Below are positions 1 through 64,000 of a DNA stretch of 64,000 bases, piece by piece. Source of the DNA: Candidatus Latescibacterota bacterium (GTDB lineage Bacteria > Latescibacterota > UBA2968 > UBA8231). How positions within the stretch are numbered: position 1 is the first letter of the stretch; every line of letters begins with the position of its first letter. The stretch covers positions 864,001 to 928,000 of the forward strand of contig CBDCSU010000006.1 of the NCBI GenBank assembly GCA_965221775.1. Reading direction: 5' to 3'. A program made the position numbers and the translations under genes. The notes beneath the pieces were generated by a model. It was not told where the DNA came from. It made no database searches and saw only the letters and a program-made list of their open reading frames with translations.

Positions 1-393
1 GCCGACAGCACCGCCGCGGCCCCCGACGCCGAAGCGCCGCCGCCGCCCGCCGTGCCTGAGGAGGTCGAATCCCCAGACGCCGAGGAGGTCGAAGCCCCCG
101 CCGCGACGGAGGAGCCGCCGCCCGAGATGGTGCGCCTCCAGGGATGGCGGGTCCTGATCGCCCAGCACATGCGCCTCGAGGACGCCCGCGACCTGCGCGA
201 CCGGGCCGCGGCCCGGCTCGAGCGCCAGGACGTGGACATCCGCTTCGAGGAGCCGTGGTACAAGATCCTGGCCGGCAGCTTCCGCACCTCCGCGGCGGCG
301 CAGCAGTTCGCCGACCGCTGCCGCCGGCTGGGCTACCGCAGCGCCACCCGGATCCAGGCGGAGATCCTCATCCCCGAAGAGGAGCGGCCTTGA
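1..393 (+). CDS. SPOR domain protein (5'-truncated by window edge)
   Basis: Frame is open from base 1. Pro/Glu-rich linker followed by SPOR-like GWRVLIA...PWYKILAGSFRTSAAAQQFADRCRRLGY. Confidence 0.8.
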   Translation, partial: ADSTAAAPDAEAPPPPAVPEEVESPDAEEVEAPAATEEPPPEMVRLQGWRVLIAQHMRLEDARDLRDRAAARLERQDVDIRFEEPWYKILAGSFRTSAAAQQFADRCRRLGYRSATRIQAEILIPEEERP

Positions 394-2393
394 GGTTTCT
401 GCCCGCCGTCATCGCCGTCGCCGCGGTTCAGTGGACCGCCTGCGCCAGCCTCCACGCGCCCCGCCAGCCGGCCCCCGAGGCCGCCCCCGAGCCGGGGCCC
501 CGCGCCGCCGAGGTCGATCCATCGCGCGAGCCCGAGTTCGACGCCGCCCTGCGCGAGGCCCGCTGGCGCTGGCTGCGCGCCCTCGACGAGCTCCGCGCCG
601 AGCGCCACGACCGCGCCCGCGAGGAGCTGGACCAGGCCTACTACACCCTGGCCCTGATCGACGGCAGCCCCATCCTCGACGAGCTCGGCGAGCGCGACGG
701 CCAGGCCGAGGTCGACGCCCTGGCCGCCGACCTCGGGCGCGCCTACCTGAAGGTCCTGCCCTTCGTCGAGCACCTCTCCCCCGACAGCCCCCTGTCCCTC
801 GTGCTCTCCGAGCTGGCCGACGAAGTCCTGGAGGAGCTGCCGGAGGACGCCGTCCCCCTCGTGCGCATCCACCAGATGGCCCCCCGGTGCGACTTCCCCA
901 TCGACGCCAACGACCGCGTCGCCGCCAGCATCCACTTCTTCCAGACCCGCGCCCGCGAGACCTGGCAGGCCTGGACCCGGCGGGCGGGGCGCTACCGGGA
1001 CCTGATCCTGCCCGTCCTGCGCGAGGAAGGGCTGCCCGAGGATCTGTTCTACCTGTCCATGATCGAGAGCGGCTTCAACCCGCGGGCCTACTCGCGGGCC
1101 CACGCCTCCGGCCTGTGGCAGTTCATCCGGCAGACCGGCCGTCTCGAGGGACTGGTGATCGACAGCTGGGTCGACGAGCGCCGGGATCCGGTGAAGTCGA
1201 CGCGCGCCGCGGTGCAGCACCTGAAGGGCCTGTACGCCGAGTTCGGCGACTGGCGCCTGGCGGCGGCGGCCTACAACTCCGGCCGCGGCCGGGTGAGCCG
1301 GGCCATCCAGCGGGCCGGCACCACCGACTTCTGGCAGCTTCCCCTGCCCCGGGAGACCCGCAACTACGTGCCCCTGATCATGGCCGCGGCGGTCATCTCC
1401 AAGGACCCGCAGCGCTTCGGCTTCGATCCGGTCGAGCCGGACCCGCCGATCCTCTGGGAACACGTGCGGCTGCGGGAGCTGATCGACCTGAACACCGCCG
1501 CCCGGCTCCTCGGCGTGTCCGTGAGTCTCCTGCGCAACCTCAATCCGGAGCTGCGCAGCCTCTTCACCCCTTACCGGCCCGAGAGCGGCTACCTGCTCAA
1601 GGTGCCCGAGGGCCGCGGCGACGACTTCCTGGCCGCCTTGGCGCGGCTGCCGAAGTCGGAGAAGCGCGGGGTCGCGCGGTACACGGTCCGGCAAGGCGAC
1701 AACCTCTGGAGCATCGCCCGCGCCTTCGGGGTGGACCACCGGCGGCTGGCCGAGGCCAACGGGCTCTCCGGGCGCTCCCTGATCCATCCCGGGCGGACCC
1801 TCGTGGTCCCGATCGTGAGGGGGGCCGCCATCCCGGGCTCGACCCCGGCGCCGGAGGGGGGCGCGGTGCACACCGTCCGCTCCGGCGAGTCCCTGTGGTC
1901 GATCAGCCGGCGCTACGGCGTCCGCGTGGAGGACCTGCGCGCCTGGAACGGGCTTGCCGACAACCTCCTGCAGCCGGGGCAGAAGCTCAACGTGGGCCGC
2001 GGAGCGCTGGTGACGCGCCAGCGGTCGCCCGGGGGAGGCGATGCCCCCGCCCCGGCGGTCCGCGCCGGCCGCCGCGTGCACACCGTCAGCCGGGGCGAGT
2101 CGCTGTGGTCGATCTCGCGGACCCACCTGGTGACGGTGGCCGACCTCCGGCTCTGGAACGGGCTCGCCGACGACGTCATCCGCCCGGGGCAGAGCCTGTA
2201 CCTGGCCGGCGCCGGCTCGGCCGGTGGCGGCTCCTACACCGTGGTGGGGGGGGACACGCTCTACGGCATCGCCCGCCGCTTCGGCGTCGACGTCGCCGAT
2301 ATCGCCCGGCGGAACAACCTGAGCCTGTCGTCGGCCCTGCTCATCGGCATGGAGCTGCACATCCCCGTCGGCGAGGCGCTCGAGGGGCCCTGA
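390..2393 (+). CDS. mltD: Membrane-bound lytic murein transglycosylase D-like (SLT domain plus 4 LysM)
   Basis: SLT motifs MIESGFNPRAYS, ASGLWQF, AAYNSG, ETRNYV and four LysM repeats (YTVRQGDNLWSIA etc.). A TTG start at 390 overlaps the upstream stop and gives a lipoprotein-like signal. Confidence 0.9.
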   Translation: MRFLPAVIAVAAVQWTACASLHAPRQPAPEAAPEPGPRAAEVDPSREPEFDAALREARWRWLRALDELRAERHDRAREELDQAYYTLALIDGSPILDELGERDGQAEVDALAADLGRAYLKVLPFVEHLSPDSPLSLVLSELADEVLEELPEDAVPLVRIHQMAPRCDFPIDANDRVAASIHFFQTRARETWQAWTRRAGRYRDLILPVLREEGLPEDLFYLSMIESGFNPRAYSRAHASGLWQFIRQTGRLEGLVIDSWVDERRDPVKSTRAAVQHLKGLYAEFGDWRLAAAAYNSGRGRVSRAIQRAGTTDFWQLPLPRETRNYVPLIMAAAVISKDPQRFGFDPVEPDPPILWEHVRLRELIDLNTAARLLGVSVSLLRNLNPELRSLFTPYRPESGYLLKVPEGRGDDFLAALARLPKSEKRGVARYTVRQGDNLWSIARAFGVDHRRLAEANGLSGRSLIHPGRTLVVPIVRGAAIPGSTPAPEGGAVHTVRSGESLWSISRRYGVRVEDLRAWNGLADNLLQPGQKLNVGRGALVTRQRSPGGGDAPAPAVRAGRRVHTVSRGESLWSISRTHLVTVADLRLWNGLADDVIRPGQSLYLAGAGSAGGGSYTVVGGDTLYGIARRFGVDVADIARRNNLSLSSALLIGMELHIPVGEALEGP

Positions 2394-2878
2394 TGCTCCC
2401 CGTCGCGCGCCACGTCCTCTTCCTCGCCCTGGCCTTCATCCTCCAGTCGACCTGGATCCACCACCTGCAGGTCGCCGGGGTCATGCCCGATCTCGTGCTC
2501 ATGGTGGTCGTCTTCGTCGCCCTCATTTCGGGCCCCCTGGAGGCGACGGTCCTGGGCTTTCTGGCCGGGCTCTGCCAGGATGCCTACTCCCCTCCGGACC
2601 TGGGCCTGAACGCCCTGGCCAAGTCCCTCGTGGGGTTCGGCGTCGGAGCCACCCGCGAGGGCCTGCTGGCCGACACCGTCCAGGTGCAGGTGGGCGTGCT
2701 CGTGGCCGCCGTGCTCGTCCACGATCTCATCTACTACATCGGCGCCAGCTCGACCTCCTTCGAGGAGGTGCCCGGCATGATGTTCCGCTTCAGCCTCGGG
2801 CGCGCCCTCTACACCGGCCTCATCGGTCTGATCGCCGCCCTGGCGATCCGCCTGCGCCGACGGGTGATCGCCGACTAG
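2393..2878 (+). CDS. mreD: Rod shape-determining protein MreD
   Basis: Hydrophobic 161 aa with PDLVLMVVVF and GFLAGLCQD. Directly upstream of PBP2, TGATG coupling. Confidence 0.85.
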   Translation: MLPVARHVLFLALAFILQSTWIHHLQVAGVMPDLVLMVVVFVALISGPLEATVLGFLAGLCQDAYSPPDLGLNALAKSLVGFGVGATREGLLADTVQVQVGVLVAAVLVHDLIYYIGASSTSFEEVPGMMFRFSLGRALYTGLIGLIAALAIRLRRRVIAD

Positions 2879-2884
2879 CGCGCC

Positions 2885-4642
2885 ATGGACCCCGAGGCCC
2901 TCCAGGGCTTCTTCCGCAGGACCCGCCTCGTCGCCGTGGTGGCCGTGCTCTTCGCCATCCTCCTGGTGCGCCTGTTCCACCTGCAGATCCTGGAGGGCGC
3001 CGGCTATGCCCAGGCCGCGGAGGACAACCGCATCGCCCGCAAGCGCCTGAAGGCGCCCCGGGGGCTGATCCTCGACCGGGACGGCGAGATCCTGGCGCGC
3101 GACCGGGCCTCGTACGGCATCCTCCTGACCCGGGGGCGGCGCGCGGTGGACTCCATGGCCGTCGCCGCTCTCGAAGAGGCCGTCGGCCACCCCCTTCGCT
3201 ACGACCGCGGCCGGCGCACCCTCCGCCTGAAGCGGGACGTCGACTTCCGCACCGTGGCCATCGTCGAGGAGCGCCTGAGGGAGGACTGGGCCCTGCAGGT
3301 GCAGATCGAGCCGCAGCGGCTCTATCCCCACGGCCCCCTGACGGCGCACGTGATCGGCTACATGGGTGAGCTGCAGGAGGCGGAGCTGGGCGGAGGGCCG
3401 CACCACGTGGCCGGAGACTACGTCGGCAAGACCGGGCTGGAGCGCGACTTCGAGGACAGCCTGCGAGGGCTGGACGGGGTGGCCTACGTCGAGGTCGACG
3501 CGGGGCAGCGCATCCAGAACGAGCACCCCTTCCCCGACCGCGACCGGCCGGCGCGGCCGGGCGGCTCCCTGCAGCTGACGCTGGACCTGGACCTGCAGCG
3601 GGCGGCGGTGGGGGCGATGCCCGATTCGCTGGCCGGCAGCGTCGTCGCCCTCGACGTGCGCACCGGGGCGGTCCGCGCCCTGGTGAGCTACCCCTCCTTC
3701 GACCCCAACGCCTTCGTCTCCTTCGGGGCCCAGGCCGACCGCGTGCGGCTGATGCGCGACCCGGCCCGGCCCCTCCTGAACCGGGCCATCCGCGGGCGCT
3801 ATCCGCCCGGATCGACGCTGAAGATGGTCGCCGCGGCGGCGGCGCTGGAGAGAGGTCTCACCGATACCCTGTCCACCTTCCCCCCGTGCTACGGGTCGAT
3901 GTCGATGGGCGATGTCGTGTTCCGCTGCGCCAGCCGCCGGGGGCACGGCGAGCTCGGCCTCCTGGAGGCGATGGAGACCTCCTGCAACATCTACTTCTAC
4001 CACCTCGCCCAGCTCCTGGGGATCGATGCCTGGCACGACTACGGACGGCGCCTGGGCCTCGGCTCCCCCACCGGCATCGACCTCGACCCCGGCGAGGTCT
4101 CCGGCCAGCTCCCCGACCGCCGGTTCTACGCCGACCGTCAGGGCTGGGCCCTGGGCTACCTGATGAACCTGGTCATCGGGCAGGGGGAGACCCTGGTGAC
4201 CCCGCTGCAGGTGGCCCGCTACGTGGCCGCCCTCGCCAACGGCGGCTATCTCGTCACCCCGCACCTGCACGGCCGGCCGCCGCCGGCGCAGCGGATCGAG
4301 GGCCTCTCGGCCTCCACCCTCGGCATCGTGCGGCGCGCCATGCACCGCGTCGTCCACGGAGACCGCGGCACCGGCCGAAGTGCCCGGATCGAGGGCCTGG
4401 CGATCGCCGGCAAGTCGGGGACCGCCCAGGGCCCGAACCGGGACGACGACGCCTGGTTCGTCGCCTTTGCTCCGTACCAGCGTCCCGAGATCGCCGTCGT
4501 CGCCGTCGTCGAAGGCGGGGGCGGCGGCGGCGCCGTGGCCGCGCCGGTGGTGCGCGCCGTCCTCGAGGCGTGGCTGGCCGACCGCGCCGACAAGCGCTCC
4601 ATGGCGGCGGCTCCCGCCGCGGCAGGGGAAGAGGGATCGTGA
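2885..4642 (+). CDS. mrdA: Penicillin-binding protein 2
   Basis: N-terminal TM, APRGLILDR, active-site motifs PGSTLK, SCN and KSGTAQ. Confidence 0.93.
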   Translation: MDPEALQGFFRRTRLVAVVAVLFAILLVRLFHLQILEGAGYAQAAEDNRIARKRLKAPRGLILDRDGEILARDRASYGILLTRGRRAVDSMAVAALEEAVGHPLRYDRGRRTLRLKRDVDFRTVAIVEERLREDWALQVQIEPQRLYPHGPLTAHVIGYMGELQEAELGGGPHHVAGDYVGKTGLERDFEDSLRGLDGVAYVEVDAGQRIQNEHPFPDRDRPARPGGSLQLTLDLDLQRAAVGAMPDSLAGSVVALDVRTGAVRALVSYPSFDPNAFVSFGAQADRVRLMRDPARPLLNRAIRGRYPPGSTLKMVAAAAALERGLTDTLSTFPPCYGSMSMGDVVFRCASRRGHGELGLLEAMETSCNIYFYHLAQLLGIDAWHDYGRRLGLGSPTGIDLDPGEVSGQLPDRRFYADRQGWALGYLMNLVIGQGETLVTPLQVARYVAALANGGYLVTPHLHGRPPPAQRIEGLSASTLGIVRRAMHRVVHGDRGTGRSARIEGLAIAGKSGTAQGPNRDDDAWFVAFAPYQRPEIAVVAVVEGGGGGGAVAAPVVRAVLEAWLADRADKRSMAAAPAAAGEEGS

Positions 4643-5850
4643 GGGCCCGGGAGCTGGACGTGGCCCTGGTCCTGGCCGCGGCCGCCATCATCGCCTGCGG
4701 CGTCACCATGGTCTACAGCGCCGCCGGCTCCGGACTGTGGCGCCATCAGGCGGTGGTCGCCATCGTCGCCCTGGCCGCGGCCCTGGCCGTGGCCTACCTG
4801 CCCCCCACGGCGTTCTACGAGATCGCCTACCCGGTGTACGCCGCCGGCCTCGTGAGCCTGCTCCTGGTGCTGGTCTGGGGCTCCGGCGAACCGGCCCGCT
4901 GGCTGGCCCTGGGCCCGGTGCGGATGCAGCCGTCGGAGTTCGCCAAGATCGGCGTCGTCCTGGCCCTGGCCCGGTTCTTCGCGGACCGATCCGCCGAGCA
5001 GGCCGGACGGCCGCGGGCGATCGCCCAGGCCCTGCTCCTGCCGGTCCTGCCCATGCTCCTGGTGCGCCATCAGCCGGACCTGGGCACGGCCGTCTCCTAC
5101 GGGGCGGCCTTCGTGCCGATGCTCTACTGGGCGGGGGTGAGGCCCCTTCACATCTTCTTCCTCCTGGCCCCGGCCCTGAGCGTGTTCTTCTCCTTCGAGC
5201 CCCTGTGGCAGGACCGGGCGCCGGTCATCTTCGCCCTCTTCATCCTCGCCAGCTCGGTCGTCATCCAGGTACGGCTCGTGCGGCTGTGGATCACCTTCGC
5301 CATGCTCTTCGTCAACCTGACCGCGGGGCTGGCCACGGCCCTGTGGACCAACCTCCTCCACGACTACCAGAAGGCCCGCATCCTCACCTTCCTCGACCCC
5401 GAGAGCGATCCCCTGGGAGCCGGCTGGAACATCATCCAGTCGAAGATCGCCATCGGTTCGGGGGGGCCCACGGGCCGGGGGTTCCTGCAGGGCACGCAGA
5501 CCAACTACGAGTTCCTGCCGGTGGCCCACACGGACTTCATCTTCTCCGTCATCGGCGAGGAGTTCGGTTTCCTCGGCGGCGCCGCCATCCTCGTCCTCTT
5601 CCTCCTCATCATCTGCCGCTGCCTGCACATCGCCACCCTGGCCAACAGCCGGTTCTCCAGCCTGCTGGCGGTGGGCGTGGCCTCGATGCTCACCTTCCAC
5701 GTCTTCGTCAACGTGGGCATGACCATCGGCGTCCTGCCGATCACCGGCCTGCCCCTGCCCTTCCTCAGCTACGGCGGCTCGTCGCTGCTGACCAACTGCT
5801 TCGCCGTGGGCCTGATGCTGCACATCTACGCCTGCCGCCACGAGTACTGA
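4639..5850 (+). CDS. rodA: RodA SEDS peptidoglycan glycosyltransferase
   Basis: QPSEFAK, QPDLGT, HTDFIFSVIGEEFGF, LPFLSYGGSS. GTG start overlaps the mrdA stop. Confidence 0.93.
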   Translation: MRARELDVALVLAAAAIIACGVTMVYSAAGSGLWRHQAVVAIVALAAALAVAYLPPTAFYEIAYPVYAAGLVSLLLVLVWGSGEPARWLALGPVRMQPSEFAKIGVVLALARFFADRSAEQAGRPRAIAQALLLPVLPMLLVRHQPDLGTAVSYGAAFVPMLYWAGVRPLHIFFLLAPALSVFFSFEPLWQDRAPVIFALFILASSVVIQVRLVRLWITFAMLFVNLTAGLATALWTNLLHDYQKARILTFLDPESDPLGAGWNIIQSKIAIGSGGPTGRGFLQGTQTNYEFLPVAHTDFIFSVIGEEFGFLGGAAILVLFLLIICRCLHIATLANSRFSSLLAVGVASMLTFHVFVNVGMTIGVLPITGLPLPFLSYGGSSLLTNCFAVGLMLHIYACRHEY

Positions 5851-5854
5851 CGGC

Positions 5855-6937
5855 ATGCGCCCTCCGCCGCGGCTCTGGGCCGGCGCCGCCGCCGCCGTCT
5901 TCGTGGTGCAGAGCCACTGCGGCATGCCCGCCGTCCCCCACGGCAACCTGGCCCAGTGGTTCGCCGAGCGCGGCCTGCACGAGCGCGCCCTGGTCTCGGC
6001 CCGCCGGGCCGCGCGCGAGACTCCCCGGGACCCCCGGCCCCACGCCATCGCCGCCATCGCCCACGCCGGCCTGGGCGCCCGCCGCGAGGCGGTGGCCGCC
6101 CTCGAGCACGCCCTGCGCCTCGACCCGGACGACCCCCGCCTCTACGGGACCCTGCGCTCCCTGGCCGCCGGGTCGGGACAGGAAGCCCTGGCCCTCGAGG
6201 CGCTGCGGCGGCTCGAAGAGGACCGCCCCGGCCACTGGCTGCTGCGCCTGAACCTGGGGTGGGCCCATGCCGCCGCGGGCCACCGGGAAGAGGCGCTCCG
6301 CCGGCTCGAGGAGGTGGTGGAGAGCGCCGACTCGACGGCCCCCCGGGCCGAACGCACCCTCGCCCACTACGAGCTGAGCCGCCTCTACCTCGACGAGGAC
6401 CGCACCGGCGATGCCGCCCGGGTCCTGGAGAGCGGTCTCGGCCTCGATCCCGACGACCCCCTGCTGCTGCTGGGCGCCGGCGAGAGCCGCCTGCGGGCCG
6501 GGGAGCCGGAGCGCGCCCGCCGGCACTTCGCCCGCGCCCTCGACAACGCCGACGACATGGAGCGGACGGCTTCGAGCATCGCCAGGATCTACTACGACTC
6601 GGGACTCCGGGAGCTGGCCATCGAGTACTACGAGAAGGCGGCGGGCCGGAGCCGGCCCTCGCCCCTGGTGCTCAACAACCTCGCCTGGACCTATGCCGAG
6701 GCGGGCCTGCGCCTCGACCGCGCCCAGGAGCTGTCCCTGCGCGCGGTCAAGAGCGACGCCGACAACGTCGTCTACCTCGACACCTACGCGGAGGTCCTCT
6801 TCCGCCGGGGGCGGACCGGTCAGGCCATCGCCCTGATGCGCCGCTGCCTCGAGCTCGAGCCGGAGGACGGCGAGCACTACGAGTACCTGCGCGGCCAGAT
6901 GGCCCGCTTCGAAGCCGCCGCCGACTCGCTGCTCTAG
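5855..6937 (+). CDS. Tetratricopeptide repeat protein
   Basis: Repeated TPR helices, including NNLAWTYAE and YLDTYAEV. Confidence 0.8.
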   Translation: MRPPPRLWAGAAAAVFVVQSHCGMPAVPHGNLAQWFAERGLHERALVSARRAARETPRDPRPHAIAAIAHAGLGARREAVAALEHALRLDPDDPRLYGTLRSLAAGSGQEALALEALRRLEEDRPGHWLLRLNLGWAHAAAGHREEALRRLEEVVESADSTAPRAERTLAHYELSRLYLDEDRTGDAARVLESGLGLDPDDPLLLLGAGESRLRAGEPERARRHFARALDNADDMERTASSIARIYYDSGLRELAIEYYEKAAGRSRPSPLVLNNLAWTYAEAGLRLDRAQELSLRAVKSDADNVVYLDTYAEVLFRRGRTGQAIALMRRCLELEPEDGEHYEYLRGQMARFEAAADSLL

Positions 6938-8493
6938 CCGCGGCCCCCCGCCGGCCGGCGCAGCACCCGCTCCAGCAGCGCGCGGTCCTCCCTCTCCAGA
7001 CGCAGGGCCGCAAGCACGATCCCGTACACCAGGAGGAAGACCGCCGCCGAGGCCACCGCCCCCAGGGCGTGCCCGGCGGCGCCCGGCAGCCAGGCGGCCG
7101 CCGCGGCGGCGGCCGAGGCGGCGAGGAGGGGCTTGAGGAGGCTGCGGCGCAGGGGCCAGGTGCCGCGCACCACGTAGAGCTGCCCGAGGCGCCAGAGGTT
7201 GACCAGGAGCATCGACGCGGCGGCCCCCAGGGCCGCGCCGAGGGCGCCCCAGACCTCGATCAGCCACAGGTTGAGGCCGAAGTTCAGGGCCAGCCACAGG
7301 CCGTTGTTGAGGAAGTTGAGCCCCGGCCGCCCGGACATGGCCAGCAGCGGCTCGGCGACGGCGAAGACGCTGTGCACGGTCATGCCCACGCACAGCACGA
7401 CCAGCACCCGCAGGGCCAGGGTCAGGCCGGCCAGGTCGAGTCCGCCGGCGGCCAGCAGCGACAGCAACGGATCTCCCAGCAGCAGCAGACAGCCGGCCAG
7501 CGGCAGGTTCACGGTGAGGATCCAGCGGGCCACGGTGGCGAACCGGTCCCCCAGGGCTTCCTCCCGGCGGCGGAGGGAGAGATCGCTGACCACCGGGCTG
7601 AAGATGGCGTCGAAGGCCTGGGGCGCCTTGAGGACGATGCTCGCCGCCCGGCGGGCGAGGATGTAGACGGCCAGCACCCAGGGGTCGACGTACTTGGCGA
7701 GCATGAGCACGTCGAGCTGCGCGAGCAGGGAGTAGAGGAGGTCGGTGAGGGTGACGGGCACGCAGAAGCGGGTCAGGGGCCGCAGCGGCGGACTCCCGGC
7801 GGCCGCCCCCGCGGCGTCGAGGAGGGAGAAGTGGCGCCGGAAGTACCGGGCCGCCAGCAACAGGGTGCCGGCGCCCATGGCCAGCTGCACCCAGGCGATC
7901 GCCGCGAGCCCGAGGCCGGCGAGACCGACGGCGGTGCCTCCGGCGAAGAGGATGAGGGGCCCGGCCACGGAGCGGACGTAGACCTCGTAGCGCATGATGC
8001 GCAGGGCCCGGGTGGCGGCGGTGAGGACGCACCCCAGGGCCAGGCAGGGCGCGGTCCAGGCCATGATCCGCAGGACCCCGGCCACGGGCTTGTCGTAGAA
8101 GGCGGCGATGCGGTCGGCCAGCAGGGTCACGGCGGCGGCGACGGCGACGCCGGCGATGGCGGCCACCAGCAGGCCGGCGGCGATGGCGGCGCTCTCCCGG
8201 CGCCGGTCGCCCGAGGCGCGGGCGGCGGTGACGTGATAGACGACGCCGCGCTGCAGCCCGAAGCGGGCCAGGGTGTTGAGGGTGGAGCAGACGGCCCAGG
8301 CCATCGAGTAGAGGCCGACTACCTCGAGGCCGCAGAGGAGGGTGATCACCCACAGGAAGGCGCCGCGCGACAGGCGCGCCGCCTTGCCGGCGAGCACCAC
8401 CAGGGCGCCGCCGGCGAGATCGCGCAGGTCGTCCTCGTCGCCGCGGGACGGATCCGGGCCGGGGACCGCCGGGTCCAGGCCGGCCGTCGTCAT
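6934..8493 (-). CDS. Oligosaccharide flippase (Wzx/MOP family)
   Basis: Many TM segments, with MOP-like DLLYSLLAQLDVLML and LGAALGAA. Adjacent to a glycosyltransferase. Confidence 0.8.
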   Translation of the reverse strand: MTTAGLDPAVPGPDPSRGDEDDLRDLAGGALVVLAGKAARLSRGAFLWVITLLCGLEVVGLYSMAWAVCSTLNTLARFGLQRGVVYHVTAARASGDRRRESAAIAAGLLVAAIAGVAVAAAVTLLADRIAAFYDKPVAGVLRIMAWTAPCLALGCVLTAATRALRIMRYEVYVRSVAGPLILFAGGTAVGLAGLGLAAIAWVQLAMGAGTLLLAARYFRRHFSLLDAAGAAAGSPPLRPLTRFCVPVTLTDLLYSLLAQLDVLMLAKYVDPWVLAVYILARRAASIVLKAPQAFDAIFSPVVSDLSLRRREEALGDRFATVARWILTVNLPLAGCLLLLGDPLLSLLAAGGLDLAGLTLALRVLVVLCVGMTVHSVFAVAEPLLAMSGRPGLNFLNNGLWLALNFGLNLWLIEVWGALGAALGAAASMLLVNLWRLGQLYVVRGTWPLRRSLLKPLLAASAAAAAAAWLPGAAGHALGAVASAAVFLLVYGIVLAALRLEREDRALLERVLRRPAGGRG

Positions 8494-8596
8494 CGGCCCC
8501 CTGACCCCGGGCCCCGGAGAACCGGACCTCCCGGTCTCACCTGGCGGCCGCGTCCGCGGGCGGCGGGCGCCCCCCGGCGAACCGCCCCTCCCGGAC

Positions 8597-9763
8597 TCAC
8601 GCGGCGGCCCCCTCGGCGGGCGGCGGACGCCCATCGGCGATGACGGCGCGCACCACCTCGGCCGAGCGCCGGCCCAGGGCCTCGACGCTGAACTCGGCCT
8701 GCACCCGCAGGCGCGCCTCGCGTCCCATGCGGCGCCGCGCCTCGTGGTCCGAGAGCAGGTGGAGGAGGCCCTGGGCCGTGGCCGCCGGATCGTCGGCCGG
8801 CACCAGCCACCCCGTGCGCCCGTGGACCACCACCTCCGGGGTCCCGCCGCCGTCGACGCCGACGCTCGGCAGGCCGAAGGCCCCGGCCTCGATGTAGACG
8901 TTTCCCAGGCCCTCCTCGACGCTGGTGAGGGCGAAGACCGAGGCGCGGCCGTACTCCGCCCGCAGGGGCGCCGAGCGCGGGCGCAGGGCGCCGACGAAGA
9001 CGACGCGGCGGGCCAGCCCCAGCTCCCCGGAGAGGCGCTCCAGGCGGCCCCGCTCGGGGCCGTCCCCGACCACCGTGCAGCTCAGGCCCGGCATCTGCGC
9101 GGAGGCGGCGGCGACGGCGCGCAGGACCACGTCGACCCGCTTCTGCCGCGTCAGCCGGGCGACGGTGAGCACGGAGGCAGGGGTCCCGGGGCCCCCCGCC
9201 TCCACGGGGCCGCCCGCGGACCAGGTGAAGTCGAAGGCGGGATAGCTGACGAAGAGGCGGTCTGCCTCCACTCCCCGGGAGGCGGCGAGGCGCGCCATGC
9301 CGCGGCTGGCGGCGGCGACCCCCGCCGAGCGCCGGTAGGCCCGGCGCAGGGCCAGGCTCTCCAGGCGCCGCCACGGCCCCCTCCCCGGCAGGCGCGTGCG
9401 CAGGTCGCTGCCGCGGGCGCTGGTGATCAGCGGACACGGCAGGTGCGAGAGCAGGCCCGCCACGCGCGTGCCCATGCCGTTGGTCGTCCACAGGCAGTCG
9501 GGCCGCAGCCGCTCCAGCTCCCGGCGGAGGGCGCCGAGGCAGCGGCCGTAGCGCTGCAGGGCGCCGGCCGCCGGCCGCAGCCGCCGCACCGGAAAGGGCA
9601 GGCCGTCCTCGGCCACGGCGGGTCCCATGGTCAGCACGTGGACCTCGACCCCCTGCGACGCCAGCCCCAGGGCCAGGCCGCGCGCGTAGGCCGCGGTCCC
9701 CGCCGCCTCGGGCGGAAAGCGCGTGCCGAAGAGGAGCACCCGGGGCGCCGGCCGCTCAGCCAT
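8597..9763 (-). CDS. Glycosyltransferase family 4
   Basis: VARLTRQKRVD and EEGLGNVYIEAGAFGLP (EX7E motif). Confidence 0.9.
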   Translation of the reverse strand: MAERPAPRVLLFGTRFPPEAAGTAAYARGLALGLASQGVEVHVLTMGPAVAEDGLPFPVRRLRPAAGALQRYGRCLGALRRELERLRPDCLWTTNGMGTRVAGLLSHLPCPLITSARGSDLRTRLPGRGPWRRLESLALRRAYRRSAGVAAASRGMARLAASRGVEADRLFVSYPAFDFTWSAGGPVEAGGPGTPASVLTVARLTRQKRVDVVLRAVAAASAQMPGLSCTVVGDGPERGRLERLSGELGLARRVVFVGALRPRSAPLRAEYGRASVFALTSVEEGLGNVYIEAGAFGLPSVGVDGGGTPEVVVHGRTGWLVPADDPAATAQGLLHLLSDHEARRRMGREARLRVQAEFSVEALGRRSAEVVRAVIADGRPPPAEGAAA

Positions 9764-11009
9764 GGGGACCCGGCTCCCGGCCGCCGGTGGCGGCGATCCA
9801 GGCGAAGCGCACGGCGTGGACCGCCAGGGTCGCCGCCATGGCCCAGGCCATGGCCTGGAAGGCGGTTTCCGCCGCCCCGAGGGCGGTGCCGAGCGTGAGG
9901 ATCACCAGGTGGACGTTGCGGCGGGCGGCGATCAGGTGGAAGGCGGCGTCGAGGGGCCGGGCGTCGAACAGCTCGCGGCCGAAGAGGGCCTTGAAGCCGC
10001 CGGTGCAGAGCTTGTCCAGGAGGAAGGCGGCCACCAGGGTCCAGCAGGCGAGGGCGGCCGGCGACGGGGTCAGCAGCCGGCCCTCGGTCAGGTGCCACCC
10101 GAGGGCGAGGAACCACAGCCCGAGGCCGGGCATGGCGGCGGCGTGCTCGAGGGCGCCCATGCGGTCGCTCAGATTGACGGTGAGGCGGGCGAGCTTGCCG
10201 TCCACCGAGTCGAGGAGGACGCCGGCCCAGGCGCACAGGATCCCGGCCCCCAGGCGCCCGGCGGCGAAGCAGGGGACGGCGGCCCAGATGCCGGCGACGG
10301 AGAGCACGGTCAGCAGGTTCGGGGAGACCGTCGTCCGGCTCAGGCGCCGGGTGAGGAAGCGCACGAGGTGGTAGTAGCCGTAGCGGGCGACGACGTCGAT
10401 GACGCCCTTGAAGGTGCGGTGGAACATCCGCCGGTCGATCTGGCGCAACTGCCGCGGATCGGTCAGGCGGATCAGGAAGGGCGGCATGGTGAGCCGCAGC
10501 TCCGGGACATAGCGGTCGAGGTCGCCGGCCTCCACGGCGCGCAGGGGCCCTCCGGGCTCCGGCTCCCAGGGGCCGGCGTCCGCCGCCTCGCCCAGGAGGG
10601 CCGCCGAGGGCAGGTGGGCGGCGCCGGCGCCCTCGCCGCGGACCCGGCAGCCGGGGCCGGCGGCCAGCAGGTGGTCGAGGATCCGGTCGTCGACGACGGT
10701 GTCGCCCTCCAACAGCAGGACCGCGCCCTCGACGTGCTCCGCCAGCCAGCGCCGGGCCTCCCGCGAGCCGGGCACCTCCACGAGTCGGCGCTCCTGCGGG
10801 TGCAGGCGGTCCAGGTCGGGGCGGAAGCGGCCGGCGGAAGCGGCGGTCTCCGGGGTCACGCAGACCACGGCGCGGTCGAGGCCGCGGCGGCAGCCCTCGC
10901 GCAGGTGGCGCTCCACGAGGCTCATGCCCCAGAGGCGCCAGCCGGCGGCCGGGCGCGTGGCGTCGATGCACAGGGTCGGCGGCTGTCCGGGGGCCGCGGG
11001 ATCGTCCAT
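9756..11009 (-). CDS. CDP-alcohol phosphatidyltransferase family protein with N-terminal soluble domain
   Basis: SPNLLT and DSVDGKLAR motifs followed by TM helices. Confidence 0.8.
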   Translation of the reverse strand: MDDPAAPGQPPTLCIDATRPAAGWRLWGMSLVERHLREGCRRGLDRAVVCVTPETAASAGRFRPDLDRLHPQERRLVEVPGSREARRWLAEHVEGAVLLLEGDTVVDDRILDHLLAAGPGCRVRGEGAGAAHLPSAALLGEAADAGPWEPEPGGPLRAVEAGDLDRYVPELRLTMPPFLIRLTDPRQLRQIDRRMFHRTFKGVIDVVARYGYYHLVRFLTRRLSRTTVSPNLLTVLSVAGIWAAVPCFAAGRLGAGILCAWAGVLLDSVDGKLARLTVNLSDRMGALEHAAAMPGLGLWFLALGWHLTEGRLLTPSPAALACWTLVAAFLLDKLCTGGFKALFGRELFDARPLDAAFHLIAARRNVHLVILTLGTALGAAETAFQAMAWAMAATLAVHAVRFAWIAATGGREPGPHG

Positions 11010-11108
11010 GGGAGGGAAGGTGGAGCCGCCGCCGGGCCTCGGCAACCAGCGCCGGAAGCCGGCCGGCCCGGCCTTGAGCATGGGTGCCCGCCTTCGTAGA
11101 GTGCGCCC

Positions 11109-11702
11109 ATGGATCCCTCCGGCCCCCCCTCCCGGGCTCCCCTGCCCGACCCGCTCTCCGTGCGCCGCCTCGGCCTCGTCCTGGTCCTCGTCTCCCTCTC
11201 CGTGTTCTTCGCGGCGGGGCTGGCGATCTTCGCCTTCAGCCACCAGTCGCGCCCCTCCGGAAGCGATCTCTCCCTGCCCCCGGCCCTGTGGCTCTCGACC
11301 CTGCTGCTGCTGCTCTCGGGCCTGGCCGTCGAGGCGGCCGCCCGCCACGCCCGGCAGGCGCGGCTCTCCGAGGTCGGCCGCTGGGTGCGCCTCAGCTTCG
11401 TCCTCGGTCTGCTCTTCACCCTCGCCCAGGTCCTGGGCATGGCCTCCCTCCTGGCCCGGCACGAGCTGTCCCTGTCCACGGGCGCCTTCATCGGCCTGGA
11501 GGGCCTCGCCTTCGCCCTCGTCCTCATCCACGCCGTCCACGTGGCGGCGGGGCTGGTCCTGCTGGGGATGCTGGCGGTGCGCGCCGGCATGGACAGACTC
11601 GGCCTGGAGCACCTGCCGGCGGTGCGCAGCGCCGCCACGTACTGGCACTTCCTCGAGGTCGTCTGGGTGGTCCTGCTGATCGCGTTCTACGCCGCCGGCT
11701 GA
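11109..11702 (+). CDS. Heme-copper oxidase subunit III-like protein
   Basis: HAVHV and YWHFLEVVWVVL motifs, about 5 TM helices. Confidence 0.8.
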   Translation: MDPSGPPSRAPLPDPLSVRRLGLVLVLVSLSVFFAAGLAIFAFSHQSRPSGSDLSLPPALWLSTLLLLLSGLAVEAAARHARQARLSEVGRWVRLSFVLGLLFTLAQVLGMASLLARHELSLSTGAFIGLEGLAFALVLIHAVHVAAGLVLLGMLAVRAGMDRLGLEHLPAVRSAATYWHFLEVVWVVLLIAFYAAG

Positions 11703-11712
11703 GCCGCCCGGC

Positions 11713-12738
11713 TCACGGCGTCGGCGCGTCCGCCCGGATCAGGCCCTCCGCCTTCAGCTCCGCCCACAGGTCCGCCGGTATCGGGCGGCTCCACGAGTCC
11801 AGGTTCGACCTCACCTGGTCCGGGTGCACGGCCCCGGGGATCACCGCCGAGACCAGCGGATGGGCGAGAGGGAACTGGATCGCCGCCGCCGGCAGCGGCA
11901 CCTCGTGGCGATCGCAGACCGCCTGGATGCGCCGCGCCTTGTCGAGGATCTCGGGGGACGCCGGACCGTAGGCGTACGTGGCGCCCTCCTTCGGGCCCGT
12001 CACCAGGATCCCGGAGGCGAAGGGGGCGCCGATGACGACGCTCACGCCGCGCTCCTGGCAGAGGGGGAACTCCTCGTCGAGGACGTCCTGATCCAGCAGC
12101 GTGTAGGGCATGGCGACGATGAAGAAGTCGAGGTCGACGAGGTCGATCAGGCGCGGGATGGCGGGCCTCACGTTGATGCCGGCGCCGATGGCGCCGATGC
12201 GGCCGTCGCGGCGCAGCTCCTCGAGAGCGCGGGCGCCGCTGGCGTAGAGCTGCGCCTCGTGGGCCGAGAGCCGCTGCTCGGTGGTCTGCACGAGACTGTC
12301 GAGGTCGTGGACCAGCAGCAGGTCGATGGAGGGCAGGCCGAGGCGCTGGAGGCTGTCCTCCCACGAGCGCATGATGCCGTCGTAGGTGTAGTCGTAGCGG
12401 AACTCGAAGGGCAGTCCGCCGGTCCAGACGCCGCGGTCGAAGCGCTCCAGGTTTCGGGCGGCCTGGAAGACGCGGCCCACCTTGGTGGAGAGCACGTACC
12501 GCGAGCGCTCCTGCCGCCGCAGGAAGTCGCCCGTGCGGTGCTCTGAGAGGCCGTGGCCGTAGTACGGGGCGGTGTCGAAGAGGCGCATGCCGCCCTCCCA
12601 GGCGGCGGCGAGCGTCGCCTGCGCCTGGTCGTCCGGCACGCCCTCGAACAGCTCGCCGAGGTGAGCGCCGCCGAAACCGACCTCGGTGACGGTGACGCCG
12701 GTCTTTCCGATCCTGCGTTGGGAGAGGGTTTTCGTCAT
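11713..12738 (-). CDS. Aldo/keto reductase (D-threo-aldose dehydrogenase-like)
   Basis: FDTAPYYGHGLSE, LSTKVGR, SLQRLG. Confidence 0.9.
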   Translation of the reverse strand: MTKTLSQRRIGKTGVTVTEVGFGGAHLGELFEGVPDDQAQATLAAAWEGGMRLFDTAPYYGHGLSEHRTGDFLRRQERSRYVLSTKVGRVFQAARNLERFDRGVWTGGLPFEFRYDYTYDGIMRSWEDSLQRLGLPSIDLLLVHDLDSLVQTTEQRLSAHEAQLYASGARALEELRRDGRIGAIGAGINVRPAIPRLIDLVDLDFFIVAMPYTLLDQDVLDEEFPLCQERGVSVVIGAPFASGILVTGPKEGATYAYGPASPEILDKARRIQAVCDRHEVPLPAAAIQFPLAHPLVSAVIPGAVHPDQVRSNLDSWSRPIPADLWAELKAEGLIRADAPTP

Positions 12739-12838
12739 CGGATCCTCGGTTCGGGTCTTGGCCGAAGGCCCTTTTGAGGCTGCCGCCGGGCTCACGTTAC
12801 ATTCCCCGCATACCGCTCACAAGAGACGAAGGAGAACC

Positions 12839-13966
12839 ATGGACCTGCACCGAAGGTACGGCCTGCGCCGCGTGATCAACGCCTGCGGCAAGATGACCCA
12901 CCTTGGGGGCGCCATCGTGCTGCCCGAGATCGCCGCCGCCGCCGCCGAGTCGATGCGCCACTTCTTCGTCCTCGACGAGCTGCAGGCCGCCGCCGGGCGC
13001 GCCATCGCCGCTTCCTCCGGCGCCGAGAGCGGCTGCGTCACCGCCTGCAGCGCCGCCGGCATCACCCTCGGCGTGGCCGCGTCGATGACGGGGGCCAACC
13101 TGCCCAAGGTCCTGCAGCTGCCCGACACCACCGGCCTTCCCGACCGGGTGCTGATCCAGAAGGGGCACTGCGTCAACTACGGCCAGCCGGTGACCCAGGC
13201 GATCCGCCTGGCCGGGGCCCGCCCCGTGGAGCTGGGATCGGTGAACCGCTGCACCGAGGAGGAGCTGGTGGAGGGGCTGTCCGGCGAGGGCGTGACCGCC
13301 GTGCTCCACATCGAGTCCTTCCACACGGTGCAGTTCGGCTGGGTGCCGCTGCCCCGCGTCGTCGCCCTGGCCCACGAGCACGGCGTGCCCGTCATCGTCG
13401 ACGGCGCCGCCCAGGACCTGCGCCTGCGCGGGCTGATCGCCACCGGCGCCGACCTGGTGATCACATCGGCCCACAAGTTCCTGTGCGCCACCACCGGCGG
13501 CATCGTCGCCGGGCGCAAGGAAATGGTGGACGCCGTCTACCTGCAGAACCGCGGCATCGGCCGCCCCATGAAGGCCGGCAAGGAGGCGATCGTCGGCGCC
13601 ATGGCCGGCCTGGAGTACCGCGAGGCCGAGGACGTGGCCGCCTGGACGGCGGAGCAGGACCGGCGCGTGCGGCGCATCCTCGACCGCCTGGCGCCGGTGC
13701 CGGGACTGGCCCTGGGCGTCGATCCCGACGCCAACGGCTGCCCCTTCTCGCGCGCCCGCCTGACGCCCGACCCCGGGACCACCGGCCACACCGCCGCCTC
13801 CCTCGCCGAGGCGCTGGCCGAGGGCGATCCCACCGTCGTCGTCCGCGCCCACCACACCGACCAGGGCTACATCTGGCTCGACGCCATCGAGATGACCGAC
13901 GACGAGATCGACCATACCTGCGACAAGGTGGAGCGGATCCTCACGCAGAAGAGCCCGGCCTCGTGA
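12839..13966 (+). CDS. SelA/DgaE-family PLP-dependent enzyme
   Basis: RVINACGKMTHLG, VDGAAQ, SAHK (PLP lysine), GIGRPMKAGKE. RBS AAGGAG upstream. Confidence 0.85.
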   Translation: MDLHRRYGLRRVINACGKMTHLGGAIVLPEIAAAAAESMRHFFVLDELQAAAGRAIAASSGAESGCVTACSAAGITLGVAASMTGANLPKVLQLPDTTGLPDRVLIQKGHCVNYGQPVTQAIRLAGARPVELGSVNRCTEEELVEGLSGEGVTAVLHIESFHTVQFGWVPLPRVVALAHEHGVPVIVDGAAQDLRLRGLIATGADLVITSAHKFLCATTGGIVAGRKEMVDAVYLQNRGIGRPMKAGKEAIVGAMAGLEYREAEDVAAWTAEQDRRVRRILDRLAPVPGLALGVDPDANGCPFSRARLTPDPGTTGHTAASLAEALAEGDPTVVVRAHHTDQGYIWLDAIEMTDDEIDHTCDKVERILTQKSPAS

Positions 13967-14703
13967 AGGTCCTGCTCGTGGGCGGCTCCGGCCACGTGGG
14001 CACCCTCGTCACGCCCTACCTGCAACAGGTCCACGAACTGCGCGTCCTCGACCTGGCGCCGCCGTCCCGCGACGTCGACTTCGTCGAGGGCTCCATCGCC
14101 GATCCCGAGGCCCTGGCCGGCGCCCTGGACGGAATGGACACCTTCATCACCATGGTCATGAAGGGCGGCCAGGGCGGGTTCACCCGCGACCACACGCCGC
14201 AGCTGGCCATCGACAACTACACCGTCAACTGCCTCGGCCTGCACCTGCTGCTGCTCGCCGCCCACGACCTCGGCATCCACTGCGGCATCCACACCGGCAC
14301 CATGAGCCAGCACCACCGCGGCCGGGAATGGTACCCCGGCGAGGACCACGTGCCCCTCGACGGCCCCAACGTGTACGGCCTCACCAAGGGCCTGGCCGAG
14401 GGCATCTGCCGCTACTTCGCGCGCGAGTTCCGGATGAACCTGGCCGTCTTCCGCATCACCGGCCCGTCGACGCGGGAACGCTTCATCGAGCGCCGCAACA
14501 GCCCGCCCGTGGCCGGCGTCGTGCCCACCGACGAGGAGGACCTGGCCCGGGCCTACCTGGCCGGCCTCGACTTCGTGCGCGAGGGCCGCGGCCGCTTCGA
14601 CGCCTTCTTCATCGCCGGCGACGAGAACAACCGGGAGGTCAACCTCTCCAAGGCCCGGGCCCTGCTCGGGTGGGAGCCGCGGAGCCACCTGCTGCTGCCC
14701 TGA
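13963..14703 (+). CDS. NAD-dependent epimerase/dehydratase family (uronate dehydrogenase-like)
   Basis: GGSGHVG Rossmann motif and YGLTK (YxxxK). Confidence 0.85.
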   Translation: MKVLLVGGSGHVGTLVTPYLQQVHELRVLDLAPPSRDVDFVEGSIADPEALAGALDGMDTFITMVMKGGQGGFTRDHTPQLAIDNYTVNCLGLHLLLLAAHDLGIHCGIHTGTMSQHHRGREWYPGEDHVPLDGPNVYGLTKGLAEGICRYFAREFRMNLAVFRITGPSTRERFIERRNSPPVAGVVPTDEEDLARAYLAGLDFVREGRGRFDAFFIAGDENNREVNLSKARALLGWEPRSHLLLP

Positions 14704-14778
14704 CACCCGGCGCCTTGACCTGGTTCAGGCCGCCCGGGTAGCTTCGCCTCAGACCCCTTTCCTTCCGGAGGATTCCCC

Positions 14779-15879
14779 ATGAGTCATCCCGCCGTCGGCC
14801 AACCGGCCCCACCGATCGACGTAGCTGAATGGATATCCGGCAGACCGGAGGGCGAGGAGGTGCTCGCCGGGAAGAATGTGATCCTCGAATTCTGGGGGAC
14901 CCACTGCGGTCCCTGCATCAGCGCCATCCCCCACCTCAATGAACTCGCCTCCACCTACGGAGGTCCGGAGACGCTGTTCGTCTCCCTGAGCCCGGAAGAC
15001 GCTCGCACCATCGAGCGCTTCCTAGAGAAGCGGCCCATCAAGGGCTCGGTCGCTGTCGATCGTGAGCGCGCGACCTTCGACGCCTACGGGATACGCAGCA
15101 TCCCCCGCACCTTCCTCATCGACGCGAAGGGGCTGCTCCGCTGGCACGGCCATCCCAATCACTTCAAGGCGGAACTGCTGGAGACGTTTCTGCGAGAGGA
15201 CCGGGTCCCCGAGGTGGCCGAACCTGCCGCACCGCCGGAGACCGCGCCCGTGGAAGCCCCGGATGCTCCCTTCTTCCTGCGGATCGACCGGAATGCCTCC
15301 GACCGCAGGGAGTACGGCTCATGCAACGGCGATGGACGTTTCGAGGCCGAGTTCCACGGGTGCCGGGCGGTGGTGGTGATCCGCGATCTGCTGGATCACC
15401 CCGGCTCCCGGCTCCGGATCGAGGGGAAGGAGCCGGAGGACCTGTGGGACGTGGAGCTGCGTTCCGCCAGCCCCCTGGATCCGGAGGCCGCAAAGCAGAG
15501 AGCCGTGGACGTGCTCTGCGACCTGTCGGGGGTCACGATCTCTCGTGAGTTGGAAGAGCGGGAAGGATGGAGGCTGACCTGTGACCAGCCGCGGATGACA
15601 GACATGTCGGACCTCGGTGGCGGCATGTCCACCCAGACATCACAAACACAGTTCACAGGCTCCAACATCACGATCGATCAGCTCGTCCATCATCTCGAGA
15701 GATCCACGGACGGAACCTTCTTCAACGAGACGCGGCTGCAGGGGAAGTACGACTTCACACTGCCTCTCGAACCCCTCGATGAGACACGGCGAGTGCTGGA
15801 AGAGGAGTACGGCATCGAGGTCGAGGCCGAGGTCCGCGCAGTGGAGATCGTGACTCTCCGCATCGTCGGCGACGCCTGA
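14779..15879 (+). CDS. TlpA-like thioredoxin domain fused to TIGR03435/DUF3738-like domain
   Basis: EFWGTHCGPC (CxxC), and a C-terminal NETRLQGKYDFTL motif. Confidence 0.7.
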   Translation: MSHPAVGQPAPPIDVAEWISGRPEGEEVLAGKNVILEFWGTHCGPCISAIPHLNELASTYGGPETLFVSLSPEDARTIERFLEKRPIKGSVAVDRERATFDAYGIRSIPRTFLIDAKGLLRWHGHPNHFKAELLETFLREDRVPEVAEPAAPPETAPVEAPDAPFFLRIDRNASDRREYGSCNGDGRFEAEFHGCRAVVVIRDLLDHPGSRLRIEGKEPEDLWDVELRSASPLDPEAAKQRAVDVLCDLSGVTISRELEEREGWRLTCDQPRMTDMSDLGGGMSTQTSQTQFTGSNITIDQLVHHLERSTDGTFFNETRLQGKYDFTLPLEPLDETRRVLEEEYGIEVEAEVRAVEIVTLRIVGDA

Positions 15880-15990
15880 ACCGGTCCCCGAACGCCTGAC
15901 CCGGGATAGGCGGCCCACCCGGCCACCCCCGCACCCCCGATCTTCGCCTATATTCCCGCCTCCCCCTCACGCACGGGAGCACCTGCCCAC

Positions 15991-17556
15991 ATGCATCTGC
16001 ACTGGTTCGACTTCCTCATCGTCCTCGTCTACGTGGGCGGCACGATCACCGCCGGCCTGCTGGCGCGCTCGGCGATCCGGGGCATCTCCGACTTCCTCGT
16101 CGCCGGCCGCAGCCTGAGAACGCACATGGCCGTGGCCACCATGGTCTCCACCGGCCTCGGCCTGGTGACGGTCATGTATTTCGCCGAGGAGGGCTTCGTC
16201 AACGGCTTCTCGCCCTTCCTCCTCGGGGTCATGGCCACCGGCGCCCACATCGTCATCGGCAAGACCGGCTTCCTCGTGAGCCGGCTGCGGCACCTGCGCA
16301 TCATGACGGTGCCGGAGATGTACGAACTGAAGTACTCCCGGGGCGTGCGCCTCCTCGGCGGCTGCATCCTCGGCCTGGCGGGCACCCTCAACATGAGCCT
16401 CTTCCCCATCCTCGGCTCCAAGTTCGTCGTCGGCTTCACCGGCATGCCGGAGAGCTGGACGAACCCCGTGATGATCGCCCTGCTCATCATCGTCGTGTTC
16501 TACACCCTCATGGGCGGCATGATCTCGGTGGTGCTCACCGACTTCGCCCAGTTCGTGCTGCTCACGCTGGGGTTCTTCCTCGGCACGTTCTTCATCCTCA
16601 ACCACCCGGACCTCGGCTTCGGCACCATTGTCAGCTCGCTGGAAACACACAAGGGGGCGGCCGCCTTCGACCCCATAGGCAACCCCTCCTACGGCTGGTA
16701 CTTCATCATCTACTTCCTGTGCGTCTCCTTCGTCGGCATCGTCTGGCAGCCGGAGATGTCGCGGCCCCTGTCGGCCGAGGACGCCCGCGTGGCGCGGCGC
16801 ATCTTCTGGATCCAGGGGCTGACCTCGGCCGGCCGCGCCGTGGTGCCCATGTTCTGGGGCGCCGCCGCCTTCGCCTGGACGCGGCTGCCCTCGTACGCCG
16901 GCGCCTACGCCCAGGACGGCCAGTCGGCGGTGCCGGAGATGCTCGGCCAGATCCTGCCCGCAGGCGCCGCGGGCCTGCTGCTGGCGGGCATGTTCGCCGC
17001 CTTCATGTCGACCCACGACTCCTACCTGCTGGCGTGGAGCGGCGTCATCGTGCGCGACGTCATCTCGCCGATCAAGGCGATGCGCGCCGGCAGCGCCCAG
17101 CAGCGCCACGGCGACGACACCTGGGGCGGGCTGAGCAGCCGCGAGGAGATCTACTGGACGCGGGCGATCATCATCTGCCTGGCCGTGCTGCTGGCGCTGT
17201 TCGGCATCTTCTTCATCGACCGCCTGCCCGAGACGGCGATGAAGTTCATGTACCTCACCGGCACCATCTACTTCGCCGGCACCGTGGGCACCGTGGTCCT
17301 CGGCCTCTACTGGAAGAAGGCCAACCGCGTCGGCGCCTACTGCGCCCTGATCCTGGGCGCCACCGGGCCCCTCAACTTCCTGATCATGGCCGTCTTCCCC
17401 GAGCTGGTGCCCGAGGCCCTGCGCGGCTTCGTGGAGAACTCGAACCTGACCAACTTCTCGAGCCTGATCCTCGGGGGCCTGGGCATGATCGTGGGCTCGC
17501 TGCTGACGCAGAAGAAGTACCCGCCCCGCCACATCGACTTCAGCGACATGGAGTGA
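15991..17556 (+). CDS. Sodium:solute symporter family protein
   Basis: DFLVAGRSL, TLMGGMISVVLTD, AAFMSTHDS and many TM helices. Confidence 0.9.
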   Translation: MHLHWFDFLIVLVYVGGTITAGLLARSAIRGISDFLVAGRSLRTHMAVATMVSTGLGLVTVMYFAEEGFVNGFSPFLLGVMATGAHIVIGKTGFLVSRLRHLRIMTVPEMYELKYSRGVRLLGGCILGLAGTLNMSLFPILGSKFVVGFTGMPESWTNPVMIALLIIVVFYTLMGGMISVVLTDFAQFVLLTLGFFLGTFFILNHPDLGFGTIVSSLETHKGAAAFDPIGNPSYGWYFIIYFLCVSFVGIVWQPEMSRPLSAEDARVARRIFWIQGLTSAGRAVVPMFWGAAAFAWTRLPSYAGAYAQDGQSAVPEMLGQILPAGAAGLLLAGMFAAFMSTHDSYLLAWSGVIVRDVISPIKAMRAGSAQQRHGDDTWGGLSSREEIYWTRAIIICLAVLLALFGIFFIDRLPETAMKFMYLTGTIYFAGTVGTVVLGLYWKKANRVGAYCALILGATGPLNFLIMAVFPELVPEALRGFVENSNLTNFSSLILGGLGMIVGSLLTQKKYPPRHIDFSDME

Positions 17557-17561
17557 GAGCG

Positions 17562-17714
17562 ATGGAAGCCACCACCTGGATCAGCATCTGGAAGGTCGTG
17601 TTCCTGCTGGCCTGCGCCATGTTCTACGTCACCGTCGCCATCGTCGCCATGAGGGGGTTCGGGGACGTGGCGGCCATGATCCGTGCGATGATCGCCCGGG
17701 CGCGGGAGTCGTAG
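17562..17714 (+). CDS. Small membrane protein, probable symporter accessory
   Basis: 50-aa hydrophobic ORF 5 nt after the symporter stop, GGAG upstream. Confidence 0.6.
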   Translation: MEATTWISIWKVVFLLACAMFYVTVAIVAMRGFGDVAAMIRAMIARARES

Positions 17715-17781
17715 GGAACGGCCAGGGGCTCGGGAGGGCTGCCACCTCCCGGGCCGTCGCTTCACCAAGGAGGGAGGCACC

Positions 17782-18705
17782 ATGCGCACCTTCCTCGTTT
17801 CCCTCATGACCTTGGCGTCCCTCCTGGGGCTCGCCAGCGTCACCCACTCCCACGTCGGCGACCAGGTCTACTTCTTCCACGAGCTGCTCGACGAGGACCT
17901 GGACCGCATCGATCTGACCGACGGCAGCGTCGAGGACTGGCTCGAGGTCGTCGGCGAGCCCTCGCTGACGGCCAGCGATTTCTACTGGCTCTTCGGTGCG
18001 TACGATCTATCGGACTTGGACTTCCGCATCTGGCTCGCCTGGCACCAGGGCAGCGGTACTCTCTGGGTCGCCATGGAGCGCTTCGACGATCTCTACCTCA
18101 ACAACTACGACGGGGCCGGCCTCCACGAGATGGTGGGCTGGGACTCCAGTATCGCCTTCATGGTCGACGGTGATCACACCGGCGGGATCTACGGCCAGCT
18201 GCTCGGGATCAACTGCGAAGAATGCACGGACGAGCAAGTCCTGTGGAACCACCGGCAGGCGCAGCGGTGGATGGCGATCGCCGCGGCGCCCGGCGGCGGC
18301 GACATCCTGGACTACGACGGCGCCAGTGACTGGGTGATCCGGGCGCCGTATGCCGCAGCCGGCGGCGGGGTCATGGGCGAGAGCCCTGCGACGACGGTTA
18401 CCGAGTTCATGTTGACCCCCTTTGACGACCTCATCTACAACGACGAGGAGGCGTCCACGCCCTCCGAACTCTACCCCGGCAAGGTCATCGGGTTTTCGAT
18501 CTCAATGTGGGACAACGATGCTGTGGCTTGGGGAGGGCCCGCGCGTGTATCAATTTCGCTATCTGGCAATTGGCAGGTGATGATCAAGGCGGATCTCTTC
18601 TCCGACGGTTTACTCGTCGGCGCCGGGGAAGACCCCTCCCGCTACGACGACGTCTCCGCCGTGGAACCGTCCTCCTGGGGGCGGATCAAGGCCAGCTTCA
18701 AGTAG
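17782..18705 (+). CDS. Secreted CBM9-like protein with C-terminal SAVEPSSWGRIK motif
   Basis: Signal peptide, DGSVEDW, GKVIGFSISMWDND. Strong RBS GGAGG. Confidence 0.7.
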   Translation: MRTFLVSLMTLASLLGLASVTHSHVGDQVYFFHELLDEDLDRIDLTDGSVEDWLEVVGEPSLTASDFYWLFGAYDLSDLDFRIWLAWHQGSGTLWVAMERFDDLYLNNYDGAGLHEMVGWDSSIAFMVDGDHTGGIYGQLLGINCEECTDEQVLWNHRQAQRWMAIAAAPGGGDILDYDGASDWVIRAPYAAAGGGVMGESPATTVTEFMLTPFDDLIYNDEEASTPSELYPGKVIGFSISMWDNDAVAWGGPARVSISLSGNWQVMIKADLFSDGLLVGAGEDPSRYDDVSAVEPSSWGRIKASFK

Positions 18706-18880
18706 CTGGGTCATAGGACCGCCGACACGCGCCCCGGACTCGGCTTCAAGCAAGGAGGAGCACGATGCGAGTGCCGCACTTTCTGCTGCTGGCTCAGTTC
18801 CTGGCAACCTCTCAAGCACGAGGAATCTCACAGCCGCAGGGGAGGTATGGCTCGTGGTGAGAGAGACGAACGAGGGCTGA

Positions 18881-19420
18881 ATGACGTCGATAGCGGGGGT
18901 AGTCACTGGCTTGGCGCTGCTGGTTGGCGGCGCTGTCATGCACGATGAGAACTACGCCAAGGACGATCCTCGCCTTCGCCGCATGAAGATTCATGAGCAG
19001 AAGGAGCACGTTGGTTACCTCCTCGGAGCGGCAGGGGGAGCTCTCTTCTCCCTGTCTCTCCAGGAGATACTGGACAGACGGACCGAGATAACCCTTGGCC
19101 CGACTCTTGTGAGAACAACCCTGGGGAGCGGACTCGTGTGGATCGGACTACTGACCCACGAAGATCCCCATAGAGGAGATCGGGATACGAGGATGGCCTA
19201 TGAGACACAGAAGACGAATGACCTTCAGGAGCACTTCGGCTACCTTCTCGGCCCCCTGGGAGCCGCTGCTGCAGCCCTCTCGGTCAAGGGCTATCAGAAT
19301 CACCGTAGCCAATCCAAGGCCCTCGTGGACACGCCCTCTTTCAGCATCCCGCCAGGCCTCCTACCCTCTATCAAGAGGACTCCTCAGAGGTTCGGAGAAA
19401 CCCCTGTAGCCCTTCGCTAG
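18881..19420 (+). CDS. Hypothetical membrane protein (lower GC)
   Basis: 179-aa ORF with an internal repeat (EHVGYLLG / EHFGYLLG). Start uncertain. Confidence 0.4.
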   Translation: MTSIAGVVTGLALLVGGAVMHDENYAKDDPRLRRMKIHEQKEHVGYLLGAAGGALFSLSLQEILDRRTEITLGPTLVRTTLGSGLVWIGLLTHEDPHRGDRDTRMAYETQKTNDLQEHFGYLLGPLGAAAAALSVKGYQNHRSQSKALVDTPSFSIPPGLLPSIKRTPQRFGETPVALR

Positions 19421-19440
19421 TGCTCCGATTAGGTATCATA

Positions 19441-19525
19441 CAAGGTCATCGGCTTCACCATCAGCACGAGAGACAACGACGCCACCGACGGAATGGGGCG
19501 CCAGCACTACTACCTTCAGCTTGGC
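19441..19525 (+). pseudogene. 3' fragment of another paralog of the 17782 family
   Basis: Encodes KVIGFTISTRDND, matching KVIGFSISMWDND of the 17782 gene. Confidence 0.5.
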
Positions 19526-19561
19526 CGATCTTTAGGACCTCCACTTCAGCGAGCAAACACC

Positions 19562-20310
19562 ATGCGCACCTGCCTCGTTTCCCTCCTGACCTTGGCTCCG
19601 CTCCTGGGCCTCGCCGGCGCCGCCCACGCTCACATCGGCGACCAGATCTACCCATCTTCGAGCTACTCGATGAGGATCTGGACCGGATCGACCTGACCGA
19701 CGGCAGCGTCGAGGACTGGCTTGGCGTCCTCGGCGAGCCCTCGCTGACGCCCGCCGACTTCTACTTTCCGGACCATTACGATCCAAGCAGCGTGGACAAC
19801 CGCTTCTGGCTCGGCTGGCACCCGGCGAAGCGGCACCCTCTGGGTCGCCATGGAGCGCTTCGATGACATCTACCACAACCACTTTGCGGGAGAGGTCAAG
19901 GAGTCGGGGCTCTCAACGATGAACCGCTGGGACTCGTCTTTCACCTTCATGGTCGACGGCGATCACTCCGGCGGACGGCACCTGGCCCTTGAAGAGGAAA
20001 CCAAGCTCCAGAACAACCGCCAAGCCCAGCAGACGAGGCCGCTTCCAGAGCCTCGATACTGTATCCGGGGAAGGTCATCGGCTTCACCATCCACACGACC
20101 GACAACGACGCCACCGAGTACCCCGACGGATTGGGGCCGGCCGACCTTCAATTGCTCGGCGACAGGGGGGAGGCCGTCCGCTTCGCCGATCTCTTCGTCG
20201 ACGGCCTGCTCGTCGGCGCCGGAGAAGACCCCTCCAGCTACGACGACGTCTCCGCCGTGGAGCCGTCCTCCTGGGGGCGGATCAAGGCCGCCCTCCGGGG
20301 GCGTCCCTGA
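19562..20310 (+). pseudogene. Frameshifted, internally deleted paralog of the 17782 secreted protein
   Basis: Same start (MRTCLVSL) and end (SAVEPSSWGRIK). Frame changes near 19652 and 19825, and a deletion near 20030. Confidence 0.75.
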
Positions 20311-20402
20311 GCCATGCCCCGCCCCCGGTTGCTCCCGATCGTCCACCCACCTATACTGAACATTTATTCACCTTCCGGCGCCCGCGCCAAAGACAGCCCC
20401 CC

Positions 20403-21488
20403 ATGCCCGACCCCACCGCCCCCCGGCCTCCCGCCAGGAGGGGCCGCGCCGCCGGCTTCAACACCCCCAACCGCTTCGAGCCCCTGCACCTGGAGCCCGA
20501 CCCGGCCGAGCCCGGGGAGGAGGGCTTCGAGGAGCGGGTCCCCACCCAGTACCTGGTCGACGCCAGCCGCTCGATCCTGGCCGAGAACGACTCGCCGGAC
20601 ATCGGCTTCCGCTTCAGCCTGAACCCCTACCGCGGCTGCGAGCACGGCTGCGTCTACTGCTATGCCCGGCCCAGCCACGAGTACCTGGGGTTCTCGGCGG
20701 GGCTCGACTTCGAGACGAAGATCCTGGTCAAGGAGCAGGCCCCGGAGCTGCTGGAGGCGGCCCTGCGCAAGAGGTCGTGGCAGCCCCAGGTGGTGGCCCT
20801 GTCGGGCAACACCGACTGCTACCAGCCGGTGGAGCGGCGGCTGCAACTCACGCGGCGGTGCCTGGAGGTGTTCCTCAAGTTCCGCAACCCCGTGAGCCTG
20901 ATCACCAAGAACCACCTGGTGACGCGAGACCTCGACATCCTGGGGGAAATGGCGGCCCTCGACCTGGTGCACGTGACCCTGTCGATCACCAGCCTCGACC
21001 GAAGGCTGACGGCGGCCATGGAGCCGCGCACCTCGCGGCCGGAGCGGCGCCTGCAGGCGCTGGACCAACTCTCCGGGGCGGGGGTGCCGGCGGGGGTCAA
21101 CGTGGCGCCCCTGATCCCGGGGCTCAACGACTCGGAGATCCCCGCCATCCTCGAGGCGGCGTCGGCGAGGGGGGCGCGCTGGGCCAACTACATCCTGGTG
21201 CGCCTGCCCGGGGCCGTGCGGCCCCTGTTCCTGGACTGGCTGCAGCGGAACTACCCCGACCGCGCGGACAAGGTGGTGCACCGGCTCGAGGCGGTGCGGG
21301 GGGGACAGCTCTCCGACGCGCGCTACGGCAGCCGCATGCGGGGCGAGGGGGAACTGGCGCGGCTGGTGGCCCGGTTCTTCGAGATCGCCAAGAGGCGGGC
21401 AGGACTGGGCGCCGGGGGGCACGAGTTGGCCGTGCACCGGTTCCGGCGCCAGGGGGAGGATCAGCTGGAGTTGTTCGGGCAGGGGTGA
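20403..21488 (+). CDS. PA0069/Rv2578c-family radical SAM protein
   Basis: NPYRGCEHGCVYCYARPSHEYLG and GLDFETKI. Confidence 0.9.
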   Translation: MPDPTAPRPPARRGRAAGFNTPNRFEPLHLEPDPAEPGEEGFEERVPTQYLVDASRSILAENDSPDIGFRFSLNPYRGCEHGCVYCYARPSHEYLGFSAGLDFETKILVKEQAPELLEAALRKRSWQPQVVALSGNTDCYQPVERRLQLTRRCLEVFLKFRNPVSLITKNHLVTRDLDILGEMAALDLVHVTLSITSLDRRLTAAMEPRTSRPERRLQALDQLSGAGVPAGVNVAPLIPGLNDSEIPAILEAASARGARWANYILVRLPGAVRPLFLDWLQRNYPDRADKVVHRLEAVRGGQLSDARYGSRMRGEGELARLVARFFEIAKRRAGLGAGGHELAVHRFRRQGEDQLELFGQG

Positions 21489-21526
21489 GGGGGGAGCGGC
21501 GGGATCCCCCGAGGGTGCGCCACCGC

Positions 21527-21663
21527 GGGGTGTCACGCATTGGACACACCGGCGACTGCTAGAGCACACACCGGCATCGCCCCCGGTAGCGGGGAGAAGT
21601 CCGCAAGTCCTTGCCCTCCAGCCTGGTGGAGGGCAAAGGGCGGCGCTGGCACGGCGTTTGTAT
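21527..21663 (+). promoter_or_regulatory. Sigma54-type promoter 1 with IHF-like and activator-like sites
   Basis: TGGCACGGCGTTTGTAT at 21647-21663, CCGCAAGTCCTTGCC at 21601, GGGGTGTCAC at 21527. The same arrangement recurs at 24835-24969. Confidence 0.65.
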
Positions 21664-21785
21664 CGGTGCGGCGGCAGAGCCCTCCTCCCACCCCATCCAC
21701 GGGATAGGTCGCCGCCATCGCAGATCCCGGATCAGCTCCCGCCAGGCGATCCCCAGCCTTTGACCGTCCGCGGGCCCCGCGCCCG

Positions 21786-23153
21786 GTGGGGTCCTCCGGT
21801 CCCGCCGTCAGGCGCCGGCCCGAGAGGGCGGCAGACAGCCTTGCGCACGCAGGCCGCGCCCGTCCCCGCCCTTGGGCGCGAGGCATCATCGTTCTCAACG
21901 GCAACTTCGTCCCCGCATCGGCGGCCGGGCCCTTCAAGTACGGAGCGGTGGGCTATGCCCTAAGGGCGGCGGAGGCCCTGCGTCGCCCGGGCCTGCTGGC
22001 GGGGTTCCTCCTCTACCGGCGCGACGAGGGATTGGACCGGCCGCGGCTAGACCCGGTGCCGCTGCTCGGGTATCCGGCCCTCCAGCTCGGCTTTCACTTC
22101 GGCATGGACCGCCAGGTCCTGGGCGCCGCCCTGGAGGCCGCCCGCGCGCGCCTCGGCGGCGGACGGCTCTACTACCAGACCAACGTGCTGCTGCCCTTTC
22201 ACCCGCCCGGGCGGCCCCTCGTCGTCACCCACCACGCGCCCTTCGTCGACCACGTGGTCGAGGTCATGGGGCCGCGCCTGGCGGAGGAAGCCTTCGGCGC
22301 CGGGCGCGAGAAGCTGGAGCACCTGAGGGTCAACCAGCGCCTCGGACTGAAGCACCTGGCCCGCAGCCGCGGTGCCGCCGTCGAGATCTCGTCGATCCAG
22401 GCGGAGTACCTGCGCGCCCACGGCGTGGAGGGCCGGTTCATCCACAGGATCCACCCTCCCCTGGAGTCCGACGCGGTGAACGGCCTCTCCGGGGAGGGGG
22501 CGCGCCTGCGCAGCTTCATCGCCCGGGGCGGCCCCCGTCTGGTCCTGTGCACGGCCTGCTCGCGGCTGGACGCCTTCAAGAACGTCGAGCTCTTCGTGAG
22601 GGCCGCCCTCGGGCTGGCCAGGTCGGGCCTCGACCTGCGCGCGCTGGTCATCGGGGGCCCTCCCGATGATGCGCAGCGGCGGCGGCTGCAGGGGCTGGTG
22701 GACGCCGGCGTGGCGCACCGATTCCGCTTTTCCCCGAGGGTTTCGCGCGACGACCTGGCCCACCTGCTCGACGATCTGGCCGGCCGCGGCCTCTTCGTCT
22801 GTCCCTCGCGCTACGAGACTTGCGGCCTCACCCCCCTGGAGGCGGCGGCCCGCGGGGTCTGCACGCTGGTGGCGGACACGCCCGACAGGGTCGAGGCGGC
22901 CACGCTGGTCCCGCCCGGGCACCGGTTCACCCCGACGGCAGAGGGCCTCGCAGACGCCGTGCGCCGGCTCGCGGGCGACGGGCGGCTCCGGGTCGAGGGC
23001 CGAGTCCTCGACGAAGGCGCACGGGCCGGCAGCCTCGACTTCGACGCGCGCTTCATCGCCGCCTGGCAGCGTGCGACGGCGCCGCGGGGGCCCGGGTGCG
23101 CCGCGGCCGGCGACGGGCGGGAACTCTCCCGCGATCCGGCCCATCCGGCCTGA
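21786..23153 (+). CDS. Glycosyltransferase family 4 (divergent), in candidate RiPP cluster
   Basis: CSRLDAFKNV and PSRYETCGLTPLEAAARG (EX7E). Start uncertain. Confidence 0.75.
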   Translation: MGSSGPAVRRRPERAADSLAHAGRARPRPWARGIIVLNGNFVPASAAGPFKYGAVGYALRAAEALRRPGLLAGFLLYRRDEGLDRPRLDPVPLLGYPALQLGFHFGMDRQVLGAALEAARARLGGGRLYYQTNVLLPFHPPGRPLVVTHHAPFVDHVVEVMGPRLAEEAFGAGREKLEHLRVNQRLGLKHLARSRGAAVEISSIQAEYLRAHGVEGRFIHRIHPPLESDAVNGLSGEGARLRSFIARGGPRLVLCTACSRLDAFKNVELFVRAALGLARSGLDLRALVIGGPPDDAQRRRLQGLVDAGVAHRFRFSPRVSRDDLAHLLDDLAGRGLFVCPSRYETCGLTPLEAAARGVCTLVADTPDRVEAATLVPPGHRFTPTAEGLADAVRRLAGDGRLRVEGRVLDEGARAGSLDFDARFIAAWQRATAPRGPGCAAAGDGRELSRDPAHPA

Positions 23154-23161
23154 GGGTTGCC

Positions 23162-23797
23162 ATGCCCAAGGGCCGTCCGGTCCCGCTCGATCTCTCCTGC
23201 CACTTCAACAACGGCGGCATCGCCGCGGACGGGCGGCCGGCGGAGGGCGGTCTCGACGGCCTGGGCACCGCCTTCCGGGCGCAGAGCCTGCCATCCCCGG
23301 GTGGGACGATCCTCAGCCAGGGGACCCCCTTCCTCTTTCCGGGCGCAACCCCCGGCTCGGAGGACAACATCGCCTGCGAGGCCCAGGTGATCCCCCTGCC
23401 GCCAGGCCCCTGGGGTGCCCTCCACGTCCTGGGCATGTGCGATTGGCGGGCCTTCGAGGAACCCCTCCGGTTGCAGGCCTCCGACGGCACCTTGGCGGAG
23501 ACCCGCCTGGGACTGAGCGACGCGCCGCGCTACGGAGGGCTCCAGTACGGCGAAAGAGCGGCCCTCTCGTGTCCGCTCATGACTCCCGACACGTCGGTCC
23601 CTCTCTCTTCTCTCATCGGCTCCTCGCCGCCCGAAGCCGGATGCGAGACGGAGGAGACGCGTATCGAGGCCGGGATCTGGCACCAGGTGATCGACCTGCC
23701 CGGGCCCCGGCCCCTCACGGCCCTCGTGCTGCCCGACAACCCGTCCATGCACCTCTTCGCCCTCACCCTGGCCGCGGCGGACCCGGCCTCCCCGTGA
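23162..23797 (+). CDS. Hypothetical protein (possible beta-sandwich, carbohydrate-binding-like)
   Basis: LDLSCHFNNGGI...DNIACEAQVIPLP...LPDNPSMHLFALTL. Stop overlaps the start of the BtrH-like gene. Confidence 0.65.
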   Translation: MPKGRPVPLDLSCHFNNGGIAADGRPAEGGLDGLGTAFRAQSLPSPGGTILSQGTPFLFPGATPGSEDNIACEAQVIPLPPGPWGALHVLGMCDWRAFEEPLRLQASDGTLAETRLGLSDAPRYGGLQYGERAALSCPLMTPDTSVPLSSLIGSSPPEAGCETEETRIEAGIWHQVIDLPGPRPLTALVLPDNPSMHLFALTLAAADPASP

Positions 23798-24792
23798 GCA
23801 AGCGGATCCCCGGCATTCCCTTCTGCACCAACCGGCACTACAACTGCGTCTACGTGGTGCTCGACAGTCTGCTGCGCTTCCATGGCCACGAGCCCACCGT
23901 GGCATGCTTTTCCAACTGGGACTTCCTCTACCTCCGGGAGGAGGGACGCTTCGCCATCGACGGCCGCGCAATCCCCCTTCCAACGATGCTCGGCGCCTTC
24001 GGGATCGGCCTCTTCCACCGCGCCGACGCCGACGCCGACGCCGCGTGGAAGGCCGTGAAGTCGCGGCTCGACACCGGTACCCCGGTAGCCGTCAACGTCG
24101 ACGTCTTCGCCCTCGCCCGGGCCGGCCTCTATCCCCGCCTGCGTCACGCCGACCACCAGTACATCGCCGCCGGGTACGACAAGCCGGCGGGCACCGTCCA
24201 CCTGATCGATCCGTCGCCCTGGCAGCCCTCCGCGCGGGACATTCCCCTCGGCCTGTTCCTCGCCTGTTGGGACATGAGCGCCTTCTCCGGGGTGCGCGGC
24301 CGCTACAACTGGACCTGGCTGCGGGCGCCGGCGCACCCCCCTTCCCTGGGCCGCGGCCCCCTTCAGGCCCTCCTGCGCCGCAACCTGCGGAGCATGTCGG
24401 CCCCCGGCGGCCAGGCGGGCCTGGTGACGGGCCTGGAGGGGATCCGGCAGCTCGCCGCCGATGCCGGGGCCTGGGCGGGGCGGGAGGACGCCGACCTGCA
24501 GAGCCATCTGCGGCACTGCGCCCGGCTGCTGCTGGAGATCGCCGTGCTCCGCGAGGGGCACGGCCGCTTCCTGGGGCACGTGGGCCGGCTCTTCGACCAG
24601 CCCCGTCTGGCAGCTCTCGGCGCCGAGTTCGGGACGATCTCCCAGGGCTGGTTCGTGGTGAAGAGCCTGTGCCTCAAGGGGGCCCTCAAGGAGCCGCGGA
24701 GTCTCCTGCCCCGCATCCAGTCCCGGCTCGAGGACATCGAGGCCCGCGAAGGCAAGGCCCTGGCGGGACTGGCGGAGGCCGTGGAATGGTAG
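23794..24792 (+). CDS. BtrH N-terminal-domain protein (papain/C39-like fold)
   Basis: N-terminal Cys (YNC), then PVAVNVDVFAL...H..HQYIAAGYD...VHLIDP, giving a Cys-His-Asp arrangement. Confidence 0.75.
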   Translation: MSKRIPGIPFCTNRHYNCVYVVLDSLLRFHGHEPTVACFSNWDFLYLREEGRFAIDGRAIPLPTMLGAFGIGLFHRADADADAAWKAVKSRLDTGTPVAVNVDVFALARAGLYPRLRHADHQYIAAGYDKPAGTVHLIDPSPWQPSARDIPLGLFLACWDMSAFSGVRGRYNWTWLRAPAHPPSLGRGPLQALLRRNLRSMSAPGGQAGLVTGLEGIRQLAADAGAWAGREDADLQSHLRHCARLLLEIAVLREGHGRFLGHVGRLFDQPRLAALGAEFGTISQGWFVVKSLCLKGALKEPRSLLPRIQSRLEDIEAREGKALAGLAEAVEW

Positions 24793-24834
24793 GGAGGCAG
24801 AGCCGTCCCACGGGGAGCGGGGCCCCCGGCCCCG

Positions 24835-24969
24835 GGGGTGTCACCTCCACGCCGCACCGGTGGCACCCGTCACTCACACCCGGCCGGGCGGCCGGCCCCG
24901 GGGGAGGCCGCAAGTCGTTGCCGCCCAGCACGCGGCGGGGCCGCGGGGGTGGTGGCACGGCGTTTGTAT
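24835..24969 (+). promoter_or_regulatory. Sigma54-type promoter 2 with IHF-like and activator-like sites
   Basis: TGGCACGGCGTTTGTAT at 24953-24969 (identical to promoter 1), CCGCAAGTCGTTGCC at 24908, GGGGTGTCAC at 24835. Confidence 0.65.
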
Positions 24970-25021
24970 GGGAGAAGGCCCAGGGCCACGGCCCACCCCC
25001 TCTCGCCGCGGAGACGCGCTG

Positions 25022-26212
25022 ATGAACATCGCCCTGATCGGTCAGGAGATGCCGCCCCTTTCCGGGGGCCTGGACCGCCACGTTCAGGACTGCGCCGCCG
25101 GACTGTCGCGGCGCGGCTGCGGGGTCCGCGTCCTCTCCATCGTCGGAGAGGGGCGGGGGCTGGCCGGCGACGAGATCCTGCTCCGACCCGGCGGCTCCCC
25201 CATCCAGGTGCACCGGACCTCGGTGCCGGGAGCGGACGACCCCGAGCCGAGGCTCACCGCCGGCGCCTGCCGCGGGCTCGCCCCGCACTGGTGCTCGCTG
25301 CTGGCCGACGCCGACGCGGTCTGCAGCTTCGGAGCCTCTACGGCCCTGGCCGGCGCCGAGATCCGCCGGCGGCTCGGACTCCCCTTCATCGCCGTCCTCC
25401 CCGATCTGCCCTCGCCGTCCGACGCCCGCCTCCGGGAGGTCCTGGGCTGCGGCGCCGATCTCTTCGTCGGCCTCTCGCGCTCCCAGTGCCGCCGCGCCGC
25501 AGAGCGCTTCGGCCTGCCCATGACCCCGGTCCCCCACGGCGTCGACACCGAGCTCTACCGGCCCGTGGCGGGGCCGGCCGCCGAGGCCGCCCTCGACCGC
25601 TACACCGTGCTGGGCGGCATTCCGGGCCCGCTTGTCACAAGCCCCGTGCGCATCGACCCGAGGCAGGGCCTCGAGCCGCTCATCGAGGCCTTCGAGCTGG
25701 TCGTCGCCCTGCGCCCCGACGCCACCCTGCTGATCGCGGGCCACGCCGGCTTCCGCCACCACCTTGTGGGCAACGCCTACGCCGACTACCTGTCCGCCCT
25801 GGTGCAGATGAAGGAGCTGGGCGCCAGGGTGCGCTTCGGCGGGGGCGTGTTCAAGGCCCGCCACATGCCCGCTCTCTACTCGCGCTCGCACCTGTGCGTC
25901 GTGGCCGGCGGGGGCGAGGACTTCGGCGCCGCGCCGGCCGAGTCCCTGGCCTGCGGGACACCGGTGGTGGCCCCCCGCGGCGAGGGCATGGCCGAGGTCC
26001 TGGGCCACGGCACCGGGGGCCTCCTGGTCGACGGCCGGGATCCGGTGAAGGTGGCGCGGGCCATCCTCTCCCTCCTCGACGACGACGCCCTGCGGAACCG
26101 ACTCGGCCGCGGCGGCCGCGAGCACGTGTGCCGCGCCTTCCCGCTGCGGGCGCAGGCCGACCGCTACCTCGAGCTGTTCTCCTCCATCACCGCCGCCCGC
26201 GCCGCCGCCTGA
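25022..26212 (+). CDS. Glycosyltransferase family 4, in candidate RiPP cluster
   Basis: MNIALIG..PPLSGGL, PHGVDTELY, EDFGAAPAESLACGTPVV. Confidence 0.85.
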   Translation: MNIALIGQEMPPLSGGLDRHVQDCAAGLSRRGCGVRVLSIVGEGRGLAGDEILLRPGGSPIQVHRTSVPGADDPEPRLTAGACRGLAPHWCSLLADADAVCSFGASTALAGAEIRRRLGLPFIAVLPDLPSPSDARLREVLGCGADLFVGLSRSQCRRAAERFGLPMTPVPHGVDTELYRPVAGPAAEAALDRYTVLGGIPGPLVTSPVRIDPRQGLEPLIEAFELVVALRPDATLLIAGHAGFRHHLVGNAYADYLSALVQMKELGARVRFGGGVFKARHMPALYSRSHLCVVAGGGEDFGAAPAESLACGTPVVAPRGEGMAEVLGHGTGGLLVDGRDPVKVARAILSLLDDDALRNRLGRGGREHVCRAFPLRAQADRYLELFSSITAARAAA

Positions 26213-26226
26213 GCGCGCCCGAAAGG

Positions 26227-27654
26227 ATGCCCCAAGTGCAGCCGGAGTCCCTGGAATCCATCTGCCTCCCCGACGACGGCACGGCCCTGCTCACGCCGCC
26301 GCCGGGGAGCCTGCTCGAATCGGCCGCGGGGGAATCCCCCTCGATCCGGCAGCGGCTCGAGGACGCCCACCGCGAGCTCGCCGGCGGCGATGCCCGGGAG
26401 GCGGCGGGTTCCTTCCAGGCGGTGCAGGCCCGGTGGCCGCATCCCTTGCCTGCCATGGCCGAAGGCGTCGCCCTCGCCCTGGCGTCGGACTGGCGCGGCG
26501 CCCTGACCCAGCTCTCCGGGAGCGCCGGCCAGCTCGAGGAGCGGGGCCTGCCCGACGCGGCCCTCGGCTGCCGGCTGAACCTGGGGTACGTCCACTACGT
26601 CCTGGGCGACCCCGCCGGCGCCGAGTCCACCCTCGACCAGGCGGTGCAGGCCGCGAGCCTCGCCGGCAAGACCCGGCTGCTGGCCACCGGACTCCACGAG
26701 AAGGCCGCCCTCCGGCTGCGCCACGGCCGTTACGGGGACGCCCGCGAGGAGTGCGAGAGAGCGATGGCGGAATGCCCCGGGGAGGGGGCGGCGCTGGCCC
26801 AGGTCATGTGCACGCAGGCGATTGCCTCCCAGGCCCTCGGAGAACTCCCCCGGGCCGAGGAGGAGTTCAGGGCCTCCCTGTCGCTGGCCTCGGGGGTCTC
26901 GCCCTTCGCGGAGCTGCGGGCCTCCGTCAACCTGGCCGTGCTCTGCCAGCTCACGGCGCGCGGCACGGAAGCCCTGGAGCTGCTCGCCGCGGCCACGGCC
27001 GTCGCCGAGCGCCAGCGGGACGCACGGTTCCTCGCCAAGATGCGGTTCCTGCGGGCCCTGATGGACTTCGGGGAGACCGGGGAGGAGGCCCTGCCGGCCG
27101 CTCTCGCCGAGGTCGAGCAGATGCGCGGCCTCCACTACCGCAAGGGAGAGCTGGACGCCATCCCCATGCTGGTCCCGTGTCTGCTGGAGTGCGGCAAGAA
27201 CCTCGAAGCGGAGACCCTGGCCGCCGCGGCGATGACCACCGCGCAGGAGTGCGGGTACCTGGCCGGGCTCCTCGAGGCGATGTCGTGCGCCGCCCTGGTC
27301 CATCTCGCCGGCGCCGACGCCGAGCGCGCGAAGGAGGCGGCCTGCGGCGTCCTGGAGAAGAGCGAGGCGGCGCAGCTGCCGGTCATCGGCATCAAGGCCC
27401 GCCGGATCCTGTCGGACGTGTCGCTGCAGGAGGGCGAGCCGGAGAGAGCCCTGGAGCACCTTCGGCGGGCGGAGGGAGCCGCCGCGGAGATCGGGGCCCA
27501 GGTCCTGCAGTGCCACCTCATGGAGGCGGCAGCCGCCCTCCTGGAGATCTGCGGCAGGATCGAGGAGGCCGAGGCGGAGAGAGCGGCTGCCCAGGCGCGG
27601 GGCCTCTCCATCGGACTGGGGAGCGCTGCCGCAGTCGGGAGCAGCATCGAATGA
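26227..27654 (+). CDS. TPR/MalT-TPR-like helical repeat protein
   Basis: Ala/Leu-rich helical repeats (LNLGYVHYVLGD, VNLAVLC). Lies immediately upstream of the precursor array. Confidence 0.7.
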   Translation: MPQVQPESLESICLPDDGTALLTPPPGSLLESAAGESPSIRQRLEDAHRELAGGDAREAAGSFQAVQARWPHPLPAMAEGVALALASDWRGALTQLSGSAGQLEERGLPDAALGCRLNLGYVHYVLGDPAGAESTLDQAVQAASLAGKTRLLATGLHEKAALRLRHGRYGDAREECERAMAECPGEGAALAQVMCTQAIASQALGELPRAEEEFRASLSLASGVSPFAELRASVNLAVLCQLTARGTEALELLAAATAVAERQRDARFLAKMRFLRALMDFGETGEEALPAALAEVEQMRGLHYRKGELDAIPMLVPCLLECGKNLEAETLAAAAMTTAQECGYLAGLLEAMSCAALVHLAGADAERAKEAACGVLEKSEAAQLPVIGIKARRILSDVSLQEGEPERALEHLRRAEGAAAEIGAQVLQCHLMEAAAALLEICGRIEEAEAERAAAQARGLSIGLGSAAAVGSSIE

Positions 27655-27703
27655 ACACGGGGGCATCTACGTGGGCGCTGAACTCACCGAAAGGAGATCC
27701 ATC

Positions 27704-27904
27704 ATGAACAGACTCATCAAGCCGCAGAAGCAGTCCTACCAGGGCGAAGACGCCCAGGTGCTCGCCTACTCCGACATCTGCGAGATGGCAGCCGTCCTCT
27801 GCACGGGCGTGACGATCGGCTTGCTGGGCTTCGGCGTTGCGCCGGCCGTGGTCGTGGCGGGCGTGTCGTGCGCCATCCTGGTCCTGATCTGCGGACTCAT
27901 CTGA
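27704..27904 (+). CDS. Putative RiPP/bacteriocin precursor peptide 1 (66 aa)
   Basis: RBS AAGGAG. Leader MNRLIKPQKQSYQGEDAQVLAY, core with C-x6-C...C-x6-C. Confidence 0.85.
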   Translation: MNRLIKPQKQSYQGEDAQVLAYSDICEMAAVLCTGVTIGLLGFGVAPAVVVAGVSCAILVLICGLI

Positions 27905-27968
27905 GTCCTGTACCACAAGGGGGCATCTACGCGGGCGCTACATTCACATTCACCGAAGGAGATCCATC

Positions 27969-28196
27969 ATGAACAGACTCATCAAACCGCAGAAGCAGTC
28001 CTACGAGGGCGAAGACGCCCAGGTCCTGGCCTACTCCCGTCTCAGCGAGATGGCATGGGCCGCCAGCGTCTGCGCGGGCGCCATAGGCGCTGCGGGCTTG
28101 TTGGGCCTCGCCGTGCCGCCTCTCCTGGCGGCGGTGGGCGTGTCGTGTTTCATCCACTACGTCGTCTACTCGGCGGGCAGCAGGGGTTACCTCTGA
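27969..28196 (+). CDS. Putative RiPP/bacteriocin precursor peptide 2 (75 aa)
   Basis: RBS AAGGAG. Leader MNRLIKPQKQSYEGEDAQVLAY, hydrophobic core with 2 Cys. Confidence 0.85.
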   Translation: MNRLIKPQKQSYEGEDAQVLAYSRLSEMAWAASVCAGAIGAAGLLGLAVPPLLAAVGVSCFIHYVVYSAGSRGYL

Positions 28197-28331
28197 TCCT
28201 TCACCCCTGCATTGGCCCCACCCAATCGCGGCGTCGATAGGGCGCCGCAGTACTCACTGAGCCATCAAACCCCTTAGCGCCCCGTAGATGCCCCCATGGC
28301 TGGCGCCACATTTCCCGGAAGGAGATCCACC

Positions 28332-28547
28332 ATGAACAAGCTCGTCAAGCCGCAGAAGCAGTCCTACACCGGCGAGGACTCCCAGGTCCTTGCCTATTCC
28401 GATACCTGCGAGATGACATGGGCCACCGCCATCTGCACGGCCCGGCCCTGGTTTGGCCTCGGCCGGAGTCCTTTCATCGCCGCGACGGGAGTGACGTGCC
28501 TCCTTTTCTCCACAGTCTGTTCGGCGGTGCGCAACGCTTACATCTGA
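28332..28547 (+). CDS. Putative RiPP/bacteriocin precursor peptide 3 (71 aa)
   Basis: RBS AAGGAG. Leader MNKLVKPQKQSYTGEDSQVLAY, core with C-x8-C...C-x6-C. Confidence 0.85.
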   Translation: MNKLVKPQKQSYTGEDSQVLAYSDTCEMTWATAICTARPWFGLGRSPFIAATGVTCLLFSTVCSAVRNAYI

Positions 28548-28624
28548 TCCTGTCACCCCATCAAACCCCTTCAGCGCCCAGGGGCATCTACGAGGGCGCT
28601 ACACTCACCGGAAGGAGATCCGTC

Positions 28625-28846
28625 ATGGACAAACTCATCAAACCCCAGAAGCAGTGCTACACCGGCGAGGACGCCCAGGTCCTGGCCTATGCCCGTGACT
28701 GCGAGATTGCCTGGGGCGTCAGGACCTGCGTTGGCTTCACAACCATTGGATACGTGGTGACCGGGTCGCCTTGGGGTGCCGTGGCCGGTGCGCTCTTGGC
28801 CCTCGCTTACATCGTCTCCATGGCGTCGTACAACGGTCACATCTGA
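28625..28846 (+). CDS. Putative RiPP/bacteriocin precursor peptide 4 (73 aa)
   Basis: RBS AAGGAG. Leader MDKLIKPQKQCYTGEDAQVLAY, core with C-x8-C followed by a hydrophobic hairpin. Confidence 0.85.
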   Translation: MDKLIKPQKQCYTGEDAQVLAYARDCEIAWGVRTCVGFTTIGYVVTGSPWGAVAGALLALAYIVSMASYNGHI

Positions 28847-28945
28847 CCTTCCCCCCGGGGATTGCACCGCGTCTTGCTTGAGCGTCGACAAGACGTGTAG
28901 TACTCACTGACCGACCAAACCCTCAGCGCCCCGTAGATGCCCCCC

Positions 28946-30658
28946 ATGATCACAACACTCCTGTCGTCCCTGCCCCGGATTTCGGGAGCGTTCTCCTACG
29001 CGGTCCGGGTCGAAGCCCGCACCATGCGCCACGAGGCCCGGTCGAAGCCGGGGGACTTCTGGCCGGCCGCCGTCATCCACGCGGCGGCCGGAGGGTCCTT
29101 CCTGCTGGTTCTCTGGATCTCCCTCCACACCCTCAAGGGGATCCTCGGCGACGGGGACCCCGAGCTGTCCCTGGCCCTGGCCTCCGCGTTTCTCGCCTCC
29201 TACGCCTTCCTGTGGTTCTGCATCGCCATCGGCTTCGGCGGCGAGATCGTACCCATCTCCCGCCTGGAGAAGCTCGCCGTGCTTCGATGGACCCCGGGGC
29301 AGGCCTACGCCGCGGGCCAGGTGATGGCCGCGTTCCAACCCCTGCACCTGTTCTTCTCCCTGGCCTTCCTGACCACCGGGCTCACGCTCTTCCCGCCGGC
29401 CGGCGCCGCGTCCGTCCTGTTCACGTGCCTGGCCACGGGCGTGGCCGCGTTCGGCATGGTCGCCTGGATCCAGGGCACGCGCTGCGCCATCGAGCTGGTG
29501 TCGTGGAAGGGCGCGCTGTGGACACTCGCCCGAGTCCTGGGGGGCGGGGCGTTCCTGGCTCTCACCCTCCTCCTCGCCTGGTCCGTGGTGGGCGGCGACT
29601 GGATCGAGCGGCTTCGCGGGCTTCCGGGGTCCTGGTTCGAGATGGCGCCCACCAGCCAGTTGGCCCGCGCCTGTCAGCTGGCCGGGGAAGGAGGCCTCGC
29701 GGACCTGCCGGCGCCCCTGGCCCTGCTCGGCGCCTTCGCGGCGGCCGGCTTTCTCTTCGGCTGGCGCCTGACCCGCCGGCGGGTCTTCCTCGCGGGCGGG
29801 TCCCGCCTGGCCCCGGCCGGCCCGTGCGACCGGATCCCGGGCCTGGCCCGGTGGCTCGGGCGGGTCCTGCCGCCGCCCTATCCGAACCTGGTGGCCCGCG
29901 AGGTGCTGTCCACCCTCCGCTGGAGACAGATCTGGATACAGGCCGGGCTCGCCGCGGTATTTGCATGCTGCACGGCCATCCTTCCCGCCCTCGCCCTCTT
30001 TGCCGGCAAGGGGCGCGGCGACTTTCCCTACACCTGGCAGAACGTAATAGGGATCGCCTTGCTCGCCTTCTTCCAGAGCGGGACCGCCGCCAACCTGTTT
30101 TCGAGAGAGGGCCGGGGCGCCTGCGAGTACCTGCTCCTGCCCCTCGACGAGCGGCAGATCCTGGCGAGCAAGAACATCGCCTTCGCGGTGATCCAGTACG
30201 GGCTTACGGCCTTCTGCGCCCCGGCCCTCCTCTTCGTGTTCTGGTTCCACGATCTCCTCGGCGCCGGGTTCCAGGTCCTCGGGGCCGTGGTCCTGGCCCC
30301 CGTGGCGAGCGTCATCGCCGGCAACTATCTCTCGATCCTCAACCCCGCCAGGCAGCCCGCATCGAAGAAGGACCCGAGGGGCCATGTCCCGCGGAACAGC
30401 GGCCTCCTGCAGGCACTGGTGACGACTCTCCTCATCGCCGCGGCGGCCCTGTACTTCTCGATCGATTCCGAGTACCTGCGCCACGCGGCGGCGGCCTTCG
30501 GGATTCCCTCGATCGACTCCGGGTACCTGCGCTACGCGGCGGCCGCCTTCGGGGGCCTGGCCGCCGTGGCGCTGCCGGCGGGGTACGTCGTCGCCCTGCG
30601 CCACCAGACCCGGCTGCTCCGGCAACGCCGCCTCGCCGTGGCGGAAGTGTTCTCGTAA
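28946..30658 (+). CDS. ABC-2 type multi-TM permease
   Basis: Many TM helices and the EGRG..YLLLPLDERQILASKN motif. Followed by an ABC ATPase. Confidence 0.75.
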   Translation: MITTLLSSLPRISGAFSYAVRVEARTMRHEARSKPGDFWPAAVIHAAAGGSFLLVLWISLHTLKGILGDGDPELSLALASAFLASYAFLWFCIAIGFGGEIVPISRLEKLAVLRWTPGQAYAAGQVMAAFQPLHLFFSLAFLTTGLTLFPPAGAASVLFTCLATGVAAFGMVAWIQGTRCAIELVSWKGALWTLARVLGGGAFLALTLLLAWSVVGGDWIERLRGLPGSWFEMAPTSQLARACQLAGEGGLADLPAPLALLGAFAAAGFLFGWRLTRRRVFLAGGSRLAPAGPCDRIPGLARWLGRVLPPPYPNLVAREVLSTLRWRQIWIQAGLAAVFACCTAILPALALFAGKGRGDFPYTWQNVIGIALLAFFQSGTAANLFSREGRGACEYLLLPLDERQILASKNIAFAVIQYGLTAFCAPALLFVFWFHDLLGAGFQVLGAVVLAPVASVIAGNYLSILNPARQPASKKDPRGHVPRNSGLLQALVTTLLIAAAALYFSIDSEYLRHAAAAFGIPSIDSGYLRYAAAAFGGLAAVALPAGYVVALRHQTRLLRQRRLAVAEVFS

Positions 30659-30677
30659 CGGGAGACTGAGACCGACA

Positions 30678-31445
30678 ATGGAACCGACCGTGGAGCTGCA
30701 AGACCTGACCAAGCGCTACCGGTCCACCGTGGCCGTCCGTTCCCTCTCCCTGGGGGTGGAGCCGGGGGCGATCCTCGGTCTGGTGGGGCCGAACGGCGCC
30801 GGCAAGACGACGCTGCTCAACATGATGGCCGGGCTCCTGGAGCCGAGCGAGGGCACGGTGCGCCTCTTCGGACGCACCTACGCCGAGGCCGGCAACGACA
30901 TCCGCGCCCTGACCGGCGTCATGCGCGACGACCCGGGGCTCTACGAGAGCCTCACCGGGTCCGAGCACCTGAGCTTCACCGGCTCGGCGTACGGCCTCGA
31001 TCCCGCGGAGGTGGCGGAGCGGTCGCGCGAGGTGCTGGAGTTCATGGATCTCGAAGGCGCGGCCGGCGAGACCGCCGCCACCTACTCGGCGGGCATGAGG
31101 AAGAAGCTGGCCCTCGCCTGCATCCTCCTGCACCAGCCCCGCCTGGTCCTGCTCGACGAGCCCTTCGCCACCCTCGACCCGGAAGCCGCCCTCCAGGTGG
31201 AGGAGCTGCTCCGCAGGCTGTCGGCCGGCGGCGCCACCGTGGTCCTCAGCTCCCACGTCCTCGACCGCGTCGACCGGCTCTGCTCCGAGCTGGCCTTCAT
31301 CAACAAGGGAGAGCTGATCCTGCGGGGCCCGCCCGAGGAGCTGCGCGCCCGCGGCGCCGAGGGCAAGGAGGCCGGGAGTCTCGAGGAGCTGTACATGGAT
31401 CTGGTCGCCCCGGAGGGGGACCGGCGGAGGCTCTCGTGGTTGTGA
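30678..31445 (+). CDS. ABC transporter ATP-binding protein
   Basis: GPNGAGKTT, YSAGM, LLDEP. Confidence 0.93.
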   Translation: MEPTVELQDLTKRYRSTVAVRSLSLGVEPGAILGLVGPNGAGKTTLLNMMAGLLEPSEGTVRLFGRTYAEAGNDIRALTGVMRDDPGLYESLTGSEHLSFTGSAYGLDPAEVAERSREVLEFMDLEGAAGETAATYSAGMRKKLALACILLHQPRLVLLDEPFATLDPEAALQVEELLRRLSAGGATVVLSSHVLDRVDRLCSELAFINKGELILRGPPEELRARGAEGKEAGSLEELYMDLVAPEGDRRRLSWL

Positions 31446-33184
31446 GCCGGCCCGGCTGGCTCTCCCTCCGGCGCAGGAAACCGGCGGGGGGGTCCCTCCT
31501 CCTCTTTCTCTGGGGCTTCCTCAGGCCCTACCGGCTGCGCGCCGCCGAGGCCCTCGCCGCCATGGTCCTGGCGGCGGCCCTCACCGTGCCCCTGCCGCTG
31601 GTGACGATCTACCTCGTGGACGAGGTCTTCGCCGCCGGCTCGCGGCCCACGCTCCACGCCGTCTGCGCCGGGATCCTCGCCGTCTCGGTCCTCGGCACGC
31701 TCCTGAGCCTGCTGCAGGGCTACCTGCTCACCGTCTTCGCCCGGCGCGTGTTCTTCGACATGGAGATCACCCTCACCCGGCGCCTGCTGGCGCAGTCCGT
31801 CGGCTACTTCCGCAAGGCCGGCTCCGGCTACCTCGCCACCCGGGCCAGCGACGACGTGCGGCAGCTGGGGGCTCTCATGGCCGGGACCTGGATCCAGGCG
31901 ATGAACTCGGCCTTCGTCCTCGTCGCCGGCGCCGTGGTGATGATCGCCCTGAGCCCCGGCCTGGCCGCGATCCTGCTGGCCTTCGTCCCCGTCCTCGCCG
32001 TGGCCAGCGTGCTCGTGGGCCGGAGGGTCCACGACCTCAACGCCGAGGTCCAGGAGCGCCGGGGAGAGACCCAGGCGGTGCGCATCGAGTCCCTGGAGAA
32101 CATCACCGTCGTCAAGGCCTTCGGCGCCGAGCGCCGGCAGCTCCGGCGGATCGCCGGCAGGCTGCGCCGCGAGCTCGACGCCGGCCTGGCCCGCGATGTC
32201 CGGGGGCTGCTGCTCTCGGGCGTCCAGGGCCTGGTGCACGCCGGCGGCTATCTCGTCCTGCTGTGGGTGGGAGGGCTCCAGGTGATGGACGGCCAGCTCT
32301 CCCTCGGGCAGCTCCTGGCCCTCAACTCCCTCCTCGCCTTCGTGCTCTCGCCGACGATGCAGCTGTCCAGCGTCTACCTGGGCGTCAAGATGGCCCTCGG
32401 GATCCTGCGGCGGGTGCGCGACTTCGGCGGGGCCCCGGTCCCCGGGGAGCGCGCCGGCAAGCCGCCCATCGACATCGGTCCGGGGCGCGTGGAGTTCGAC
32501 AAGGTCTCCTTCGGGCTGTCCGGAGGGGCAACCGTCCTGCACGACGTCTCCGCCACTTTCCCGGCCGGGCGGATCACCGCGGTGGTGGGCGGCACGGGAA
32601 TGGGCAAGAGCACCCTCGTGCGGCTCCTGCTGCAGCTGGAGACGCCGTCGCGGGGATCGATCCGGATCGACGGCCGCGACGCGGGCGAGCACGACCCCCG
32701 GAGCATCCGCGCCCACATCGGCTACGTCGAGCAGGAGGTGCACCTGTTCTCGGCGACGGTCCGCGAGAACATCCTCTACGGCCGCCCCCGGGCCACGGCC
32801 GAGGACCTGGCCTGGGCGACGGCGATCTCCGACTGCGACGGGTTCCTGTCGCGGTTCCCCGACGGGCTGGACACGCGCATCGGCGCCAACGGCGTCGAGC
32901 TGTCGCGGGGCCAGAAGCAGCGCGTCTGCCTGGCCCGGGCCATGGTCCGCAGGCCGAGGATCTTAGTCCTCGACGAGACCACCGCCTCCCTGGACCCCGA
33001 GACCGAGCAGACCGTGATCCGCGCCTTGAGGCAGGCCGGCGAGGGCCGCACCACCGTCTACGTGAGCCATCGCCTCGCCTCCCTGGACTTCGCCGACCGG
33101 GTCGTGGTCATGAAGGGCGGGCGGGTGACGAGCGAAGGCCCTCTGCAGGAGGGGGTCTCGTTGGACCGGGCGGCGGCCGCCTGA
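31442..33184 (+). CDS. ABC exporter (fused TMD and NBD, no C39 peptidase domain)
   Basis: TM domain followed by GGTGMGKST, LSRGQKQR, LVLDE. Confidence 0.9.
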   Translation: MSRPGWLSLRRRKPAGGSLLLFLWGFLRPYRLRAAEALAAMVLAAALTVPLPLVTIYLVDEVFAAGSRPTLHAVCAGILAVSVLGTLLSLLQGYLLTVFARRVFFDMEITLTRRLLAQSVGYFRKAGSGYLATRASDDVRQLGALMAGTWIQAMNSAFVLVAGAVVMIALSPGLAAILLAFVPVLAVASVLVGRRVHDLNAEVQERRGETQAVRIESLENITVVKAFGAERRQLRRIAGRLRRELDAGLARDVRGLLLSGVQGLVHAGGYLVLLWVGGLQVMDGQLSLGQLLALNSLLAFVLSPTMQLSSVYLGVKMALGILRRVRDFGGAPVPGERAGKPPIDIGPGRVEFDKVSFGLSGGATVLHDVSATFPAGRITAVVGGTGMGKSTLVRLLLQLETPSRGSIRIDGRDAGEHDPRSIRAHIGYVEQEVHLFSATVRENILYGRPRATAEDLAWATAISDCDGFLSRFPDGLDTRIGANGVELSRGQKQRVCLARAMVRRPRILVLDETTASLDPETEQTVIRALRQAGEGRTTVYVSHRLASLDFADRVVVMKGGRVTSEGPLQEGVSLDRAAAA

Positions 33185-33194
33185 GGCCCGGGCG

Positions 33195-33638
33195 ATGCGG
33201 ATTCCCTCGCGCATAGAGTGGACCGGCGGGGCCGTCCTGATCGGCGCCGCCGCGTGCTCCCTGCTCCTGCTCTTCGGGCTGGTCCTCGTCGACGTGGACC
33301 GGGGGATCCTGGTCTCGGGGGAGGTCACGAAGGCGGACGGCGGCTGGCGGCTCGAAGGCCCGGTGGCGAGGCGGAGTCTCGGACTCCTGGGCGACGCCCG
33401 CTACGTCTTCGCCGCCAGGGGGGGCCGCCGCGTCCTGCTGGGGCAGGTGCGGTCCGTGGGCGCGCGGTTCCGGCAAAGCGAGGAGGGAATCCTCGCAGCC
33501 GTGGAATTCGAGTCCACGGCGGGCGGCAAGGGCCTCCCCCGTCCCCTGAGAGAGGGCCCCGCGAGCCTCTTCGTGGCCACACGGCCTCCAGGGCCCTTGC
33601 TGCTCGCGCTTCTCGAGAAGGTAAGCCCCGCCAGGTAG
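33195..33638 (+). CDS. Hypothetical membrane-anchored protein (possible truncated HlyD-like accessory)
   Basis: Single N-terminal TM, in operon directly after the ABC exporter. Confidence 0.5.
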   Translation: MRIPSRIEWTGGAVLIGAAACSLLLLFGLVLVDVDRGILVSGEVTKADGGWRLEGPVARRSLGLLGDARYVFAARGGRRVLLGQVRSVGARFRQSEEGILAAVEFESTAGGKGLPRPLREGPASLFVATRPPGPLLLALLEKVSPAR

Positions 33639-33741
33639 AGGCCCGGCGGCAGCGGGCGGACGGACGTTCCCGGAGAGTCCGGGAACTTCCAGCGGGGAGT
33701 CTTGCGTCCGGATGGACCTGTCAAACCAGAGAGGTGATGTC

Positions 33742-34512
33742 ATGAGAAGATCGGCAGAGAGCGGCACGGAGCAGGAAGGAGCGCGCCTGGTGGAACGTGT
33801 GCGCCTCCTGGCGGCGTCGCCGCGGCAGGCCTTCGCCTCGATCCTGGAGGGCCGCCCCTGGGTGGACGTATTCGTGGTGCTGAGCCTGGGGAGCGCCCTC
33901 GCCTCGTGCCTCTCCCTCTACCTGGCGGGAGACCAGCTGGAGCTGGTGCCCGCCGGCCTGCTCACCGAGTCCCAGGAGAGTGTATTCGCCCTCCTGAGAT
34001 TCGCGGCGATCGTCCTGTTTGCCTTCCCGGCCACCCTGGTCGGCCTCCTGGCGCCGGCGTTCTTCCTCTGGCTGCTGGTGCAGCTCTTCGAGGAATGGAG
34101 CGACTTCCGGGCGATCCTGGCCGTCGTCGCCCACGCCAGCCTGGTGCTGCTGCTCTCCCAGGCGGCCGACACCCTCCTCCTGGCCGGCCGACTGCAGGGG
34201 GCCGAGGCGGTGAGCCTCTCGGAGATGGGCGCCCAGTTCGATCTGGGTCTGCTCTTCGACCTCGGCGGGGCCCCGGTGCTCGCCGTCCTCCTGTCCTACA
34301 CCAGCCCCTTCAAGATCTGGTTCTACGGCCTCCTCGTCGTGGGCATCGGCCGCGCCTGCCGGCTGACCTGGCCGCGCAGCGCCGGCGTCGTGGCCCTGCT
34401 CCTGGTCGCCGGCGTGGTGCTGAGAGTGAGCTTCACCTTCCTGGCGGACACGGCCTCCGAGTCCCTCGCCGCCGACAACGACTGCCCCGCCTGCGAACTG
34501 CTGCCCCGCTGA
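33742..34512 (+). CDS. Yip1-family membrane protein
   Basis: SPRQAFASI..RPW, FRAILAVVAHA, PFKIW..GLLVVG. Confidence 0.8.
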   Translation: MRRSAESGTEQEGARLVERVRLLAASPRQAFASILEGRPWVDVFVVLSLGSALASCLSLYLAGDQLELVPAGLLTESQESVFALLRFAAIVLFAFPATLVGLLAPAFFLWLLVQLFEEWSDFRAILAVVAHASLVLLLSQAADTLLLAGRLQGAEAVSLSEMGAQFDLGLLFDLGGAPVLAVLLSYTSPFKIWFYGLLVVGIGRACRLTWPRSAGVVALLLVAGVVLRVSFTFLADTASESLAADNDCPACELLPR

Positions 34513-36437
34513 TGGCCAGACATCCGTTCAAGGAACTGACCGGGCGCGGGGTGCGCGTCGCCATCATCGACAGCGGCCTCGACACCTCCCGCCGGGACCT
34601 CGCCAAGAGCGTAGTCGGGGGCGTCTCGATACAGGCCGGAGAGGACGGCACCCTCCGGCGGAGCGCCGACTACGGCGACGAGGCCGGCCACGGCACGGCC
34701 TGCGCCGGCATCATCGGCGGCCTAGCGCCCAAGGTGGAGCTGACCATCATCCGGATCTTCGACGCCTTCCTCACCGCCAGCGCCTCGGTCCTGGAGGCCG
34801 CCCTGGAGCACGCCGGGGAGGAGGGCGCTCACGTCATCAACGCGAGCCTCGGCGTCACCGACACCGCCGTCGCCGGCCGTCTCCGGGACGTCTGCCGCAG
34901 CCTCCACGGCGCCGGCATCTGCATCGTCTCCGCTCAACCCCGCGGCGGCGAGCGCAGCTTCCCGGCGGTCTTCGAGGAGGTCATCGGCGTCGAGGACGGG
35001 GATGTCCGCGGCCGCTACGGGTACCACTACCGCGCCGGCCGGCCGATCGAATGCGTCGCCAGGGGCGGTCCCCGCAGGGTCGCCTGGCTCGACGGGGAGG
35101 AGGCGCTGAAGAGCGGCGCGAGCTACGCCGCGCCCCACATCAGCGGCATCGTGGCGCTCCTGAAGGAGCGGCACCCCGCCGCCGGCCCCGAGGAGATGCG
35201 GACGCTCCTCGAGAGCCACGCCACCCGGCCCCCGAGCGAGAGCCCCCGGGGGCGCGGCAAGAAGGCCCGGGGCGCCGGGGGCCGGGGGCCGCGGCGGCGC
35301 GGCGAGCGGCAGCCGGCTTCGGCGTGGATGCGCCGGGTGGTCCTGTATCCGTTCAGCAAGGAGCTGCACGGCCTCGTCCGCTTTCGGGACCTCACGGGCC
35401 TGGAGGTGGTGGGCGTGGCCGACCCGGCGGGCCGGCGCCTGGTGGGCAAGGACGCGGGCGAAGCGATCGGCTCCGAACCCGCGGGTGTCGTCATCGGCCC
35501 CGCCCTCGCCGGCGAGCTGGCCGCCGGCGACACGGTGATCCTGGGCTATCTCGACGAGCTCGGACGGATCGCCAGACGCGACCTGCTGCGGGAAGCGATC
35601 GAAGCCGCCCTCGCCGGCAACCGCAACGTCTACAGCCTCAACGCGGTGCCCGAGCTGAGGTATGGAGACCTGTACGCCGAGAGCCGCCGCCGGGGGCTCC
35701 GTCTAACCTATCCCTCGGTCTCCATCGCCGAGGTGGAGCGGACGATCCGCGAGAAGGCGGCCCTGGGCAAGATCGCCGTGCCCGTCATCGGCTTCTTCGG
35801 GACCAGCTCCCAGCAGGGCAAGTTCACCGCCCAGCTGGCCCTGCGCCGCCATCTGCTGAAGCAGGGCTACCGGGTGGGCCAGCTCGGCACCGAGCACCAG
35901 TCCGGGCTCTTCGGCTTCGACTACACCTTCCCCATGGGCTACGCCTCGCCCCTCGAACTGCCCCTCCAGCGTTTCGAGCCCTTCGTCGACGCCAAGCTCA
36001 GGGAGATCCACCACGAGCGGAAGCCCGATGTGCTCATCGTCGGGTCCCAGTCGGGCACCATCCCCTTCTCCATCGACGAGCCCCGCACCCATCACTTCGT
36101 GAGCCTGGCCTTCCTGCTGGGCGCCAAGCCGGATGTCTGCGTGCTGGCGGTCAACTGCATGGACCCGGAGGAGTACGTGAGAGACACCATCGACGCCATC
36201 CGGATCGTCGGCAAGGCGCGCACCATCTGTCTGCTGCTGAGCGACAAGCAGAGGCGCGTGGAGAAGGCCCATGGCCGCACCTGGGTGAGCTCCAGGGTCC
36301 TGGAAGCCGGGGAGCTGCGGCAGACCCTGAAGGAGCTGGAGGACCGGTTCGGCCTGCCCGCGGTATGCCCCGCCGACCCCGGGGGGCAGCGCCGCCTGGC
36401 GGAGACCGTGGAGACGGCGCTGTCGGAGGCGGCCTGA
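34512..36437 (+). CDS. S8 (subtilisin) peptidase fused to TIGR04066/DUF1611-like P-loop domain
   Basis: Catalytic triad in AIIDSG, GHGTACAGII and SGASYAAPHISG. C-terminal VLYPFSKE...GTSSQQGKFTAQLALR...GYRVGQLGTE. Confidence 0.85.
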   Translation: MARHPFKELTGRGVRVAIIDSGLDTSRRDLAKSVVGGVSIQAGEDGTLRRSADYGDEAGHGTACAGIIGGLAPKVELTIIRIFDAFLTASASVLEAALEHAGEEGAHVINASLGVTDTAVAGRLRDVCRSLHGAGICIVSAQPRGGERSFPAVFEEVIGVEDGDVRGRYGYHYRAGRPIECVARGGPRRVAWLDGEEALKSGASYAAPHISGIVALLKERHPAAGPEEMRTLLESHATRPPSESPRGRGKKARGAGGRGPRRRGERQPASAWMRRVVLYPFSKELHGLVRFRDLTGLEVVGVADPAGRRLVGKDAGEAIGSEPAGVVIGPALAGELAAGDTVILGYLDELGRIARRDLLREAIEAALAGNRNVYSLNAVPELRYGDLYAESRRRGLRLTYPSVSIAEVERTIREKAALGKIAVPVIGFFGTSSQQGKFTAQLALRRHLLKQGYRVGQLGTEHQSGLFGFDYTFPMGYASPLELPLQRFEPFVDAKLREIHHERKPDVLIVGSQSGTIPFSIDEPRTHHFVSLAFLLGAKPDVCVLAVNCMDPEEYVRDTIDAIRIVGKARTICLLLSDKQRRVEKAHGRTWVSSRVLEAGELRQTLKELEDRFGLPAVCPADPGGQRRLAETVETALSEAA

Positions 36438-36439
36438 AG

Positions 36440-37384
36440 ATGACCGGAGCCATGGGAGCGATGAGGAGGGCGATGCTCGTGGCCCTGGCGGCGGGCGTGG
36501 CCGTGCCGGGATGCCGGACCGGCCAGGGGGGGGCCGCCGTGCCGAGGCACCCGGTCGTCCCCGCCGTGCGCGGCGAGCTGATCGACCGGCTCGCCGCCGA
36601 TGGCCGAGTCGAGTTCGCCGAGGTCGTCGAGGTCGGATCCACCCTGTCGGGCACCGTGACCTGGATCGCCGCGGCGGACGGGATCGTAGCCGAAGGTGAC
36701 CCCATCGCCTCCGTGCGGGGACGGCAGGGGCGAGGCGCCGACGTCCCGGCGCCCCGGGGCGGTGCCGTGGTGAGACGGCACGTGGACGCGGGAGAGAGCG
36801 TCCTCGCCGGGTTCGAGGGTGGACCCGCGCTGGTGTCGATCGCCTCCACGGGGCGGTTCGTCGCCCGCTGCGACGTGGCCGAGGTGGACATCGGTTCCTG
36901 GAGCGAGGACCGGCCGGCGATGGTCGTGGTGCAGGCCTTCCCCGGGGACCGGCTCGAAGGACGGGTGCGGCGGATCTCGAGGATGGGCCGCCGGAGCCCG
37001 GGCAGCCACATGGCCACCTTCGAAGCGGTGGTCGACCTCCAGGAAGCCCCGGACCGGCTGCGCCACGGCATGTCCTGTGTCGTGGAGGTTCCGACGTACG
37101 TGCAGAAGGACGTGGTCTCCCTGCCGTTGCAGGCGGTCGCCATGGAAGGACTCGACGCCGCCTCCTGGAGGGCGCGCGGTCCGGTGGCCGCCCGCGCCTG
37201 GTTGTGCGCGGCGGAGGACCCGGCCGGCGCAGGCTCGGCGCCGGGTTGCCCGCGGGACCGCTTGCGGCCGGTGGAGCTGCGAGTCTCGCGAGGCACGGAG
37301 AGCCGCGTCGTCGTCCGGTCCGGCCTCCGGCCAGGGGATCGGGTCGCCGCCGATGCAAGCGCCCTCGAGGAGGCGGCGGAGTGA
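36440..37384 (+). CDS. Efflux periplasmic adaptor subunit (MacA/HlyD family)
   Basis: Lipoyl-like halves, LRHGMSCVVEV, SGLRPGDRV. Confidence 0.8.
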   Translation: MTGAMGAMRRAMLVALAAGVAVPGCRTGQGGAAVPRHPVVPAVRGELIDRLAADGRVEFAEVVEVGSTLSGTVTWIAAADGIVAEGDPIASVRGRQGRGADVPAPRGGAVVRRHVDAGESVLAGFEGGPALVSIASTGRFVARCDVAEVDIGSWSEDRPAMVVVQAFPGDRLEGRVRRISRMGRRSPGSHMATFEAVVDLQEAPDRLRHGMSCVVEVPTYVQKDVVSLPLQAVAMEGLDAASWRARGPVAARAWLCAAEDPAGAGSAPGCPRDRLRPVELRVSRGTESRVVVRSGLRPGDRVAADASALEEAAE

Positions 37385-38604
37385 ACCGGCCTCTCCTGCG
37401 GCGGCGTGGCCGGGTCGCCGGGGCCGCCGTGGCGCAGGGCCTCCAGTACCAGCTCCGCGGCCACCTGCCGCGCACGGCCCTCGCCTGCTTCGGCATCACC
37501 GTGGGCGCGGCGGGGCTCGTTGCGGTGCTGTCCGTGGGCGGCGGGCTCAGGCGCCTGGTGATCTCCGACGCGCGCCAGGCGGGCGGCCACCTGAGCGTTG
37601 TCGTCTCTCCACGGGCCGCGGCGGGAGCCCGCGCTTCCCTGACGCTGGCCGATGTCGATCGGATCGGACGGATTCCCGGCGTGGAGGCGGTGGTCCCCGA
37701 AGCCATCGCCCCCGGGTGGATCGCAGCCGGAGGGCGGCAGGTCGCGGCGCAGGTGCGGGGCGTCACGCCGGAGTTCCTGGCCCGCGGCGAGTGGCCCCTG
37801 GACGCGGGCCGGGGGATCGCTGCCGCAGATGTGTACTCGTCGCGGCGAGTCTGCGTGCTCGGCCACTCCGTCGCCTCGCGGCTGTTCCCCGGCTCCCGGG
37901 GGACGGAAGGCGCCGTCTCCATCGATGGTCTGCGGTTCGCCGTTGTCGGGACGCTGGAGGAACTCGCCTCGCGGGATCCCCTCGCCAACGAGGTGGTGCT
38001 CGTCCCCATCACCGCATCCCTCGAGGCGCTCCGCATCCGGGCCATCGGCAGGGCCACCGTTCAGGCCGCCCACGTGGAGGAGGTCGCCGCCATCGTCGAA
38101 CGAATCAGGGCGTGGCTGGCGCGGGCGCACCGCGGCGGCGACTTCCGCGTCCGTTCGGCCGCCGCCGACGCCCGGGGAGCCGTCCGCGCCCTCCGGGCGA
38201 TCGAGGTGTCGCTGGGCGGGCTGGCGGCGATCTGCCTCGGCCTCGGGGGGCTGGGCATCCTCGGCGCCATGCTGGCCTCCCTCGATGAGCGGGTCTACGA
38301 GATGGGCCTGCGCGCGGCGGTCGGGGCTCCCGGCCACGCCCTGCTGCTGCAGCTGCTGGCCGAGTCCCTCGCCATGAACCTGGCCGGCTTCCTCCCGGGG
38401 ATCGCCCTGGGCGCCGGCGTCTCGTCCTGCGTGGAGTGGTCCGTCCACCTGTTCCTGCCCGAGGTCGACTTCCGCGCCGCCGTGACGGGCGATGTCCTGC
38501 TCGCCGCCGGGCTGGCCTCGGGCGGGGTGGGCCTGCTGTCGGGGGCCGTCCCGGCCCTGCGAGCGGCGCGGATGAGCCCGGTGGAAGCCCTCAAGGAGGC
38601 CTGA
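37381..38604 (+). CDS. MacB-like ABC permease
   Basis: GITVGAAGLV, ERVYEMGLRAAVGA, PALRAARMSPVEAL. Confidence 0.85.
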   Translation: MNRPLLRRRGRVAGAAVAQGLQYQLRGHLPRTALACFGITVGAAGLVAVLSVGGGLRRLVISDARQAGGHLSVVVSPRAAAGARASLTLADVDRIGRIPGVEAVVPEAIAPGWIAAGGRQVAAQVRGVTPEFLARGEWPLDAGRGIAAADVYSSRRVCVLGHSVASRLFPGSRGTEGAVSIDGLRFAVVGTLEELASRDPLANEVVLVPITASLEALRIRAIGRATVQAAHVEEVAAIVERIRAWLARAHRGGDFRVRSAAADARGAVRALRAIEVSLGGLAAICLGLGGLGILGAMLASLDERVYEMGLRAAVGAPGHALLLQLLAESLAMNLAGFLPGIALGAGVSSCVEWSVHLFLPEVDFRAAVTGDVLLAAGLASGGVGLLSGAVPALRAARMSPVEALKEA

Positions 38605-38610
38605 GCCCAA

Positions 38611-39534
38611 GTGCGGAGTCTGCTCGCGGCGCCCACGGCCCTGGAGGCGGTGCGGCGGTTCCGCCTGAGGGCGGTGGTCGCCGTCGTCTCGGTAGCCACC
38701 GGCGTCGCCGCCATGGTGGCGATCCAGTCCGTCGGCGCCGCGGTGCAGCGGCTGGTCATGGGCGAGCTCGGCCGGCTCGGGCTCCAGAGGCTGGTCCTGG
38801 TGCACCCCCGGCCGGCGCCGCCACGGCAAGGACCTGCGCCGTTGCTGACCCTGCAGCAAGTGGTGGAGCTCGAGCGCACCGTGCCCGGTCTCGACCACGT
38901 GGTGCCCATGTCGCGGATGGATCTCCGGATCCAGTCCGGGGGCCGCGGGGCGTACGCCCGGGCCACGGGGACGGTGCCCGACTACCGGCGGCTCCTGGGA
39001 GACACGATGGCCTGGGGCCGGTTTCTCGACGCGACCGATGGCCTGACCCGCCGCAGGGTCTGCGTCCTGGGCGCCGATCTCGCCGAGCGGCTGCTGCGAG
39101 GCGGCCCATCCACGGGCCGGAGGGTCCGCCTCGACGGCGTCACCTACACGGTCGTGGGCGTGCTCGAGAGAAGACGGTTGATGGAGGCTGCCCGGGGCGA
39201 CGAGCGGCTCATCCTCCCGGTCCGCACGCTGGAGAGCTTCCACGGCGGGCCCCCCGGGGTCCACCGCATCCACGCATCCCTGGCGGCCGGTGCCGACCCT
39301 GCCGGAGCCGTGGCCGCCGTTCGCCGCGTCCTCGCCCGCGGCGGGCAGGACCTGGAGCGCTACGAGGTCCTGAGCGGCCGGGAGTTCCTCGAGGACATCA
39401 ACCAGGCCCTGATCGCGGCGCGCCTGGTGACGACGGCCATCGCCGGCATGGCCCTGGTCGTCGGAGCCGTGGGAGTCCTCAACACGATGCTCATCTCGGT
39501 GAGGCAGCGGATCTGGGAGATCGGCCTTCGCAAG
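38611..39534 (+). pseudogene. MacB-like ABC permease, 5' part (interrupted by IS1595 element)
   Basis: Ends at ...QRIWEIGLRK at the insertion site. Confidence 0.85.
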
Positions 39535-39547
39535 GGGGATTACATAC

Positions 39548-39576
39548 TTGACTGCGCAAGACCCGTTTCGTATCTT
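39548..39576 (+). promoter_or_regulatory. Sigma70-type promoter in IS left end
   Basis: TTGACT-N17-TATCTT pointing inward. Confidence 0.6.
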
Positions 39577-39582
39577 GGAGGT

Positions 39583-39895
39583 TGACGGGCGGCTCCTGGC
39601 GGGACCCGGAGCCTCCGTAAGTATACGGGAAATCAACGAGTTATCCAACTCGGAGCAGGTAGGGATCAGATGGGCACTACTGGCCGCAACCGAGAGGCGT
39701 TGACAGGGTTCGGGCGGGTTCGATCTTCGAGGAAGGGCGGGCAGCTACGGCAGGTCCTTCTATCTAACGGAGGCAATCCTTCGCCTGGCCTTACGGGGAG
39801 TCCATACGGCAAGAAGCCAGCGCCGGGGAAGTAAGAGTAAGACCGACGCTATGGACAAACCCGCTGCCCGCCCTCACTCCTACTTAACCCGATAG
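39583..39895 (+). ncRNA. Candidate structured RNA or long 5' leader upstream of the transposase
   Basis: No convincing ORF. Perfect 12-bp long-range pairing AGGGCGGGCAGC (39734) with GCTGCCCGCCCT (39863), plus local hairpins near 39586-39618 and 39637-39652. Confidence 0.4.
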
Positions 39896-39905
39896 AGGAT
39901 TGGAA

Positions 39906-40913
39906 ATGGCCGTCAAAGAGGAATCCAAGGTCAAGGCCGTCAAGGGCCGGACCCGAGAAGAGAAGCCGACCAAGAAGAAGCAGAAGGCTCCTGGTCGCCA
40001 CTATCGAGCTGGGATCACGATGGTGGAGTTGTTCAGGATGTTCCCGGACGATGCCGCTGCGGAAAAGTGGTTTGAGCGTCAGCGGTGGGAACAGACCGGC
40101 CTCTACTGTCCTTTGTGCGGCTCCTGCGACAAGGTGAAGGAAGCTCCCAAGCGCAAGCCGATGCCGTACTGGTGCGGAGACTGCCGGAAACGATTCTCCG
40201 TCCGTACCGGGACGCTGATGGCCCGGTCCCATATCTCGTTGCAGAAATGGGCCATCGGGATCTTCCTGCACCTGACCAGCCTGAAAGGCGTCTCTTCGAT
40301 GAAGCTGCATCGGGACCTGGGGATCACTCAGAAGTCCGCATGGTTCATGCTGCATCGGATCAGAGACGCTTACGGGTGCGAGCCGTGCATGATGGAGGGT
40401 CCGGTCGAGGCGGACGAGACTTTCATCGGCGGGCTCGAAAAGAACAAGCACTCACACAAGAAGTTGCGGGCCGGTCGGGGGACCGTAGGCAAGGCCGTGG
40501 TCGTCGGCGTCAAGGACCGTGAGACAAAGCAGGTTCGCGCCTCGGTCGTGCCGGACACGTCTCGCAAGACGCTGCACGGCTTCCTTCGCAAGCATATCAA
40601 AGCCGATGCCAAGACGTACACGGACGAGAATGTGAGCTACAAGGGCCTGCTGAACCACGAGGCGGTCCAGCACTCCATCGGCAAGTGGGTGGAGGGAGAA
40701 GCGCACACCAACGGCATGGAGTCGTTTTGGGCCACGCTAAAACGTGGATACCATGGGGTTTACCACCGTATGAGCGTGCAGCACCTTCACCGCTACATCC
40801 AGGAGTATGCCGGCAAGCACAACATCCGGGACAAAGACACGCTCGATCAGATGCGGGATGTTGTGGCCGGGATGATCGGCAAGCGCCTGATGTACAAGGA
40901 CCTGACTAAGTAG
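39906..40913 (+). CDS. IS1595-family DDE transposase
   Basis: Zn ribbon CPLC...CGDC, then VEADETFIGG, YTDE, HTNGMESFWATLKRG. Confidence 0.95.
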   Translation: MAVKEESKVKAVKGRTREEKPTKKKQKAPGRHYRAGITMVELFRMFPDDAAAEKWFERQRWEQTGLYCPLCGSCDKVKEAPKRKPMPYWCGDCRKRFSVRTGTLMARSHISLQKWAIGIFLHLTSLKGVSSMKLHRDLGITQKSAWFMLHRIRDAYGCEPCMMEGPVEADETFIGGLEKNKHSHKKLRAGRGTVGKAVVVGVKDRETKQVRASVVPDTSRKTLHGFLRKHIKADAKTYTDENVSYKGLLNHEAVQHSIGKWVEGEAHTNGMESFWATLKRGYHGVYHRMSVQHLHRYIQEYAGKHNIRDKDTLDQMRDVVAGMIGKRLMYKDLTK

Positions 40914-41229
40914 GAGGCTCAGATGATTTCAACTCTGTCTCAATCCGTTCGAGGGCCGATAGGATCTGCTGCTCTGTGGTTGGCTCAAAGGTGCGGAGTA
41001 TATCCCGAGCCATTTGAACCAGTACAGAACGCTCGATCAGAAAGGTCTTGGCTTCCGGCTTGTATGCCGGAATGGTCTGACCCTTACTTGTATCCTCCTG
41101 AAACGTCCAAAGGACAAAAACCACGTCCTTGGGGTCGGGTGTTTCTTTCGATAACTGCTCCGCCAGCTCTGCCTTTGACACCCGAAGAAAGGGGTAGGGT
41201 AGAGCAGGCCGTTGCTCGGATTGTGGCAA
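40906..41229 (-). CDS. Hypothetical passenger protein
   Basis: AGGAGG RBS 5 nt before a TTG start. Converges on the transposase. Confidence 0.5.
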   Translation of the reverse strand: MPQSEQRPALPYPFLRVSKAELAEQLSKETPDPKDVVFVLWTFQEDTSKGQTIPAYKPEAKTFLIERSVLVQMARDILRTFEPTTEQQILSALERIETELKSSEPPT

Positions 41230-41467
41230 AAGGTCCTCCTAACCATGAGGCTAAAAGATGAACAGCAAACCGAAACGCCAGCCGAAGCGCCGTACGTCTC
41301 GCAAGTCAAGCTCGCGTAGGTCTTCCTCTGACACTCGTCAAGCTATGCGATCCGCTCGTGATAGGGACCCTGGCAAGCAGGCCGATGCCCGCCGTATTGT
41401 CCATACCCTGTTGCATGGACGCGGCAGCGGCGAGGGAACGGAGCCTAAGAAGAACGAAGACAGCAAG

Positions 41468-41980
41468 TCAATCGTCCTTGGGCTTGTCGCCGACGCGGAA
41501 AGCGAAGAATCCTAACGCGGGGACGTGCTCCAAAGATAGCCACGCATCCCGATCCCCGAGTTTCCTCTTAACCTGCTGCAAATCCCCTGTCTTCTGAATC
41601 TCCAATACAGCTTCTTTGAACCAGTCGTTCCTTCCTTCCCACTTCGGCCACAGAAGATTCAGCAGGCCGAAGCCGTGCATTACGTTAAGCGTGACTACCT
41701 GCTCGTTGTCGTTGGGTAGCCACAAGAGTAGTAGGATATTACTCAGATCGTCCGCCGGGCCGATCAACTCAACACTCGTAATGCCCACCGTACTGCTTCC
41801 CAAGACCCGAGGCGTACCGTCTTCCAGGGGAGCAATCTTGAACTCGAATTTCATATCCTCGTACTTGGCTTGCAGGTAATCCCTTGAGATCCCAAGTCCC
41901 TTAGTCTTCGGATCTTCGGCCAGTAGGAACGAAGGCAAGGCCAGCATTACGAGAATAAGCCAGTAGAATCTGATCTGCAT
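41468..41980 (-). CDS. Secreted hypothetical passenger protein
   Basis: Signal peptide MQIRFYWLILVMLALPSFLLA. Confidence 0.6.
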   Translation of the reverse strand: MQIRFYWLILVMLALPSFLLAEDPKTKGLGISRDYLQAKYEDMKFEFKIAPLEDGTPRVLGSSTVGITSVELIGPADDLSNILLLLWLPNDNEQVVTLNVMHGFGLLNLLWPKWEGRNDWFKEAVLEIQKTGDLQQVKRKLGDRDAWLSLEHVPALGFFAFRVGDKPKDD

Positions 41981-42275
41981 TTCCCGCCCCTTTGCAGAAG
42001 GTTGAAGGGAACGGCCCGGCGTCCCGAATGGACACCGGGCCGTTGCAAAGCAGATCTCTGAGCGAGAAATGTCCCCGCCTATTCACCATCTTCCTCCAAG
42101 GAGCGACCTCGAAGGATACTGCACCGGCTCTTGTATTCAGCAGGCGACCCGGCACAGAAGGCCGGAAAGCTCGGCTGAGACCTGCTTTGCACGCTCGCAG
42201 AATAGATAGATTCTGAGGGAAAGTCAAGAAGAACAACGACTTGTGCGGAGGGTACTTGTTCGTAGATTCAAGGGT

Positions 42276-42884
42276 ATGGACCTAAGAGAACTGATCGAGG
42301 ATCGCCGGGCCGCCCTCGGCATCCGGCGCGGGGAGCTGGCCCGGAGGATGGGCTACCGGGACCCTTCCCGTGGCTGCCGGCGAATTGACAGGCTGCTGGA
42401 CGGCGACGTGGAGCTTGCGGAGGCGCTACGGGCGCGGCTGGCGGCCGGCCTGTCCGTGGAGCCGGGGAAGGTGGATGAGGCGATCCGGGGCGAGCTGGCG
42501 GCTCAGGAAGCCGCGTACCGGGCTGCGTTCAAACCGCACGCGATCGCCCGCACGCGGCGCGAGCGTCCGGAGCCGGTGTTCATTTACGCGATGTGCGGCG
42601 GCCCGGAGACTCAAGTGATCGGCTTGGAGGAAGAGCTGGGGGCGGGAACCTTCGCCCGGCAGGCTCTTCTCAAGCTCCCTGATGCGGTCCCCGGACTCGG
42701 GGCCGTCACCAGCTACGTGGTCAACTACTCGCCGGACCGGGCGGTTGAGTATGACCTGGCCGGCGATCCCGTCCGGGAGTTTGATCGAGCCATCCCGATG
42801 CCGTGGGCCGGCATGGTCGTTGGCGGGAAGCGGATCGGTAGCAAGACGTGGTCAAGGCTGATGAAGATGGAGAAGACTCACTGA
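42276..42884 (+). CDS. XRE-like HTH domain protein
   Basis: LIEDRRAALGIRRGELARRMGY HTH pattern. Confidence 0.65.
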   Translation: MDLRELIEDRRAALGIRRGELARRMGYRDPSRGCRRIDRLLDGDVELAEALRARLAAGLSVEPGKVDEAIRGELAAQEAAYRAAFKPHAIARTRRERPEPVFIYAMCGGPETQVIGLEEELGAGTFARQALLKLPDAVPGLGAVTSYVVNYSPDRAVEYDLAGDPVREFDRAIPMPWAGMVVGGKRIGSKTWSRLMKMEKTH

Positions 42885-42885
42885 C

Positions 42886-42988
42886 AGGGATACTTACAGG
42901 TGCTGGATTGCGAGGGATACTTACAGGTGCTGGATTGCGAGGGATACTTACAGGTGCTGGATTGCGAGGGATACTTACAGGTGCTGGA
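42886..42988. repeat. 27-bp tandem repeat, about 3.8 copies
   Basis: AGGGATACTTACAGGTGCTGGATTGCG x3 plus a 22-nt partial copy. Confidence 0.95.
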
Positions 42989-43116
42989 GGACCCAACACA
43001 GACGCGGGCTTTCGTAACTTACGAATAGCCAACTTACCCATGTCCCATACGAAATTGAGAATAAGGGACACGATCAATTCCACGCCCATGGTTTTACTGC
43101 TCCGTGAGAATTTCTA

Positions 43117-43608
43117 TCACTGAGGGAAGAAAGATCGTGTTTGGGAATGTCCCTTAACTCGATCTTCGATAATCTGTTTGAAGCGTAATTCCAACGTTCC
43201 TTTAGAGGAACACAGGGCATACCCGCTATTCTCTCCGAGACTGCGGTACTCTCGAAAATTCATGTTGACAGTAAGTCTGCTAGATATCTCGCTATCTTCC
43301 CGCAAAACCATGTTGAAACGGAGATAGCGGTGTTGAGGGACTGCTATACCTGGAGTACCGCAGTCAATAAACTCTCCCATCCAGGGCGCGGGCCGTCCCA
43401 TTCCAGTCCATTCTGTAACTATCAGACCGGAATCCTTCTCGATAGTGCTGATTGGAAAATCATGTTCTGCCAAGAAGTCTACAATGGCGGCCCATACCTT
43501 GTCGTACTGTCCCATAGGCCAACTCTTGTCGAAGGTATATTGTTGAGGGGCAACAGCACAAGACGTTAGGCTTATAGCGGCAAGTAATGTAACGAGCGGT
43601 TGGTTCAT
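43117..43608 (-). CDS. Lipoprotein (BamC-like fold candidate)
   Basis: Lipobox LTSC and YDKVWAAIVDFL...STIEKDSGLIVTEW. Confidence 0.65.
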   Translation of the reverse strand: MNQPLVTLLAAISLTSCAVAPQQYTFDKSWPMGQYDKVWAAIVDFLAEHDFPISTIEKDSGLIVTEWTGMGRPAPWMGEFIDCGTPGIAVPQHRYLRFNMVLREDSEISSRLTVNMNFREYRSLGENSGYALCSSKGTLELRFKQIIEDRVKGHSQTRSFFPQ

Positions 43609-43835
43609 CTGTCCTTGCCCTCGTAGCTCTCGTTCCTCCGTCGTTCTGAATCCTGCTGGATGTCCGTCACAGCGTTGTAAATGAAGAATAGCCCAAAGGT
43701 CACGACTATCTGATACGGTGTGAATTCCCAATACAAGACCAGCACAAGCAGAATGAGCCCTCCGATCAAAGCCTTGATCCCTCGGATAGGGCTTGACTCA
43801 GGAATCTTCATGCCGTCCTTCCTTTTGTAGGGCAT
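43605..43835 (-). CDS. Small 2-TM membrane protein
   Basis: Two hydrophobic segments. Stop overlaps the lipoprotein start. Confidence 0.5.
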   Translation of the reverse strand: MPYKRKDGMKIPESSPIRGIKALIGGLILLVLVLYWEFTPYQIVVTFGLFFIYNAVTDIQQDSERRRNESYEGKDR

Positions 43836-43850
43836 CTTGAAGCGGTATCA

Positions 43851-43935
43851 GAGAGGCTAGAGAATCGGCGATCTCAACCGACTTACAATCGGCTGCCTGT
43901 GACAGGGCTTGCGGGTTCGAATCCCGTCGCTGCCG
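43851..43935 (+). pseudogene. Degenerate tRNA-like copy (anticodon UAC, broken acceptor stem)
   Basis: 41-nt core identical to the 44603 copy. Intact T arm GCGGG-TTCGAAT-CCCGT, unpaired acceptor stem, no CCA. Confidence 0.65.
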
Positions 43936-44038
43936 ATTGCATCCACTTGCACAAGAGTTGGTAGTTATCGATGTGATCCGGCCCGCCTTTTGATCGGGGG
44001 ACTTTATGGTAGGAGCAGGCGGCCTGACGGAGGGAGGG

Positions 44039-44239
44039 TCAGGCTTCCTCCCTGTATTCCCAGATCGTGCCATCGGGCTTCTCTGCCACCACTCGACCCG
44101 TTCCGTAGTTCAGTAGCTTTCTGGCCAAATGCAGGGCGTGGGCCTCCCAGTCGTCGTCGCCATCCATCACAACGGTGATGTGGATATCCTCCGGCTCCTT
44201 GGTGTTCTCGTAGGCGCGGAAGATGTAGTTACCTTTCAT
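44039..44239 (-). CDS. Small hypothetical passenger protein
   Basis: 66 aa, GGAGG RBS upstream. Confidence 0.45.
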   Translation of the reverse strand: MKGNYIFRAYENTKEPEDIHITVVMDGDDDWEAHALHLARKLLNYGTGRVVAEKPDGTIWEYREEA

Positions 44240-44365
44240 CACCGCTGATCCCCCTCCAAGAGTGAAGAAGTATTCCCCGCAGGTGGCCCGACACGCGAGC
44301 CCCCTGGGAAGTAGGCAGGGTGGAATATAAGAGCCGCAAGACGCCGGCCCAAGCACAATTTCCGG

Positions 44366-44539
44366 TTAGGGAGGATTCTCGGCGGCGTACTTCTCGCGCC
44401 GCTCCCGAACCATCTCCTTGTGCGTCTGCGGAGGCGTGTTGAGTAGATTTCGAGCGATCCGTTCCGCTTCCTGATGGATCTCTTCCGGGATCTTCCCTTC
44501 CGGGTCGATCTCGCGAGTACTTGACTGTTCTTCGTGCAT
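44366..44539 (-). CDS. Small passenger protein
   Basis: 57 aa containing IARNLLNTPPQTH, AAGGA upstream. Confidence 0.45.
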   Translation of the reverse strand: MHEEQSSTREIDPEGKIPEEIHQEAERIARNLLNTPPQTHKEMVRERREKYAAENPP

Positions 44540-44562
44540 GGCGTTCTTCCTTTCGATAGAGC

Positions 44563-44596
44563 GATGCCCTCCGACCTGGCAGGGTCGGAGGGCATC
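44563..44596. other. Strong hairpin immediately upstream of the tRNA-like gene
   Basis: GATGCCCTCCGACC / GGTCGGAGGGCATC, a perfect 14-bp inverted repeat. Confidence 0.75.
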
Positions 44597-44602
44597 TGTC
44601 AC

Positions 44603-44689
44603 GGCGGGGCTGAGAATCGGCGATCTCAACCGACTTACAATCGGCTGCCTGTAGCGGGCTTACGGGTTCGAATCCCGTCCCCGCCGCCA
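44603..44689 (+). tRNA. Non-canonical tRNA: anticodon UAC (Val) with long variable arm, G73 and encoded CCA
   Basis: Acceptor GGCGGGG/CCCCGCC, D stem GAGA/TCTC, anticodon arm CCGA-CTTACAA-TCGG, variable stem GCCTG/CGGGC, T arm ACGGG-TTCGAAT-CCCGT, 3' end G-CCA. Confidence 0.75.
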
Positions 44690-44825
44690 CCCAACTATGC
44701 GTTACGCCTACATGCGATACGAATGTTACGATACAAAGGTTCTTCGTCAATAGGTGAACATCAAAGCACTATTCGGACTCCAACGCCGGGGTCTGCGAAG
44801 TCAACGGTATAATTCCCTTCGCAAG

Positions 44826-45119
44826 GCCCTCGGCGCCCGGCCGATGGCCATCGTGGGTCAGTTCCTCACCGAGGCGGTGGTCCTGAGCTGCTGCGGCGGC
44901 GGCCTCGGCCTGGCCCTGGGATGGGGACTCGCCCGGGGCGGCGAGGCGATGCTCTCCGGATGGCTCGGAACCTCCATGGCCGGCTCCACCGACTGGGGGT
45001 CCGCGGGGCTCGCCCTGGCCGTCTCCCTCTGCGTGGGCATCGGCTCCGGCGTCGTGCCCGCGGTGCAGGCCGCCGAACTCCCTCCCGCGGAGGCCATGAG
45101 GCATGCTGGTCGAGCTTGA
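44826..45119 (+). pseudogene. MacB-like ABC permease, 3' part
   Basis: ALGARPMAIVGQFLTEAVVLS...PAVQAAELPPAEAMR continues the 38611 gene. Confidence 0.85.
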
Positions 45120-45816
45120 GTCCGCCTGCAAGACCTACAGGAGGGGGACGCAGGAGGTGCGCGCCCTCCGGGAAGTGGACGCCGCCTTCGGCGAGGGCGA
45201 GTTCGTCGCCCTCATGGGTCCCTCCGGCTCCGGGAAGACGACGCTGCTCAACATCATCGGCTGTCTCGACAACCTGACGGCGGGCCGGTACCTCCTGCAG
45301 GGCGAGGATGTGACCGGCCTGAACCCCATCCGCCTCGCCGAGGTCCGAAGCCGCAGGATCGGCTTCGTCTTCCAGAGCTTCCACCTGCTGCCGAGGGCGA
45401 CGGCGGCGGAGAACGTCGAGCTGCCCCGGATCTACGCGGGAGCGAACCGCCGCCAGCGGCGGGAGTGCGCCCGCGCGGCCCTCGATCGGGTCGGGCTGGC
45501 CGACCGCCGCGACTTCCGGCCGGAGGAGCTGTCCGGCGGCCAGCGGCAGCGCGTGGCCATCGCCCGGGCCCTGGTCAACGAGCCCTCGCTGATCCTGGCG
45601 GATGAGCCCACCGGCAGCCTGGACCCGCAGGCCGCGGGAGAGGTCATGGAGCTGTTCGCGAGACTGAACGACGAGGGCATCGCCATCGTCCTGGTAACGC
45701 ACCAGGAGGAGGTGGCGCGGCACGCGAGGCGGAAGATCCGCCTGGCCAATGGCCGCGTGCTCCCCACACCCGCGGGACCGGAGTCTCCCGCACAGACCCA
45801 AGGGACCCGCCCATGA
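45103..45816 (+). CDS. ABC ATP-binding protein (MacB/LolD-type)
   Basis: [33 protein letters not shown]. Confidence 0.93.
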
Positions 45817-46079
45817 CGAAGGCCGAGATCACCCGCGGGGTCCGGGAGGCCGTGGTGAAGGCCCTCGACCTGCCCATCCAACCCGACCAGCTCCCCGAGA
45901 GCGAGCCCCTCTTCGGCGCCGACGGCGAGGTCGACTCGATCCTGTCGATCAAGCTGGTCGTCGAACTGGAGGAGACTTTCGGGATCGAAGTCGACGACGA
46001 CGATCTGACGGAGGAGCTCTTCGGGACGGTGGCGGCCCTGGCGGAGTACGTGGAGACGAGACTGGCGGCCCTCCGTTGA
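45813..46079 (+). CDS. Acyl carrier protein
   Basis: 88 aa, acidic, with [21 protein letters not shown] (phosphopantetheinyl Ser). Coupled to the ATPase by ATGA. Confidence 0.88.
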
Positions 46080-46163
46080 CGACAGGCGGGCAGCCAGGCG
46101 TGCGAGGACGTTCGCCCTTGCACACGCGGTGTGTATCGCGTAATTATGCGAGTGATCCATGCG

Positions 46164-46532
46164 ATGGCCACTGCTCACATACGTCCCGTGAAGCGACTGA
46201 ATTTCACTCTCGACGAGGATACCGTGCGGCTTCTCGGAGATCTCGCTCAGCGACTCTTCGAGGGCAACAAGTCGCTGACCATTCGGACGGCGCTGCAGAG
46301 CCTCGCTTCCCATGCCGGACATGACGGTTGGGTGATCAACGGATACGCGCCGACGGAGTTGTTGAAGCCCGCCTGCTGTCACACCTGCGGTGAGGCCTAC
46401 CCGAAGGGGGAGATCCTGTTCCGCCCCGTCTTCGAGCGTGGAGCGAGCCCCGCCGCCTTGCCTCGACTGCCCAGAGAGACCTGGCTGGATTGCGGCGACT
46501 GTGCTTCGCGAACGACCGATGTCGTCGATTGA
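46164..46532 (+). CDS. Ribbon-helix-helix protein with C-terminal Cys4 metal-binding domain (putative regulator)
   Basis: [15 protein letters not shown]...[10 protein letters not shown], then CCHTC...CGDC. Confidence 0.65.
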
Positions 46533-46567
46533 TCGAGCAGGAGAGACCGGGCAAGGAGCGCATATAG

Positions 46568-46990
46568 ATGCCAGAATCGAAGTCGCCAGCCCTGCGGCTC
46601 ACAGCCGACGTTGTGGGTACCGTCGGTTCGTCGCTGTGTGCCTTGCACTGTGCCATCCTGCCACTGAGCCTCATCCTGGGCACCACGCTGCCTCTCACGC
46701 TGATGGGAGAAGAGATCTTCCACCTCGGCCTGCTGGGCCTGGTTCTCCCGGCCGGGGTCGTGGCCTTCGGCCTCGGTTGTCGTGAGCACCGGGACGCCTG
46801 GGTGCTGGCTCTCGGTGTCATGGGCATGCTCGGGATCCTGCTGGCCGCCACGGTGCTGCATGATGTCGTTGGCGAGTCCGGTGAGCGCGCAGCGACGCTC
46901 GTCGCGGCCGTCGTCCTGATCTCCGCTCACATCCGCAACTTCCGCCTGTGCCGCGCGAGCCGATGCGACTGCGGCCCTCCCGAAGGATGA
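46568..46990 (+). CDS. MerC-domain membrane protein
   Basis: [23 protein letters not shown]. Confidence 0.85.
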
Positions 46991-47634
46991 GCCGTATGGG
47001 TCGTAGACCGCTGTCGATCGTTGCCTCTCTGTGGGTGCTGACCTGTGCGGCGGCAGCCCAGCAGTCGGCGCACGTGCACGGGACCGCAGCCATCAATCTG
47101 GCCATCGAAGGCGAGGAGCTGGAGATCGAGTTCGTGTCACCGGCCGGCAATATCGTCGGCTTTGAACACGAGGCGGTCACACCCGGCGAGCGTCAGGCGA
47201 TCCGGGATGCGATCGAGCAACTCAAGGAGGGCCACGCGCTGTTCGATCTTCCGCACGCGGCCAGCTGCAGCCTGCATGTCGCCGATGTGAAGCACGGGCA
47301 CCAGGAAGAAGAGGACCCCACGGACGGTCATGGGCACGGTGCCGAGGGCGATGACCACGACGAGCACGAGCACGCCGAAGCCGAGCGCGAAGATGGCCAC
47401 GACGAGCACGGCCACGACGAGCACGGACACACGGAAGAGAAGGCGGACAGCACGCACTCCGAGTTCCATGCACACTATCACTACGAGTGCGATGGATCGC
47501 CCATCACGGAGATCGGGGTCCGTCTCTTCGAGCACTGGCCACGCATCGAGGAGATTCGCGTCCAGGCCCTGACCCCGACCGGCCAGTTCGGGGCCGTTAC
47601 CAAGGCGAAGGACCCGGTGATCAGGTTGAAGTAG
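46987..47634 (+). CDS. zrgA: ZrgA/DUF2796 zinc-uptake periplasmic protein
   Basis: AHVHG, SPAGNIVGFEH, a His-rich loop, HSEFHAHYHYEC. Confidence 0.85.
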   Translation: MSRMGRRPLSIVASLWVLTCAAAAQQSAHVHGTAAINLAIEGEELEIEFVSPAGNIVGFEHEAVTPGERQAIRDAIEQLKEGHALFDLPHAASCSLHVADVKHGHQEEEDPTDGHGHGAEGDDHDEHEHAEAEREDGHDEHGHDEHGHTEEKADSTHSEFHAHYHYECDGSPITEIGVRLFEHWPRIEEIRVQALTPTGQFGAVTKAKDPVIRLK

Positions 47635-47655
47635 CCACGGGAGCCGACGCCCGGC

Positions 47656-48357
47656 ATGAACGAAGACCTCATCGAAATCGAGGACCTGGGCTTTGGGTGG
47701 CCCGGCGCACCGCCTCTGCTCCGTTGCGACCGGTTCCTCCTGCGACGCGGCGAACACCTTTTCATCCGCGGCCCCTCGGGCAGCGGCAAGTCGACGCTGC
47801 TGAACCTTCTGGCCGGAGTACTGACGCCGGACTCGGGGCGCCTGTCGCTGATGGGGCAGGATACGGGCTCCCTGGCCGCGGCCTCTCGCGACCGACTTCG
47901 CGCCGACCACATCGGGTTCATCTTTCAGCAGTTCAACCTGGTGCCCTACCTCGACCTGGCCGAGAACGTCGTCCTGCCCTGCCACTTCTCCCGCCGCCGG
48001 TCCGCGCGGGCGGCGGAGACGCACGGCGGCGTGACCGCGGCCGCACGGTCCCTGCTGCAACGCCTGTTCGTCGAGGAGGAACTGGACCCGACGGCACCGG
48101 TATCCAGGCTCTCCGTCGGTCAGCAGCAGCGCGTGGCCGTGGCGCGGGCCCTGATGGGCGATCCCGAAATCGTGATCGCCGACGAACCGACCTCGGCCCT
48201 CGACTTCGAAGCGCGAACACGCTTCATCGAGTTGCTCTTCGAACGGGCCCAGGCGTCGCGGGCGACCCTGGTCTTCGTCAGTCACGATCCGACGCTCGCC
48301 GGCGGCTTCGACCGCACGGCCCACATCGATGACTTCCGGGCGGAGCCTCACTCGTGA
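47656..48357 (+). CDS. ABC ATP-binding protein (ZrgB-like)
   Basis: GPSGSGKST and LSVGQQQRVA. Confidence 0.9.
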   Translation: MNEDLIEIEDLGFGWPGAPPLLRCDRFLLRRGEHLFIRGPSGSGKSTLLNLLAGVLTPDSGRLSLMGQDTGSLAAASRDRLRADHIGFIFQQFNLVPYLDLAENVVLPCHFSRRRSARAAETHGGVTAAARSLLQRLFVEEELDPTAPVSRLSVGQQQRVAVARALMGDPEIVIADEPTSALDFEARTRFIELLFERAQASRATLVFVSHDPTLAGGFDRTAHIDDFRAEPHS

Positions 48358-49595
48358 AGGTGCTGCACCTGGCCTGGAAGAGTCTGCGCAACCGAAGCGG
48401 CACCGCGTCGCTGACCGTCCTGACGATCGCGGTCAGTGTGGCGCTCCTCCTCGGCGTCGAGAAGGTCCGGTCGCACGCGCGCGAGAGCTTCGCCAACACC
48501 GTCTCCGGAACCGACCTGATCGTCGGCGCGCGCAGCGGTTCGGTGCAGCTGCTGCTGTATTCGGTCTTTCGCATCGGCAACGCCACGAGCAATATTGCCT
48601 GGTCCAGCTATTCGGACATCTCGACATGGTCGGGCGTCCGCTGGGCCATCCCGATCTCCCTGGGCGACTCGCACCGCGGTTACCGCGTCATGGGCACGTC
48701 GGCCGACTACTTCGAGCACTTCCGCTACGCCGACAAGCGTCATCTCCGCTTTGCGCAGGGCCGGCCTTTCGCCGAGACCCTCGACGCCGTCCTCGGCGCC
48801 GAAGTGGCGCGCAAGCTGGGATACCGGATGGGTGATGCGCTGGTCGTTACCCACGGCCTCGGAACGGATGGCTTCGGCGACCACGACAACCACCCCTTCA
48901 AGGTCACCGGCATCCTGGCGCAGACCGGCACGCCCGTCGATCGCACCGTTCACGTCAGCCTCGCGGGGATCGAGGCGATGCACATCAACTGGAACCGTGT
49001 CGAGACCGATCTCCGGCGCGCCCGGGGCCAGGACCTGACCCCGCGCCAGATCACCGCCTTCCTCCTCGGCCTCGACAACCGACTCGCCGCCTTCAGGCTG
49101 CAGCGCGACATCAATCAGTATGGCGCCGAACCGTTGCTCGCCATCTTTCCGGGCGTGGCGCTGCAGGAGCTGTGGGACTTGATGCGCGTTGGCGAACAGG
49201 CCCTGCGGGTTGTCTCGATCCTCGTGGCAGCCGCGGCGCTGGCGGGTCTGCTGTCGGTCTCCCTGGCGGGGCTCAACGAACGCCGGCGTGAAATGGCCGT
49301 GCTGCGCTCGGTCGGTGCCGGCTGTCGCCACGTCGTGGGATTGCTGATCGCGGAGTCAGCGCTGTTGACGCTGCTCGGTATCGCCATGGGAGTGACGATG
49401 CAGGGCATGACGCTGGGGGCCCTGCAGCCCTGGATCGTCGAGCGCTTCGGCCTGTTCCTGCCCATCGGCCTGCCAGGCGCCGGGGAGTGGCGCCTGCTCG
49501 GTGGCCTGATGGCGGCGGGCCTGCTCGTTGGCCTGGTGCCGGCCTGGCGGTGCTACCGCAACTCGCTTGCCGACGGCCTGGCGACTCGTCTGTGA
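48354..49595 (+). CDS. ABC permease (ZrgC-like, MacB/FtsX family)
   Basis: DLIVGARSGSVQLLLYSVF and PISLGDSH. Confidence 0.88.
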   Translation: MKVLHLAWKSLRNRSGTASLTVLTIAVSVALLLGVEKVRSHARESFANTVSGTDLIVGARSGSVQLLLYSVFRIGNATSNIAWSSYSDISTWSGVRWAIPISLGDSHRGYRVMGTSADYFEHFRYADKRHLRFAQGRPFAETLDAVLGAEVARKLGYRMGDALVVTHGLGTDGFGDHDNHPFKVTGILAQTGTPVDRTVHVSLAGIEAMHINWNRVETDLRRARGQDLTPRQITAFLLGLDNRLAAFRLQRDINQYGAEPLLAIFPGVALQELWDLMRVGEQALRVVSILVAAAALAGLLSVSLAGLNERRREMAVLRSVGAGCRHVVGLLIAESALLTLLGIAMGVTMQGMTLGALQPWIVERFGLFLPIGLPGAGEWRLLGGLMAAGLLVGLVPAWRCYRNSLADGLATRL

Positions 49596-49638
49596 GCGCA
49601 TCTTGAGAGACTCTCGTCCGTCGCCGATCCGGGGAGCC

Positions 49639-50202
49639 ATGTCCATGTTTCGCCAACCCTTGCTCATTCTGCTGCTCGTCACCAGCGCCGCCGCCTCGGA
49701 CTCACCGCGCGAGATCCTGTGGGACCAGCTCGTTCCCGAAGGCTGGAATCCCTACGCCCTGTTCGACGAACTCAGCGTTGAGGAGATCGACGCCCTCAGC
49801 GACGAGGAGTATTTCGCGTTGCAGGAGAAGGCCCAGGAGATGCTCGACAAAGCGCCGCTGGTGGAGGAGCTCGATGGCGAAACGGTGAAGATCCCGGGCT
49901 TCGTGCTGCCGCTGGAGTACGACGGCACCCGGATCCGCGAATTCCTGCTGATGCCCTATCTCGGCGCCTGTCTCCACACCCCGCCGCCGCCGGCCAACCA
50001 GGTCATCCGCGGCAGCCTCGCGCAACCCCATGACCTGCAGGAGATGTGGCACCCGGTCTGGATCCTCGGCCGCCTGAAGACCGGCCACGCCACGAACAAG
50101 CTCGACGAGGAGGGTTATGACTCCCTCTCCAACGTGAGTTCGGGCTACTCCATGGACGTCGAGTCGATCGAGCCCTATACCCAGAGAGACCCGAATGGCT
50201 GA
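49639..50202 (+). CDS. DUF3299 protein (ZrgD-like)
   Basis: EFLLMPYLGACLHTPPPPANQ. Confidence 0.88.
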   Translation: MSMFRQPLLILLLVTSAAASDSPREILWDQLVPEGWNPYALFDELSVEEIDALSDEEYFALQEKAQEMLDKAPLVEELDGETVKIPGFVLPLEYDGTRIREFLLMPYLGACLHTPPPPANQVIRGSLAQPHDLQEMWHPVWILGRLKTGHATNKLDEEGYDSLSNVSSGYSMDVESIEPYTQRDPNG

Positions 50203-51271
50203 ACTCCAGGACGGGAAGGAACCGATTCCAGTGACGATTGTCAGCGGCTTCCTGGGCGCCGGCAAGACCTCTCTGCTCAACTACATTCTCAGCGCCAACC
50301 ACGGACTGCGCGTGGCGGTGTTGGTCAACGACTTTGGAGAGATCAACATCGACGCCGAGTTGGTATCCGGGGTCTCCGGGGAGTCCACCGTCAACCTCTC
50401 CAACGGGTGTATCTGCTGCTCGATTCGCAGTGACCTGCTTGAAGCAACGGTTCAACTGGTACAAGGCCCGAACCCGCCGGAGTATATCGTCGTTGAAACG
50501 AGCGGCGTATCCGACCCCGTGGCGGTCTCATTGACCTTCATGGCCGCCGAGTTGCGGTGGCGGACACGGGTGGACAGTATCCTCACCGTGGTTGATGCGG
50601 AGCAGATCGATCAGGTGGACGGAAAGAACCGCGAGCTCGCGTTGGACCAGATCGCCATGGCAGACATGGTGGTGCTGAACAAGGTTGACCTGGTCAATGA
50701 CGAGAGACGGGAGGAACTGGCAGGCTTTGTGAGAGACCTCGTTCCGAGGGCGCGTATTCTCGAAACCACATTCGGGAAGGTTCCCCCCGATCTGGTGTGC
50801 GGTGTCGGGACCTACGACCTCCAACGCTTTGCGGGGAAGACGGGTCTGGATGTTCACATCCATGCCCACGGAGAGGCGCCGCATGAACACGAACACCACA
50901 CCGACCATACGCTTGTCTTCAACACGTGGTGTTATGCGACTGACCAGGCGCTGTCACGTCGGGCCGTGCTTGATGCGATGAAGACCCTGCCTGCGACCAT
51001 CTACCGCGCCAAGGGGTTTCTCTACCTCCACGATGCTCCCGGTCGAAAGGGAATCGTGCACGTTGTCGGCAAACGCGCGCGTCTGATCACGGGTGAGCCG
51101 TGGGGCGGCGAGAAACCGGGGACCCAACTGGTCTTCATCGGTGAGGAAGGTGGGATCGACGAAGGCGAACTGCAGTCGCGCCTTGATGCGTGCCAGACGC
51201 AAGAGGATGCTCACGAGGATACCACTCTTGATGCCACTATTGACCTGCTTCGGCAGCTTGCAGTGAAGTAG
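50195..51271 (+). CDS. CobW/COG0523 metallochaperone GTPase
   Basis: GFLGAGKT, NGCICC, ETSG, NKVD and a His-rich linker. Confidence 0.93.
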   Translation: MAELQDGKEPIPVTIVSGFLGAGKTSLLNYILSANHGLRVAVLVNDFGEINIDAELVSGVSGESTVNLSNGCICCSIRSDLLEATVQLVQGPNPPEYIVVETSGVSDPVAVSLTFMAAELRWRTRVDSILTVVDAEQIDQVDGKNRELALDQIAMADMVVLNKVDLVNDERREELAGFVRDLVPRARILETTFGKVPPDLVCGVGTYDLQRFAGKTGLDVHIHAHGEAPHEHEHHTDHTLVFNTWCYATDQALSRRAVLDAMKTLPATIYRAKGFLYLHDAPGRKGIVHVVGKRARLITGEPWGGEKPGTQLVFIGEEGGIDEGELQSRLDACQTQEDAHEDTTLDATIDLLRQLAVK

Positions 51272-53042
51272 GGCTTTTCTCTGTCGCCAGCACCACGTAC
51301 GCCCCCGCCTCCAGCCCACCCAGCTCCGCCACCGCCCCGTCGGGCCAGCGCACCGTCACCGCCTCGGCCGCCGCCGCCGCCCCCAGCCCGAAGGTCAGCT
51401 CCCGGGCGCTCTGGCTCAGGTAGGAGGACCCGGTGCGCAACCGCAGCGACTGGGTCCGCCCGCCGGCGCGCACCGTCACCACCGCCCCCAGGGGGTCGGT
51501 CCCCTCCTCCCCCCGCAGGCGCAGGACCAGCGCCTTGCCGCCCTCCAGGTCGTTGCACAGCAGCCGCGGGGCGCCGCCGTTGGTGGTGATCAGCACGTCC
51601 AGGTCGCCGTCGCTCTCCACGTCGCCCACGGCCAGGCCGCGGCCCACGAGGGGCTCGGCCAGCGCCGGCCCGGCTCTTGCGCTCGCGTCGAGCAGCCTCC
51701 CCCGGCCGTCGTTCCAGAACAGCTGCGGCGGCTGGGCGTAGGCGATCTCGCGCTGCACGGCGTTGATCTCGGGCTCGATGTGGCCGTTGGCCAGGATCAG
51801 GTCCTGGCGGCCGTCCAGGTCGTAGTCGAAGAACCGCAGGCCGAAGGTCAGGGTCGGCAGGGTCGGCTGCACGAGGCGGCTCTTGCCGGCCCCGTCGAGG
51901 AAGACGGTGCCCCCCGCCGCCGTCTGCCGGTAGAGGGAGACGGCCTCGCGGCTGAAGTTGCCGATGCCGATGGCCAGCACGCCGTCGCCGGACAGGTCGG
52001 CCACGTCCACGCCCATGCCGGCCCGGGCCCGGCCCGACTCGTCGTAGCCGATGCCCGCCGCCGTGCCCACCTCCTCGAAGCGGCCGCCGCCGAGGTTGCG
52101 CAGCAGGAAGTTGGGCTGCGTGTCGTTGGTGATCACCAGGTCGACGCGGCCGTCGGCGTCGAAGTCGTCCGCCGCCACCCCCATCGACTTGGCGTGGGGC
52201 AACAGCAGCCCGGCCTCGGCGGTGATGTCCGAGAAGGCGCCGTCGCCGCGGTTGCGGTAGAGGCGCGGCGTCGAGCCGGTGTACTGCTGGGGTGTGGCGT
52301 ACGACTTGCTCTTGCCGTCGAAGCTGGCGTAGAGGTCGTTCTCGGGCGACCAGTGCACGTAGTTGGTCACCAGCAGGTCGGGCCGCCCGTCGCCGTCGAC
52401 GTCGGCCCAGGCGGCCCCCGTGGACCACTCCGGGTGCCGGCGGCCTTCCCCGTCGGTCCAGGTCTCGCCCGCCACCCCGGCCCGCGCCGCCGCGTCGGTG
52501 AACTCCAGGGGCCGGTCCTGGCGCAGCAGCAGGTTGTCGCCCAGGGTCGTCAGGTAGAGGTCGGCGTCGCCGTCGGCGTCGTAGTCGGCGGCGGTCACCC
52601 CCATGCCGTAGACGCTCACATCGACGCCGGAGCCGGCGGTGACGTCGGTGAAGGAGCCGGTCCCGTCGTTGGCGAAGAGGGCCGAGGTGGGCGCCGGGCC
52701 CTGCCCCTCGTGGCCGGGCCACCAGGCGCCGTTGACCAGCAGGGCGTCGTCGTCGCCGTCGCCGTCGAGGTCGTGGAGGGCGCAGCCGGAGCCCATCGTC
52801 TCGGGCATCCACTTGTCGCCGAAGGCGCCGGTCTCGTGGCGGAAGGCCAGGCCCGAGGCCGCCGCGGTCTCGGTGAAGGTCACCGCCGGCGGCGACGGCG
52901 CGTCCTCGGCGCGGGCGTAGTCGGGTGTGGGGCGCGAGTACGCCGGCGGCTCCGGGGCGACCTCCGGGGCCTCCTCGGCGCACGCGGCCAGCAGCAGGGC
53001 CGCGGCCGTGGCCAGGCGCCGCGGGCGGAGACGCCCGGCCAT
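51237..53042 (-). CDS. CRTAC1-family FG-GAP repeat lipoprotein with ASPIC/UnbV domain
   Basis: LAAC lipobox, repeated DxDGDGxxD, and SSYLSQS..LTFGLG. Confidence 0.88.
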   Translation of the reverse strand: MAGRLRPRRLATAAALLLAACAEEAPEVAPEPPAYSRPTPDYARAEDAPSPPAVTFTETAAASGLAFRHETGAFGDKWMPETMGSGCALHDLDGDGDDDALLVNGAWWPGHEGQGPAPTSALFANDGTGSFTDVTAGSGVDVSVYGMGVTAADYDADGDADLYLTTLGDNLLLRQDRPLEFTDAAARAGVAGETWTDGEGRRHPEWSTGAAWADVDGDGRPDLLVTNYVHWSPENDLYASFDGKSKSYATPQQYTGSTPRLYRNRGDGAFSDITAEAGLLLPHAKSMGVAADDFDADGRVDLVITNDTQPNFLLRNLGGGRFEEVGTAAGIGYDESGRARAGMGVDVADLSGDGVLAIGIGNFSREAVSLYRQTAAGGTVFLDGAGKSRLVQPTLPTLTFGLRFFDYDLDGRQDLILANGHIEPEINAVQREIAYAQPPQLFWNDGRGRLLDASARAGPALAEPLVGRGLAVGDVESDGDLDVLITTNGGAPRLLCNDLEGGKALVLRLRGEEGTDPLGAVVTVRAGGRTQSLRLRTGSSYLSQSARELTFGLGAAAAAEAVTVRWPDGAVAELGGLEAGAYVVLATEKSPTSLQAAEAGQ

Positions 53043-55978
53043 CAGGTGCGGCCCCCGTCGCCGGCCTCCGGGGGCGCCAGCTCGTGCAGGTGGATCGGCT
53101 GGGCCTCGAGGTTGTCGTGGGGGTGGTTCAGGCGGTACTCGCGGGTCACGGCCTGGGCCGACTCGTCGATCTGGTAGTACTCGTAGGCCTGCTCGGCGGC
53201 CTCGGCTTCCGCCTGCCGCCCCAGGCTGCGCAGGCAGAGCATGCGGTGGTAGTGGGCGCCGCGGTCCTCGGGGTCGATCCGCAGGACCCGGTCCAGCGCC
53301 TCCAGGGCCTGCTCGAAGCGGCCGTCGAGGTAGAGGACGCGGCCGAGGTTGCGCCACGCCGCGCGGTCGTCGGGGAAGCTCTCCAGGACGTGGCGGTAGG
53401 CCAGCTCGGCGTCGGCGTAGCGGCCGCTCTTCTGGTGGGCCACGCCCCACACCCAGGCGCTCTGGGCGTCGGCCGGGGCCAGCTCCTCGCAGCGCTGCAG
53501 CAGCTCGTAGGCGCGGTCGAGGTCGCCGTCGGCCAGGGCCGCCCGCGCCATGTTGCGGGGCCCGTCGATGCGCTCCGGGTGCAGCCGCGCCAGCTCGGCG
53601 AAAGCGGCGGTGGCGCCGCGCGTGTCCCCCTGCAGCAGCAGGCCGATGCCATAGTCGTTGAGCCGCTGCCAGGCGTCGGGCCCGGGATCCGCCCCTTTCG
53701 CCGGATCCCCGCCCTCGAGGGGCAGGGTGAGGGTGTGGGAGGCGATCTCGGTCACCGGCAGGTCGGGCACCTCGTCGAAGGGCCGGAAGCCCTCCCGGTT
53801 GGCGTGGAAGGCGAACTCGGTGTAGGCGCGGTCGAACTTGCGCCACAGCAGGCGCGCCGAGACCGTCAGCGATCCGCCGGCGTAGTCGGCGGGCACGGTG
53901 AAGGCGTAGTGGGCCACGTCCGCGGCCCCCGGGCCGATGGTGCGCACGTAGACCGGCGCGTGGATGTCCTGGGCGTTGCGGCGGTGGATGGCCTGCCCCT
54001 CGGCGTCGACGAGCAGGGCCTTGTAGAAGTGGGCCGCCGGGTCGACGTGGCCGTCGCCGCCGACGGAGCCGCTGCGCGCCAGCACCCGCCCCTCGGCGTC
54101 GGAGACCGTGATCTCCAGCCAGCCCTCGTTGGAGTCGTTGGTGCCGCCGGGGAAGGTGTGGCCCACGCCGAGGTTGCGCACCGCCACGTCGAACTCGAGG
54201 CGCTCGCCGGGCCGCACCGGCGGCGGCGCCAGGGCCGGTTGGTAGTGGAGGCCGCCCCCGGGCCGGCGCAGGGCGGCGATGTCGACGCGCAGCTTGGCGT
54301 CGCGCAGGAAGGCCTCGATGCGCTCGATCGTCTCGCGGTCGCCGCGCAGGAAAGGCAGGGCCGTGTTCACCGCCAGGAAGCGGTGCGAGCGCACGTACCC
54401 GTCCCTGGCGGAGACATCTCCCTCGACGGCCTCCTCCAGGGGCATGTGGCAGTCTTGGCAGACACGCCGGTGCCCGGGCAGGTAGAAGGTGCGCGAGGCG
54501 TTGAGGGCGACGCCGCTGTCGTGCCAGCTGTCGTACTCGTTCTGGCCGCGCAGCCAGCGGTAGCCGTTGAGGCGGGTGTCGAGGCTGACCTTGTGGCAGG
54601 TGGCGCAGTACTCGGAGGTCTGGAAGAAGGGCTTGAGCATCTGCCGCTTGTGCACCGCCGGCCGCGCCTTGAGGGCGGTGTCGTGGAGCAGCCGCAGGAT
54701 GCCGTGCTCGGTGTCGGCGAACAGGTAGGGGTCCTCCTGGTGGTCGGCGATGTTGTAGTTGCCGTTGCCGGTGACGCCGTGGATGTGGTCGATGGCGTGG
54801 CAGGCCAGGCAGGTCAGGCCCGCCTGGGCCTGGGGCGTACGCCGGTCGATCTCGTCCGTCATCTGGCCGGCCAGCATCAGCGCCGGGTCGTGGCACCCGG
54901 AGCACCACTTCGACTTCACCAGCGCCTGGCGCCCCTCCAGGTCCTCGCCCCCCCGCTCCGGGTCGAGCCGCGAGAAGTGGTCGATGTGGGCCTCCACCTC
55001 GGGGTTGAGGGAGGTGGAGCGCTCGCGCATGTCGTTGATCGTCGCCTCGTAGAAGGGGTTGTTGAAGGAAGCGAAGCGGTGGGCCGAGGTCGCCCACTGG
55101 GCGACCACCGCGGCGTGGCAGCGCTGGCAGTCGAAGGCCCCCAGCTGATCGCTGACGACGAAGCCCTGCTGCTCGATCTCGCGGTCGAGGAACTCCTGCG
55201 CCGGCAGGCCGCCGCGGGTGATGATCCGCGACGGCAGGTAGGAGCCCGTGGTCGTCGTCGTGGCGGCGGGGAAGAAGGGGCTCTCGATGGGGACGAAGTT
55301 GGCCGGCACGAACTCCGTGGGGCCGCCGCCGGTCTGACGCTCCCGCGAGCCGGGCCCGGTGTGGGTGCCGTTGGCGAAGGCCTCCCGGGCCGTCTCGGTG
55401 TAGGCCTCGCGGTCGTAGGTGAGTCCGTGGACGACGATGGCCAGACCCGCGAGGCCGGCCGTGGCCAGGGGCACGACGCGGTAGCTGCGGGGCGACGGCT
55501 TCCAGATCGAGATGCGCCGGTGGGCGAGGTAGAAGACGGGCAGGGCCGCCGCCGCGATCACGTGGCACCACCAGGCCCAGGCGTTGTCGCGGCTGTTGGC
55601 CTCGGTGAGGATGAAGAGGCCCGTCACCAGCAGCGTCACCCCCAGGGTCACGGAGGCCAGGCCGGTGTAGATCGCCCGGCGGCGGTGGCGGCGCCAGACC
55701 GTGGGCAGGTGCCACTCGACGAAGGCCAGGGCCAGGATCACCAGGATGATGCCGCCCACCGTGTGGGAGATCACCATGGACTGGTAGAACCGGGGCAGGG
55801 AGAGGTCGGTGACCGCGAAGTAGCCGATGCCGAGGGCGTCGGCGGCGCGGTTGGCCAGCAGGTAGAGGGTGTCGGCCAGCATCAGCACCCCGAGGCCGAC
55901 GACGAGCAGCAGCAGCCGCCGCTGCAGGGGGCCGAGGCGGGTGCGGCGCGGGGCGGGTGCGGAGGGCGAGTCGCTCAC
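53042..55978 (-). CDS. Membrane-anchored multiheme c-type cytochrome with C-terminal TPRs
   Basis: N-terminal TM helices, five CxxCH motifs (CQRCH, CSGCH, CLACH, CATCH, CQDCH), TPR tail. Confidence 0.85.
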   Translation of the reverse strand: MSDSPSAPAPRRTRLGPLQRRLLLLVVGLGVLMLADTLYLLANRAADALGIGYFAVTDLSLPRFYQSMVISHTVGGIILVILALAFVEWHLPTVWRRHRRRAIYTGLASVTLGVTLLVTGLFILTEANSRDNAWAWWCHVIAAAALPVFYLAHRRISIWKPSPRSYRVVPLATAGLAGLAIVVHGLTYDREAYTETAREAFANGTHTGPGSRERQTGGGPTEFVPANFVPIESPFFPAATTTTTGSYLPSRIITRGGLPAQEFLDREIEQQGFVVSDQLGAFDCQRCHAAVVAQWATSAHRFASFNNPFYEATINDMRERSTSLNPEVEAHIDHFSRLDPERGGEDLEGRQALVKSKWCSGCHDPALMLAGQMTDEIDRRTPQAQAGLTCLACHAIDHIHGVTGNGNYNIADHQEDPYLFADTEHGILRLLHDTALKARPAVHKRQMLKPFFQTSEYCATCHKVSLDTRLNGYRWLRGQNEYDSWHDSGVALNASRTFYLPGHRRVCQDCHMPLEEAVEGDVSARDGYVRSHRFLAVNTALPFLRGDRETIERIEAFLRDAKLRVDIAALRRPGGGLHYQPALAPPPVRPGERLEFDVAVRNLGVGHTFPGGTNDSNEGWLEITVSDAEGRVLARSGSVGGDGHVDPAAHFYKALLVDAEGQAIHRRNAQDIHAPVYVRTIGPGAADVAHYAFTVPADYAGGSLTVSARLLWRKFDRAYTEFAFHANREGFRPFDEVPDLPVTEIASHTLTLPLEGGDPAKGADPGPDAWQRLNDYGIGLLLQGDTRGATAAFAELARLHPERIDGPRNMARAALADGDLDRAYELLQRCEELAPADAQSAWVWGVAHQKSGRYADAELAYRHVLESFPDDRAAWRNLGRVLYLDGRFEQALEALDRVLRIDPEDRGAHYHRMLCLRSLGRQAEAEAAEQAYEYYQIDESAQAVTREYRLNHPHDNLEAQPIHLHELAPPEAGDGGRT

Positions 55979-56042
55979 GGGTCCGAGGGGTGCTGGGGGC
56001 GGGGGCGTCCGGTGCGGAGGAAGGCGCCCGGGAGTTTCGGCC

Positions 56043-56273
56043 TCATGGCGTGGAGAGGGGAACTTCGCGTTCCTCAAGCCTCCACGCGGCGTAGGCCAGG
56101 GACTGATCGATGTCCTCCCGCTCGAGATACGGGTATGCTCGGAGTATCTCCTCGGGTGAGCGGCCAGCCGCGAGCAGGCCGACCACAGTACCGACTGTCA
56201 CGCGCATACCTCGAAGACACGCCTTACCCCCCATGACGGCGGGATCGATGGTAATCCTGTCGAATGACCTCAT
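56043..56273 (-). CDS. DUF433 family (antitoxin-like) protein
   Basis: RITIDPAVMGGKACLRGMRVTV...YPYLEREDI. Confidence 0.9.
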   Translation of the reverse strand: MRSFDRITIDPAVMGGKACLRGMRVTVGTVVGLLAAGRSPEEILRAYPYLEREDIDQSLAYAAWRLEEREVPLSTP

Positions 56274-56451
56274 CGCTGTCTCCTCTCGTGTTCAGGCCCT
56301 CAAAGCTTGCAGCCCTTGATCTGCCGAGGCGAACGCGCGGAGGGCGGACGGGCGCGTGCGGTATGGAGGAAGGCTCCGGGGCGCTGAGGAAAATGAAAAT
56401 AAGGGACGCGACCCCGCACCGCCCGGTGGTCCGGCCGGTCCGACGGGGGTG

Positions 56452-57642
56452 TCAGCCGGTGAGCAGCTCGAAGGTCTGGCGGGCCACGATCCACTCCTCG
56501 TCGGTGCGCAGAACGTGCAGGCCCACGCGGCTGCCGGCGGCGTGCAGGCTCCCCTCGCCGCGGACCTCCTCGTTCTTGGCCGGGTCCAGCTCCACGCCGA
56601 GGAACTCCAAGCCCGCCAGCACCTGGGCTCGCACCCGGCTGGAGTGCTCGCCGATGCCGCCGGTGAAGCTGATCGCGTCCAGGCCTCCCAGCTCGACGGC
56701 GAAGGCTCCGAGGTAGTCGCGGATCGACGAGGTGAAGACGTCGATGGCGAGGGCGCAGCGCCGGTCGCCGGCGGCGGCCTTCTCCTCGATGTCGCGCATG
56801 TCGTTGGAGGCCCCGCTCAGCCCGAGGAGGCCGCCCTCGGTGGCGCAGACCTCCAGGGCCTCGTCGAGGGAGATCCCCTCGCGGTCGCAGACCACCTGCA
56901 GGGCCCATGGGTCCAGGTCGCCGATGCGGTTGTTCTGCGGCACCCCGCCCTGGGGGCTGAGCCCGTGGGAGGCGCCCTGGGAGCGGCCGTCCCTCACCGC
57001 GCACAGGGACGACGAGCCGCCCAGGTGGCAGTTGACGTGGCGCAGGCGGTCGGTGCCCGCCAACTGAAGCACCTTCTCGGCGGCGTAGCGGTGCGAGGCG
57101 CCGTGGAAGCCGTAGCGCCGGATGCCGTACTCCTCGTGCCAGTGCCAGGGGACGGCGTAGAGCTGCCGCCGCAGCGGCGCGGTGCCGTGGAAGGCCGGCT
57201 CGAAGCACCCCACCCGCGGCGCGTGCGGCGCCACCCGGGCGAACCAGCGGATGGCGGCCACGTACGCCGGGTTGTGGGCCGGCGCCAGGCGGTAGAAGTC
57301 CTCCATGCGGCCCAGGACCTCCTCGTCCAGCTCCACGACGCCGGTGATGCCCCGGGCGTGGACGGTCTTGAAGCCGACCGCCTCAAGCTGCTCCACCGAC
57401 TTCAGCGGCGCCCCGTGTCCGCCGGTGAGCCGCGCCAGGGCCTCGTCGATGGCGGCCCCGTGGTCGCGCAGGACGCAGCTCCGCTCCACCGGGTCGCCGC
57501 CGGCGAGGCGGTACTCGTGCACGGACCCGCCGCCGCCGCCGATGCGGTCCATGCCTCCCCGGGCCAGCACCTCGCCCGCGGGCATGTCGAACACCTTGTA
57601 CTTGAAGGAGGTGCTGCCGAGGTTGGCCACCAGGACCTTCAT
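56452..57642 (-). CDS. ackA: Acetate/propionate kinase
   Basis: NLGSTSFK, RRYGFHGASH, HLGGSSS, FTGGIGEHS. Confidence 0.88.
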   Translation of the reverse strand: MKVLVANLGSTSFKYKVFDMPAGEVLARGGMDRIGGGGGSVHEYRLAGGDPVERSCVLRDHGAAIDEALARLTGGHGAPLKSVEQLEAVGFKTVHARGITGVVELDEEVLGRMEDFYRLAPAHNPAYVAAIRWFARVAPHAPRVGCFEPAFHGTAPLRRQLYAVPWHWHEEYGIRRYGFHGASHRYAAEKVLQLAGTDRLRHVNCHLGGSSSLCAVRDGRSQGASHGLSPQGGVPQNNRIGDLDPWALQVVCDREGISLDEALEVCATEGGLLGLSGASNDMRDIEEKAAAGDRRCALAIDVFTSSIRDYLGAFAVELGGLDAISFTGGIGEHSSRVRAQVLAGLEFLGVELDPAKNEEVRGEGSLHAAGSRVGLHVLRTDEEWIVARQTFELLTG

Positions 57643-58595
57643 CGGCTCCGCTCCCGCTCTTCCATGGCCCGCTCCGCCCGCAGGCCCAGCCGCGCCGCGT
57701 CGGCCGCCGTGGCCAGGTCCGTCTGCCAGCCGGTCTCCTCTCCCCGCACGTCCCGCAGGAACAGCTGCTCCAGGGACTCCGCCGGGCCCTCATCCGCAGC
57801 CAGGGCCTTCCGCCCCGAGGGGGTGGCCACCGACCACGAGCCCCCGTCGCGGACCAGGGTGCCGCCCGACATCACCACCCGCTCGAACTGCTCGGCCTCG
57901 TCGATCTCGACGCCGCCGGACCAGACCCAGGTGGCCGTGCCGCCTCCGAGCCCGGCGGTGACCGTGTTCTGGAAGCGGCGGTAGCGCCCCGTCTCCGGGT
58001 CGAGCCCTTCGTACCGGCACGAGGCCTCCACCCAGCGGGCGGCGCCGAAGAGGTCGACGAGGGGGTACACCTGGTAGACGAAGAACAGGGCCGGCGGCCC
58101 CGACACCGGCAGGTTGAGCAGCACCTCGGGGCGGGCCCCGCGGCCGGGGGTGAGGCGCACGAAGACGGCCGTCATCAGCTCGCCCAGGCCGGCCGCGGCC
58201 GAGCGCAGAGCCCGGTGCTCCCCGCTGACCACCTCGCCGTGGGCCACCCGCACGACGCTGCCCCCGTCCAGCCCGGCGCGGGTCAGGGCCTCCACCTCGG
58301 CCTCCCGCCGCGCCAGCGGATACTCGACGAAGACCGGCTTGCCCGCCGCCACCGCCGCCAGGGCGATCGCTCCGTGGCTGTCGTTGTGGGTGCACACGGC
58401 GACCGCGTCCACCAGGTCCCCCTCGACCAGGGACTCCCAGCCGCCGAGCTGCCGCGCGCCCAGCTCGCCCGCCAGGGCGCCGCCGGTCTCCGGGTTGCGC
58501 GCCGCCACCGCCGGGACGCTGCAGCCGTCGAGGGCGTCGAAAGCCAGGCCCCGGCGGCGGGCCATGCCCCCCGATCCGACGATGCCGATCCTCAC
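57639..58595 (-). CDS. Gfo/Idh/MocA family oxidoreductase
   Basis: GIVGSGGMA, CTHNDSH, VEYP. Confidence 0.8.
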   Translation of the reverse strand: MRIGIVGSGGMARRRGLAFDALDGCSVPAVAARNPETGGALAGELGARQLGGWESLVEGDLVDAVAVCTHNDSHGAIALAAVAAGKPVFVEYPLARREAEVEALTRAGLDGGSVVRVAHGEVVSGEHRALRSAAAGLGELMTAVFVRLTPGRGARPEVLLNLPVSGPPALFFVYQVYPLVDLFGAARWVEASCRYEGLDPETGRYRRFQNTVTAGLGGGTATWVWSGGVEIDEAEQFERVVMSGGTLVRDGGSWSVATPSGRKALAADEGPAESLEQLFLRDVRGEETGWQTDLATAADAARLGLRAERAMEERERSR

Positions 58596-59794
58596 GGGCG
58601 CGCCGGACTGCCGTCGGGCAGCCGCGTCTGCGTCCAGGTCTCGACGCCGTCGGTGCAGGGGTGCTTCGCCGCCAGTTCCTCGTCCACGTCGATGCCGAGG
58701 CCGGGGCTGTCGTTGGGGTACATGTAGCCGCCGCGCACCTCGGGCATGCCCGGGAAGATCTCGGCCATGCGGTCGTGGAAGCGGCACCATTCCTGGACCC
58801 CGAAGTTCGGCGCCCACAGGTCCAGGTGCAGGTTGGCGGCGTGCCCCACGGGGGAGACGTCGCCGGGACCGTGCCAGGCGGTGCGGATCCCGTACATGTC
58901 GCCGAAGGCGGCGACGTTGCGCGCCGGCGTGAAGCCGCCCATCTGCGAGACGTGCATGCGCAGGAAGTCGATGAGCCGGTCCTGGATCAGCGGCTGCCAC
59001 TCGCGCGGGTGGTTGAACAGCTCGCCCATGGCGATCGGCGTCGAGCACTGCTGGCGGATGTTGCGGAACCACTCCAGGTCCTCGGGGGCCAGCGGGTCCT
59101 CCAGGAAGAACAGGCGGAAGCGTTCCATCTCCTTGGCGAAGCCCACCGCGTCGATGGGGACCAGCCGCTCGTGCACGTCGTGGAGCAGCTCCACCTCGAA
59201 GCCCAGCTGCTCGCGCACGTGCTCGAAGACCTCCAGGTGGGCGCGCATGTAGGCGCGGGGATCGAAGTAGGAGCCCGGCTGGGCGCCATCGGGCGCGGGC
59301 CGCTCCGCCGCGAGACCGCCGTAGCCGCCCTGCTGCACGCGGATGTACTGGTAGCCCTGCTCCTGGTAGCCGCGGATCGAGTCGACGATCTCCTCCTTGC
59401 TGGCGCCGCCGGCGTGGGCGTAGCAGGCCGCCGCCTCGCGGCACTTGCCCCCGAGGAGCTGGTAGACCGGCATGCCCGCGCGCTTGCCCTTGATGTCCCA
59501 CAGGGCCTGGTCGACGCCGGAGATGGCGTTGTTCAGCACCGGCCCGTTGCGCCAGTAGCCGTTGACGCAGGAGAGCTGGTAGATCTCCTCGATGCGGTCC
59601 ACGTCGCGCCCGATGAGCAGCGGCTTCAGGTGCCGCTCCACGGCGGCGACCACGGCGCGGAACCGCTGGGTGAAGGTGGCGCACCCGACGCCGTGGAGCC
59701 CCGGCTCGGAGGTGAGGATCTTGACGATGACGAGCCGCGCTCCCGCCGGCTGGGTGGCGATGACCTGCACGTCGCGGATGGTGACGGTGCTCAT
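58592..59794 (-). CDS. Mannonate dehydratase-like enolase-superfamily protein (RspA/ManD)
   Basis: YWRNGP, LWDIKGK, LLHDVHER, GELF, WHGPGD. Confidence 0.9.
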   Translation of the reverse strand: MSTVTIRDVQVIATQPAGARLVIVKILTSEPGLHGVGCATFTQRFRAVVAAVERHLKPLLIGRDVDRIEEIYQLSCVNGYWRNGPVLNNAISGVDQALWDIKGKRAGMPVYQLLGGKCREAAACYAHAGGASKEEIVDSIRGYQEQGYQYIRVQQGGYGGLAAERPAPDGAQPGSYFDPRAYMRAHLEVFEHVREQLGFEVELLHDVHERLVPIDAVGFAKEMERFRLFFLEDPLAPEDLEWFRNIRQQCSTPIAMGELFNHPREWQPLIQDRLIDFLRMHVSQMGGFTPARNVAAFGDMYGIRTAWHGPGDVSPVGHAANLHLDLWAPNFGVQEWCRFHDRMAEIFPGMPEVRGGYMYPNDSPGLGIDVDEELAAKHPCTDGVETWTQTRLPDGSPARP

Positions 59795-59951
59795 GGTTTA
59801 TGCACTCCCGACAGTTGAGATGCGAGGCTCCTACCCCGCCGGCACCTCCTGCCGATATCCGGGGTGGCGAAAGCGGCGACACAGCGAACCGCTGTTGACG
59901 GTATCGATACCTCGATCCCAATATAGATCACTACGAAGAGGAGCATGGCAA

Positions 59952-60179
59952 ATGCCCACAGCAAGAGAAAAGTTCTCCAGCCGAGCCGCGCCTGAGTTGC
60001 TGTCGGCAGTCCGCGAAATCGCCCGCAAAGAAGGCCGCCATTTTCAAGTGGTGCTGGAAGATGCCCTGCGGGAGTACGTGGAGAACCATGCCCAGCAAGG
60101 GCCTCGAGCATCGGTGATGGCCCACTTCGAGGCCAGCGTCGACAGGAACCGTCGCCTGGGCGAACGGCTGGCCGAATGA
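59952..60179 (+). CDS. Putative antitoxin (RHH-like)
   Basis: 75 aa, stop overlaps the start of the Doc toxin. Confidence 0.7.
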   Translation: MPTAREKFSSRAAPELLSAVREIARKEGRHFQVVLEDALREYVENHAQQGPRASVMAHFEASVDRNRRLGERLAE

Positions 60180-60562
60180 CTCATGACTTTCCCACCATCG
60201 AGGAAGTCATGGACATGCACGATGCTTTGATCAGGACATTCGGTGGCGCACCGGGCCTTCGGGATGAGGACGCTCTCATCTCCGCCCTTGCTCGCCCTCA
60301 GCTTGGATACTACGAGGGAGTCGTGCAGGAAGCCGCTGCCCTCATGGAGAGTCTTGCCAACAACCACGCCTTCGTGGATGGCAACAAGCGGATCGCCTTC
60401 TTCGCAACTGACACCTTCCTCCGCATGAACGGCCACTTCATCAAGTGCGACAACGATGAAGCCTACGCCTTCTTCATGCGAAGGTTCGAGACCCATTCAT
60501 TCCGGTTCTCGGAATTGAGTTCGTGGCTCGAACAGAAAGTCGAACCGCTGCCAGGGTCCTGA
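60176..60562 (+). CDS. doc: Death-on-curing (Doc/Fic) family toxin
   Basis: GLRD and NHAFVDGNKRIA. Confidence 0.9.
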   Translation: MTHDFPTIEEVMDMHDALIRTFGGAPGLRDEDALISALARPQLGYYEGVVQEAAALMESLANNHAFVDGNKRIAFFATDTFLRMNGHFIKCDNDEAYAFFMRRFETHSFRFSELSSWLEQKVEPLPGS

Positions 60563-61080
60563 TCCCCTCGTCGGCTTCTCACCCACCCCCCACACCGAGA
60601 GCGGTTCCGATCCAGCATAGCAAAGGCTGACCCCTGCTCGTAGTCCTCGACCTTCTTCAACACGGAGGAAATCAGAAGGTCAACCCACTCCCGCTCTGCG
60701 GCATTGCCCGCCCAACCACCTCCGGGAAGAGCAGTACTGCTGAATTGGCTCGGATCGCATGTCTCCCCCGGAGCGGTCCCCGCGAGGCCACGGCGGTAAC
60801 GCTGACTCGTGATCTCGGTCACTTCCAGCCCATTTCCCGACCATTGCGTTTCCACACAAAATCCGGCGTCTCGTGCTTCGGGATGGCGAATGGATACTCC
60901 AGACAGTTCCGAGAGGCCAGCGTTAGTAGGTATTCCCCCAGCGTGAACCGTTCCCGAAAGGTCTGAAGTACGTCTCTCTGCCCCCCGCTCGAAGTCTATC
61001 TCCAAGATTGCTTCGACAAGTTCATCCTTGGCCGAGATGGTGATCTCGTCATCCAAGGGATGGAAGAACCTCTCCGTCAT
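60563..61080 (-). pseudogene. Probable degraded hypothetical gene (lower GC)
   Basis: Lower-GC ORF that runs into doc and has no recognisable motif. Confidence 0.25.
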
Positions 61081-61240
61081 GGCCTCGCCCCACTCTTCCG
61101 GCTTCCGCCGAAGATTCGGTGATGTTGGCACTGGCCTCGCCAAGCCCTCGCCCGGCATCCACCATCGACTCCTCGACGGATGTCAATCGATCGAGGCGCT
61201 GGAATTAGCAGGTGCCGCACCCCCCTTTGGGCCCACTGGC

Positions 61241-61873
61241 CTACCCCTGCCACAGCCCCAGCAACTCCTCCGACGTCGTCACGTCCAGCCCGATGTCCCG
61301 GAACTGCCGCAGGGCCGCCTCGTGGCCGTGGGGCCGCGGGGACCGCGTGCAGTCGCCGACGACGGCGACGTAGTAGTCCTTGTTGGTGGCGCTCCAGGCG
61401 GTGGCCTCCAGGCACCAGTCCGTCGAGCAGCCCACCAGGACCACGCTCTCCCGCCGCAGGGTGCGCAGCATGAGGTCGAAGTCGGTGCCCTCGAAGGCGC
61501 AGCCCCGGTGCTTGGGCAGGATGTGGTCGCCCTCCCGCGGCTCCAGGCCCGGGTGGACCCGCACCTTGTCGTAGTCCGGCTCGAACTCCTCGTGGAGGCG
61601 GCCGGGGTCGTGCCCCAGGTTCAGCCAGGTGCGGATGACCGCGGCGGAGGCGTCGGTGAGGCCGCGGTTGCGGTGGTTGTAGAAGTAGAACACGGGCACC
61701 CCGCGGCGCCGGGCCGCGGCGGCGAGGAGCTTCACCTTGTCGAAGATGACCCGGTCCGTCCCCGCGTCCCACCGGGGGACGTTCTCGATGTCGATCACCG
61801 CCAGCGCCGCCCGGCGCGGGTCGACCACCTCCGCCAGGCTCTCGCAGACCTGCTTGCCGTCGATCGTCAGCAT
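61241..61873 (-). CDS. Isochorismatase-family cysteine hydrolase
   Basis: ALAVIDIEN, KHRGCAF, GCSTDWC. Confidence 0.85.
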   Translation of the reverse strand: MLTIDGKQVCESLAEVVDPRRAALAVIDIENVPRWDAGTDRVIFDKVKLLAAAARRRGVPVFYFYNHRNRGLTDASAAVIRTWLNLGHDPGRLHEEFEPDYDKVRVHPGLEPREGDHILPKHRGCAFEGTDFDLMLRTLRRESVVLVGCSTDWCLEATAWSATNKDYYVAVVGDCTRSPRPHGHEAALRQFRDIGLDVTTSEELLGLWQG

Positions 61874-62052
61874 GGATCCTCCTTCGGGGGCGCGAAGTAT
61901 ACGGCTCCGCCGGGCCTCCGGGGGCAGGGCACGCGGCCCCCCGGGCGGTCCCACGGGCGCGGCACTGGCGGCGGGCCCGGGGGCAGGGCTCCGGGCGGCC
62001 GGCCCGGTCCCGCACTGGCGGCACTCCCCCGCGGGCCCCACATTAGGCCCCC

Positions 62053-63135
62053 ATGACTGACAAGCTGACCGTCGCCATCATCGGGTGCGGCCGCCTGGGC
62101 CAGCACTACGTGGACGTCTACAACACCCTCCCCGACACCGAGGTCGTGGCCCTCGTCGATCCCAACCGAGGCCGCCTCCAGGCCGTGGGCGAGCGCTTCG
62201 GCGTCGACGGCCTCTTCGCCGACGTGGAGGAGCTGTACCGCCGCATGACCCCGGATCTGGCCGCCGTGGTCCTGCCCGCCAAGTTCATCCAGGAAGTCGT
62301 CACCGCCAGCGCCGAGGCCGGCGTGCGCGGCGTCTCCACGGACAAGCCGATCGGCGCCCGGCTGGCCGACGTGGACGCCATGATCGAGGCCTGCGAGTCC
62401 CGGGGCGTCGTCTTCGCCGGCGGCAACCTGGTGCGCGCCATGAGCCAGGTGCAGGAGGCCGCCGCCTGGCTGCGGGCCGGCGACTTCGGCGAGCTGCGGG
62501 GCGCCGCCGTCCACTCCTTGAGCACCGAGATCTCCGGCGGCGGCTGCCAGCAGATCGCCGTGATGCGCCTGTTCACCGGCGCCGAGGTGGCCGAGGTCAC
62601 CGCCTGGGGCTCGCCCCGGGAGGCCTTGGAGTCCGGCACCGACAAGGACCTCGCCATCAACGGCCTCTTCCGCCTCAGCAGCGGCATCGAGTGCCCCGTC
62701 TTCAGCTCCCGTGACCCCTGCCGCGGCGTCGACGCCTGGACCGACGACGCCCTCGTGCGCTGGAACTGGGCGCCGCCGGAGGTCTGGCAGGGCTTCGACG
62801 ATTCCGGCGCCCGCATCCGCGTCGAGCGCCCGTTCGCCCCCATCGAGTACCCGCGCTTCTCCTACCTCGGCACCTCGATCCGCTCCTTCATCGACGTCGT
62901 CCGCCACGGCGGCGAGCTGCGCATCTCCGGCCGCGACCTGCTCCAGTCCCTCGAGGTCGCCATCGCCGCCCGGGAGTCCGCCCTGCGCAACGCCGTCCCG
63001 GTCTCCCTGCCCCTGCAGGACCGTTCCCTCACCCTCTACCCGGTCCCCTACCGCTGGCTCGGCGGCGACAACTCGGGCCGCGAGCAGAGCGTCGAGGAAG
63101 CGCGCACCATGCCCCTGTTCCCCCACTCCTCCTGA
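62053..63135 (+). CDS. Gfo/Idh/MocA family oxidoreductase
   Basis: IIGCGRLG and TDKPI. Confidence 0.85.
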   Translation: MTDKLTVAIIGCGRLGQHYVDVYNTLPDTEVVALVDPNRGRLQAVGERFGVDGLFADVEELYRRMTPDLAAVVLPAKFIQEVVTASAEAGVRGVSTDKPIGARLADVDAMIEACESRGVVFAGGNLVRAMSQVQEAAAWLRAGDFGELRGAAVHSLSTEISGGGCQQIAVMRLFTGAEVAEVTAWGSPREALESGTDKDLAINGLFRLSSGIECPVFSSRDPCRGVDAWTDDALVRWNWAPPEVWQGFDDSGARIRVERPFAPIEYPRFSYLGTSIRSFIDVVRHGGELRISGRDLLQSLEVAIAARESALRNAVPVSLPLQDRSLTLYPVPYRWLGGDNSGREQSVEEARTMPLFPHSS

Positions 63136-63152
63136 AGGACACGACCGCTCCC

Positions 63153-63872
63153 ATGGACCCACGCCGGCACCTGCCTCTCGAAGGCGCCCTCAACGTCCGC
63201 GATCTCGGCGGCTACCCGACGGCCGACGGACGCACCACCCAGTGGCGCCGATTCCTGCGCGCCGACGGCCTCCACCAGCTCGCGGACTCCGCCCGCGACG
63301 AGTTGGTGGGCCTGGGGCTGCGCACCGTCGTCGACCTGAGGAGGGACAGGGAGCTGGCCGAGAGGCCCAGCGTCTTCGCGGCCCTGGAGGGGGTCGACTA
63401 CCTCCAGGTGGACTACGTCGGCGAGAGCCCCATCGATCCCTCCCAACCCCTGCTCGAAGGCGCCGAGCGGACCGGCGACATCTACTGCCAGTGGCTCGAG
63501 GTCCGCCGCAACCAGGTGCGCGACACCCTGCGCGCCCTGGCCGCGCCCGGGGCCGTGCCCGCCCTGTTCAACTGCGCCGCCGGCAAGGACCGCACCGGCG
63601 TCACCGCCGCCCTGCTCCTCGGCCTGGCCGGGGTGCCCGACGACGTGATCGCCGAGGACTACAGCCTCAGCGGCTGGTTCCTCGTCCACCGCCTGGAGGA
63701 GGGCGACCCCCGGACCCGGGAGGAGTACCAGGAGCAGGCCTCGCCCCGGAGGGCCATGGAGATCGTCCTCGAGCACCTGAACGGCAAATACGGCGGCATC
63801 GAGCCCTTCGTGCGCACCATCGGCCTCTCCGCGGAGGAGGTTGCGCGGCTGCGCGCCGGCCTGCTGGACTGA
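63153..63872 (+). CDS. Tyrosine-protein phosphatase (IphP/Y_phosphatase3 family)
   Basis: NVRDLGGY and CAAGKDRTG. Confidence 0.9.
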   Translation: MDPRRHLPLEGALNVRDLGGYPTADGRTTQWRRFLRADGLHQLADSARDELVGLGLRTVVDLRRDRELAERPSVFAALEGVDYLQVDYVGESPIDPSQPLLEGAERTGDIYCQWLEVRRNQVRDTLRALAAPGAVPALFNCAAGKDRTGVTAALLLGLAGVPDDVIAEDYSLSGWFLVHRLEEGDPRTREEYQEQASPRRAMEIVLEHLNGKYGGIEPFVRTIGLSAEEVARLRAGLLD

Positions 63873-63882
63873 CCGTGCCGCG

Positions 63883-64000
63883 ATGACCGCTCTGGACCCG
63901 CGCCGGCACCTGAAGCTCGAAGGCACCATGAACGTCCGCGATCTCGGCGGCTACCCCACGGCCGACGGCCGCACCACCCGGTGGCGCCGCTTCCTGCGCG
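63883..64000 (+). CDS. Second tyrosine phosphatase paralog (truncated by window edge)
   Basis: MTALDPRRHLKLEGTMNVRDLGGYPTADGRTT, nearly identical to the N-terminus of the upstream gene. Confidence 0.8.
   Translation, partial: MTALDPRRHLKLEGTMNVRDLGGYPTADGRTTRWRRFLR

Follow-up and report, generated by a model that had tools for sequence, protein, structure and literature searches.

What becomes of the four small leader-bearing peptides encoded in this locus of a Candidatus Latescibacterota bacterium, and which of the neighbouring genes act on them? We recovered the genes of the window (the whole stretch of DNA analysed, 64,000 nucleotides) by GC3 frame analysis and translation, followed by Pfam and NCBIfam searches. 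The gene cluster extends from B to W (21786-46079); its genes are all co-oriented on the + strand and tightly packed, with an intergenic spacing of -10 to 229 bp from B to S. Every gene listed in a preliminary description was found on this strand. A further gene within the cluster, N (33195..33638, +; 147 aa), was absent from that list; it had no family match in Pfam or NCBIfam and is kept in paralogous clusters. The TPR protein F (26227..27654, +; TPR_2, TPR_12 and TPR_MalT matches) has homologues (23-28% identity) that stand at the head of such paralogous clusters. W is the final gene, and MerC/ZrgA-type metal genes lie downstream. The cluster had been called a candidate undescribed system, and we found no description of this cluster type in the literature searched.

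The putative precursors are G (27704..27904; 66 aa), H (27969..28196; 75 aa), I (28332..28547; 71 aa) and J (28625..28846; 73 aa), all on the + strand, with a common leader and an identical strong GGAG ribosome-binding site before each gene. When these 66-75 aa peptides were aligned, 21 columns were invariant, mostly within the 22-residue leader (consensus M-N-R-L-I-K-P-Q-K-Q-S-Y-x-G-E-D-A-Q-V-L-A-Y). The core after the leader comprises 44-53 residues, is hydrophobic, contains at most four cysteines and resembles class II-type hydrophobic peptides. Genome-wide, only four strong copies were detected (E 1.4e-11 or lower), all inside the cluster; two more matches, outside it, had E values of 0.14 and 1.24. 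All four precursors fall in a family of 38 related protein clusters, whose members are 66-75 aa long. The precursor peptide family is real. A 272-nt RNA-library contig was identical to 27970-28241, covering H (0 mismatches), and a 162-nt contig matched 28271-28432, covering the start of I (2 mismatches). We take these contigs as a weak hint of expression, since they come from one study, were retrieved with this very stretch, and DNA carry-over is possible.

P (34512..36437, +; 641 aa) is a fusion of an S8 protease with a DUF1611/TIGR04066-like (DgcN-fold) P-loop domain (Peptidase_S8 79.6 bits, DUF1611 54 bits in Pfam). Its C-terminal half matched TIGR04066 with E 1.3e-30 and 106.7 bits, below the cut-off of 200, and no other NCBIfam family. 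With a model of this half (pLDDT 87.1), Foldseek retrieved 2g0t, 7xrj (N-acetyltransferase DgcN; E 5e-13) and 2obn at E values of 3e-14 to 3e-12. Across 18 homologues, D20, H60 and S204 were invariant and P-loop residues 430-439 varied little or not at all, and no signal peptide or propeptide was found in P. Our comparison set consisted of 78 related loci holding 79 S8-DUF1611 fusion genes, and the fusion was present in every homologue examined (18/18 aligned; 79 copies in loci). W (45813..46079, +) encodes an 88-aa acyl carrier protein (ACP; PP-binding 41.4 bits). An ACP homologue lay at most 400 bp from 60 of the 79 fusion genes and at most 3 kb from 64; of the other 15, without a nearby ACP, five were at contig ends. 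The attachment serine was conserved in 71/71 ACP homologues. We conclude that the fusion and the ACP are the conserved core.

Co-occurrence of the leader with this core had been proposed beforehand as a check, and the outcome was positive. An iterated leader profile (...KPQR...VLAY) run on the 78 loci matched 27 frames in 20 of them, all 27 on the strand of the fusion gene and none on the opposite strand. Among 41 whole genomes (E <= 0.01), 29 of 34 matches were on the same strand as the fusion gene and within ~10 kb of it. Of the remaining five, three were on one short contig that could not be judged, and the two weakest were away from the fusion. Lys6 and Tyr22 were invariant in the 27 divergent leaders. 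In a complex prediction, P with a precursor scored 0.41 (best control 0.00), with at least 67% of contacts agreeing between runs and a partner pLDDT of at least 38. In the calibration, the mark was reached by 58/80 solved complexes and 2/110 mismatched pairs, and at scores of 0.60 or lower only by 7/80 solved complexes plus both mismatches. The prediction lends weak support to the pairing; the tool itself rates passes of this kind, in the absence of a strong prior, as wrong more often than right.

C (23162..23797, +; 211 aa), previously listed as an unknown protein, matched no Pfam or NCBIfam family. Its model (pLDDT 74.6) is an AziU2-like beta-sandwich, for which the best Foldseek matches were chains of the AziU2/U3 complex (E ~4e-13, TM 0.75-0.82); a profile search against the PDB gave AziU2/Azi28 (E ~4e-18). 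D (23794..24792, +; 332 aa) overlaps C by 4 bp and is a BtrH/CtaG-class papain-like transacylase (BtrH_N 48.6 bits, cut-off 29.7; DUF4872 36 bits, cut-off 28). The sole significant matches of its profile in the PDB were AziU3/Azi29 (E 1.7e-6), a modest match that leaves the N-terminal cysteine region uncovered. Residues C11, H118, H121 and D139 of D were invariant in 15 homologues. C and D are homologues of the AziU2/AziU3 pair. They occur jointly in 11 loci, and the gene order P-ACP-C-D is recurrent. A BtrH-like gene of either type was present in 40/78 loci, and hhalign links these two types to each other (probability 85%, E 6e-6). According to excerpted text of PMC12865890, a Cys-His-Asp triad in the CtaG/BtrH class moves carrier-bound acyl groups onto amines.

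The cluster suggests a mode of ribosomal peptide modification that is so far unstudied. In the reading that we prefer, and to which we give about an even chance, its products are bacteriocin-like peptides: the S8 domain cuts off their leader, and an acyl group is then transferred to them from the ACP. The operon would make secreted ribosomal peptides, and its conserved core would work by cleavage followed by group transfer. The S8 domain of P, acting in the cytoplasm, probably cuts the leader after the conserved Ala-Tyr. The DgcN-fold domain, W and the C-D pair would handle a thioester-bound acyl (or aminoacyl) group and pass it to a peptide amine, for which the N-terminus freed by the cut is the simplest candidate. 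Several findings count against acylation. Pfam and NCBIfam revealed no carrier-loading gene in the cluster (adenylating enzyme, ketosynthase or acyl-ACP synthetase). The match of D to AziU3 is limited as described, and AziU2/U3 chemistry, as cited in the excerpted PMC12865890, forms an aziridine via sulfate elimination and involves no acyl transfer. The C-D pair could therefore have a different chemistry. Finally, one close relative (G007) retains K to W and lacks the precursors and B-F, so that either the K-W module is self-sufficient or that locus is in decay.

Alternatively, the products might be leader-cleaved hydrophobic bacteriocins that are unmodified or only disulfide-bridged, while the ACP, the DUF1611 domain, C-D and the glycosyltransferases have some other role, for instance in regulation, in chaperoning or in the synthesis of a separate small molecule or lipid. 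The class II-type cores fit this explanation. The first and last cysteines were co-present in 24/25 compared with 0/13 cases, which suggests disulfides needing no dedicated enzyme and also counts against acylation, and one paralogous cluster (L020) contains a thioredoxin-fold gene. The distribution of GT4 genes given below, unenriched near the fusion and with one deleted in a relative, points the same way. However, the protease is fused to the DgcN-fold domain throughout and the ACP adjoins most fusion copies; with conservation this tight beside leader-bearing peptides, the absence of a maturation role is hard to explain. We regard this explanation as unlikely.

The preliminary description had proposed that glycosyltransferases replace a radical SAM maturase. 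Its statement that such a maturase is missing held: the sole Radical_SAM domain among the scanned genes of the cluster region (Pfam, NCBIfam) was that of gene A (20403-21488), directly upstream of the cluster, and these scans found no SPASM-type maturase. Across the genome, the best match to TIGR04068 reached 82.6 bits (cut-off 500) and was on a different contig. Gene A was rejected as a peptide maturase on its assignment to the PA0069 family (478.6 bits, cut-off 360). It had not figured in the earlier account, nor had the AziU2/AziU3 homology of C and D or the insertion described below.

The proposed replacement fared less well. B (21786..23153, +; start at 21786 or later) is a GT4-type glycosyltransferase (Glycos_transf_1 50.3 bits, E 2.7e-13), and E (25022..26212, +) is a second GT4 (GT4b; Glycos_transf_1 93.2 bits, Glyco_transf_4 36.6 bits). 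If these were the defining maturases, the products would be glycosylated bacteriocins. Of 17 GT4 genes in the genome, the operon contains two, spaced within 4.4 kb; B is 8 bp upstream of C and conserved in two relatives (G002 and G006), and some unrelated loci (e.g. L051, L061) also have a GT4 gene near the fusion and the ACP, though these are few. Against this, GT4-like genes were near the fusion in only 7/78 loci, about the chance level (~4.9 expected, given 17 such genes in 5.36 Mb), and the paralogous clusters L019-L022, whose precursors are hydrophobic, had none. In the close relative G002, E has a ~620-bp internal deletion and the precursors persist. Moreover, to our knowledge the known glycocin peptide S-/O-glycosyltransferases are GT2 enzymes. 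B and E are outside the conserved core, and we consider it improbable that they define the maturation. Either the peptide or the group bound to the carrier might receive a sugar from them, but glycosylation of the peptides is weakly supported; of the earlier suggestion of glycosylated and/or acylated products, the acylated part is the better supported.

It is also conceivable, with a slim chance in our estimate, that what the carrier binds as a thioester is the peptide itself, whole or in part. The P-loop domain or the protease acyl-enzyme would help to form this thioester, and the papain-like enzyme would then ligate or cyclise the peptide, with no small acyl cap. The lack of a gene for making or loading acyl chains in the cluster (Pfam/NCBIfam) would be in keeping with this, as would the paralogous cores, in which one cysteine lies close to the beginning and another is the final residue. 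S8 domains act as macrocyclases in cyanobactins, and P has a weak match to PatA/PatG (26.8 bits, NCBIfam). According to PMC12865890, CtaG-class enzymes join carrier-bound peptides. On the other hand, the precursors showed no conserved follower or C-terminal recognition sequence, and with the conserved cut site at the N-terminal leader, the part retained in the acyl-enzyme would be the leader and not the core.

Under the preferred reading of cleaved and acylated peptides, the remaining genes would serve transport and protection. K (28937..30658, +; 573 aa) is a polytopic membrane protein without a Pfam or NCBIfam family and a probable 12-TM permease partner of L; as a lead only, a minority of members of its nearest Atlas clusters (0.97-0.98) carry ABC_tran_2 or 12TM_1. 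L (30678..31445, +) is an ABC ATPase of the DrrA/lantibiotic-protection type (ABC_tran 99.7 bits; drrA 201.3 and galliderm_ABC 149.5 bits, each under the NCBIfam cut-off). M (31436..33184, +) is a half-size ABC exporter (ABC_membrane 156.6, ABC_tran 114.7 bits) with no C39 peptidase domain in Pfam, and has a homologue in 58/79 fusion-gene neighbourhoods. O (33712..34512, +) is a Yip1/YknW-like membrane protein (Yip1 36.7 bits; YknW_fam 32.4 bits, cut-off 110). Q (36440..37384, +) is a membrane-fusion adaptor of the HlyD/MacA type (HlyD_D23, HlyD_3; RND_mfp 56.7 bits), R (37381..38604, +) a first MacB-type permease (MacB_PCD 104.3, FtsX 51.7 bits) and V (45103..45816, +) a MacB-type ABC ATPase (ABC_tran 115.9 bits; MacB 243.8 and DarD 217.5 bits, each under the NCBIfam cut-off). 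By family analogy, M and the tripartite Q-R-S-V pump would move the product out of the diderm cell, and K-L and O would protect the producer. That the peptides are instead small membrane or signalling peptides, with the transporters handling other cargo, seems quite doubtful: G007 does keep the transport/protease half without any precursors, but the locus is built as bacteriocin loci usually are. A single leader precedes several paralogous cores that have diverged, and with them come a dedicated exporter, an ABC-2-type ATPase like those of lantibiotic protection, and a set of Yip1/YknW, membrane-fusion, FtsX and ATPase components.

The second MacB-type permease gene, S, is split by a foreign insertion of 5,280 bp (39536..44815; GC 0.56 compared with ~0.72), which carries an IS1595-family transposase (39900-40913) and a tRNA-Val (44603-44689) and is bordered by an 11-bp direct repeat (39525-39535 and 44816-44826). 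The 5' part of S (38611..39535, +; MacB_PCD 117.1 bits) has an FtsX match limited to the first 33 positions, where relatives read straight through. Homology resumes at 44816, and the 3' part (44816..45119, +) continues the FtsX domain in frame. The insertion was missing from 4/4 related loci compared and has one copy in the genome. We conclude that it is not part of the peptide system. Because a mobile element interrupts this pump gene, the locus may have lost part of its function in this genome.

How does the cluster compare with known systems? Kinship with the clostridial CLI_3235 system had been suggested; the parts of that system are a TIGR04065 precursor, a TIGR04066 protein, a TIGR04068 radical SAM enzyme and an ACP-related TIGR04069 protein. 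In excerpts of PMC10731318, the CLI_3235/CcpM type, e.g. the SacP23 cluster of Paenibacillus polymyxa, likewise has a TIGR04066-like domain, a small carrier protein, a subtilisin-type protease and an ABC exporter beside small leader-bearing peptides; the TIGR04066, ACP-related and subtilisin-like genes of this Paenibacillus cluster are separate. Here, in contrast, one protein combines the protease with the TIGR04066-like domain, a radical SAM maturase is missing, and an AziU2/AziU3-like pair and GT4 genes come in addition; the peptide cores, too, differ in being long and hydrophobic. In the proposed HMM searches, BtrH_N and DUF1611 were matched, the precursors lacked a TIGR04065 match and the ACP a TIGR04069 match, TIGR04068 was likewise unmatched, and TIGR04066 stayed below cut-off. 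The TIGR04066-like domain and the near-constant ACP neighbour speak for kinship, the TIGR models against membership; the cluster is a relative, not a member, of that system.

D resembles the CtaG/BtrH/AsbE transacylases in its BtrH_N and helical C-terminal domains, its invariant Cys/His/Asp residues and a carrier protein in the same locus. The known members (PMC12865890) belong to non-ribosomal pathways (closthioamide, butirosin, petrobactin) and use small acceptors, whereas in the present cluster a ribosomal peptide is the sole evident acceptor and D is paired with an AziU2-like protein. In azinomycin biosynthesis, the proteins matched by C and D are AziU2 and AziU3, respectively (Azi28/Azi29; PDB 7wuw, 8gs1), and the overlap of genes C and D is as expected for a two-subunit enzyme. 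AziU2/U3, however, acts on a small molecule and is ~26% identical to the cluster pair, and Pfam/NCBIfam scans of the cluster genes revealed no sulfotransferase. The C-terminal 370 residues of P share the whole two-domain fold and P-loop of DgcN, 2g0t and 2obn, the latter two of which we take to be DUF1611 proteins without assigned function. DgcN uses acetyl-CoA as acyl donor; unlike DgcN, to which it is ~16% identical, P is protease-fused and paired with a carrier protein.

As in YknWXYZ/MacAB, a Yip1/YknW-like protein, a membrane-fusion protein, FtsX-type permeases and a MacB-type ATPase share one operon, but all matches are below curated cut-offs and there are two separate permease genes, one of them disrupted. 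YknWXYZ of Bacillus subtilis protects against the SDP peptide, and MacAB-type tripartite pumps export peptides or macrolides. Lipolanthines and goadvionins are fatty-acylated ribosomal peptides whose clusters contain PKS/FAS genes and GNAT-type transferases. Unlike these, the present cluster has no chain-building enzyme, and its candidate transferases are papain-like and DgcN-like; the proposed logic would be the same, a carrier-bound acyl group being joined to the peptide N-terminus once the leader has been removed.

We conclude that the gene cluster at 21786-46079 is a real, conserved and undescribed relative of a peptide maturation system that is defined in databases and unstudied; among the papers searched, none describes such a cluster. 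The gene set was obtained by GC3 frame analysis and translation, followed by annotation with Pfam and NCBIfam, and every entry in the gene list of the preliminary description was recovered. Frame analysis gives a single operon of co-oriented, closely spaced genes; between B and S, neighbouring genes are separated by -10 to 229 bp. Its genes encode, in order, a GT4 glycosyltransferase (B), a 211 aa protein assigned to no family (C), a protein with BtrH_N and DUF4872 domains (D), a further GT4 (E), a TPR protein (F), four precursor peptides (G, H, I and J), a 573-aa membrane protein (K), a DrrA-type ABC ATPase (L), an ABC exporter without a C39 domain (M), a protein of no assigned identity (N), a Yip1/YknW-like protein (O), a fusion of Peptidase_S8 and DUF1611 (P), an HlyD-type adaptor (Q), two MacB_PCD/FtsX permeases (R and S), a MacB-type ATPase (V) and an ACP (W). 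Pfam identified MerC/ZrgA-type genes downstream of W, and the ACP was therefore taken as the end of the cluster. The GC content of the window is about 0.72. The source genome (G000) comprises 5.36 Mb in 6 contigs, the window being G000:C6:864001-928000, and its nearest relatives carry record labels that are not consistent, either Gemmatimonadaceae or Latescibacterota MAGs.

Two insertion/deletion differences were seen at the downstream end of the cluster. The permease gene S is interrupted by a block of 5,280 bp with 56% GC (39536-44815), past which its translated frame continues. The block contains an IS1595-family transposase gene (39900-40913), a 27-bp tandem repeat (42859-43015), a tRNA-Val gene (44603-44689) and a partial second copy of that tRNA gene (about 43860-43935), and an 11-bp direct repeat stands on either side of it (39525-39535 and 44816-44826). 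All four related loci that were aligned run uninterrupted over the insertion site, one metagenome contig diverges from the window exactly at 39535, and the element is present as a single copy in G000. Transposases of the IS1595 type produce target duplications of about 8 bp; an 11-bp repeat seems long for this, and a tRNA within such an element is odd. Possible explanations are that the block is a composite or an integrative element, or that it is foreign DNA, the genome bin having an estimated contamination of 7.75%. The second difference lies beside the cluster: the region 46070-51290 (MerC, ZrgA, ABC ATPase, FtsX and DUF3299) is found in the related genome G004 and not in the loci of G002 and G007.

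In an alignment, the four precursors have 21 invariant columns in common, mostly within a 22-residue leader ending L-A-Y, and each of their genes is preceded by an identical GGAG ribosome-binding site. They are the only strong copies in G000 (E 1.4e-11 or lower; the next matches elsewhere have E 0.14 and 1.24). A profile search of 5.8 billion proteins yielded 38 clusters of 66-75 aa, in which no Pfam domain was found and for which the source names were solely 'hypothetical protein'. The precursor cores are hydrophobic and carry up to four cysteines. Among these related sequences, the last Cys is present in 24 of the 25 that have the first Cys and in 0 of the 13 that lack it (table 13/0/1/24), which is only a hint that the two ends of the core may be linked. 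DNA near-identical to the precursor region was found in 20 runs from 8 studies, labelled as sponge or marine metagenome or as coded organisms. Two RNA-library contigs, both from one study, cover 272 nt on H (0 mismatches) and 162 nt on the start of I (2 mismatches), a weak hint of transcription. Among the matches listed, other RNA-library pieces on the cluster are at most 53 nt long, fall mostly on a short ABC ATPase motif and have ends unlike the window; for the rest of the cluster no cover is listed, which says nothing about its transcription.

The conserved core of the system is the fusion P together with the carrier protein. Of 41 related genomes, 29 contain strong P homologues (best E <= 1e-60), and a single genome has as many as six matches. 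Scanning species genomes for a sequence pattern gave 222 confirmed relatives, from which 78 loci with 79 fusion genes were kept. Most of these loci come from MAGs labelled Gemmatimonadota/Latescibacterota, and a minority from KSB1, Cytophagia, Melioribacteraceae, Rosettibacter primus and one Gammaproteobacteria-labelled MAG. An ACP homologue lies within 400 bp of 60/79 fusion genes and within 3 kb of 64/79. The remaining 15 comprise four window-type orthologues with MacAB-type genes between P and the ACP (4.1 kb), two with the ACP 4.4-8.6 kb away, five at a contig edge and four without an ACP. The attachment serine is kept in all 71 ACP homologues, and the S8 triad (D20, H60 and S204) and the P-loop are conserved across 18 aligned P homologues. 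DUF1611 is matched in P with 54 bits (Pfam). The model of the C-terminal half of P (pLDDT 87.1) has the full two-domain DUF1611 fold with the P-loop, and its best Foldseek matches are TM0796 (2g0t), the N-acetyltransferase DgcN (7xrj) and Ava_3511 (2obn), with E 3e-14 to 3e-12. A single-sequence search with this half gave 2g0t alone (E 0.075), and a literature search on DUF1611 and DgcN returned nothing usable.

Some fusion/ACP loci of relatives have further neighbours. An AhpC/TSA-redoxin gene (L020, 6593-7174) or a rhodanese gene (L049, 9507-10004) lies right beside the fusion gene, an arrangement suggesting that the peptide cysteines of these loci undergo thiol or sulfur chemistry. Near fusion/ACP loci of another genus, paralogous genes are arranged in tandem (L022, 1897-3843; L031, 10408-12237); their products, perhaps immunity proteins, are small (about 100-125 aa) and combine a CxxC...CxxC zinc-ribbon with a membrane segment.

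The leader travels with the fusion protease. Paralogous clusters in other genera keep the gene order TPR, one precursor, K-like, L, M, N, O, P, ACP and Q-R-S. Their precursors were located by inspecting the interval that separates the TPR gene from the permease gene; they combine a related leader with a Gly/Ala-rich core, which has one Cys close to its start and another as its final residue. Matches to a profile of the hydrophobic core were limited to window-type loci and four paralogous loci. An iterated leader-only profile found 27 frames in 20/78 loci, all 27 on the strand of the fusion gene and 0 on the opposite strand; only Lys6 and Tyr22 are invariant in the 27 aligned leaders. The cores behind this leader type are hydrophobic, Cys-rich with about 50 residues (L069-L076), or hydrophilic, acidic and Thr/Ser-rich with 110-140 residues (L048, L050, L053, L060, L064 and L108). 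A single family of proteases thus seems to act on cargo of widely differing kinds. When 41 whole genomes were searched with the leader profile, 34 matches were obtained at E <= 0.01, of which 29 share the strand of a fusion gene and are no more than about 10 kb from it, three are on a short contig and the two weakest are elsewhere. The expected co-occurrence of leader and enzymes was thus borne out, and a population of leaders away from the enzymes did not appear. Prediction of a complex of P and a precursor scored 0.41 against 0.00 for the best control, with contact agreement of at least 67% and partner pLDDT of at least 38. This is weak support: in the calibration 58/80 solved complexes and 2/110 mismatched pairs reached the mark, and at 0.60 or under there were 7 of the 80 solved complexes and both mismatches. 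In G007, a genome of the same genus, K to W are kept at about 90% DNA identity (L016/L036, G007:C1, about 3.45 Mb); GT4s, C-D, the TPR gene and precursors were not found at this locus, and leader matches were found nowhere in that genome. Either an orphan module for export, immunity and proteolysis or a locus in decay could account for this K-to-W segment.

The genes C and D lie side by side with a 4-bp overlap and resemble the two subunits of AziU2/AziU3. The model of C (pLDDT 74.6) matches chains of the AziU2/U3 complex (E about 4e-13, TM 0.75-0.82), its sequence profile matches AziU2/Azi28 (E about 4e-18), and an Atlas search returned unnamed clusters only. For D, AziU3/Azi29 were the sole significant PDB matches to the family profile (E 1.7e-6); a PDB search with D as a single sequence found nothing. 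As in the aziridine-forming AziU2/AziU3 complex, both subunits are encoded; no family of sulfotransferases, which would supply a sulfated substrate, was found among the 20 cluster proteins scanned against Pfam and NCBIfam. D also has the architecture of the BtrH/CtaG class, a BtrH_N papain-like domain (48.6 bits, cut-off 29.7) and a helical C-terminal domain (DUF4872, 36 bits, cut-off 28). A 2026 paper describes CtaG, BtrH and AsbE as papain-like ligases in which a Cys-His-Asp triad moves carrier-bound acyl groups onto amines, with AziU2/U3 as the nearest solved fold (PMC12865890). Cys11, His118, His121 and Asp139 of D are invariant in 15 homologues and would correspond by numbering, closely, to Cys11, His128 and Asp144 given for CtaG in that paper. 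C and D occur together in 11 loci, and the order P-ACP-C-D is recurrent in relatives. In another 25 loci the same place is taken by members of a second BtrH-like family, distantly related to the first (BtrH_N below threshold in 2/4 tested; hhalign probability 85%). Overall, a BtrH-like gene is found in 40/78 loci and in every cluster type with hydrophobic precursors. From this genomic association, D is predicted to transfer acyl groups from the carrier protein.

We consider it most likely that the peptides are bacteriocin-like, that the S8 domain removes their leader and that the DgcN-fold domain and the papain-like enzyme tailor them via the carrier protein. A further-reading proposal, which we offer tentatively as a possibility rather than an expectation, is that ribosomal peptides are tailored by a thiotemplated machine made up of the S8-DUF1611 fusion, the carrier protein and papain-like transacylases. 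The protease would expose an amine, to which a carrier-bound group would then be attached by enzymes that have until now been known in non-ribosomal pathways alone. Thioester chemistry on carrier proteins and the maturation of ribosomal peptides are usually treated as separate worlds, and this locus unites a leader protease, a DgcN-fold domain, a dedicated carrier protein and a CtaG/BtrH-class enzyme beside leader-bearing peptides. At least 78 loci contain this conserved unit; they belong to uncultured bacteria that are marine, sponge-associated or of other kinds. If the proposal is true, the products would be a new class of modified ribosomal peptides, and TIGR04066, TIGR04069 and much of DUF1611 would gain their first function, across hundreds of Gemmatimonadota-type and related genomes. 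Should the proposed chemistry prove right, functions would follow for TIGR04066, the ACP associated with it, part of DUF1611 and AziU2-like proteins outside azinomycin. It would also explain the database-defined, unstudied CLI_3235-type systems and bring in a family of hydrophobic, bacteriocin-like peptides from a phylum of which very few members are in culture. Five or six genes in a laboratory host would suffice for a direct test.

Glycosylation had been suggested from the two GT4 genes. GT4-like genes occur near the fusion in 7/78 loci, when about 4.9 would be expected by chance (17 GT4 genes in 5.36 Mb), and none is present in the paralogous clusters of the hydrophobic type. About 620 bp of gene E is missing in G002, which keeps the four precursors. 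These findings argue against the GT4s as a conserved part of the system. A local role is possible, since B ends 8 bp before C and two of the 17 GT4 genes of the genome are inside the operon. On the opposite strand, some 12 kb before the cluster, there is a third GT4 gene (8597-9763, - strand); the neighbourhood is thus GT4-rich, which weakens the argument from proximity. The radical SAM gene directly upstream on the cluster strand (20403-21488) is a PA0069-family member (478.6 bits, cut-off 360) rather than a peptide maturase, and is probably unrelated to the peptides; it also adjoins the cluster in G006, and a fragment of it is left in G007.

In glycocins, a dedicated peptide glycosyltransferase is conserved with the precursors, whereas the glycosyltransferases found here are GT4 enzymes without such conservation. 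The preliminary description proposed kinship with the clostridial CLI_3235/CcpM-type system. P matches TIGR04066 with 106.7 bits (E 1.3e-30) over 309/361 profile positions, below the curated cut-off of 200 bits; on this score P is a relative and, under NCBI's rule, not a member. The leaders in the window end L-A-Y; according to the preliminary description, those of TIGR04065 end in Ala-Tyr. The four window precursors matched no NCBIfam model at E <= 0.1, TIGR04065 included, and TIGR04065 was matched at E <= 1 by none of 10 candidate precursors from other fusion loci. W is recognised by the generic PP-binding model and by 16 NCBIfam models for ACPs, and TIGR04069 is absent from its NCBIfam matches at E <= 0.1. 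TIGR04068 was not found in the window, its best match in the genome (82.6 bits, cut-off 500) is on another contig, and the cut-off was exceeded in 0/5 genomes searched; the cluster was correctly described as having no radical SAM maturase. In PMC9062424, CcpM is mentioned by name only, in a network figure. The window system is a relative of the CLI_3235 system, not a member of it. The Paenibacillus SacP23 cluster contains separate TIGR04066, ACP-related and subtilisin-like genes together with a radical SAM enzyme (PMC10731318). Unlike in SacP23, the TIGR04066-like and S8 parts are fused in P, and the one protein thus provides a Rosetta-stone link between the protease and TIGR04066.

Follow-up and report, generated by a model that had tools for sequence, protein, structure and literature searches.

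The precursor array

Four small open reading frames lie in tandem on the forward strand between positions 27704 and 28846 of the window (the whole 64,000-nucleotide stretch of DNA that was analysed), exactly the span given in the original prediction. They are named here pep1 (27704–27904, 66 aa), pep2 (27969–28196, 75 aa), pep3 (28332–28547, 71 aa) and pep4 (28625–28846, 73 aa), and an invariant ribosome-binding site, AAGGAGAT, sits 6–7 nt ahead of each ATG. In a protein alignment the four products share a 22-aa leader, M(N/D)(R/K)L(I/V)KPQKQ(S/C)YxGED(A/S)QVLAY, followed by cores of 44, 53, 49 and 51 aa in pep1, pep2, pep3 and pep4, respectively. Pairwise identity is 82% across residues 1–22, 51% in alignment columns 23–30 and 31% beyond; conservation continues past residue 22 to about residue 30, and E27 is invariant. 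The tandem array with a constant leader and divergent cores that had been described from the sequence is thereby borne out, as it is by the leader-versus-core dN/dS comparison that the same prediction had asked for. Pooled over eight cross-genome pairs, pN/pS comes to 0.23 in the leader, where pS is 0.241, and to 1.26 in the core, where pS is 0.159; the sites behind these values are few, the distances are uncorrected and the pairs are not independent of one another. The values indicate that the leader is conserved at the protein level and does not owe its uniformity to gene conversion. With a core ratio close to 1, relaxed constraint is an alternative to diversifying selection.

Judged from their sequences, the four reading frames are genuine genes rather than chance ORFs, because a profile search returned 38 protein clusters (E 6e-36 to 1.8e-11) that all have the same architecture. 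Members of the family were found within a single genus, in 4 of its 10 genomes, and 158 genomes from elsewhere in the phylum gave none. Pfam and NCBIfam offer no assignment (the four peptides match no NCBIfam model at E<=10), a profile search found no PDB sequence at E<=10, and a search for language-model look-alikes returned none. An RNA-library contig spans pep2 at 27970–28241 with zero differences, and the 5' part of pep3 is spanned at 28271–28432; this coverage is weak evidence for the array. The RNA-library contigs leave the flanks of the peptide genes uncovered, which carries no evidential weight. The stretch is present in sponge and marine metagenome runs, and the host is a sponge-associated bacterium.

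The cores have a membrane-like hydropathy, with GRAVY from +0.6 to +2.05, the highest value being that of pep1. Core 1 carries its cysteines as C4-x6-C11...C34-x6-C41 and core 3 as C4-x8-C13...C34-x6-C41, and cores 2 and 4 have two each, all at the positions originally described; pep4 retains Cys1 and Cys2 only in its core and has one more Cys in its leader. The expectation that Cys spacing would be kept in homologues held in part. Homologues of type 1 keep (C-x6-C)2 (8 of the 38 sequences), and the remaining members have x8/x6 or about x8/x10 spacing, two Cys or one Cys. Of the 38 sequences, 24 have both Cys1 and Cys4, 13 have neither and one has only one of the two; the paired loss may go back to one event within a single clade.

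AlphaFold2 (AF2) models precursor 1 as two helices, residues 15–43 and 46–65 (pLDDT 80.8), with Cys26/Cys63 and Cys33/Cys56 placed symmetrically around the turn. A helical hairpin had been proposed from the sequence, and it is supported here as a structure prediction; the central turn that had been noted in all cores corresponds to P47, which is invariant in the precursors. The first helix passes unbroken through the proposed cleavage site at residue 22. A Foldseek search with the precursor model gave nothing at E<=0.001 and only weak matches to membrane hairpins, which would be equally compatible with an ordinary small membrane protein.

The precursor genes are interspersed with copies of a 20-nt motif, GGGGCATCTACGNGGGCGCT. 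Forward copies lie at 27660–27679, 27920–27939 and 28581–28600; reverse-strand copies lie at 28276–28294 (19 nt, without the N) and at 28925–28943, the latter abutting the start codon of the downstream membrane protein gene. In a covariation test of the inverted-repeat stem, 94% of cells pair and 17 of 22 pairs never vary, with a covariation score no better than that of shuffles (59 of 500 reach the same score). These data fit an RNA stem and a conserved DNA motif alike and cannot separate the two. Between 26000 and 30000, a scan for promoters and terminators returned a single weak promoter-like site, and terminators were not detected. The repeats were also considered as integron attC sites or as part of an invertible cassette, and both readings were rejected: no recombinase gene was noted among the scanned cluster genes, all cassettes have the same orientation in the four genomes, and inversion joints are absent from the DNA contigs examined.

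The surrounding gene cluster

All cluster genes described in this section are on the forward strand. The upstream part begins with GT4a (21786–23153; Pfam Glycos_transf_1, 2.7e-13), a GT4-family glycosyltransferase and candidate tailoring enzyme, which is syntenic in genomes G160 and G167 and frameshifted in the peptide-less G165. The next gene (23162–23797) encodes a 211-aa protein with no Pfam or NCBIfam match whose AF2 model (pLDDT 75) has an AziU2-like fold; at the top of its Foldseek matches stand chains of ~200 aa from the AziU3/U2 complex (7wuw_A/B and 8gs1_A/C; E 1.5e-11 to 8.7e-11, TM 0.68–0.76). Overlapping it by 4 nt is a gene for a papain-like, AziU3-like protein (23794–24792; Pfam BtrH_N 1.2e-12, DUF4872 7.4e-9), in which C18, H121 and D139 are invariant in four homologues and whose profile matches the AziU3 chains 7wuw_C and 8gs1_B at E 6–8e-9. 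A second GT4-family glycosyltransferase, GT4b (24860–26212; Pfam Glycos_transf_1 2.3e-26, Glyco_transf_4 6e-9), is truncated near residue 338 in G165. The last gene before the array encodes a 475-aa TPR protein (26227–27654; Pfam TPR_2, TPR_12, TPR_MalT) and is found in exactly those 4 of the 10 genus genomes that have the peptides.

Downstream, transport genes predominate. A 573-aa polytopic membrane protein (28937–30658) with no family match has 13 hydrophobic windows, some overlapping, which correspond to ~11–13 segments in a hydropathy scan; its gene is syntenic, and it is the likely permease partner of the following ABC ATPase (30678–31445; Pfam ABC_tran 2.7e-28) in a candidate immunity pump. 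This ATPase is of the DrrA/lantibiotic-protection type (NCBIfam drrA 2e-59 and galliderm_ABC 1.1e-43, both below cutoff). Then come a full ABC exporter of 582 aa (31436–33184; ABC_membrane plus ABC_tran) without a C39 peptidase domain, a 147-aa protein with one N-terminal membrane segment (33195–33638) and a Yip1/YknW-like membrane protein (33712–34512; Pfam Yip1 5e-9; NCBIfam YknW_fam 6.1e-8, below cutoff). Beyond the fusion gene discussed below lie an HlyD-type periplasmic adaptor (36440–37384), a first MacB/FtsX-type permease (37381–38604), a second such permease and a MacB-type ABC ATPase (45103–45816). Permease 2 is interrupted by a low-GC insert of ~5.1 kb bearing an IS1595 transposase gene at 39906–40913, so that its N-terminal part lies at 38611–39585 and a C-terminal fragment at 44754–45119; in G160, G165 and G167 the gene is uninterrupted. 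Whole-cluster synteny inside the genus is expected from relatedness alone.

A protease fusion with a carrier protein

At 34512–36437 the cluster encodes, on the forward strand, a fusion of an S8 subtilisin-type protease with a P-loop domain resembling DUF1611/TIGR04066 (Pfam Peptidase_S8 3.2e-22, DUF1611 1.9e-14), which we propose as the leader peptidase. Its best curated match is NCBIfam QhpE (NF049966; 5.5e-36, 124 bits, below the cutoff of 165). Residues 275–587 match TIGR04066 (1.3e-30, 106.7 bits, below the cutoff of 200), and Pfam DUF1611 is above its own cutoff. D20, H60 and S204 are invariant among 21 homologues; no signal peptide was found, the catalytic Asp lying already at residue 20. 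The DUF1611 family includes the N-acetyltransferase DgcN, and no DgcN model matched the fusion at E<=0.01.

The family partner of the fusion is an 88-aa acyl carrier protein with a DS phosphopantetheine motif (45813–46079, forward strand; Pfam PP-binding 1.8e-10), which among the matches listed at E<=0.01 hits generic ACP models only and not TIGR04069. Of 16 fusion loci, 14 have a homologue of it, and in 12 of these the homologue starts no more than ~60 nt from the end of the fusion gene; in the window it is displaced, 9.4 kb from the fusion gene. A homologue of the C39-less ABC exporter stands beside the fusion gene in 13 of the 16. A tblastn search across the same 16 loci found homologues of the GT4, TPR, Yip1 and 573-aa proteins accompanying the fusion in this genus only, and locus L033 has an unrelated GT4 gene 2.4 kb downstream.

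Homologues of the fusion enzyme form at least 432 protein clusters at E<=1e-10. Of the 80 loci retained from a metagenome scan for fusion loci, a single one (L107) was full length; the other 79 had S8 alone or were partial. The full-text literature searched on TIGR04065, TIGR04066, DUF1611, CLI_3235, TIGR04068 and TIGR04069 does not describe the S8-DUF1611 fusion or its leader, and that searched on DUF4872/BtrH and DgcN contains nothing about peptide maturation.

A leader signature shared across phyla

A small ORF with the leader signature L-x-K-P ... V/L-x-x-Y occurs at 10 of the 16 distinct fusion loci, in several phyla. The search pattern, M-x(1-6)-L-x-K-P-x(6-20)-Y, was drawn up after the array at locus L064 had been seen; among 13 full-length fusion loci (226 kb) it matched 12 times, in 8 of the loci, whereas 8 partial loci gave no match and 136 S8-only loci (1.48 Mb) gave four, three of them within long proteins. 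Two more loci of the same genus match, which brings the total to 10 of 16, and since L107 and L188 share one peptide the number of independent leader loci is below 10. All the matching ORFs lie upstream of the fusion gene and on the same strand. At the other 6 of the 16 loci no leader-type ORF was found in the locus DNA examined, and a looser pattern gave nothing convincing in five pattern-negative loci. A leader HMM built from alignment columns 1–30 and run against all ORFs of 75 genome loci found only the same-genus locus L029, which indicates that in other lineages the leader has diverged beyond the reach of that profile.

The cores behind the signature are unrelated, being acidic, Cys-rich or endowed with CxxCH, and range from 12 to 125 aa. 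A shared leader ahead of unrelated cores supports leader removal after Tyr22. The candidate cleavage site, V-L-A-Y|S, has hydrophobic residues at P4 and P1, and such residues suit subtilisins. Cleavage after AY by the S8 enzyme, as first proposed for the window alone, thus gains comparative support from a signature that ends in Tyr at S8-DUF1611 loci of other phyla. The signature of the system is complete in the window, with an intact Asp-His-Ser triad, the carrier protein, the C39-less exporter and precursors with an L-x-K-P...Y leader.

Comparison with known systems

Two known systems resemble the cluster in its proteolytic and transport components. QhpE is reported to be a cytoplasmic protease that removes the 28-residue leader of QhpC ahead of ABC export (PMC7876137). 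The fusion is likewise a cytoplasmic subtilisin-like protease without a signal peptide, encoded beside an efflux-type ABC transporter. Its putative substrates differ, however, being four hairpin peptides rather than an enzyme subunit of quinohemoprotein amine dehydrogenase; nothing in the Qhp system corresponds to the DUF1611 fusion or to the carrier protein, and no qhpA, qhpB, qhpC, qhpD or qhpG gene was seen among the scanned cluster genes.

The second is the CLI_3235/CcpM system of Firmicutes, for which NCBIfam has models of the precursor (TIGR04065), the radical SAM enzyme CcpM (TIGR04068), TIGR04066 and an ACP-related protein (TIGR04069). A CLI_3235-family precursor in a cluster with TIGR04066, ACP-related, S8 and ABC genes is reported to give an active bacteriocin, SacP23 of Paenibacillus polymyxa, with a 19-aa leader (PMC10731318). 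In common with this system the window has an S8 protease, an ABC exporter and precursors, often in tandem, that bear a short leader (22 aa here). It also encodes a DUF1611 domain that resembles TIGR04066 at a score below cutoff, and a small carrier protein with generic ACP models alone among its listed matches. Unlike it, the window has the S8 protease and the TIGR04066-like domain as one protein; its precursors lack a TIGR04065 match and are hydrophobic hairpins with 1–4 Cys, not Cys-rich; it adds GT4, TPR and AziU2/U3-like genes; and its host is a diderm labelled Gemmatimonadota/Latescibacterota. The radical SAM/SPASM maturase CcpM (TIGR04068) is absent from the window cluster, where the sole radical SAM gene nearby (19989–21488) belongs to the PA0069 family (477 bits, cutoff 360). 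Relatives at loci L064 and L042 possess rSAM/SPASM maturases.

AziU3/AziU2 form the aziridine synthase of azinomycin biosynthesis, and BtrH, AsbE and CtaG are papain-like transacylases (PMC12865890, PMC12559475). The adjoining genes in the window resemble AziU2 by fold and AziU3 by sequence; the AziU3-like product retains Cys, His and Asp, and a carrier protein is encoded in the same cluster. Identity is ~25%, however, and the setting is a ribosomal-peptide cluster as opposed to a non-ribosomal or aminoglycoside pathway.

Proposed pathway and alternative explanations

We consider it reasonably probable that pep1–pep4 are precursors for a leader-guided maturation and export system that yields membrane-active hairpin peptides. 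Residues 1–22 would act as a hydrophilic leader, recognised in the cytoplasm by the S8 half of the fusion and cut after Tyr22; such a cut would follow the QhpE/QhpC precedent of cleavage before ABC export. The DUF1611 half would partner the dedicated acyl carrier protein. The freed core of 44–53 aa would be a very hydrophobic helix-turn-helix hairpin stapled by up to two nested Cys pairs, Cys1–Cys4 outer and Cys2–Cys3 inner. Pep4, which has Cys1 and Cys2 and neither Cys3 nor Cys4, does not fit this scheme. Tailoring may fall to the two GT4 enzymes, the TPR protein, the AziU2/AziU3-like proteins or the carrier protein; the C39-less ABC exporter and the HlyD/MacB-type pump may carry the product out, and the additional ABC-2-like pump and the YknW-like protein may shield the producer. 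The membranes of competing bacteria would be its most likely target, which would make it a bacteriocin; the two extra efflux/immunity-type transporter sets in the operon count for this reading.

The same membrane-like hydropathy would be expected if the four products were uncleaved two-helix inner-membrane proteins, for example transporter accessory or immunity subunits whose N-terminus serves as a cytoplasmic interaction tail. The weak fold matches to membrane hairpins, the modelled helix that continues through residue 22, the conservation to about residue 30 and the numerous transporter genes nearby all agree with such proteins. We nevertheless regard this as unlikely. In other phyla the same N-terminal signature heads soluble, acidic or Cys-rich cores of 12–125 aa, and its occurrence before unrelated cores beside S8-DUF1611 indicates that the N-terminus behaves as a portable module. 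Moreover, a core pN/pS of ~1.26 is unusual for a structural subunit, and four divergent tandem paralogues better fit a toxin or bacteriocin repertoire.

The cores had originally been called glycocin-like. The glycocins sublancin 168 and glycocin F are helix-turn-helix peptides with two Cys pairs in nested disulfides, and glycosyltransferase genes lie near theirs. Typical of glycocins are also a dedicated GT2-family (SunS-type) S/O-glycosyltransferase, a double-glycine leader that an ABC transporter with a C39 peptidase domain removes, and a sugar on a Ser, Thr or Cys of the loop or C-terminus. The peptides of the window resemble them in Cys pairs placed for nested disulfides, in the (C-x6-C)2 of type 1, in a predicted helix-turn-helix fold and in two GT4 genes and a TPR gene directly upstream, in a tightly packed operon (gaps of 9–68 nt, one 4-nt overlap). 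On this basis the two GT4 enzymes might add S- or O-linked sugars to hairpins perhaps presented by the TPR protein, and the products might act as sublancin and glycocin F do. The genome G165 is in keeping with this, in that it lacks the peptides and the TPR gene and has GT4a frameshifted and GT4b truncated with most other cluster genes intact, but it is a single case and may show collateral damage of one insertion. Against a glycocin pathway, Pfam and NCBIfam scans of the 23 cluster genes found GT4-type enzymes only and no GT2 (SunS-type) enzyme; the leader ends Q-V-L-A-Y, with neither a Gly-Gly nor a Gly-Ala site; the exporter has no C39 domain; and the scans of these 23 genes turned up no thiol-disulfide oxidoreductase. 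The x6/x6 spacing is confined to one of the four types and 8 of the 38 sequences, with Cys spacing and number variable elsewhere, and the 38-sequence alignment has no loop Ser, Thr or Cys kept across the four types. The cores are strongly hydrophobic, there is no solved-structure sequence match at E<=10 and no significant fold match, and across the 16 loci the GT4 homologues stand beside S8-DUF1611 in this genus only. The glycocin-like label is therefore not supported, and we judge glycocin-type peptides distinctly unlikely here; maturation is most likely through a widespread, unstudied protease-carrier-protein system rather than the glycocin pathway. Separately, an AhpC/Redoxin gene lies at 14779–15879, ~6 kb upstream of GT4a, with unrelated genes between.

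Processed and exported peptides might instead serve an end other than antibiosis, for example in signalling or in interaction with the sponge host, or be carrier-dependent acylated peptides that do not mainly kill. Such roles would agree with the sponge and marine metagenome runs and with the very different cores (to ~125 aa, some with CxxCH) that the S8-DUF1611/ACP system serves, which mark it as a general maturation and export route and not a bacteriocin-specific one, but we think them very unlikely, as the two immunity-type transporter sets (the lantibiotic-protection-like ATPase, and the YknW-like protein with HlyD/FtsX) and the fast-evolving hydrophobic cores are typical for toxic peptides.

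Leader-guided maturation of pep1–pep4 might also be one instance of something broader, namely a cross-phylum class of ribosomally made peptides and small proteins defined by the L-x-K-P...(V/L)-x-x-Y leader and matured by one bifunctional enzyme. The S8 half would remove the leader, and the DUF1611 half with the carrier protein would modify the core, for example by acylating its new N-terminus; the genus would additionally have recruited the AziU2/AziU3-like pair and the two GT4 enzymes, and a long-range RNA stem of ~20 bp would close around each precursor cistron and set its processing or stability. Taken jointly, with its modification, recruitment and RNA-stem parts, this broader proposal is doubtful.

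Implications

The peptide family is unannotated, in that the searches run here gave no family, solved-structure or language-model match, and the combination of S8-DUF1611, carrier protein and ABC exporter is common in metagenomes and nearly absent from the literature searched. Membrane-spanning hairpins would be an unusual product for such a pathway, as compared with Cys-rich knots. Should the broader proposal hold, the products of the window would be membrane hairpins stapled by disulfides, bearing acyl groups, sugars or both, and evolving under diversifying selection in a sponge symbiont. The shared leader gives a handle for mining the substrates of the system across phyla, and it also offers a defined in vitro test with one enzyme, one carrier protein and one leader.

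Peptide genes and their distribution

Four short ORFs on the + strand lie exactly where the original prediction had placed a tandem array, namely pep1 (27704-27904, 66 aa), pep2 (27969-28196, 75 aa), pep3 (28332-28547, 71 aa) and pep4 (28625-28846, 73 aa). An invariant ribosome-binding site, AAGGAGAT, stands ahead of each, and all fall within a single long run of + strand genes (~13 kb to 39.6 kb by GC3 frame analysis) in a window of ~72% G+C. Their alignment gives the same leader consensus and Cys positions as had been claimed, with pairwise identity of 82% over residues 1-22, 51% over alignment columns 23-30 and 31% over the rest.

Searched with a profile, 5.8 billion proteins yielded a family of 38 clusters (E 6e-36 to 1.8e-11), each of 66-75 aa, which sort into the same four length types as pep1-pep4. 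The family is found in 4 of the 168 genomes of the phylum (4/10 in the window's genus, 0/158 elsewhere), and the window's own genome holds these four copies and no others. Genomes carrying it are labelled Latescibacterota or Gemmatimonadaceae in public records. The array stretch is present in sponge and marine metagenome runs, and in one sponge run the entire 3-kb stretch is spanned by a single contig (95-99% likeness). One metatranscriptome study has two runs with one short contig each, one identical across pep2 (27970-28241) and one with 2 differences across the pep2/pep3 junction and 5' pep3 (28271-28432); strand, ends and level cannot be read from either.

The peptides match no Pfam family at the curated cut-off, no NCBIfam model even at E<=10, no PDB sequence at E<=10 (profile) and no Foldseek structure at E<=0.001 (model), where the weak rows are membrane hairpins. 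The sole Pfam match listed, pep2 to UbiA (E 0.0014), was taken as chance at 18.4 bits under a cutoff of 34.2. The top score in a language-model look-alike search was 0.79.

Core structure, cysteines and selection

The cores are strongly hydrophobic (GRAVY +2.05, +1.19, +0.61 and +0.80 for pep1-pep4), and the leaders range from -0.6 to -0.9. The helical hairpin originally proposed is supported by an AlphaFold2 model from the 38-sequence family alignment, which has a helix at 15-43, a turn at an invariant Pro and a helix at 46-65 (mean pLDDT 80.8). In pep1 the cysteines flank the turn symmetrically, Cys33 and Cys56 at 11 residues and Cys26 and Cys63 at 18, an arrangement that would place them for nested pairing. 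All four Cys occur in 24/38 sequences, Cys2 and Cys3 only in 12, Cys3 only in one, and Cys1 and Cys2 only in one (the window's pep4); Cys1 and Cys4 are thus kept or lost jointly in 37/38. The 12 double losses may represent a single clade.

At the protein level purifying selection acts on the leader, and core evolution is relaxed or diversifying. Across eight cross-genome pairs of equal length and identity >=60%, pooled pS and pN were 0.241 and 0.056 in the leader (ratio 0.23) and 0.159 and 0.201 in the core (ratio 1.26), on few sites, uncorrected distances and non-independent pairs, and with leaders off the script pattern left out (including the third peptides of two other genomes of the genus, G160 and G166). 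This leader-core comparison had been proposed with the original prediction; the core ratio of 1.26 fits either mode.

The fusion enzyme and its leader signature

The proposed leader peptidase is an S8 protease fused to a DUF1611/TIGR04066-like domain (34512-36437, +). At least 432 relatives were found at E<=1e-10, both domains are present in all 120 of those listed, and Asp20, His60 and Ser204 are invariant among 21 aligned members. The protein begins right at the catalytic Asp region and so has no signal peptide. Sixteen distinct full-length fusion loci were compared (12 genome contigs, 1 metagenome, 3 from the window's genus), L189 being excluded as the same contig as L037. A carrier-protein homologue is found in 14/16, starting within ~60 nt of the fusion end in 12, and an ABC exporter in 13/16.

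In one Firmicute locus (L064), three small Cys-rich ORFs stand in tandem directly upstream of the fusion gene. The locus (7689-11797) runs from a radical SAM/SPASM maturase through this precursor trio (34-40 aa, leader MKVELKKPAMETMND(N/G)WLDLY) to the fusion, an order that ties the fusion family to sactipeptide- or ranthipeptide-like systems. A leader pattern devised after this array was seen, M-x(1-6)-L-x-K-P-x(6-20)-Y, matched 12 times in 8 of 13 full-length fusion loci (226 kb), not at all in 8 partial fusion loci (37 kb) and four times in 4 of 136 S8-only loci (1.48 Mb), three of these within long proteins. With two further same-genus loci it is matched in 10/16 fusion loci, two of which (L107 and L188) share the same peptide. 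All the matches in fusion loci open short ORFs upstream of the fusion enzyme and on its strand. They align over a common L-x-K-P, followed 8-14 residues on by (V/L/I)-x-x-Y, and V-L-A-Y-S is common to L032, L035 and the window. The sequences after the Tyr are unrelated, being acidic, Cys-rich, 115-125-aa CxxCH cores or the window hairpins. This shared signature ahead of unrelated cores is the chief ground for reading residues 1-22 as a portable leader with its boundary at the Tyr, and it lends comparative support to the originally proposed cleavage after AY. Subtilisins favour hydrophobic P4 and P1 residues, and both are hydrophobic at the putative site V-L-A-Y|S. The top curated match of the fusion, below cutoff, is the leader protease QhpE; QhpE/QhpF is a published precedent in which an S8 protease removes the leader in the cytoplasm before ABC export (PMC7876137).

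Precursors of 129-133 aa (L187 9096-9488, L188 8940-9368, L037 2829-3227, L107 7581-7967) belong to a second S8-DUF1611/ACP/ABC system that occurs in the window's genus too. Their leader is of the same type (…L-x-K-P…V-x-(V/M)-Y-H), and their core carries a conserved CxxCH of haem-binding type. In a KSB1 genome (L040, 65-8293), fusion and carrier-protein genes are flanked by amino-sugar genes (epimerase/dehydratase, DegT aminotransferase), a radical SAM/SPASM gene and two genes for GNAT acetyltransferases; this locus yielded no leader-type ORF.

Gene cluster and lineage-specific genes

Upstream of the peptides lie GT4a (21786-23153), a 211-aa protein, a BtrH_N/DUF4872 protein, GT4b (24860-26212) and a TPR protein (26227-27654). 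After them come a 573-aa polytopic membrane protein, an ABC ATPase, a full ABC exporter without a C39 domain, a 147-aa protein, a Yip1/YknW-like protein, the fusion enzyme, HlyD and two MacB/FtsX permeases. The second permease gene is split (38611-39585 and 44754-45119), and 44754-46079 holds its C-terminal fragment, a MacB-type ATPase and an 88-aa acyl carrier protein; this stretch is uninterrupted, with the permease gene intact, in three other genomes of the genus (G160, G165, G167). The splitting insert (~39600-44750, ~5.1 kb) is low in G+C (0.56) and carries an IS1595-family transposase gene (39906-40913). An upstream radical SAM gene (19989-21488) matches the PA0069 family above cutoff and was not counted as a system member.

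The 211-aa protein (model pLDDT 75) resembles ~200-aa chains of AziU3/U2 complexes (E 1.5e-11 to 8.7e-11, TM 0.68-0.76, 25-26% identity), and the BtrH-like protein, with invariant Cys18, His121 and Asp139, matches AziU3 by profile (E 6-8e-9); the overlapping pair (23162-24792) is thus AziU2/AziU3-like. PMC12559475 describes AziU3/U2 as an aziridine synthase, and according to PMC12865890 BtrH, AsbE and CtaG are papain-like transacylases that use a Cys/His/Asp triad and carrier-protein-bound donors. Homologues of the AziU2/AziU3-like pair adjoin the fusion gene in few other loci only: both types in L041 and the partial fusion locus L030, the AziU3-like in L036 and the AziU2-like in L186.

The window's genus is the only one in which homologues of GT4b, the TPR protein, the Yip1 protein and the 573-aa membrane protein adjoin the fusion gene. 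The genomes with the TPR protein are the same four that have the peptides, a joint loss that is trivial because the genes are adjacent. G165 (L104 and L105, G165:C1:3446000-3485999) keeps most of the cluster, with a ~14-kb lower-GC insert in place of the GT4b end, the TPR gene and all peptide genes; its GT4a is frameshifted and its GT4b truncated.

Inverted repeats around the peptide genes

A 19-20-nt motif has five copies in the 5.36-Mb genome, all at the peptide locus, forward at 27660-27679, 27920-27939 and 28581-28600 (+) and reverse at 28276-28294 and 28925-28943 (-). As inverted repeats they bracket peptide genes, with a forward copy ahead of the ribosome-binding site (~45 nt before each ATG in the four array genomes) and a reverse one downstream of the stop codon. 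Bracketing is conserved in 4/4 array genomes, with four pairs in G160, three in G166 and two each in G167 and the window, the last two also having decayed junctions. In G165 only the final reverse copy is left, at the membrane-protein start, and the motif also occurs in L027, L013 and L025. Shuffled sequences give -15 to -22 kcal/mol, where the predicted duplex (20-23 bp, one-base bulge) comes out at -41 to -52, and the copies also pair in the minimum-energy fold of the 1.3-kb RNA. The motif may form a long-range RNA stem that acts in processing or stability, or it may be a site for DNA binding; the covariation count, with 17/22 stem pairs invariant, favours neither.

Relation to known systems

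Glycocin membership fails on every testable feature, and the expected Cys spacing is not conserved in homologues, x6/x6 occurring in type 1 only (8/38 sequences). Among described systems, the CLI_3235/CcpM set of NCBIfam models comes closest; in the literature searched it appears in two papers only, as a subject of genome mining in one (PMC4573289) and of heterologous expression in the other (PMC10731318). Unlike that system, the window has its S8 and TIGR04066-like parts fused, lacks a radical SAM maturase, has precursors without a TIGR04065 match and a new core type, and carries added genes in its cluster.

Follow-up and report, generated by a model that had tools for sequence, protein, structure and literature searches.

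A conflict between charging identity and anticodon is already known in natural tRNAs, from the allo-tRNAs and from tRNAProX. Allo-tRNAs are Ser-type molecules with odd anticodons, and Mukai et al. (2017, PMC5389517) link them to transposable elements as well as to toxin-antitoxin loci; according to the main text of that paper, many of them lie near toxin-antitoxin genes, one allo-tRNA pseudogene overlaps a transposon-related ORF, and most allo-tRNA-UAU species, as its authors suggest, may not serve translation. The tRNA gene described below shares with them the Ser determinants (a long variable arm and G73) combined with a non-Ser anticodon, a combination that among allo-tRNAs is translationally active in some cases and not in others, but it differs by a 7/5 acceptor/T split where allo-tRNAs have an 8/4 or 9/3 one (PMC5389517). 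A UAC allo-tRNA is absent from that main text, the supplements of which may list similar 7/5 tRNAs.

tRNAProX of the Streptomycetaceae (Schuntermann et al. 2023, PMC10404621) is likewise a natural, mistranslating bacterial tRNA in which charging identity and anticodon disagree, and it is toxic in E. coli under constitutive expression. It has Pro identity and adjoins a dedicated ProRSx gene, unlike our tRNA, which has no dedicated synthetase, an apparently Ser-type identity and a transposon as carrier. Transposons go unmentioned in the tRNAProX paper (PMC10404621) and in a 2024 review on tRNAs in mistranslation. In yeast and human cells, tRNA-Ser anticodon variants mistranslate, the common point with our case being that SerRS is blind to the anticodon, a change of which leads to Ser misincorporation (cited in Giege & Eriani 2023, PMC9976931). 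Those variants are engineered or sporadic and eukaryotic, whereas our tRNA is the passenger of a bacterial mobile element.

As for the carrier, Siguier, Gagnevin and Chandler reportedly described, in 2009, "transporter IS" of the IS1595 family that hold passenger genes. The element examined here resembles them by its transposase, inverted repeats, 8-bp duplication and passengers located between the transposase and one end. A search of full-text literature, restricted to main texts, returned no publication on tRNA passengers of the IS1595 family, and an IS1595-borne form of the identity/anticodon mismatch is thus one that we did not find in print.

The tRNA gene and its carrier

The window, i.e., the whole 64-kb stretch of DNA that was analyzed, contains a single tRNA according to ARAGORN, an 87-nt tRNA-Val(tac) (Table 1). 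Rfam model RF00005, the gathering score of which is 29 bits, is matched over its full length at positions 44603-44686 with 41.9 bits (E 1.7e-05 for the window). The minimum free energy fold is the cloverleaf, with a 7-bp acceptor stem, a 5-bp T stem closing the loop UUCGAAU, a D stem of 4-5 bp with the 8-nt D loop AUCGGCGA, an anticodon arm of 4 pairs plus an A27/C43 mismatch and the loop CUUACAA, a 16-nt variable arm made of a 5-bp stem and a 3-nt loop, and unpaired G73 and CCA. C8, G73 and CCA are read directly in the letters of the gene, and U33 and G18G19 add to the canonical features. The fold z-score is -1.85 for the tRNA alone and -4.57 when the upstream hairpin is included.

Table 1. 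Features of the tRNA-bearing transposon and its insertion site (positions in the window)
Feature	Position	Strand	Description and evidence
MacB-type permease gene, 5' part	38611-39585	+	Pfam MacB_PCD and FtsX profile positions 2-34
Target-site duplication, left copy	39527-39534		TTCGCAAG, 8 bp, identical to 44818-44825
IS1595-family cargo transposon	39535-44817	+	5,283 bp; G+C drop, inverted repeats, split MacB/FtsX gene
Left terminal inverted repeat	39535-39565	+	Begins GGGGATTACAT; matches ends of related IS elements
IS1595/ISXO2-type DDE transposase	39900-40913	+	337 aa; PF12762, E 3e-35, profile positions 2-149 of 153
Two overlapping cargo ORFs	43117-43835	-	76 aa, membrane-like, and 163 aa, lipoprotein-like; ORF list, translations
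Degraded tRNA paralogue	43855-43935	+	Internal repeats, Rfam 27.2 bits, flank alignment
Cargo ORF	44039-44239	-	66 aa; one homologue elsewhere, 85% identical
Cargo ORF	44366-44539	-	57 aa, divergent from the tRNA; one homologue elsewhere, 71% identical
Hairpin	44563-44596	+	Perfect, 15 bp; its end lies 6 nt upstream of the tRNA; U-runs absent on both strands
tRNA	44603-44689	+	Type II, anticodon UAC, G73, CCA encoded; ARAGORN, Rfam, fold, profiles
MacB-type permease gene, 3' part	44754-45119	+	Pfam FtsX profile positions 27-120
Right terminal inverted repeat	44787-44817	-	Begins GGGAATTATACCGTTGAC on the minus strand; near-identical to the right end of the L033 element
Target-site duplication, right copy	44818-44825		TTCGCAAG, 8 bp, identical to 39527-39534

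All the features that an initial annotation of this DNA had listed from the letters alone, namely the complete 87-nt cloverleaf with UAC, the long paired variable arm, G73, C8, the A-C mismatch and the encoded CCA, are thus present. That annotation had also flagged C8 and the A27/C43 mismatch as odd, a point that does not hold, both occurring in other apparently normal tRNAs. Indeed, metagenomes contain ordinary tRNAs for Met, Lys and Leu with an A27/C43 anticodon stem, and C8 together with an identical D loop is found in a metagenomic tRNA-Ser(GGA) on contig L098 and in viral tRNA-Tyr genes. Their presence in other tRNAs indicates lineage traits rather than damage, and the sharing of C8 and of the D-arm peculiarities with this tRNA-Ser(GGA) argues against decay. 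A coding region mimicking a tRNA was also considered and discarded, because the ORFs overlapping the tRNA are devoid of matches and the tRNA score is high. That a genuine tRNA gene resides on the transposon is, to our mind, practically certain.

The carrier stands out from a host genome of 5.36 Mb (6 contigs, ~70% G+C) by a G+C content of 50-60%, the drop from ~0.75 to 0.5-0.6 extending across ~39,600-44,750, and it is present in one copy. It interrupts a MacB-type permease gene followed by an ABC ATPase gene (45103-45816), and joining the flanks across the target duplication restores the FtsX motif EIGLRKALGA. The inverted repeats are imperfect, with 22 of 31 positions in agreement between the left end and the reverse complement of the right end (hand count), and the letters with which they start, GGGGATTA and GGGAATTATACCGTTGAC, match the termini of related elements as set from multi-copy insertions in other genomes. 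Only two inverted-repeat motifs of the family type occur in the 64-kb window, and they are those at the transposon ends. The element has a single transposase, and the tRNA terminates 128 nt before its right end. Contigs of one study, probably the source sample and hence not independent, bridge both junctions, and the empty-site joint is absent from the contigs of that same study. The proposal made at the outset that the tRNA is transposon-borne is therefore well founded on the transposase, inverted repeats, 8-bp duplication and interrupted permease gene; a DDE_Tnp_IS1595 domain, terminal inverted repeats, the 8-bp duplication and inner extra genes are what characterizes IS1595-family elements with passengers. 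The transposon looks young and intact: its target duplication is exact, its transposase is of full length, and its cargo includes ORFs with homologues.

The cargo ORFs show no family above cut-off in Pfam, NCBIfam, PHROGs or PADLOC; below cut-off, Pfam gives two weak matches, NCBIfam and PHROGs give matches with E values of at least 0.04, and PADLOC gives zero. A weak match to NlpB/DapX, under the cut-off, concerns the two overlapping ORFs at 43117-43835, which begin just downstream, on the minus strand, of the degraded tRNA copy. The 57-aa and 66-aa ORFs are probably real genes, because each has a homologue elsewhere. Homologues of the cargo ORFs are absent from the cargo of 56 related elements and from the fetched loci, and a search with the 64-aa homologue of the 57-aa ORF as query found nothing in 167 other genomes of the phylum. 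Both tRNA copies are situated just upstream, in antisense orientation, of the sites where minus-strand cargo ORFs begin. On the plus strand of the tRNA region, a search for a sigma-70-like promoter found none; the only promoter-like site of the region, at 44750-44723 on the minus strand, would read through the tRNA. A similar order of hairpin and then tRNA is seen in the tRNA-bearing related elements L026 and L032.

Identity of the tRNA body

Body classes were assigned with one profile HMM per isotype, built from 203 non-redundant ARAGORN tRNAs of the host genome and fetched loci, from which the transposon-borne ones were excluded and in which the anticodons were masked. The leave-one-out control returned the correct class for 22/22 Ser, 25/27 Leu, 13/14 Ala, 7/8 Val and 2/4 Tyr tRNAs (144/194 overall). 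With these profiles the window tRNA scores 29.8 bits for Ser, 26.1 for Leu (26.6 with a Leu profile restricted to type II tRNAs), 20.6 for Tyr and 0.9 for Val. The lead of Ser over Leu is thus 3.2-3.7 bits, compared with a median of 26.2 bits in genuine tRNA-Ser, the training sets being small. The initial annotation had described a Val anticodon on a Ser-like body: the long arm, G73 and the non-Val body stand, while the Ser-like character is tempered by a margin over Leu of only ~3 bits. The possibility it had left for an ordinary tRNA-Val finds no support in a Val score of 0.9 bits against 29.8 bits for Ser. The body clearly belongs to the long-arm class, of which it is an atypical member, and it is very probably not of Val type.

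Published identity rules allow a finer reading. The variable arm is the chief basis of Ser identity, in which the anticodon plays no part and to which G73, G1-C72, G2-C71 and G30-C40 contribute, while Leu and Tyr identities need A73, together with A15-U48 for Leu and U35 for Tyr, and a swap of A73 to G73 converts Leu identity to Ser (Giege & Eriani 2023, PMC9976931). Val identity relies on A35 and A73 plus C36, with G20, G45 and G3-C70/U4-A69 as minor elements, A73 being termed a universal Val determinant (PMC9976931). Among these published sets, that of Ser alone is complete in the window tRNA, which has the long paired variable arm, G73, G1-C72, G2-C71 and G30-C40. The Val set is represented by A35, C36 and G45, but G73 stands in the position of A73, and the third and fourth acceptor pairs are C3-G70/G4-C69 instead of G3-C70/U4-A69. 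The anticodon is neither NGA nor GCU as in tRNA-Ser but UAC, and the variable region is not the short loop of tRNA-Val but a 16-nt arm with a 5-bp stem. Among natural Val tRNAs, none is known to have a long variable arm. Because the Ser/Leu margin is small, the Ser-likeness leans mainly on G73 and on the published identity rules. On the side of a Ser reading, the A73 required by Leu and Tyr is absent, G73 is present and the SerRS of the host has its arm domain.

Other long-arm classes were considered and set aside. A tRNA-Leu or tRNA-Tyr identity does not agree with G73, U15 and A35. An allo-tRNA fold of the 8/4 or 9/3 type is not compatible with the 7/5 structure, in which C8 is unable to pair with the base following the T stem. 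A tRNA-Sec has an 8/5 structure, a 6-bp D stem and the anticodon UCA, where the window tRNA has a 7/5 structure, a 4-bp D stem and UAC.

The nearest relative found is the aforementioned tRNA-Ser(GGA) (L098:5609-5694, minus strand), with 68 identical positions, which belongs to a 22-tRNA array on a metagenomic contig of 101.8 kb and lies outside the profile training set. Both molecules have C8-U9, a 4-bp D stem, an identical 8-nt D loop, G73, CCA and a variable arm that measures 15-16 nt and has UU at its end; the relative differs by its Ser anticodon and by its location in a tRNA array and not in an IS element. Since the same D arm is also present in tRNA-Tyr genes on large viral contigs, it is not specific to Ser. 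Furthermore, the anticodon stem and the 3' half are shared with Leu(UAA) tRNAs, the UAA loop of which differs from that of the window tRNA by the single change of A36 to C.

We found no orthologue of the tRNA. An exact IUPAC pattern of the D and anticodon arms gave 0 matches in representative genomes, a pattern of the anticodon arm and T loop gave 24 matches in metagenomes, every one of them another tRNA, and two viral pattern scans retrieved the tRNA-Tyr genes with the identical D arm and unrelated Met-type tRNAs. These collection scans demand an exact match at the specified bases, so that diverged relatives may escape them. BLAST searches in 168 genomes of the phylum yielded T-arm matches only, the matches in plasmid and phage collections were all partial and concerned ordinary tRNAs, among them those for Leu and Ser, and the five genomes with the closest transposases have no orthologue. 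As a consequence of the lack of an orthologue in these scans, support from conservation or covariation is limited to one degraded paralogue.

tRNA-like genes on related elements and the degraded copy

Relatives of the transposase are encoded by 349 of 384 pattern-matched stretches, the 80 that were kept being 53-64% identical, and they are found in genomes of many phyla, several of which are named as sponge symbionts. The same inverted-repeat motif and an exact 8-bp duplication are present in 29 of 79 loci, delimiting elements of 1.35-7.4 kb; with 12 elements having approximate ends, 41 delineated elements, including several copies of one IS, were scanned. ARAGORN detects tRNA-like genes in 4 distinct elements among these 41, and a further such gene, in L052, was found through a T-loop motif; it resides in a second IS, which is bounded by inverted repeats of its own. 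All five elements belong to phyla other than that of the host.

Three of these genes have a clear mismatch between body and anticodon. A second element in L032 carries both an Ala-like tRNA (G3/U70, A73, CCA; 39.1 vs 26.2 bits) with the anticodon GAA and a Leu-bodied tRNA (40.1 vs 10.8 bits) with the anticodon GCG, and L052 carries a Ser-bodied tRNA (29.1 vs 17.3 bits) with the anticodon UAG; Leu, Ala and Ser are those systems in which the synthetase is blind to the anticodon. The other genes are less clear-cut: the L093 tRNA has an 8/4 allo-like structure with a weak anticodon stem and the anticodon GAU, L026 has a first gene that is Arg-like (39.1 bits, with Met at 37.5 and Lys at 37.3 near) with the anticodon ACC and a second that is Val-like (27.7 bits, with Lys 0.2 bits behind) with the anticodon UAC, and the tRNA of the multi-copy IS in L032 has the anticodon CGG and a class that is not clear. 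The background loci, which were gathered via tRNA similarity, include other odd tRNAs as well. The recurrence of mismatched tRNAs in related elements speaks in favor of a Ser reading of the window tRNA.

The element itself contains a second, degraded copy of the tRNA, ~750 bp upstream of the intact one. Its positions 43860-43900 are 100% identical to 44612-44652 over 41 nt, which take in the D arm, the UAC anticodon and the first part of the variable arm. A single substitution in the T arm turns an A-U pair into G-U and leaves it paired, the variable arm has different letters with its pairing kept, and the acceptor strands are diverged and unpaired, CCA being missing. The Rfam score remains under the gathering score and the cloverleaf is not the fold of this copy. 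Similarity between the two copies continues at a much lower level for ~20 nt on either side, and because the 41-nt identity is unbroken while the flanks are so much less similar, gene conversion or selection is needed to account for it. An att scar left by an integrase does not fit this arrangement, as no integrase lies between the copies, where there are just two small ORFs without family matches, and as the partial copy is upstream and the similarity spans the whole tRNA and both flanks.

Charging, decoding and competing explanations

The host possesses a canonical 77-nt tRNA-Val(UAC) as well as Val(CAC) and Val(GAC), four normal tRNA-Ser genes with acceptor stems of the GGAGAG type, and a tRNA-Sec gene located elsewhere in the genome than the window. 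With regular Val and Ser tRNAs already present, the window tRNA is an extra gene. A single SerRS, with the N-terminal arm domain, is encoded. GUA is the rarest Val codon of the host, accounting across 1,876 long ORFs for 1.4 per 1000 codons and for 1.8% of those that encode Val, while in eight ORFs of the element it amounts to 9 of 1,189 codons, i.e., 7.6 per 1000 and 12% of Val codons, or ~5 times the host level. The transposase has one GUA codon, and Val stands opposite it in 76 of 86 alignments with homologues. The genes of the element therefore expect Val at GUA, which speaks against a reassignment of this codon within the element.

In the scheme that we prefer, the intact tRNA gene is the passenger of a recently inserted IS1595-family transposon and would be transcribed and processed, with CCA already encoded. 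The ordinary SerRS of the host would then serylate it, ValRS perhaps competing via A35 and C36, and the UAC anticodon would read GUA and, by wobble, GUG, thereby placing some Ser at Val codons. Such an insertion of Ser had been suggested in the initial annotation, together with a decoy for tRNA-targeting toxins and an RNA processing signal, all three being conjectural functions. Such a chargeable tRNA of hybrid identity, probably serylated and misreading GUA/GUG, is proposed tentatively, from sequence features. Serylation, provided that the gene is expressed, seems to us fairly likely, and actual mistranslation in the cell conceivable but somewhat short of an even chance. Against a Ser reading are counted the lack of an orthologue, the margin of ~3 bits over Leu and the failure to find a sigma-70-like promoter on the plus strand. 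Mistranslation should moreover be costly, because wobble reaches GUG, which makes up 35 per 1000 host codons, and Ser insertion would hurt the genes of the element, since these expect Val and use GUA 5 times more.

A35 and C36 being strong ValRS determinants, the tRNA may simply be valylated and act as an odd-shaped spare Val acceptor that boosts the decoding of GUA. The higher frequency of this codon, the rarest Val codon of the host, in a low-GC element is reminiscent of the codon-compensating tRNAs of phages, the GUA of the transposase falls at a conserved Val, G45 is also part of the valine set, and the Val-like gene of L026 has the same UAC anticodon, even if its body is hardly closer to Val than to Lys. 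However, a canonical tRNA-Val(UAC) already exists in the host, and G73 instead of A73, the absence of G3-C70/U4-A69, the long variable arm and the very low Val profile score speak against it; we regard this explanation as decidedly unlikely. Somewhat less improbable, though still unlikely, is an inert hitch-hiker, that is, a captured Ser- or Leu-type tRNA gene with a mutated anticodon, unselected, unused and heading to decay. The tRNA is a singleton in the scanned collections, its paralogue 750 bp away has already lost acceptor pairing and CCA, no plus-strand promoter was found, and a change of A36 to C suffices to turn the Leu UAA loop into that of the window tRNA, with which Leu(UAA) tRNAs share the stem and the 3' half. 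This would nevertheless leave unexplained that every stem and universally conserved loop position is intact, in a young element, that the degraded copy retains 41/41 core positions despite diverged flanks and acceptor, and that related elements repeatedly hold intact mismatched tRNAs of anticodon-blind body classes, a pattern that random decay does not predict.

The paralogue lends itself to another interpretation, in which the tRNA-shaped RNA would act outside translation as a decoy for a toxin or enzyme that binds the anticodon loop, as a processing or insulating signal at the end of the transposon, or in the sense/antisense control of the cargo operon, which is read from the opposite strand. 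What the degraded copy keeps is exactly the D, anticodon and variable-arm core and not the acceptor, both copies are antisense and upstream of cargo ORF starts, the promoter-like site at 44750-44723 would read through the tRNA, and the hairpin-tRNA order is repeated in L026 and L032. But gene conversion can account for the 41-nt identity, searches of the cargo against Pfam, NCBIfam, PHROGs and PADLOC revealed no family of toxins, nucleases or defence proteins, and the intact acceptor stem, G73 and CCA suit aminoacylation, none of which a decoy or antisense RNA needs. A role of this sort appears very unlikely to us.

Returning to the serylated tRNA and extending it to the family, one may propose that IS1595 cargo transposons move code-tampering tRNAs across phyla, these combining Ser, Leu or Ala bodies, whose synthetases are blind to the anticodon, with the anticodons of other amino acids. 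The window tRNA would then be a working example that inserts Ser at GUA/GUG, and its degraded twin, with the 41-nt core kept, would be part of a control circuit for the tRNA or the cargo. This extended proposal is on the doubtful side, and it is put forward from sequence comparison as a possibility only.

Natural tRNAs with mismatched identity and anticodon are rare, and neither the allo-tRNAs nor tRNAProX have been described as the cargo of a defined mobile transposon. Should the window tRNA be silent or valylated, it would be a mere curiosity of tRNA gene capture. If, on the other hand, tRNAs of this sort are expressed and charged, mistranslation, whether deliberate or tolerated, would be carried horizontally by a common family of transposons. 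This would bear on the origin of genetic-code changes, on the balance of cost and benefit in mistranslation and on the advantage that transposons derive from their passengers, and such tRNAs would be a ready natural chassis for code engineering.

Precursor of the tRNA and other long-arm tRNAs with non-serine anticodons

In the folded precursor of the transposon-borne tRNA, C-1 (44602) is able to pair with the discriminator G73 (44686), giving an acceptor helix of 8 bp, and this additional pair might shift the RNase P cut.

Long-arm tRNAs with G73 and a non-serine anticodon were also found in four metagenomic loci (L107, L110, L114 and L118). Those of L107, L114 and L118 have the same anticodon stem as the tRNA of the window, only because the search pattern fixed that stem.

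tRNAs in arrays, in a second element and in viral contigs

The metagenomic locus carrying the closest relative found for the window tRNA (L098, 10.1 kb fetched from a 101.8-kb contig) is rich in tRNA genes, with 22 called by ARAGORN within 10 kb and one further tRNA-Tyr that the program did not call, and several members of this array have unusual T loops (GGUGCGA). The contig probably represents a mobile element such as a large phage. In a genome of the same class as that of the window (L002, G042:C1:7130798-7133822), irregular tRNAs are densely arrayed in about 1.7 kb; one of them, 87 nt in length, combines a long arm and U73 with a Thr anticodon, UGU.

At the related locus L032, a second element adjoins the multi-copy IS, has inverted repeats of the same family type and bears two mismatched tRNAs close to its two ends. 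Viral contigs of one family, each of about 47 kb (L213-L225), carry a single tRNA whose body is of the Met type and varies little; its anticodon is CAU in most contigs, whereas one contig has UAU and two have AAU.

Features of the window and of the fetched loci (L-numbers)
Locus	Coordinates	Strand	Feature
Window	42008-42082	-	Strong GC-rich hairpin in cargo
Window	42859-43015		Tandem repeat in cargo, five 27-bp units, three identical
Window	46568-51271		MerC-like; ZrgA-family zinc uptake protein; second ABC ATPase and MacB-type permease; DUF3299; CobW-family GTPase
L032	1775-5841		Second element, 4.07 kb; tRNAs with Ala-like body (GAA) and Leu body (GCG)
L107	248-336	-	Long-arm G73 tRNA (UAU), typical Ser acceptor; adjoins Cas6 gene
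L110	13376-13467		Long-arm G73 tRNA (anticodon CCA)
L114	319-410	-	Long-arm G73 tRNA (GUA); adjoins Gp49/HigB-like and HTH pair
L118	2274-2363	-	Long-arm G73 tRNA (GUA)

Transposon cargo and its downstream flank

Downstream of the transposon, the window carries a metal-related cluster (46568-51271), within which G+C is reduced to about 0.60 at 50,000-51,200. Inside the cargo, the tandem units read on the minus strand as PAPVSIPRN repeats within an ORF, for which no family match was found. Within the cargo, similarity to related IS1595 elements at the nucleotide level is confined to one stretch (42027-42166), in which the GC-rich hairpin lies. The matches, in L050, L016, L069 and L066, span 40-140 nt at 73-85% and are located about 1.1-1.4 kb 3' of the transposases of these elements. 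The hairpin may correspond to a conserved IS-internal RNA or terminator.
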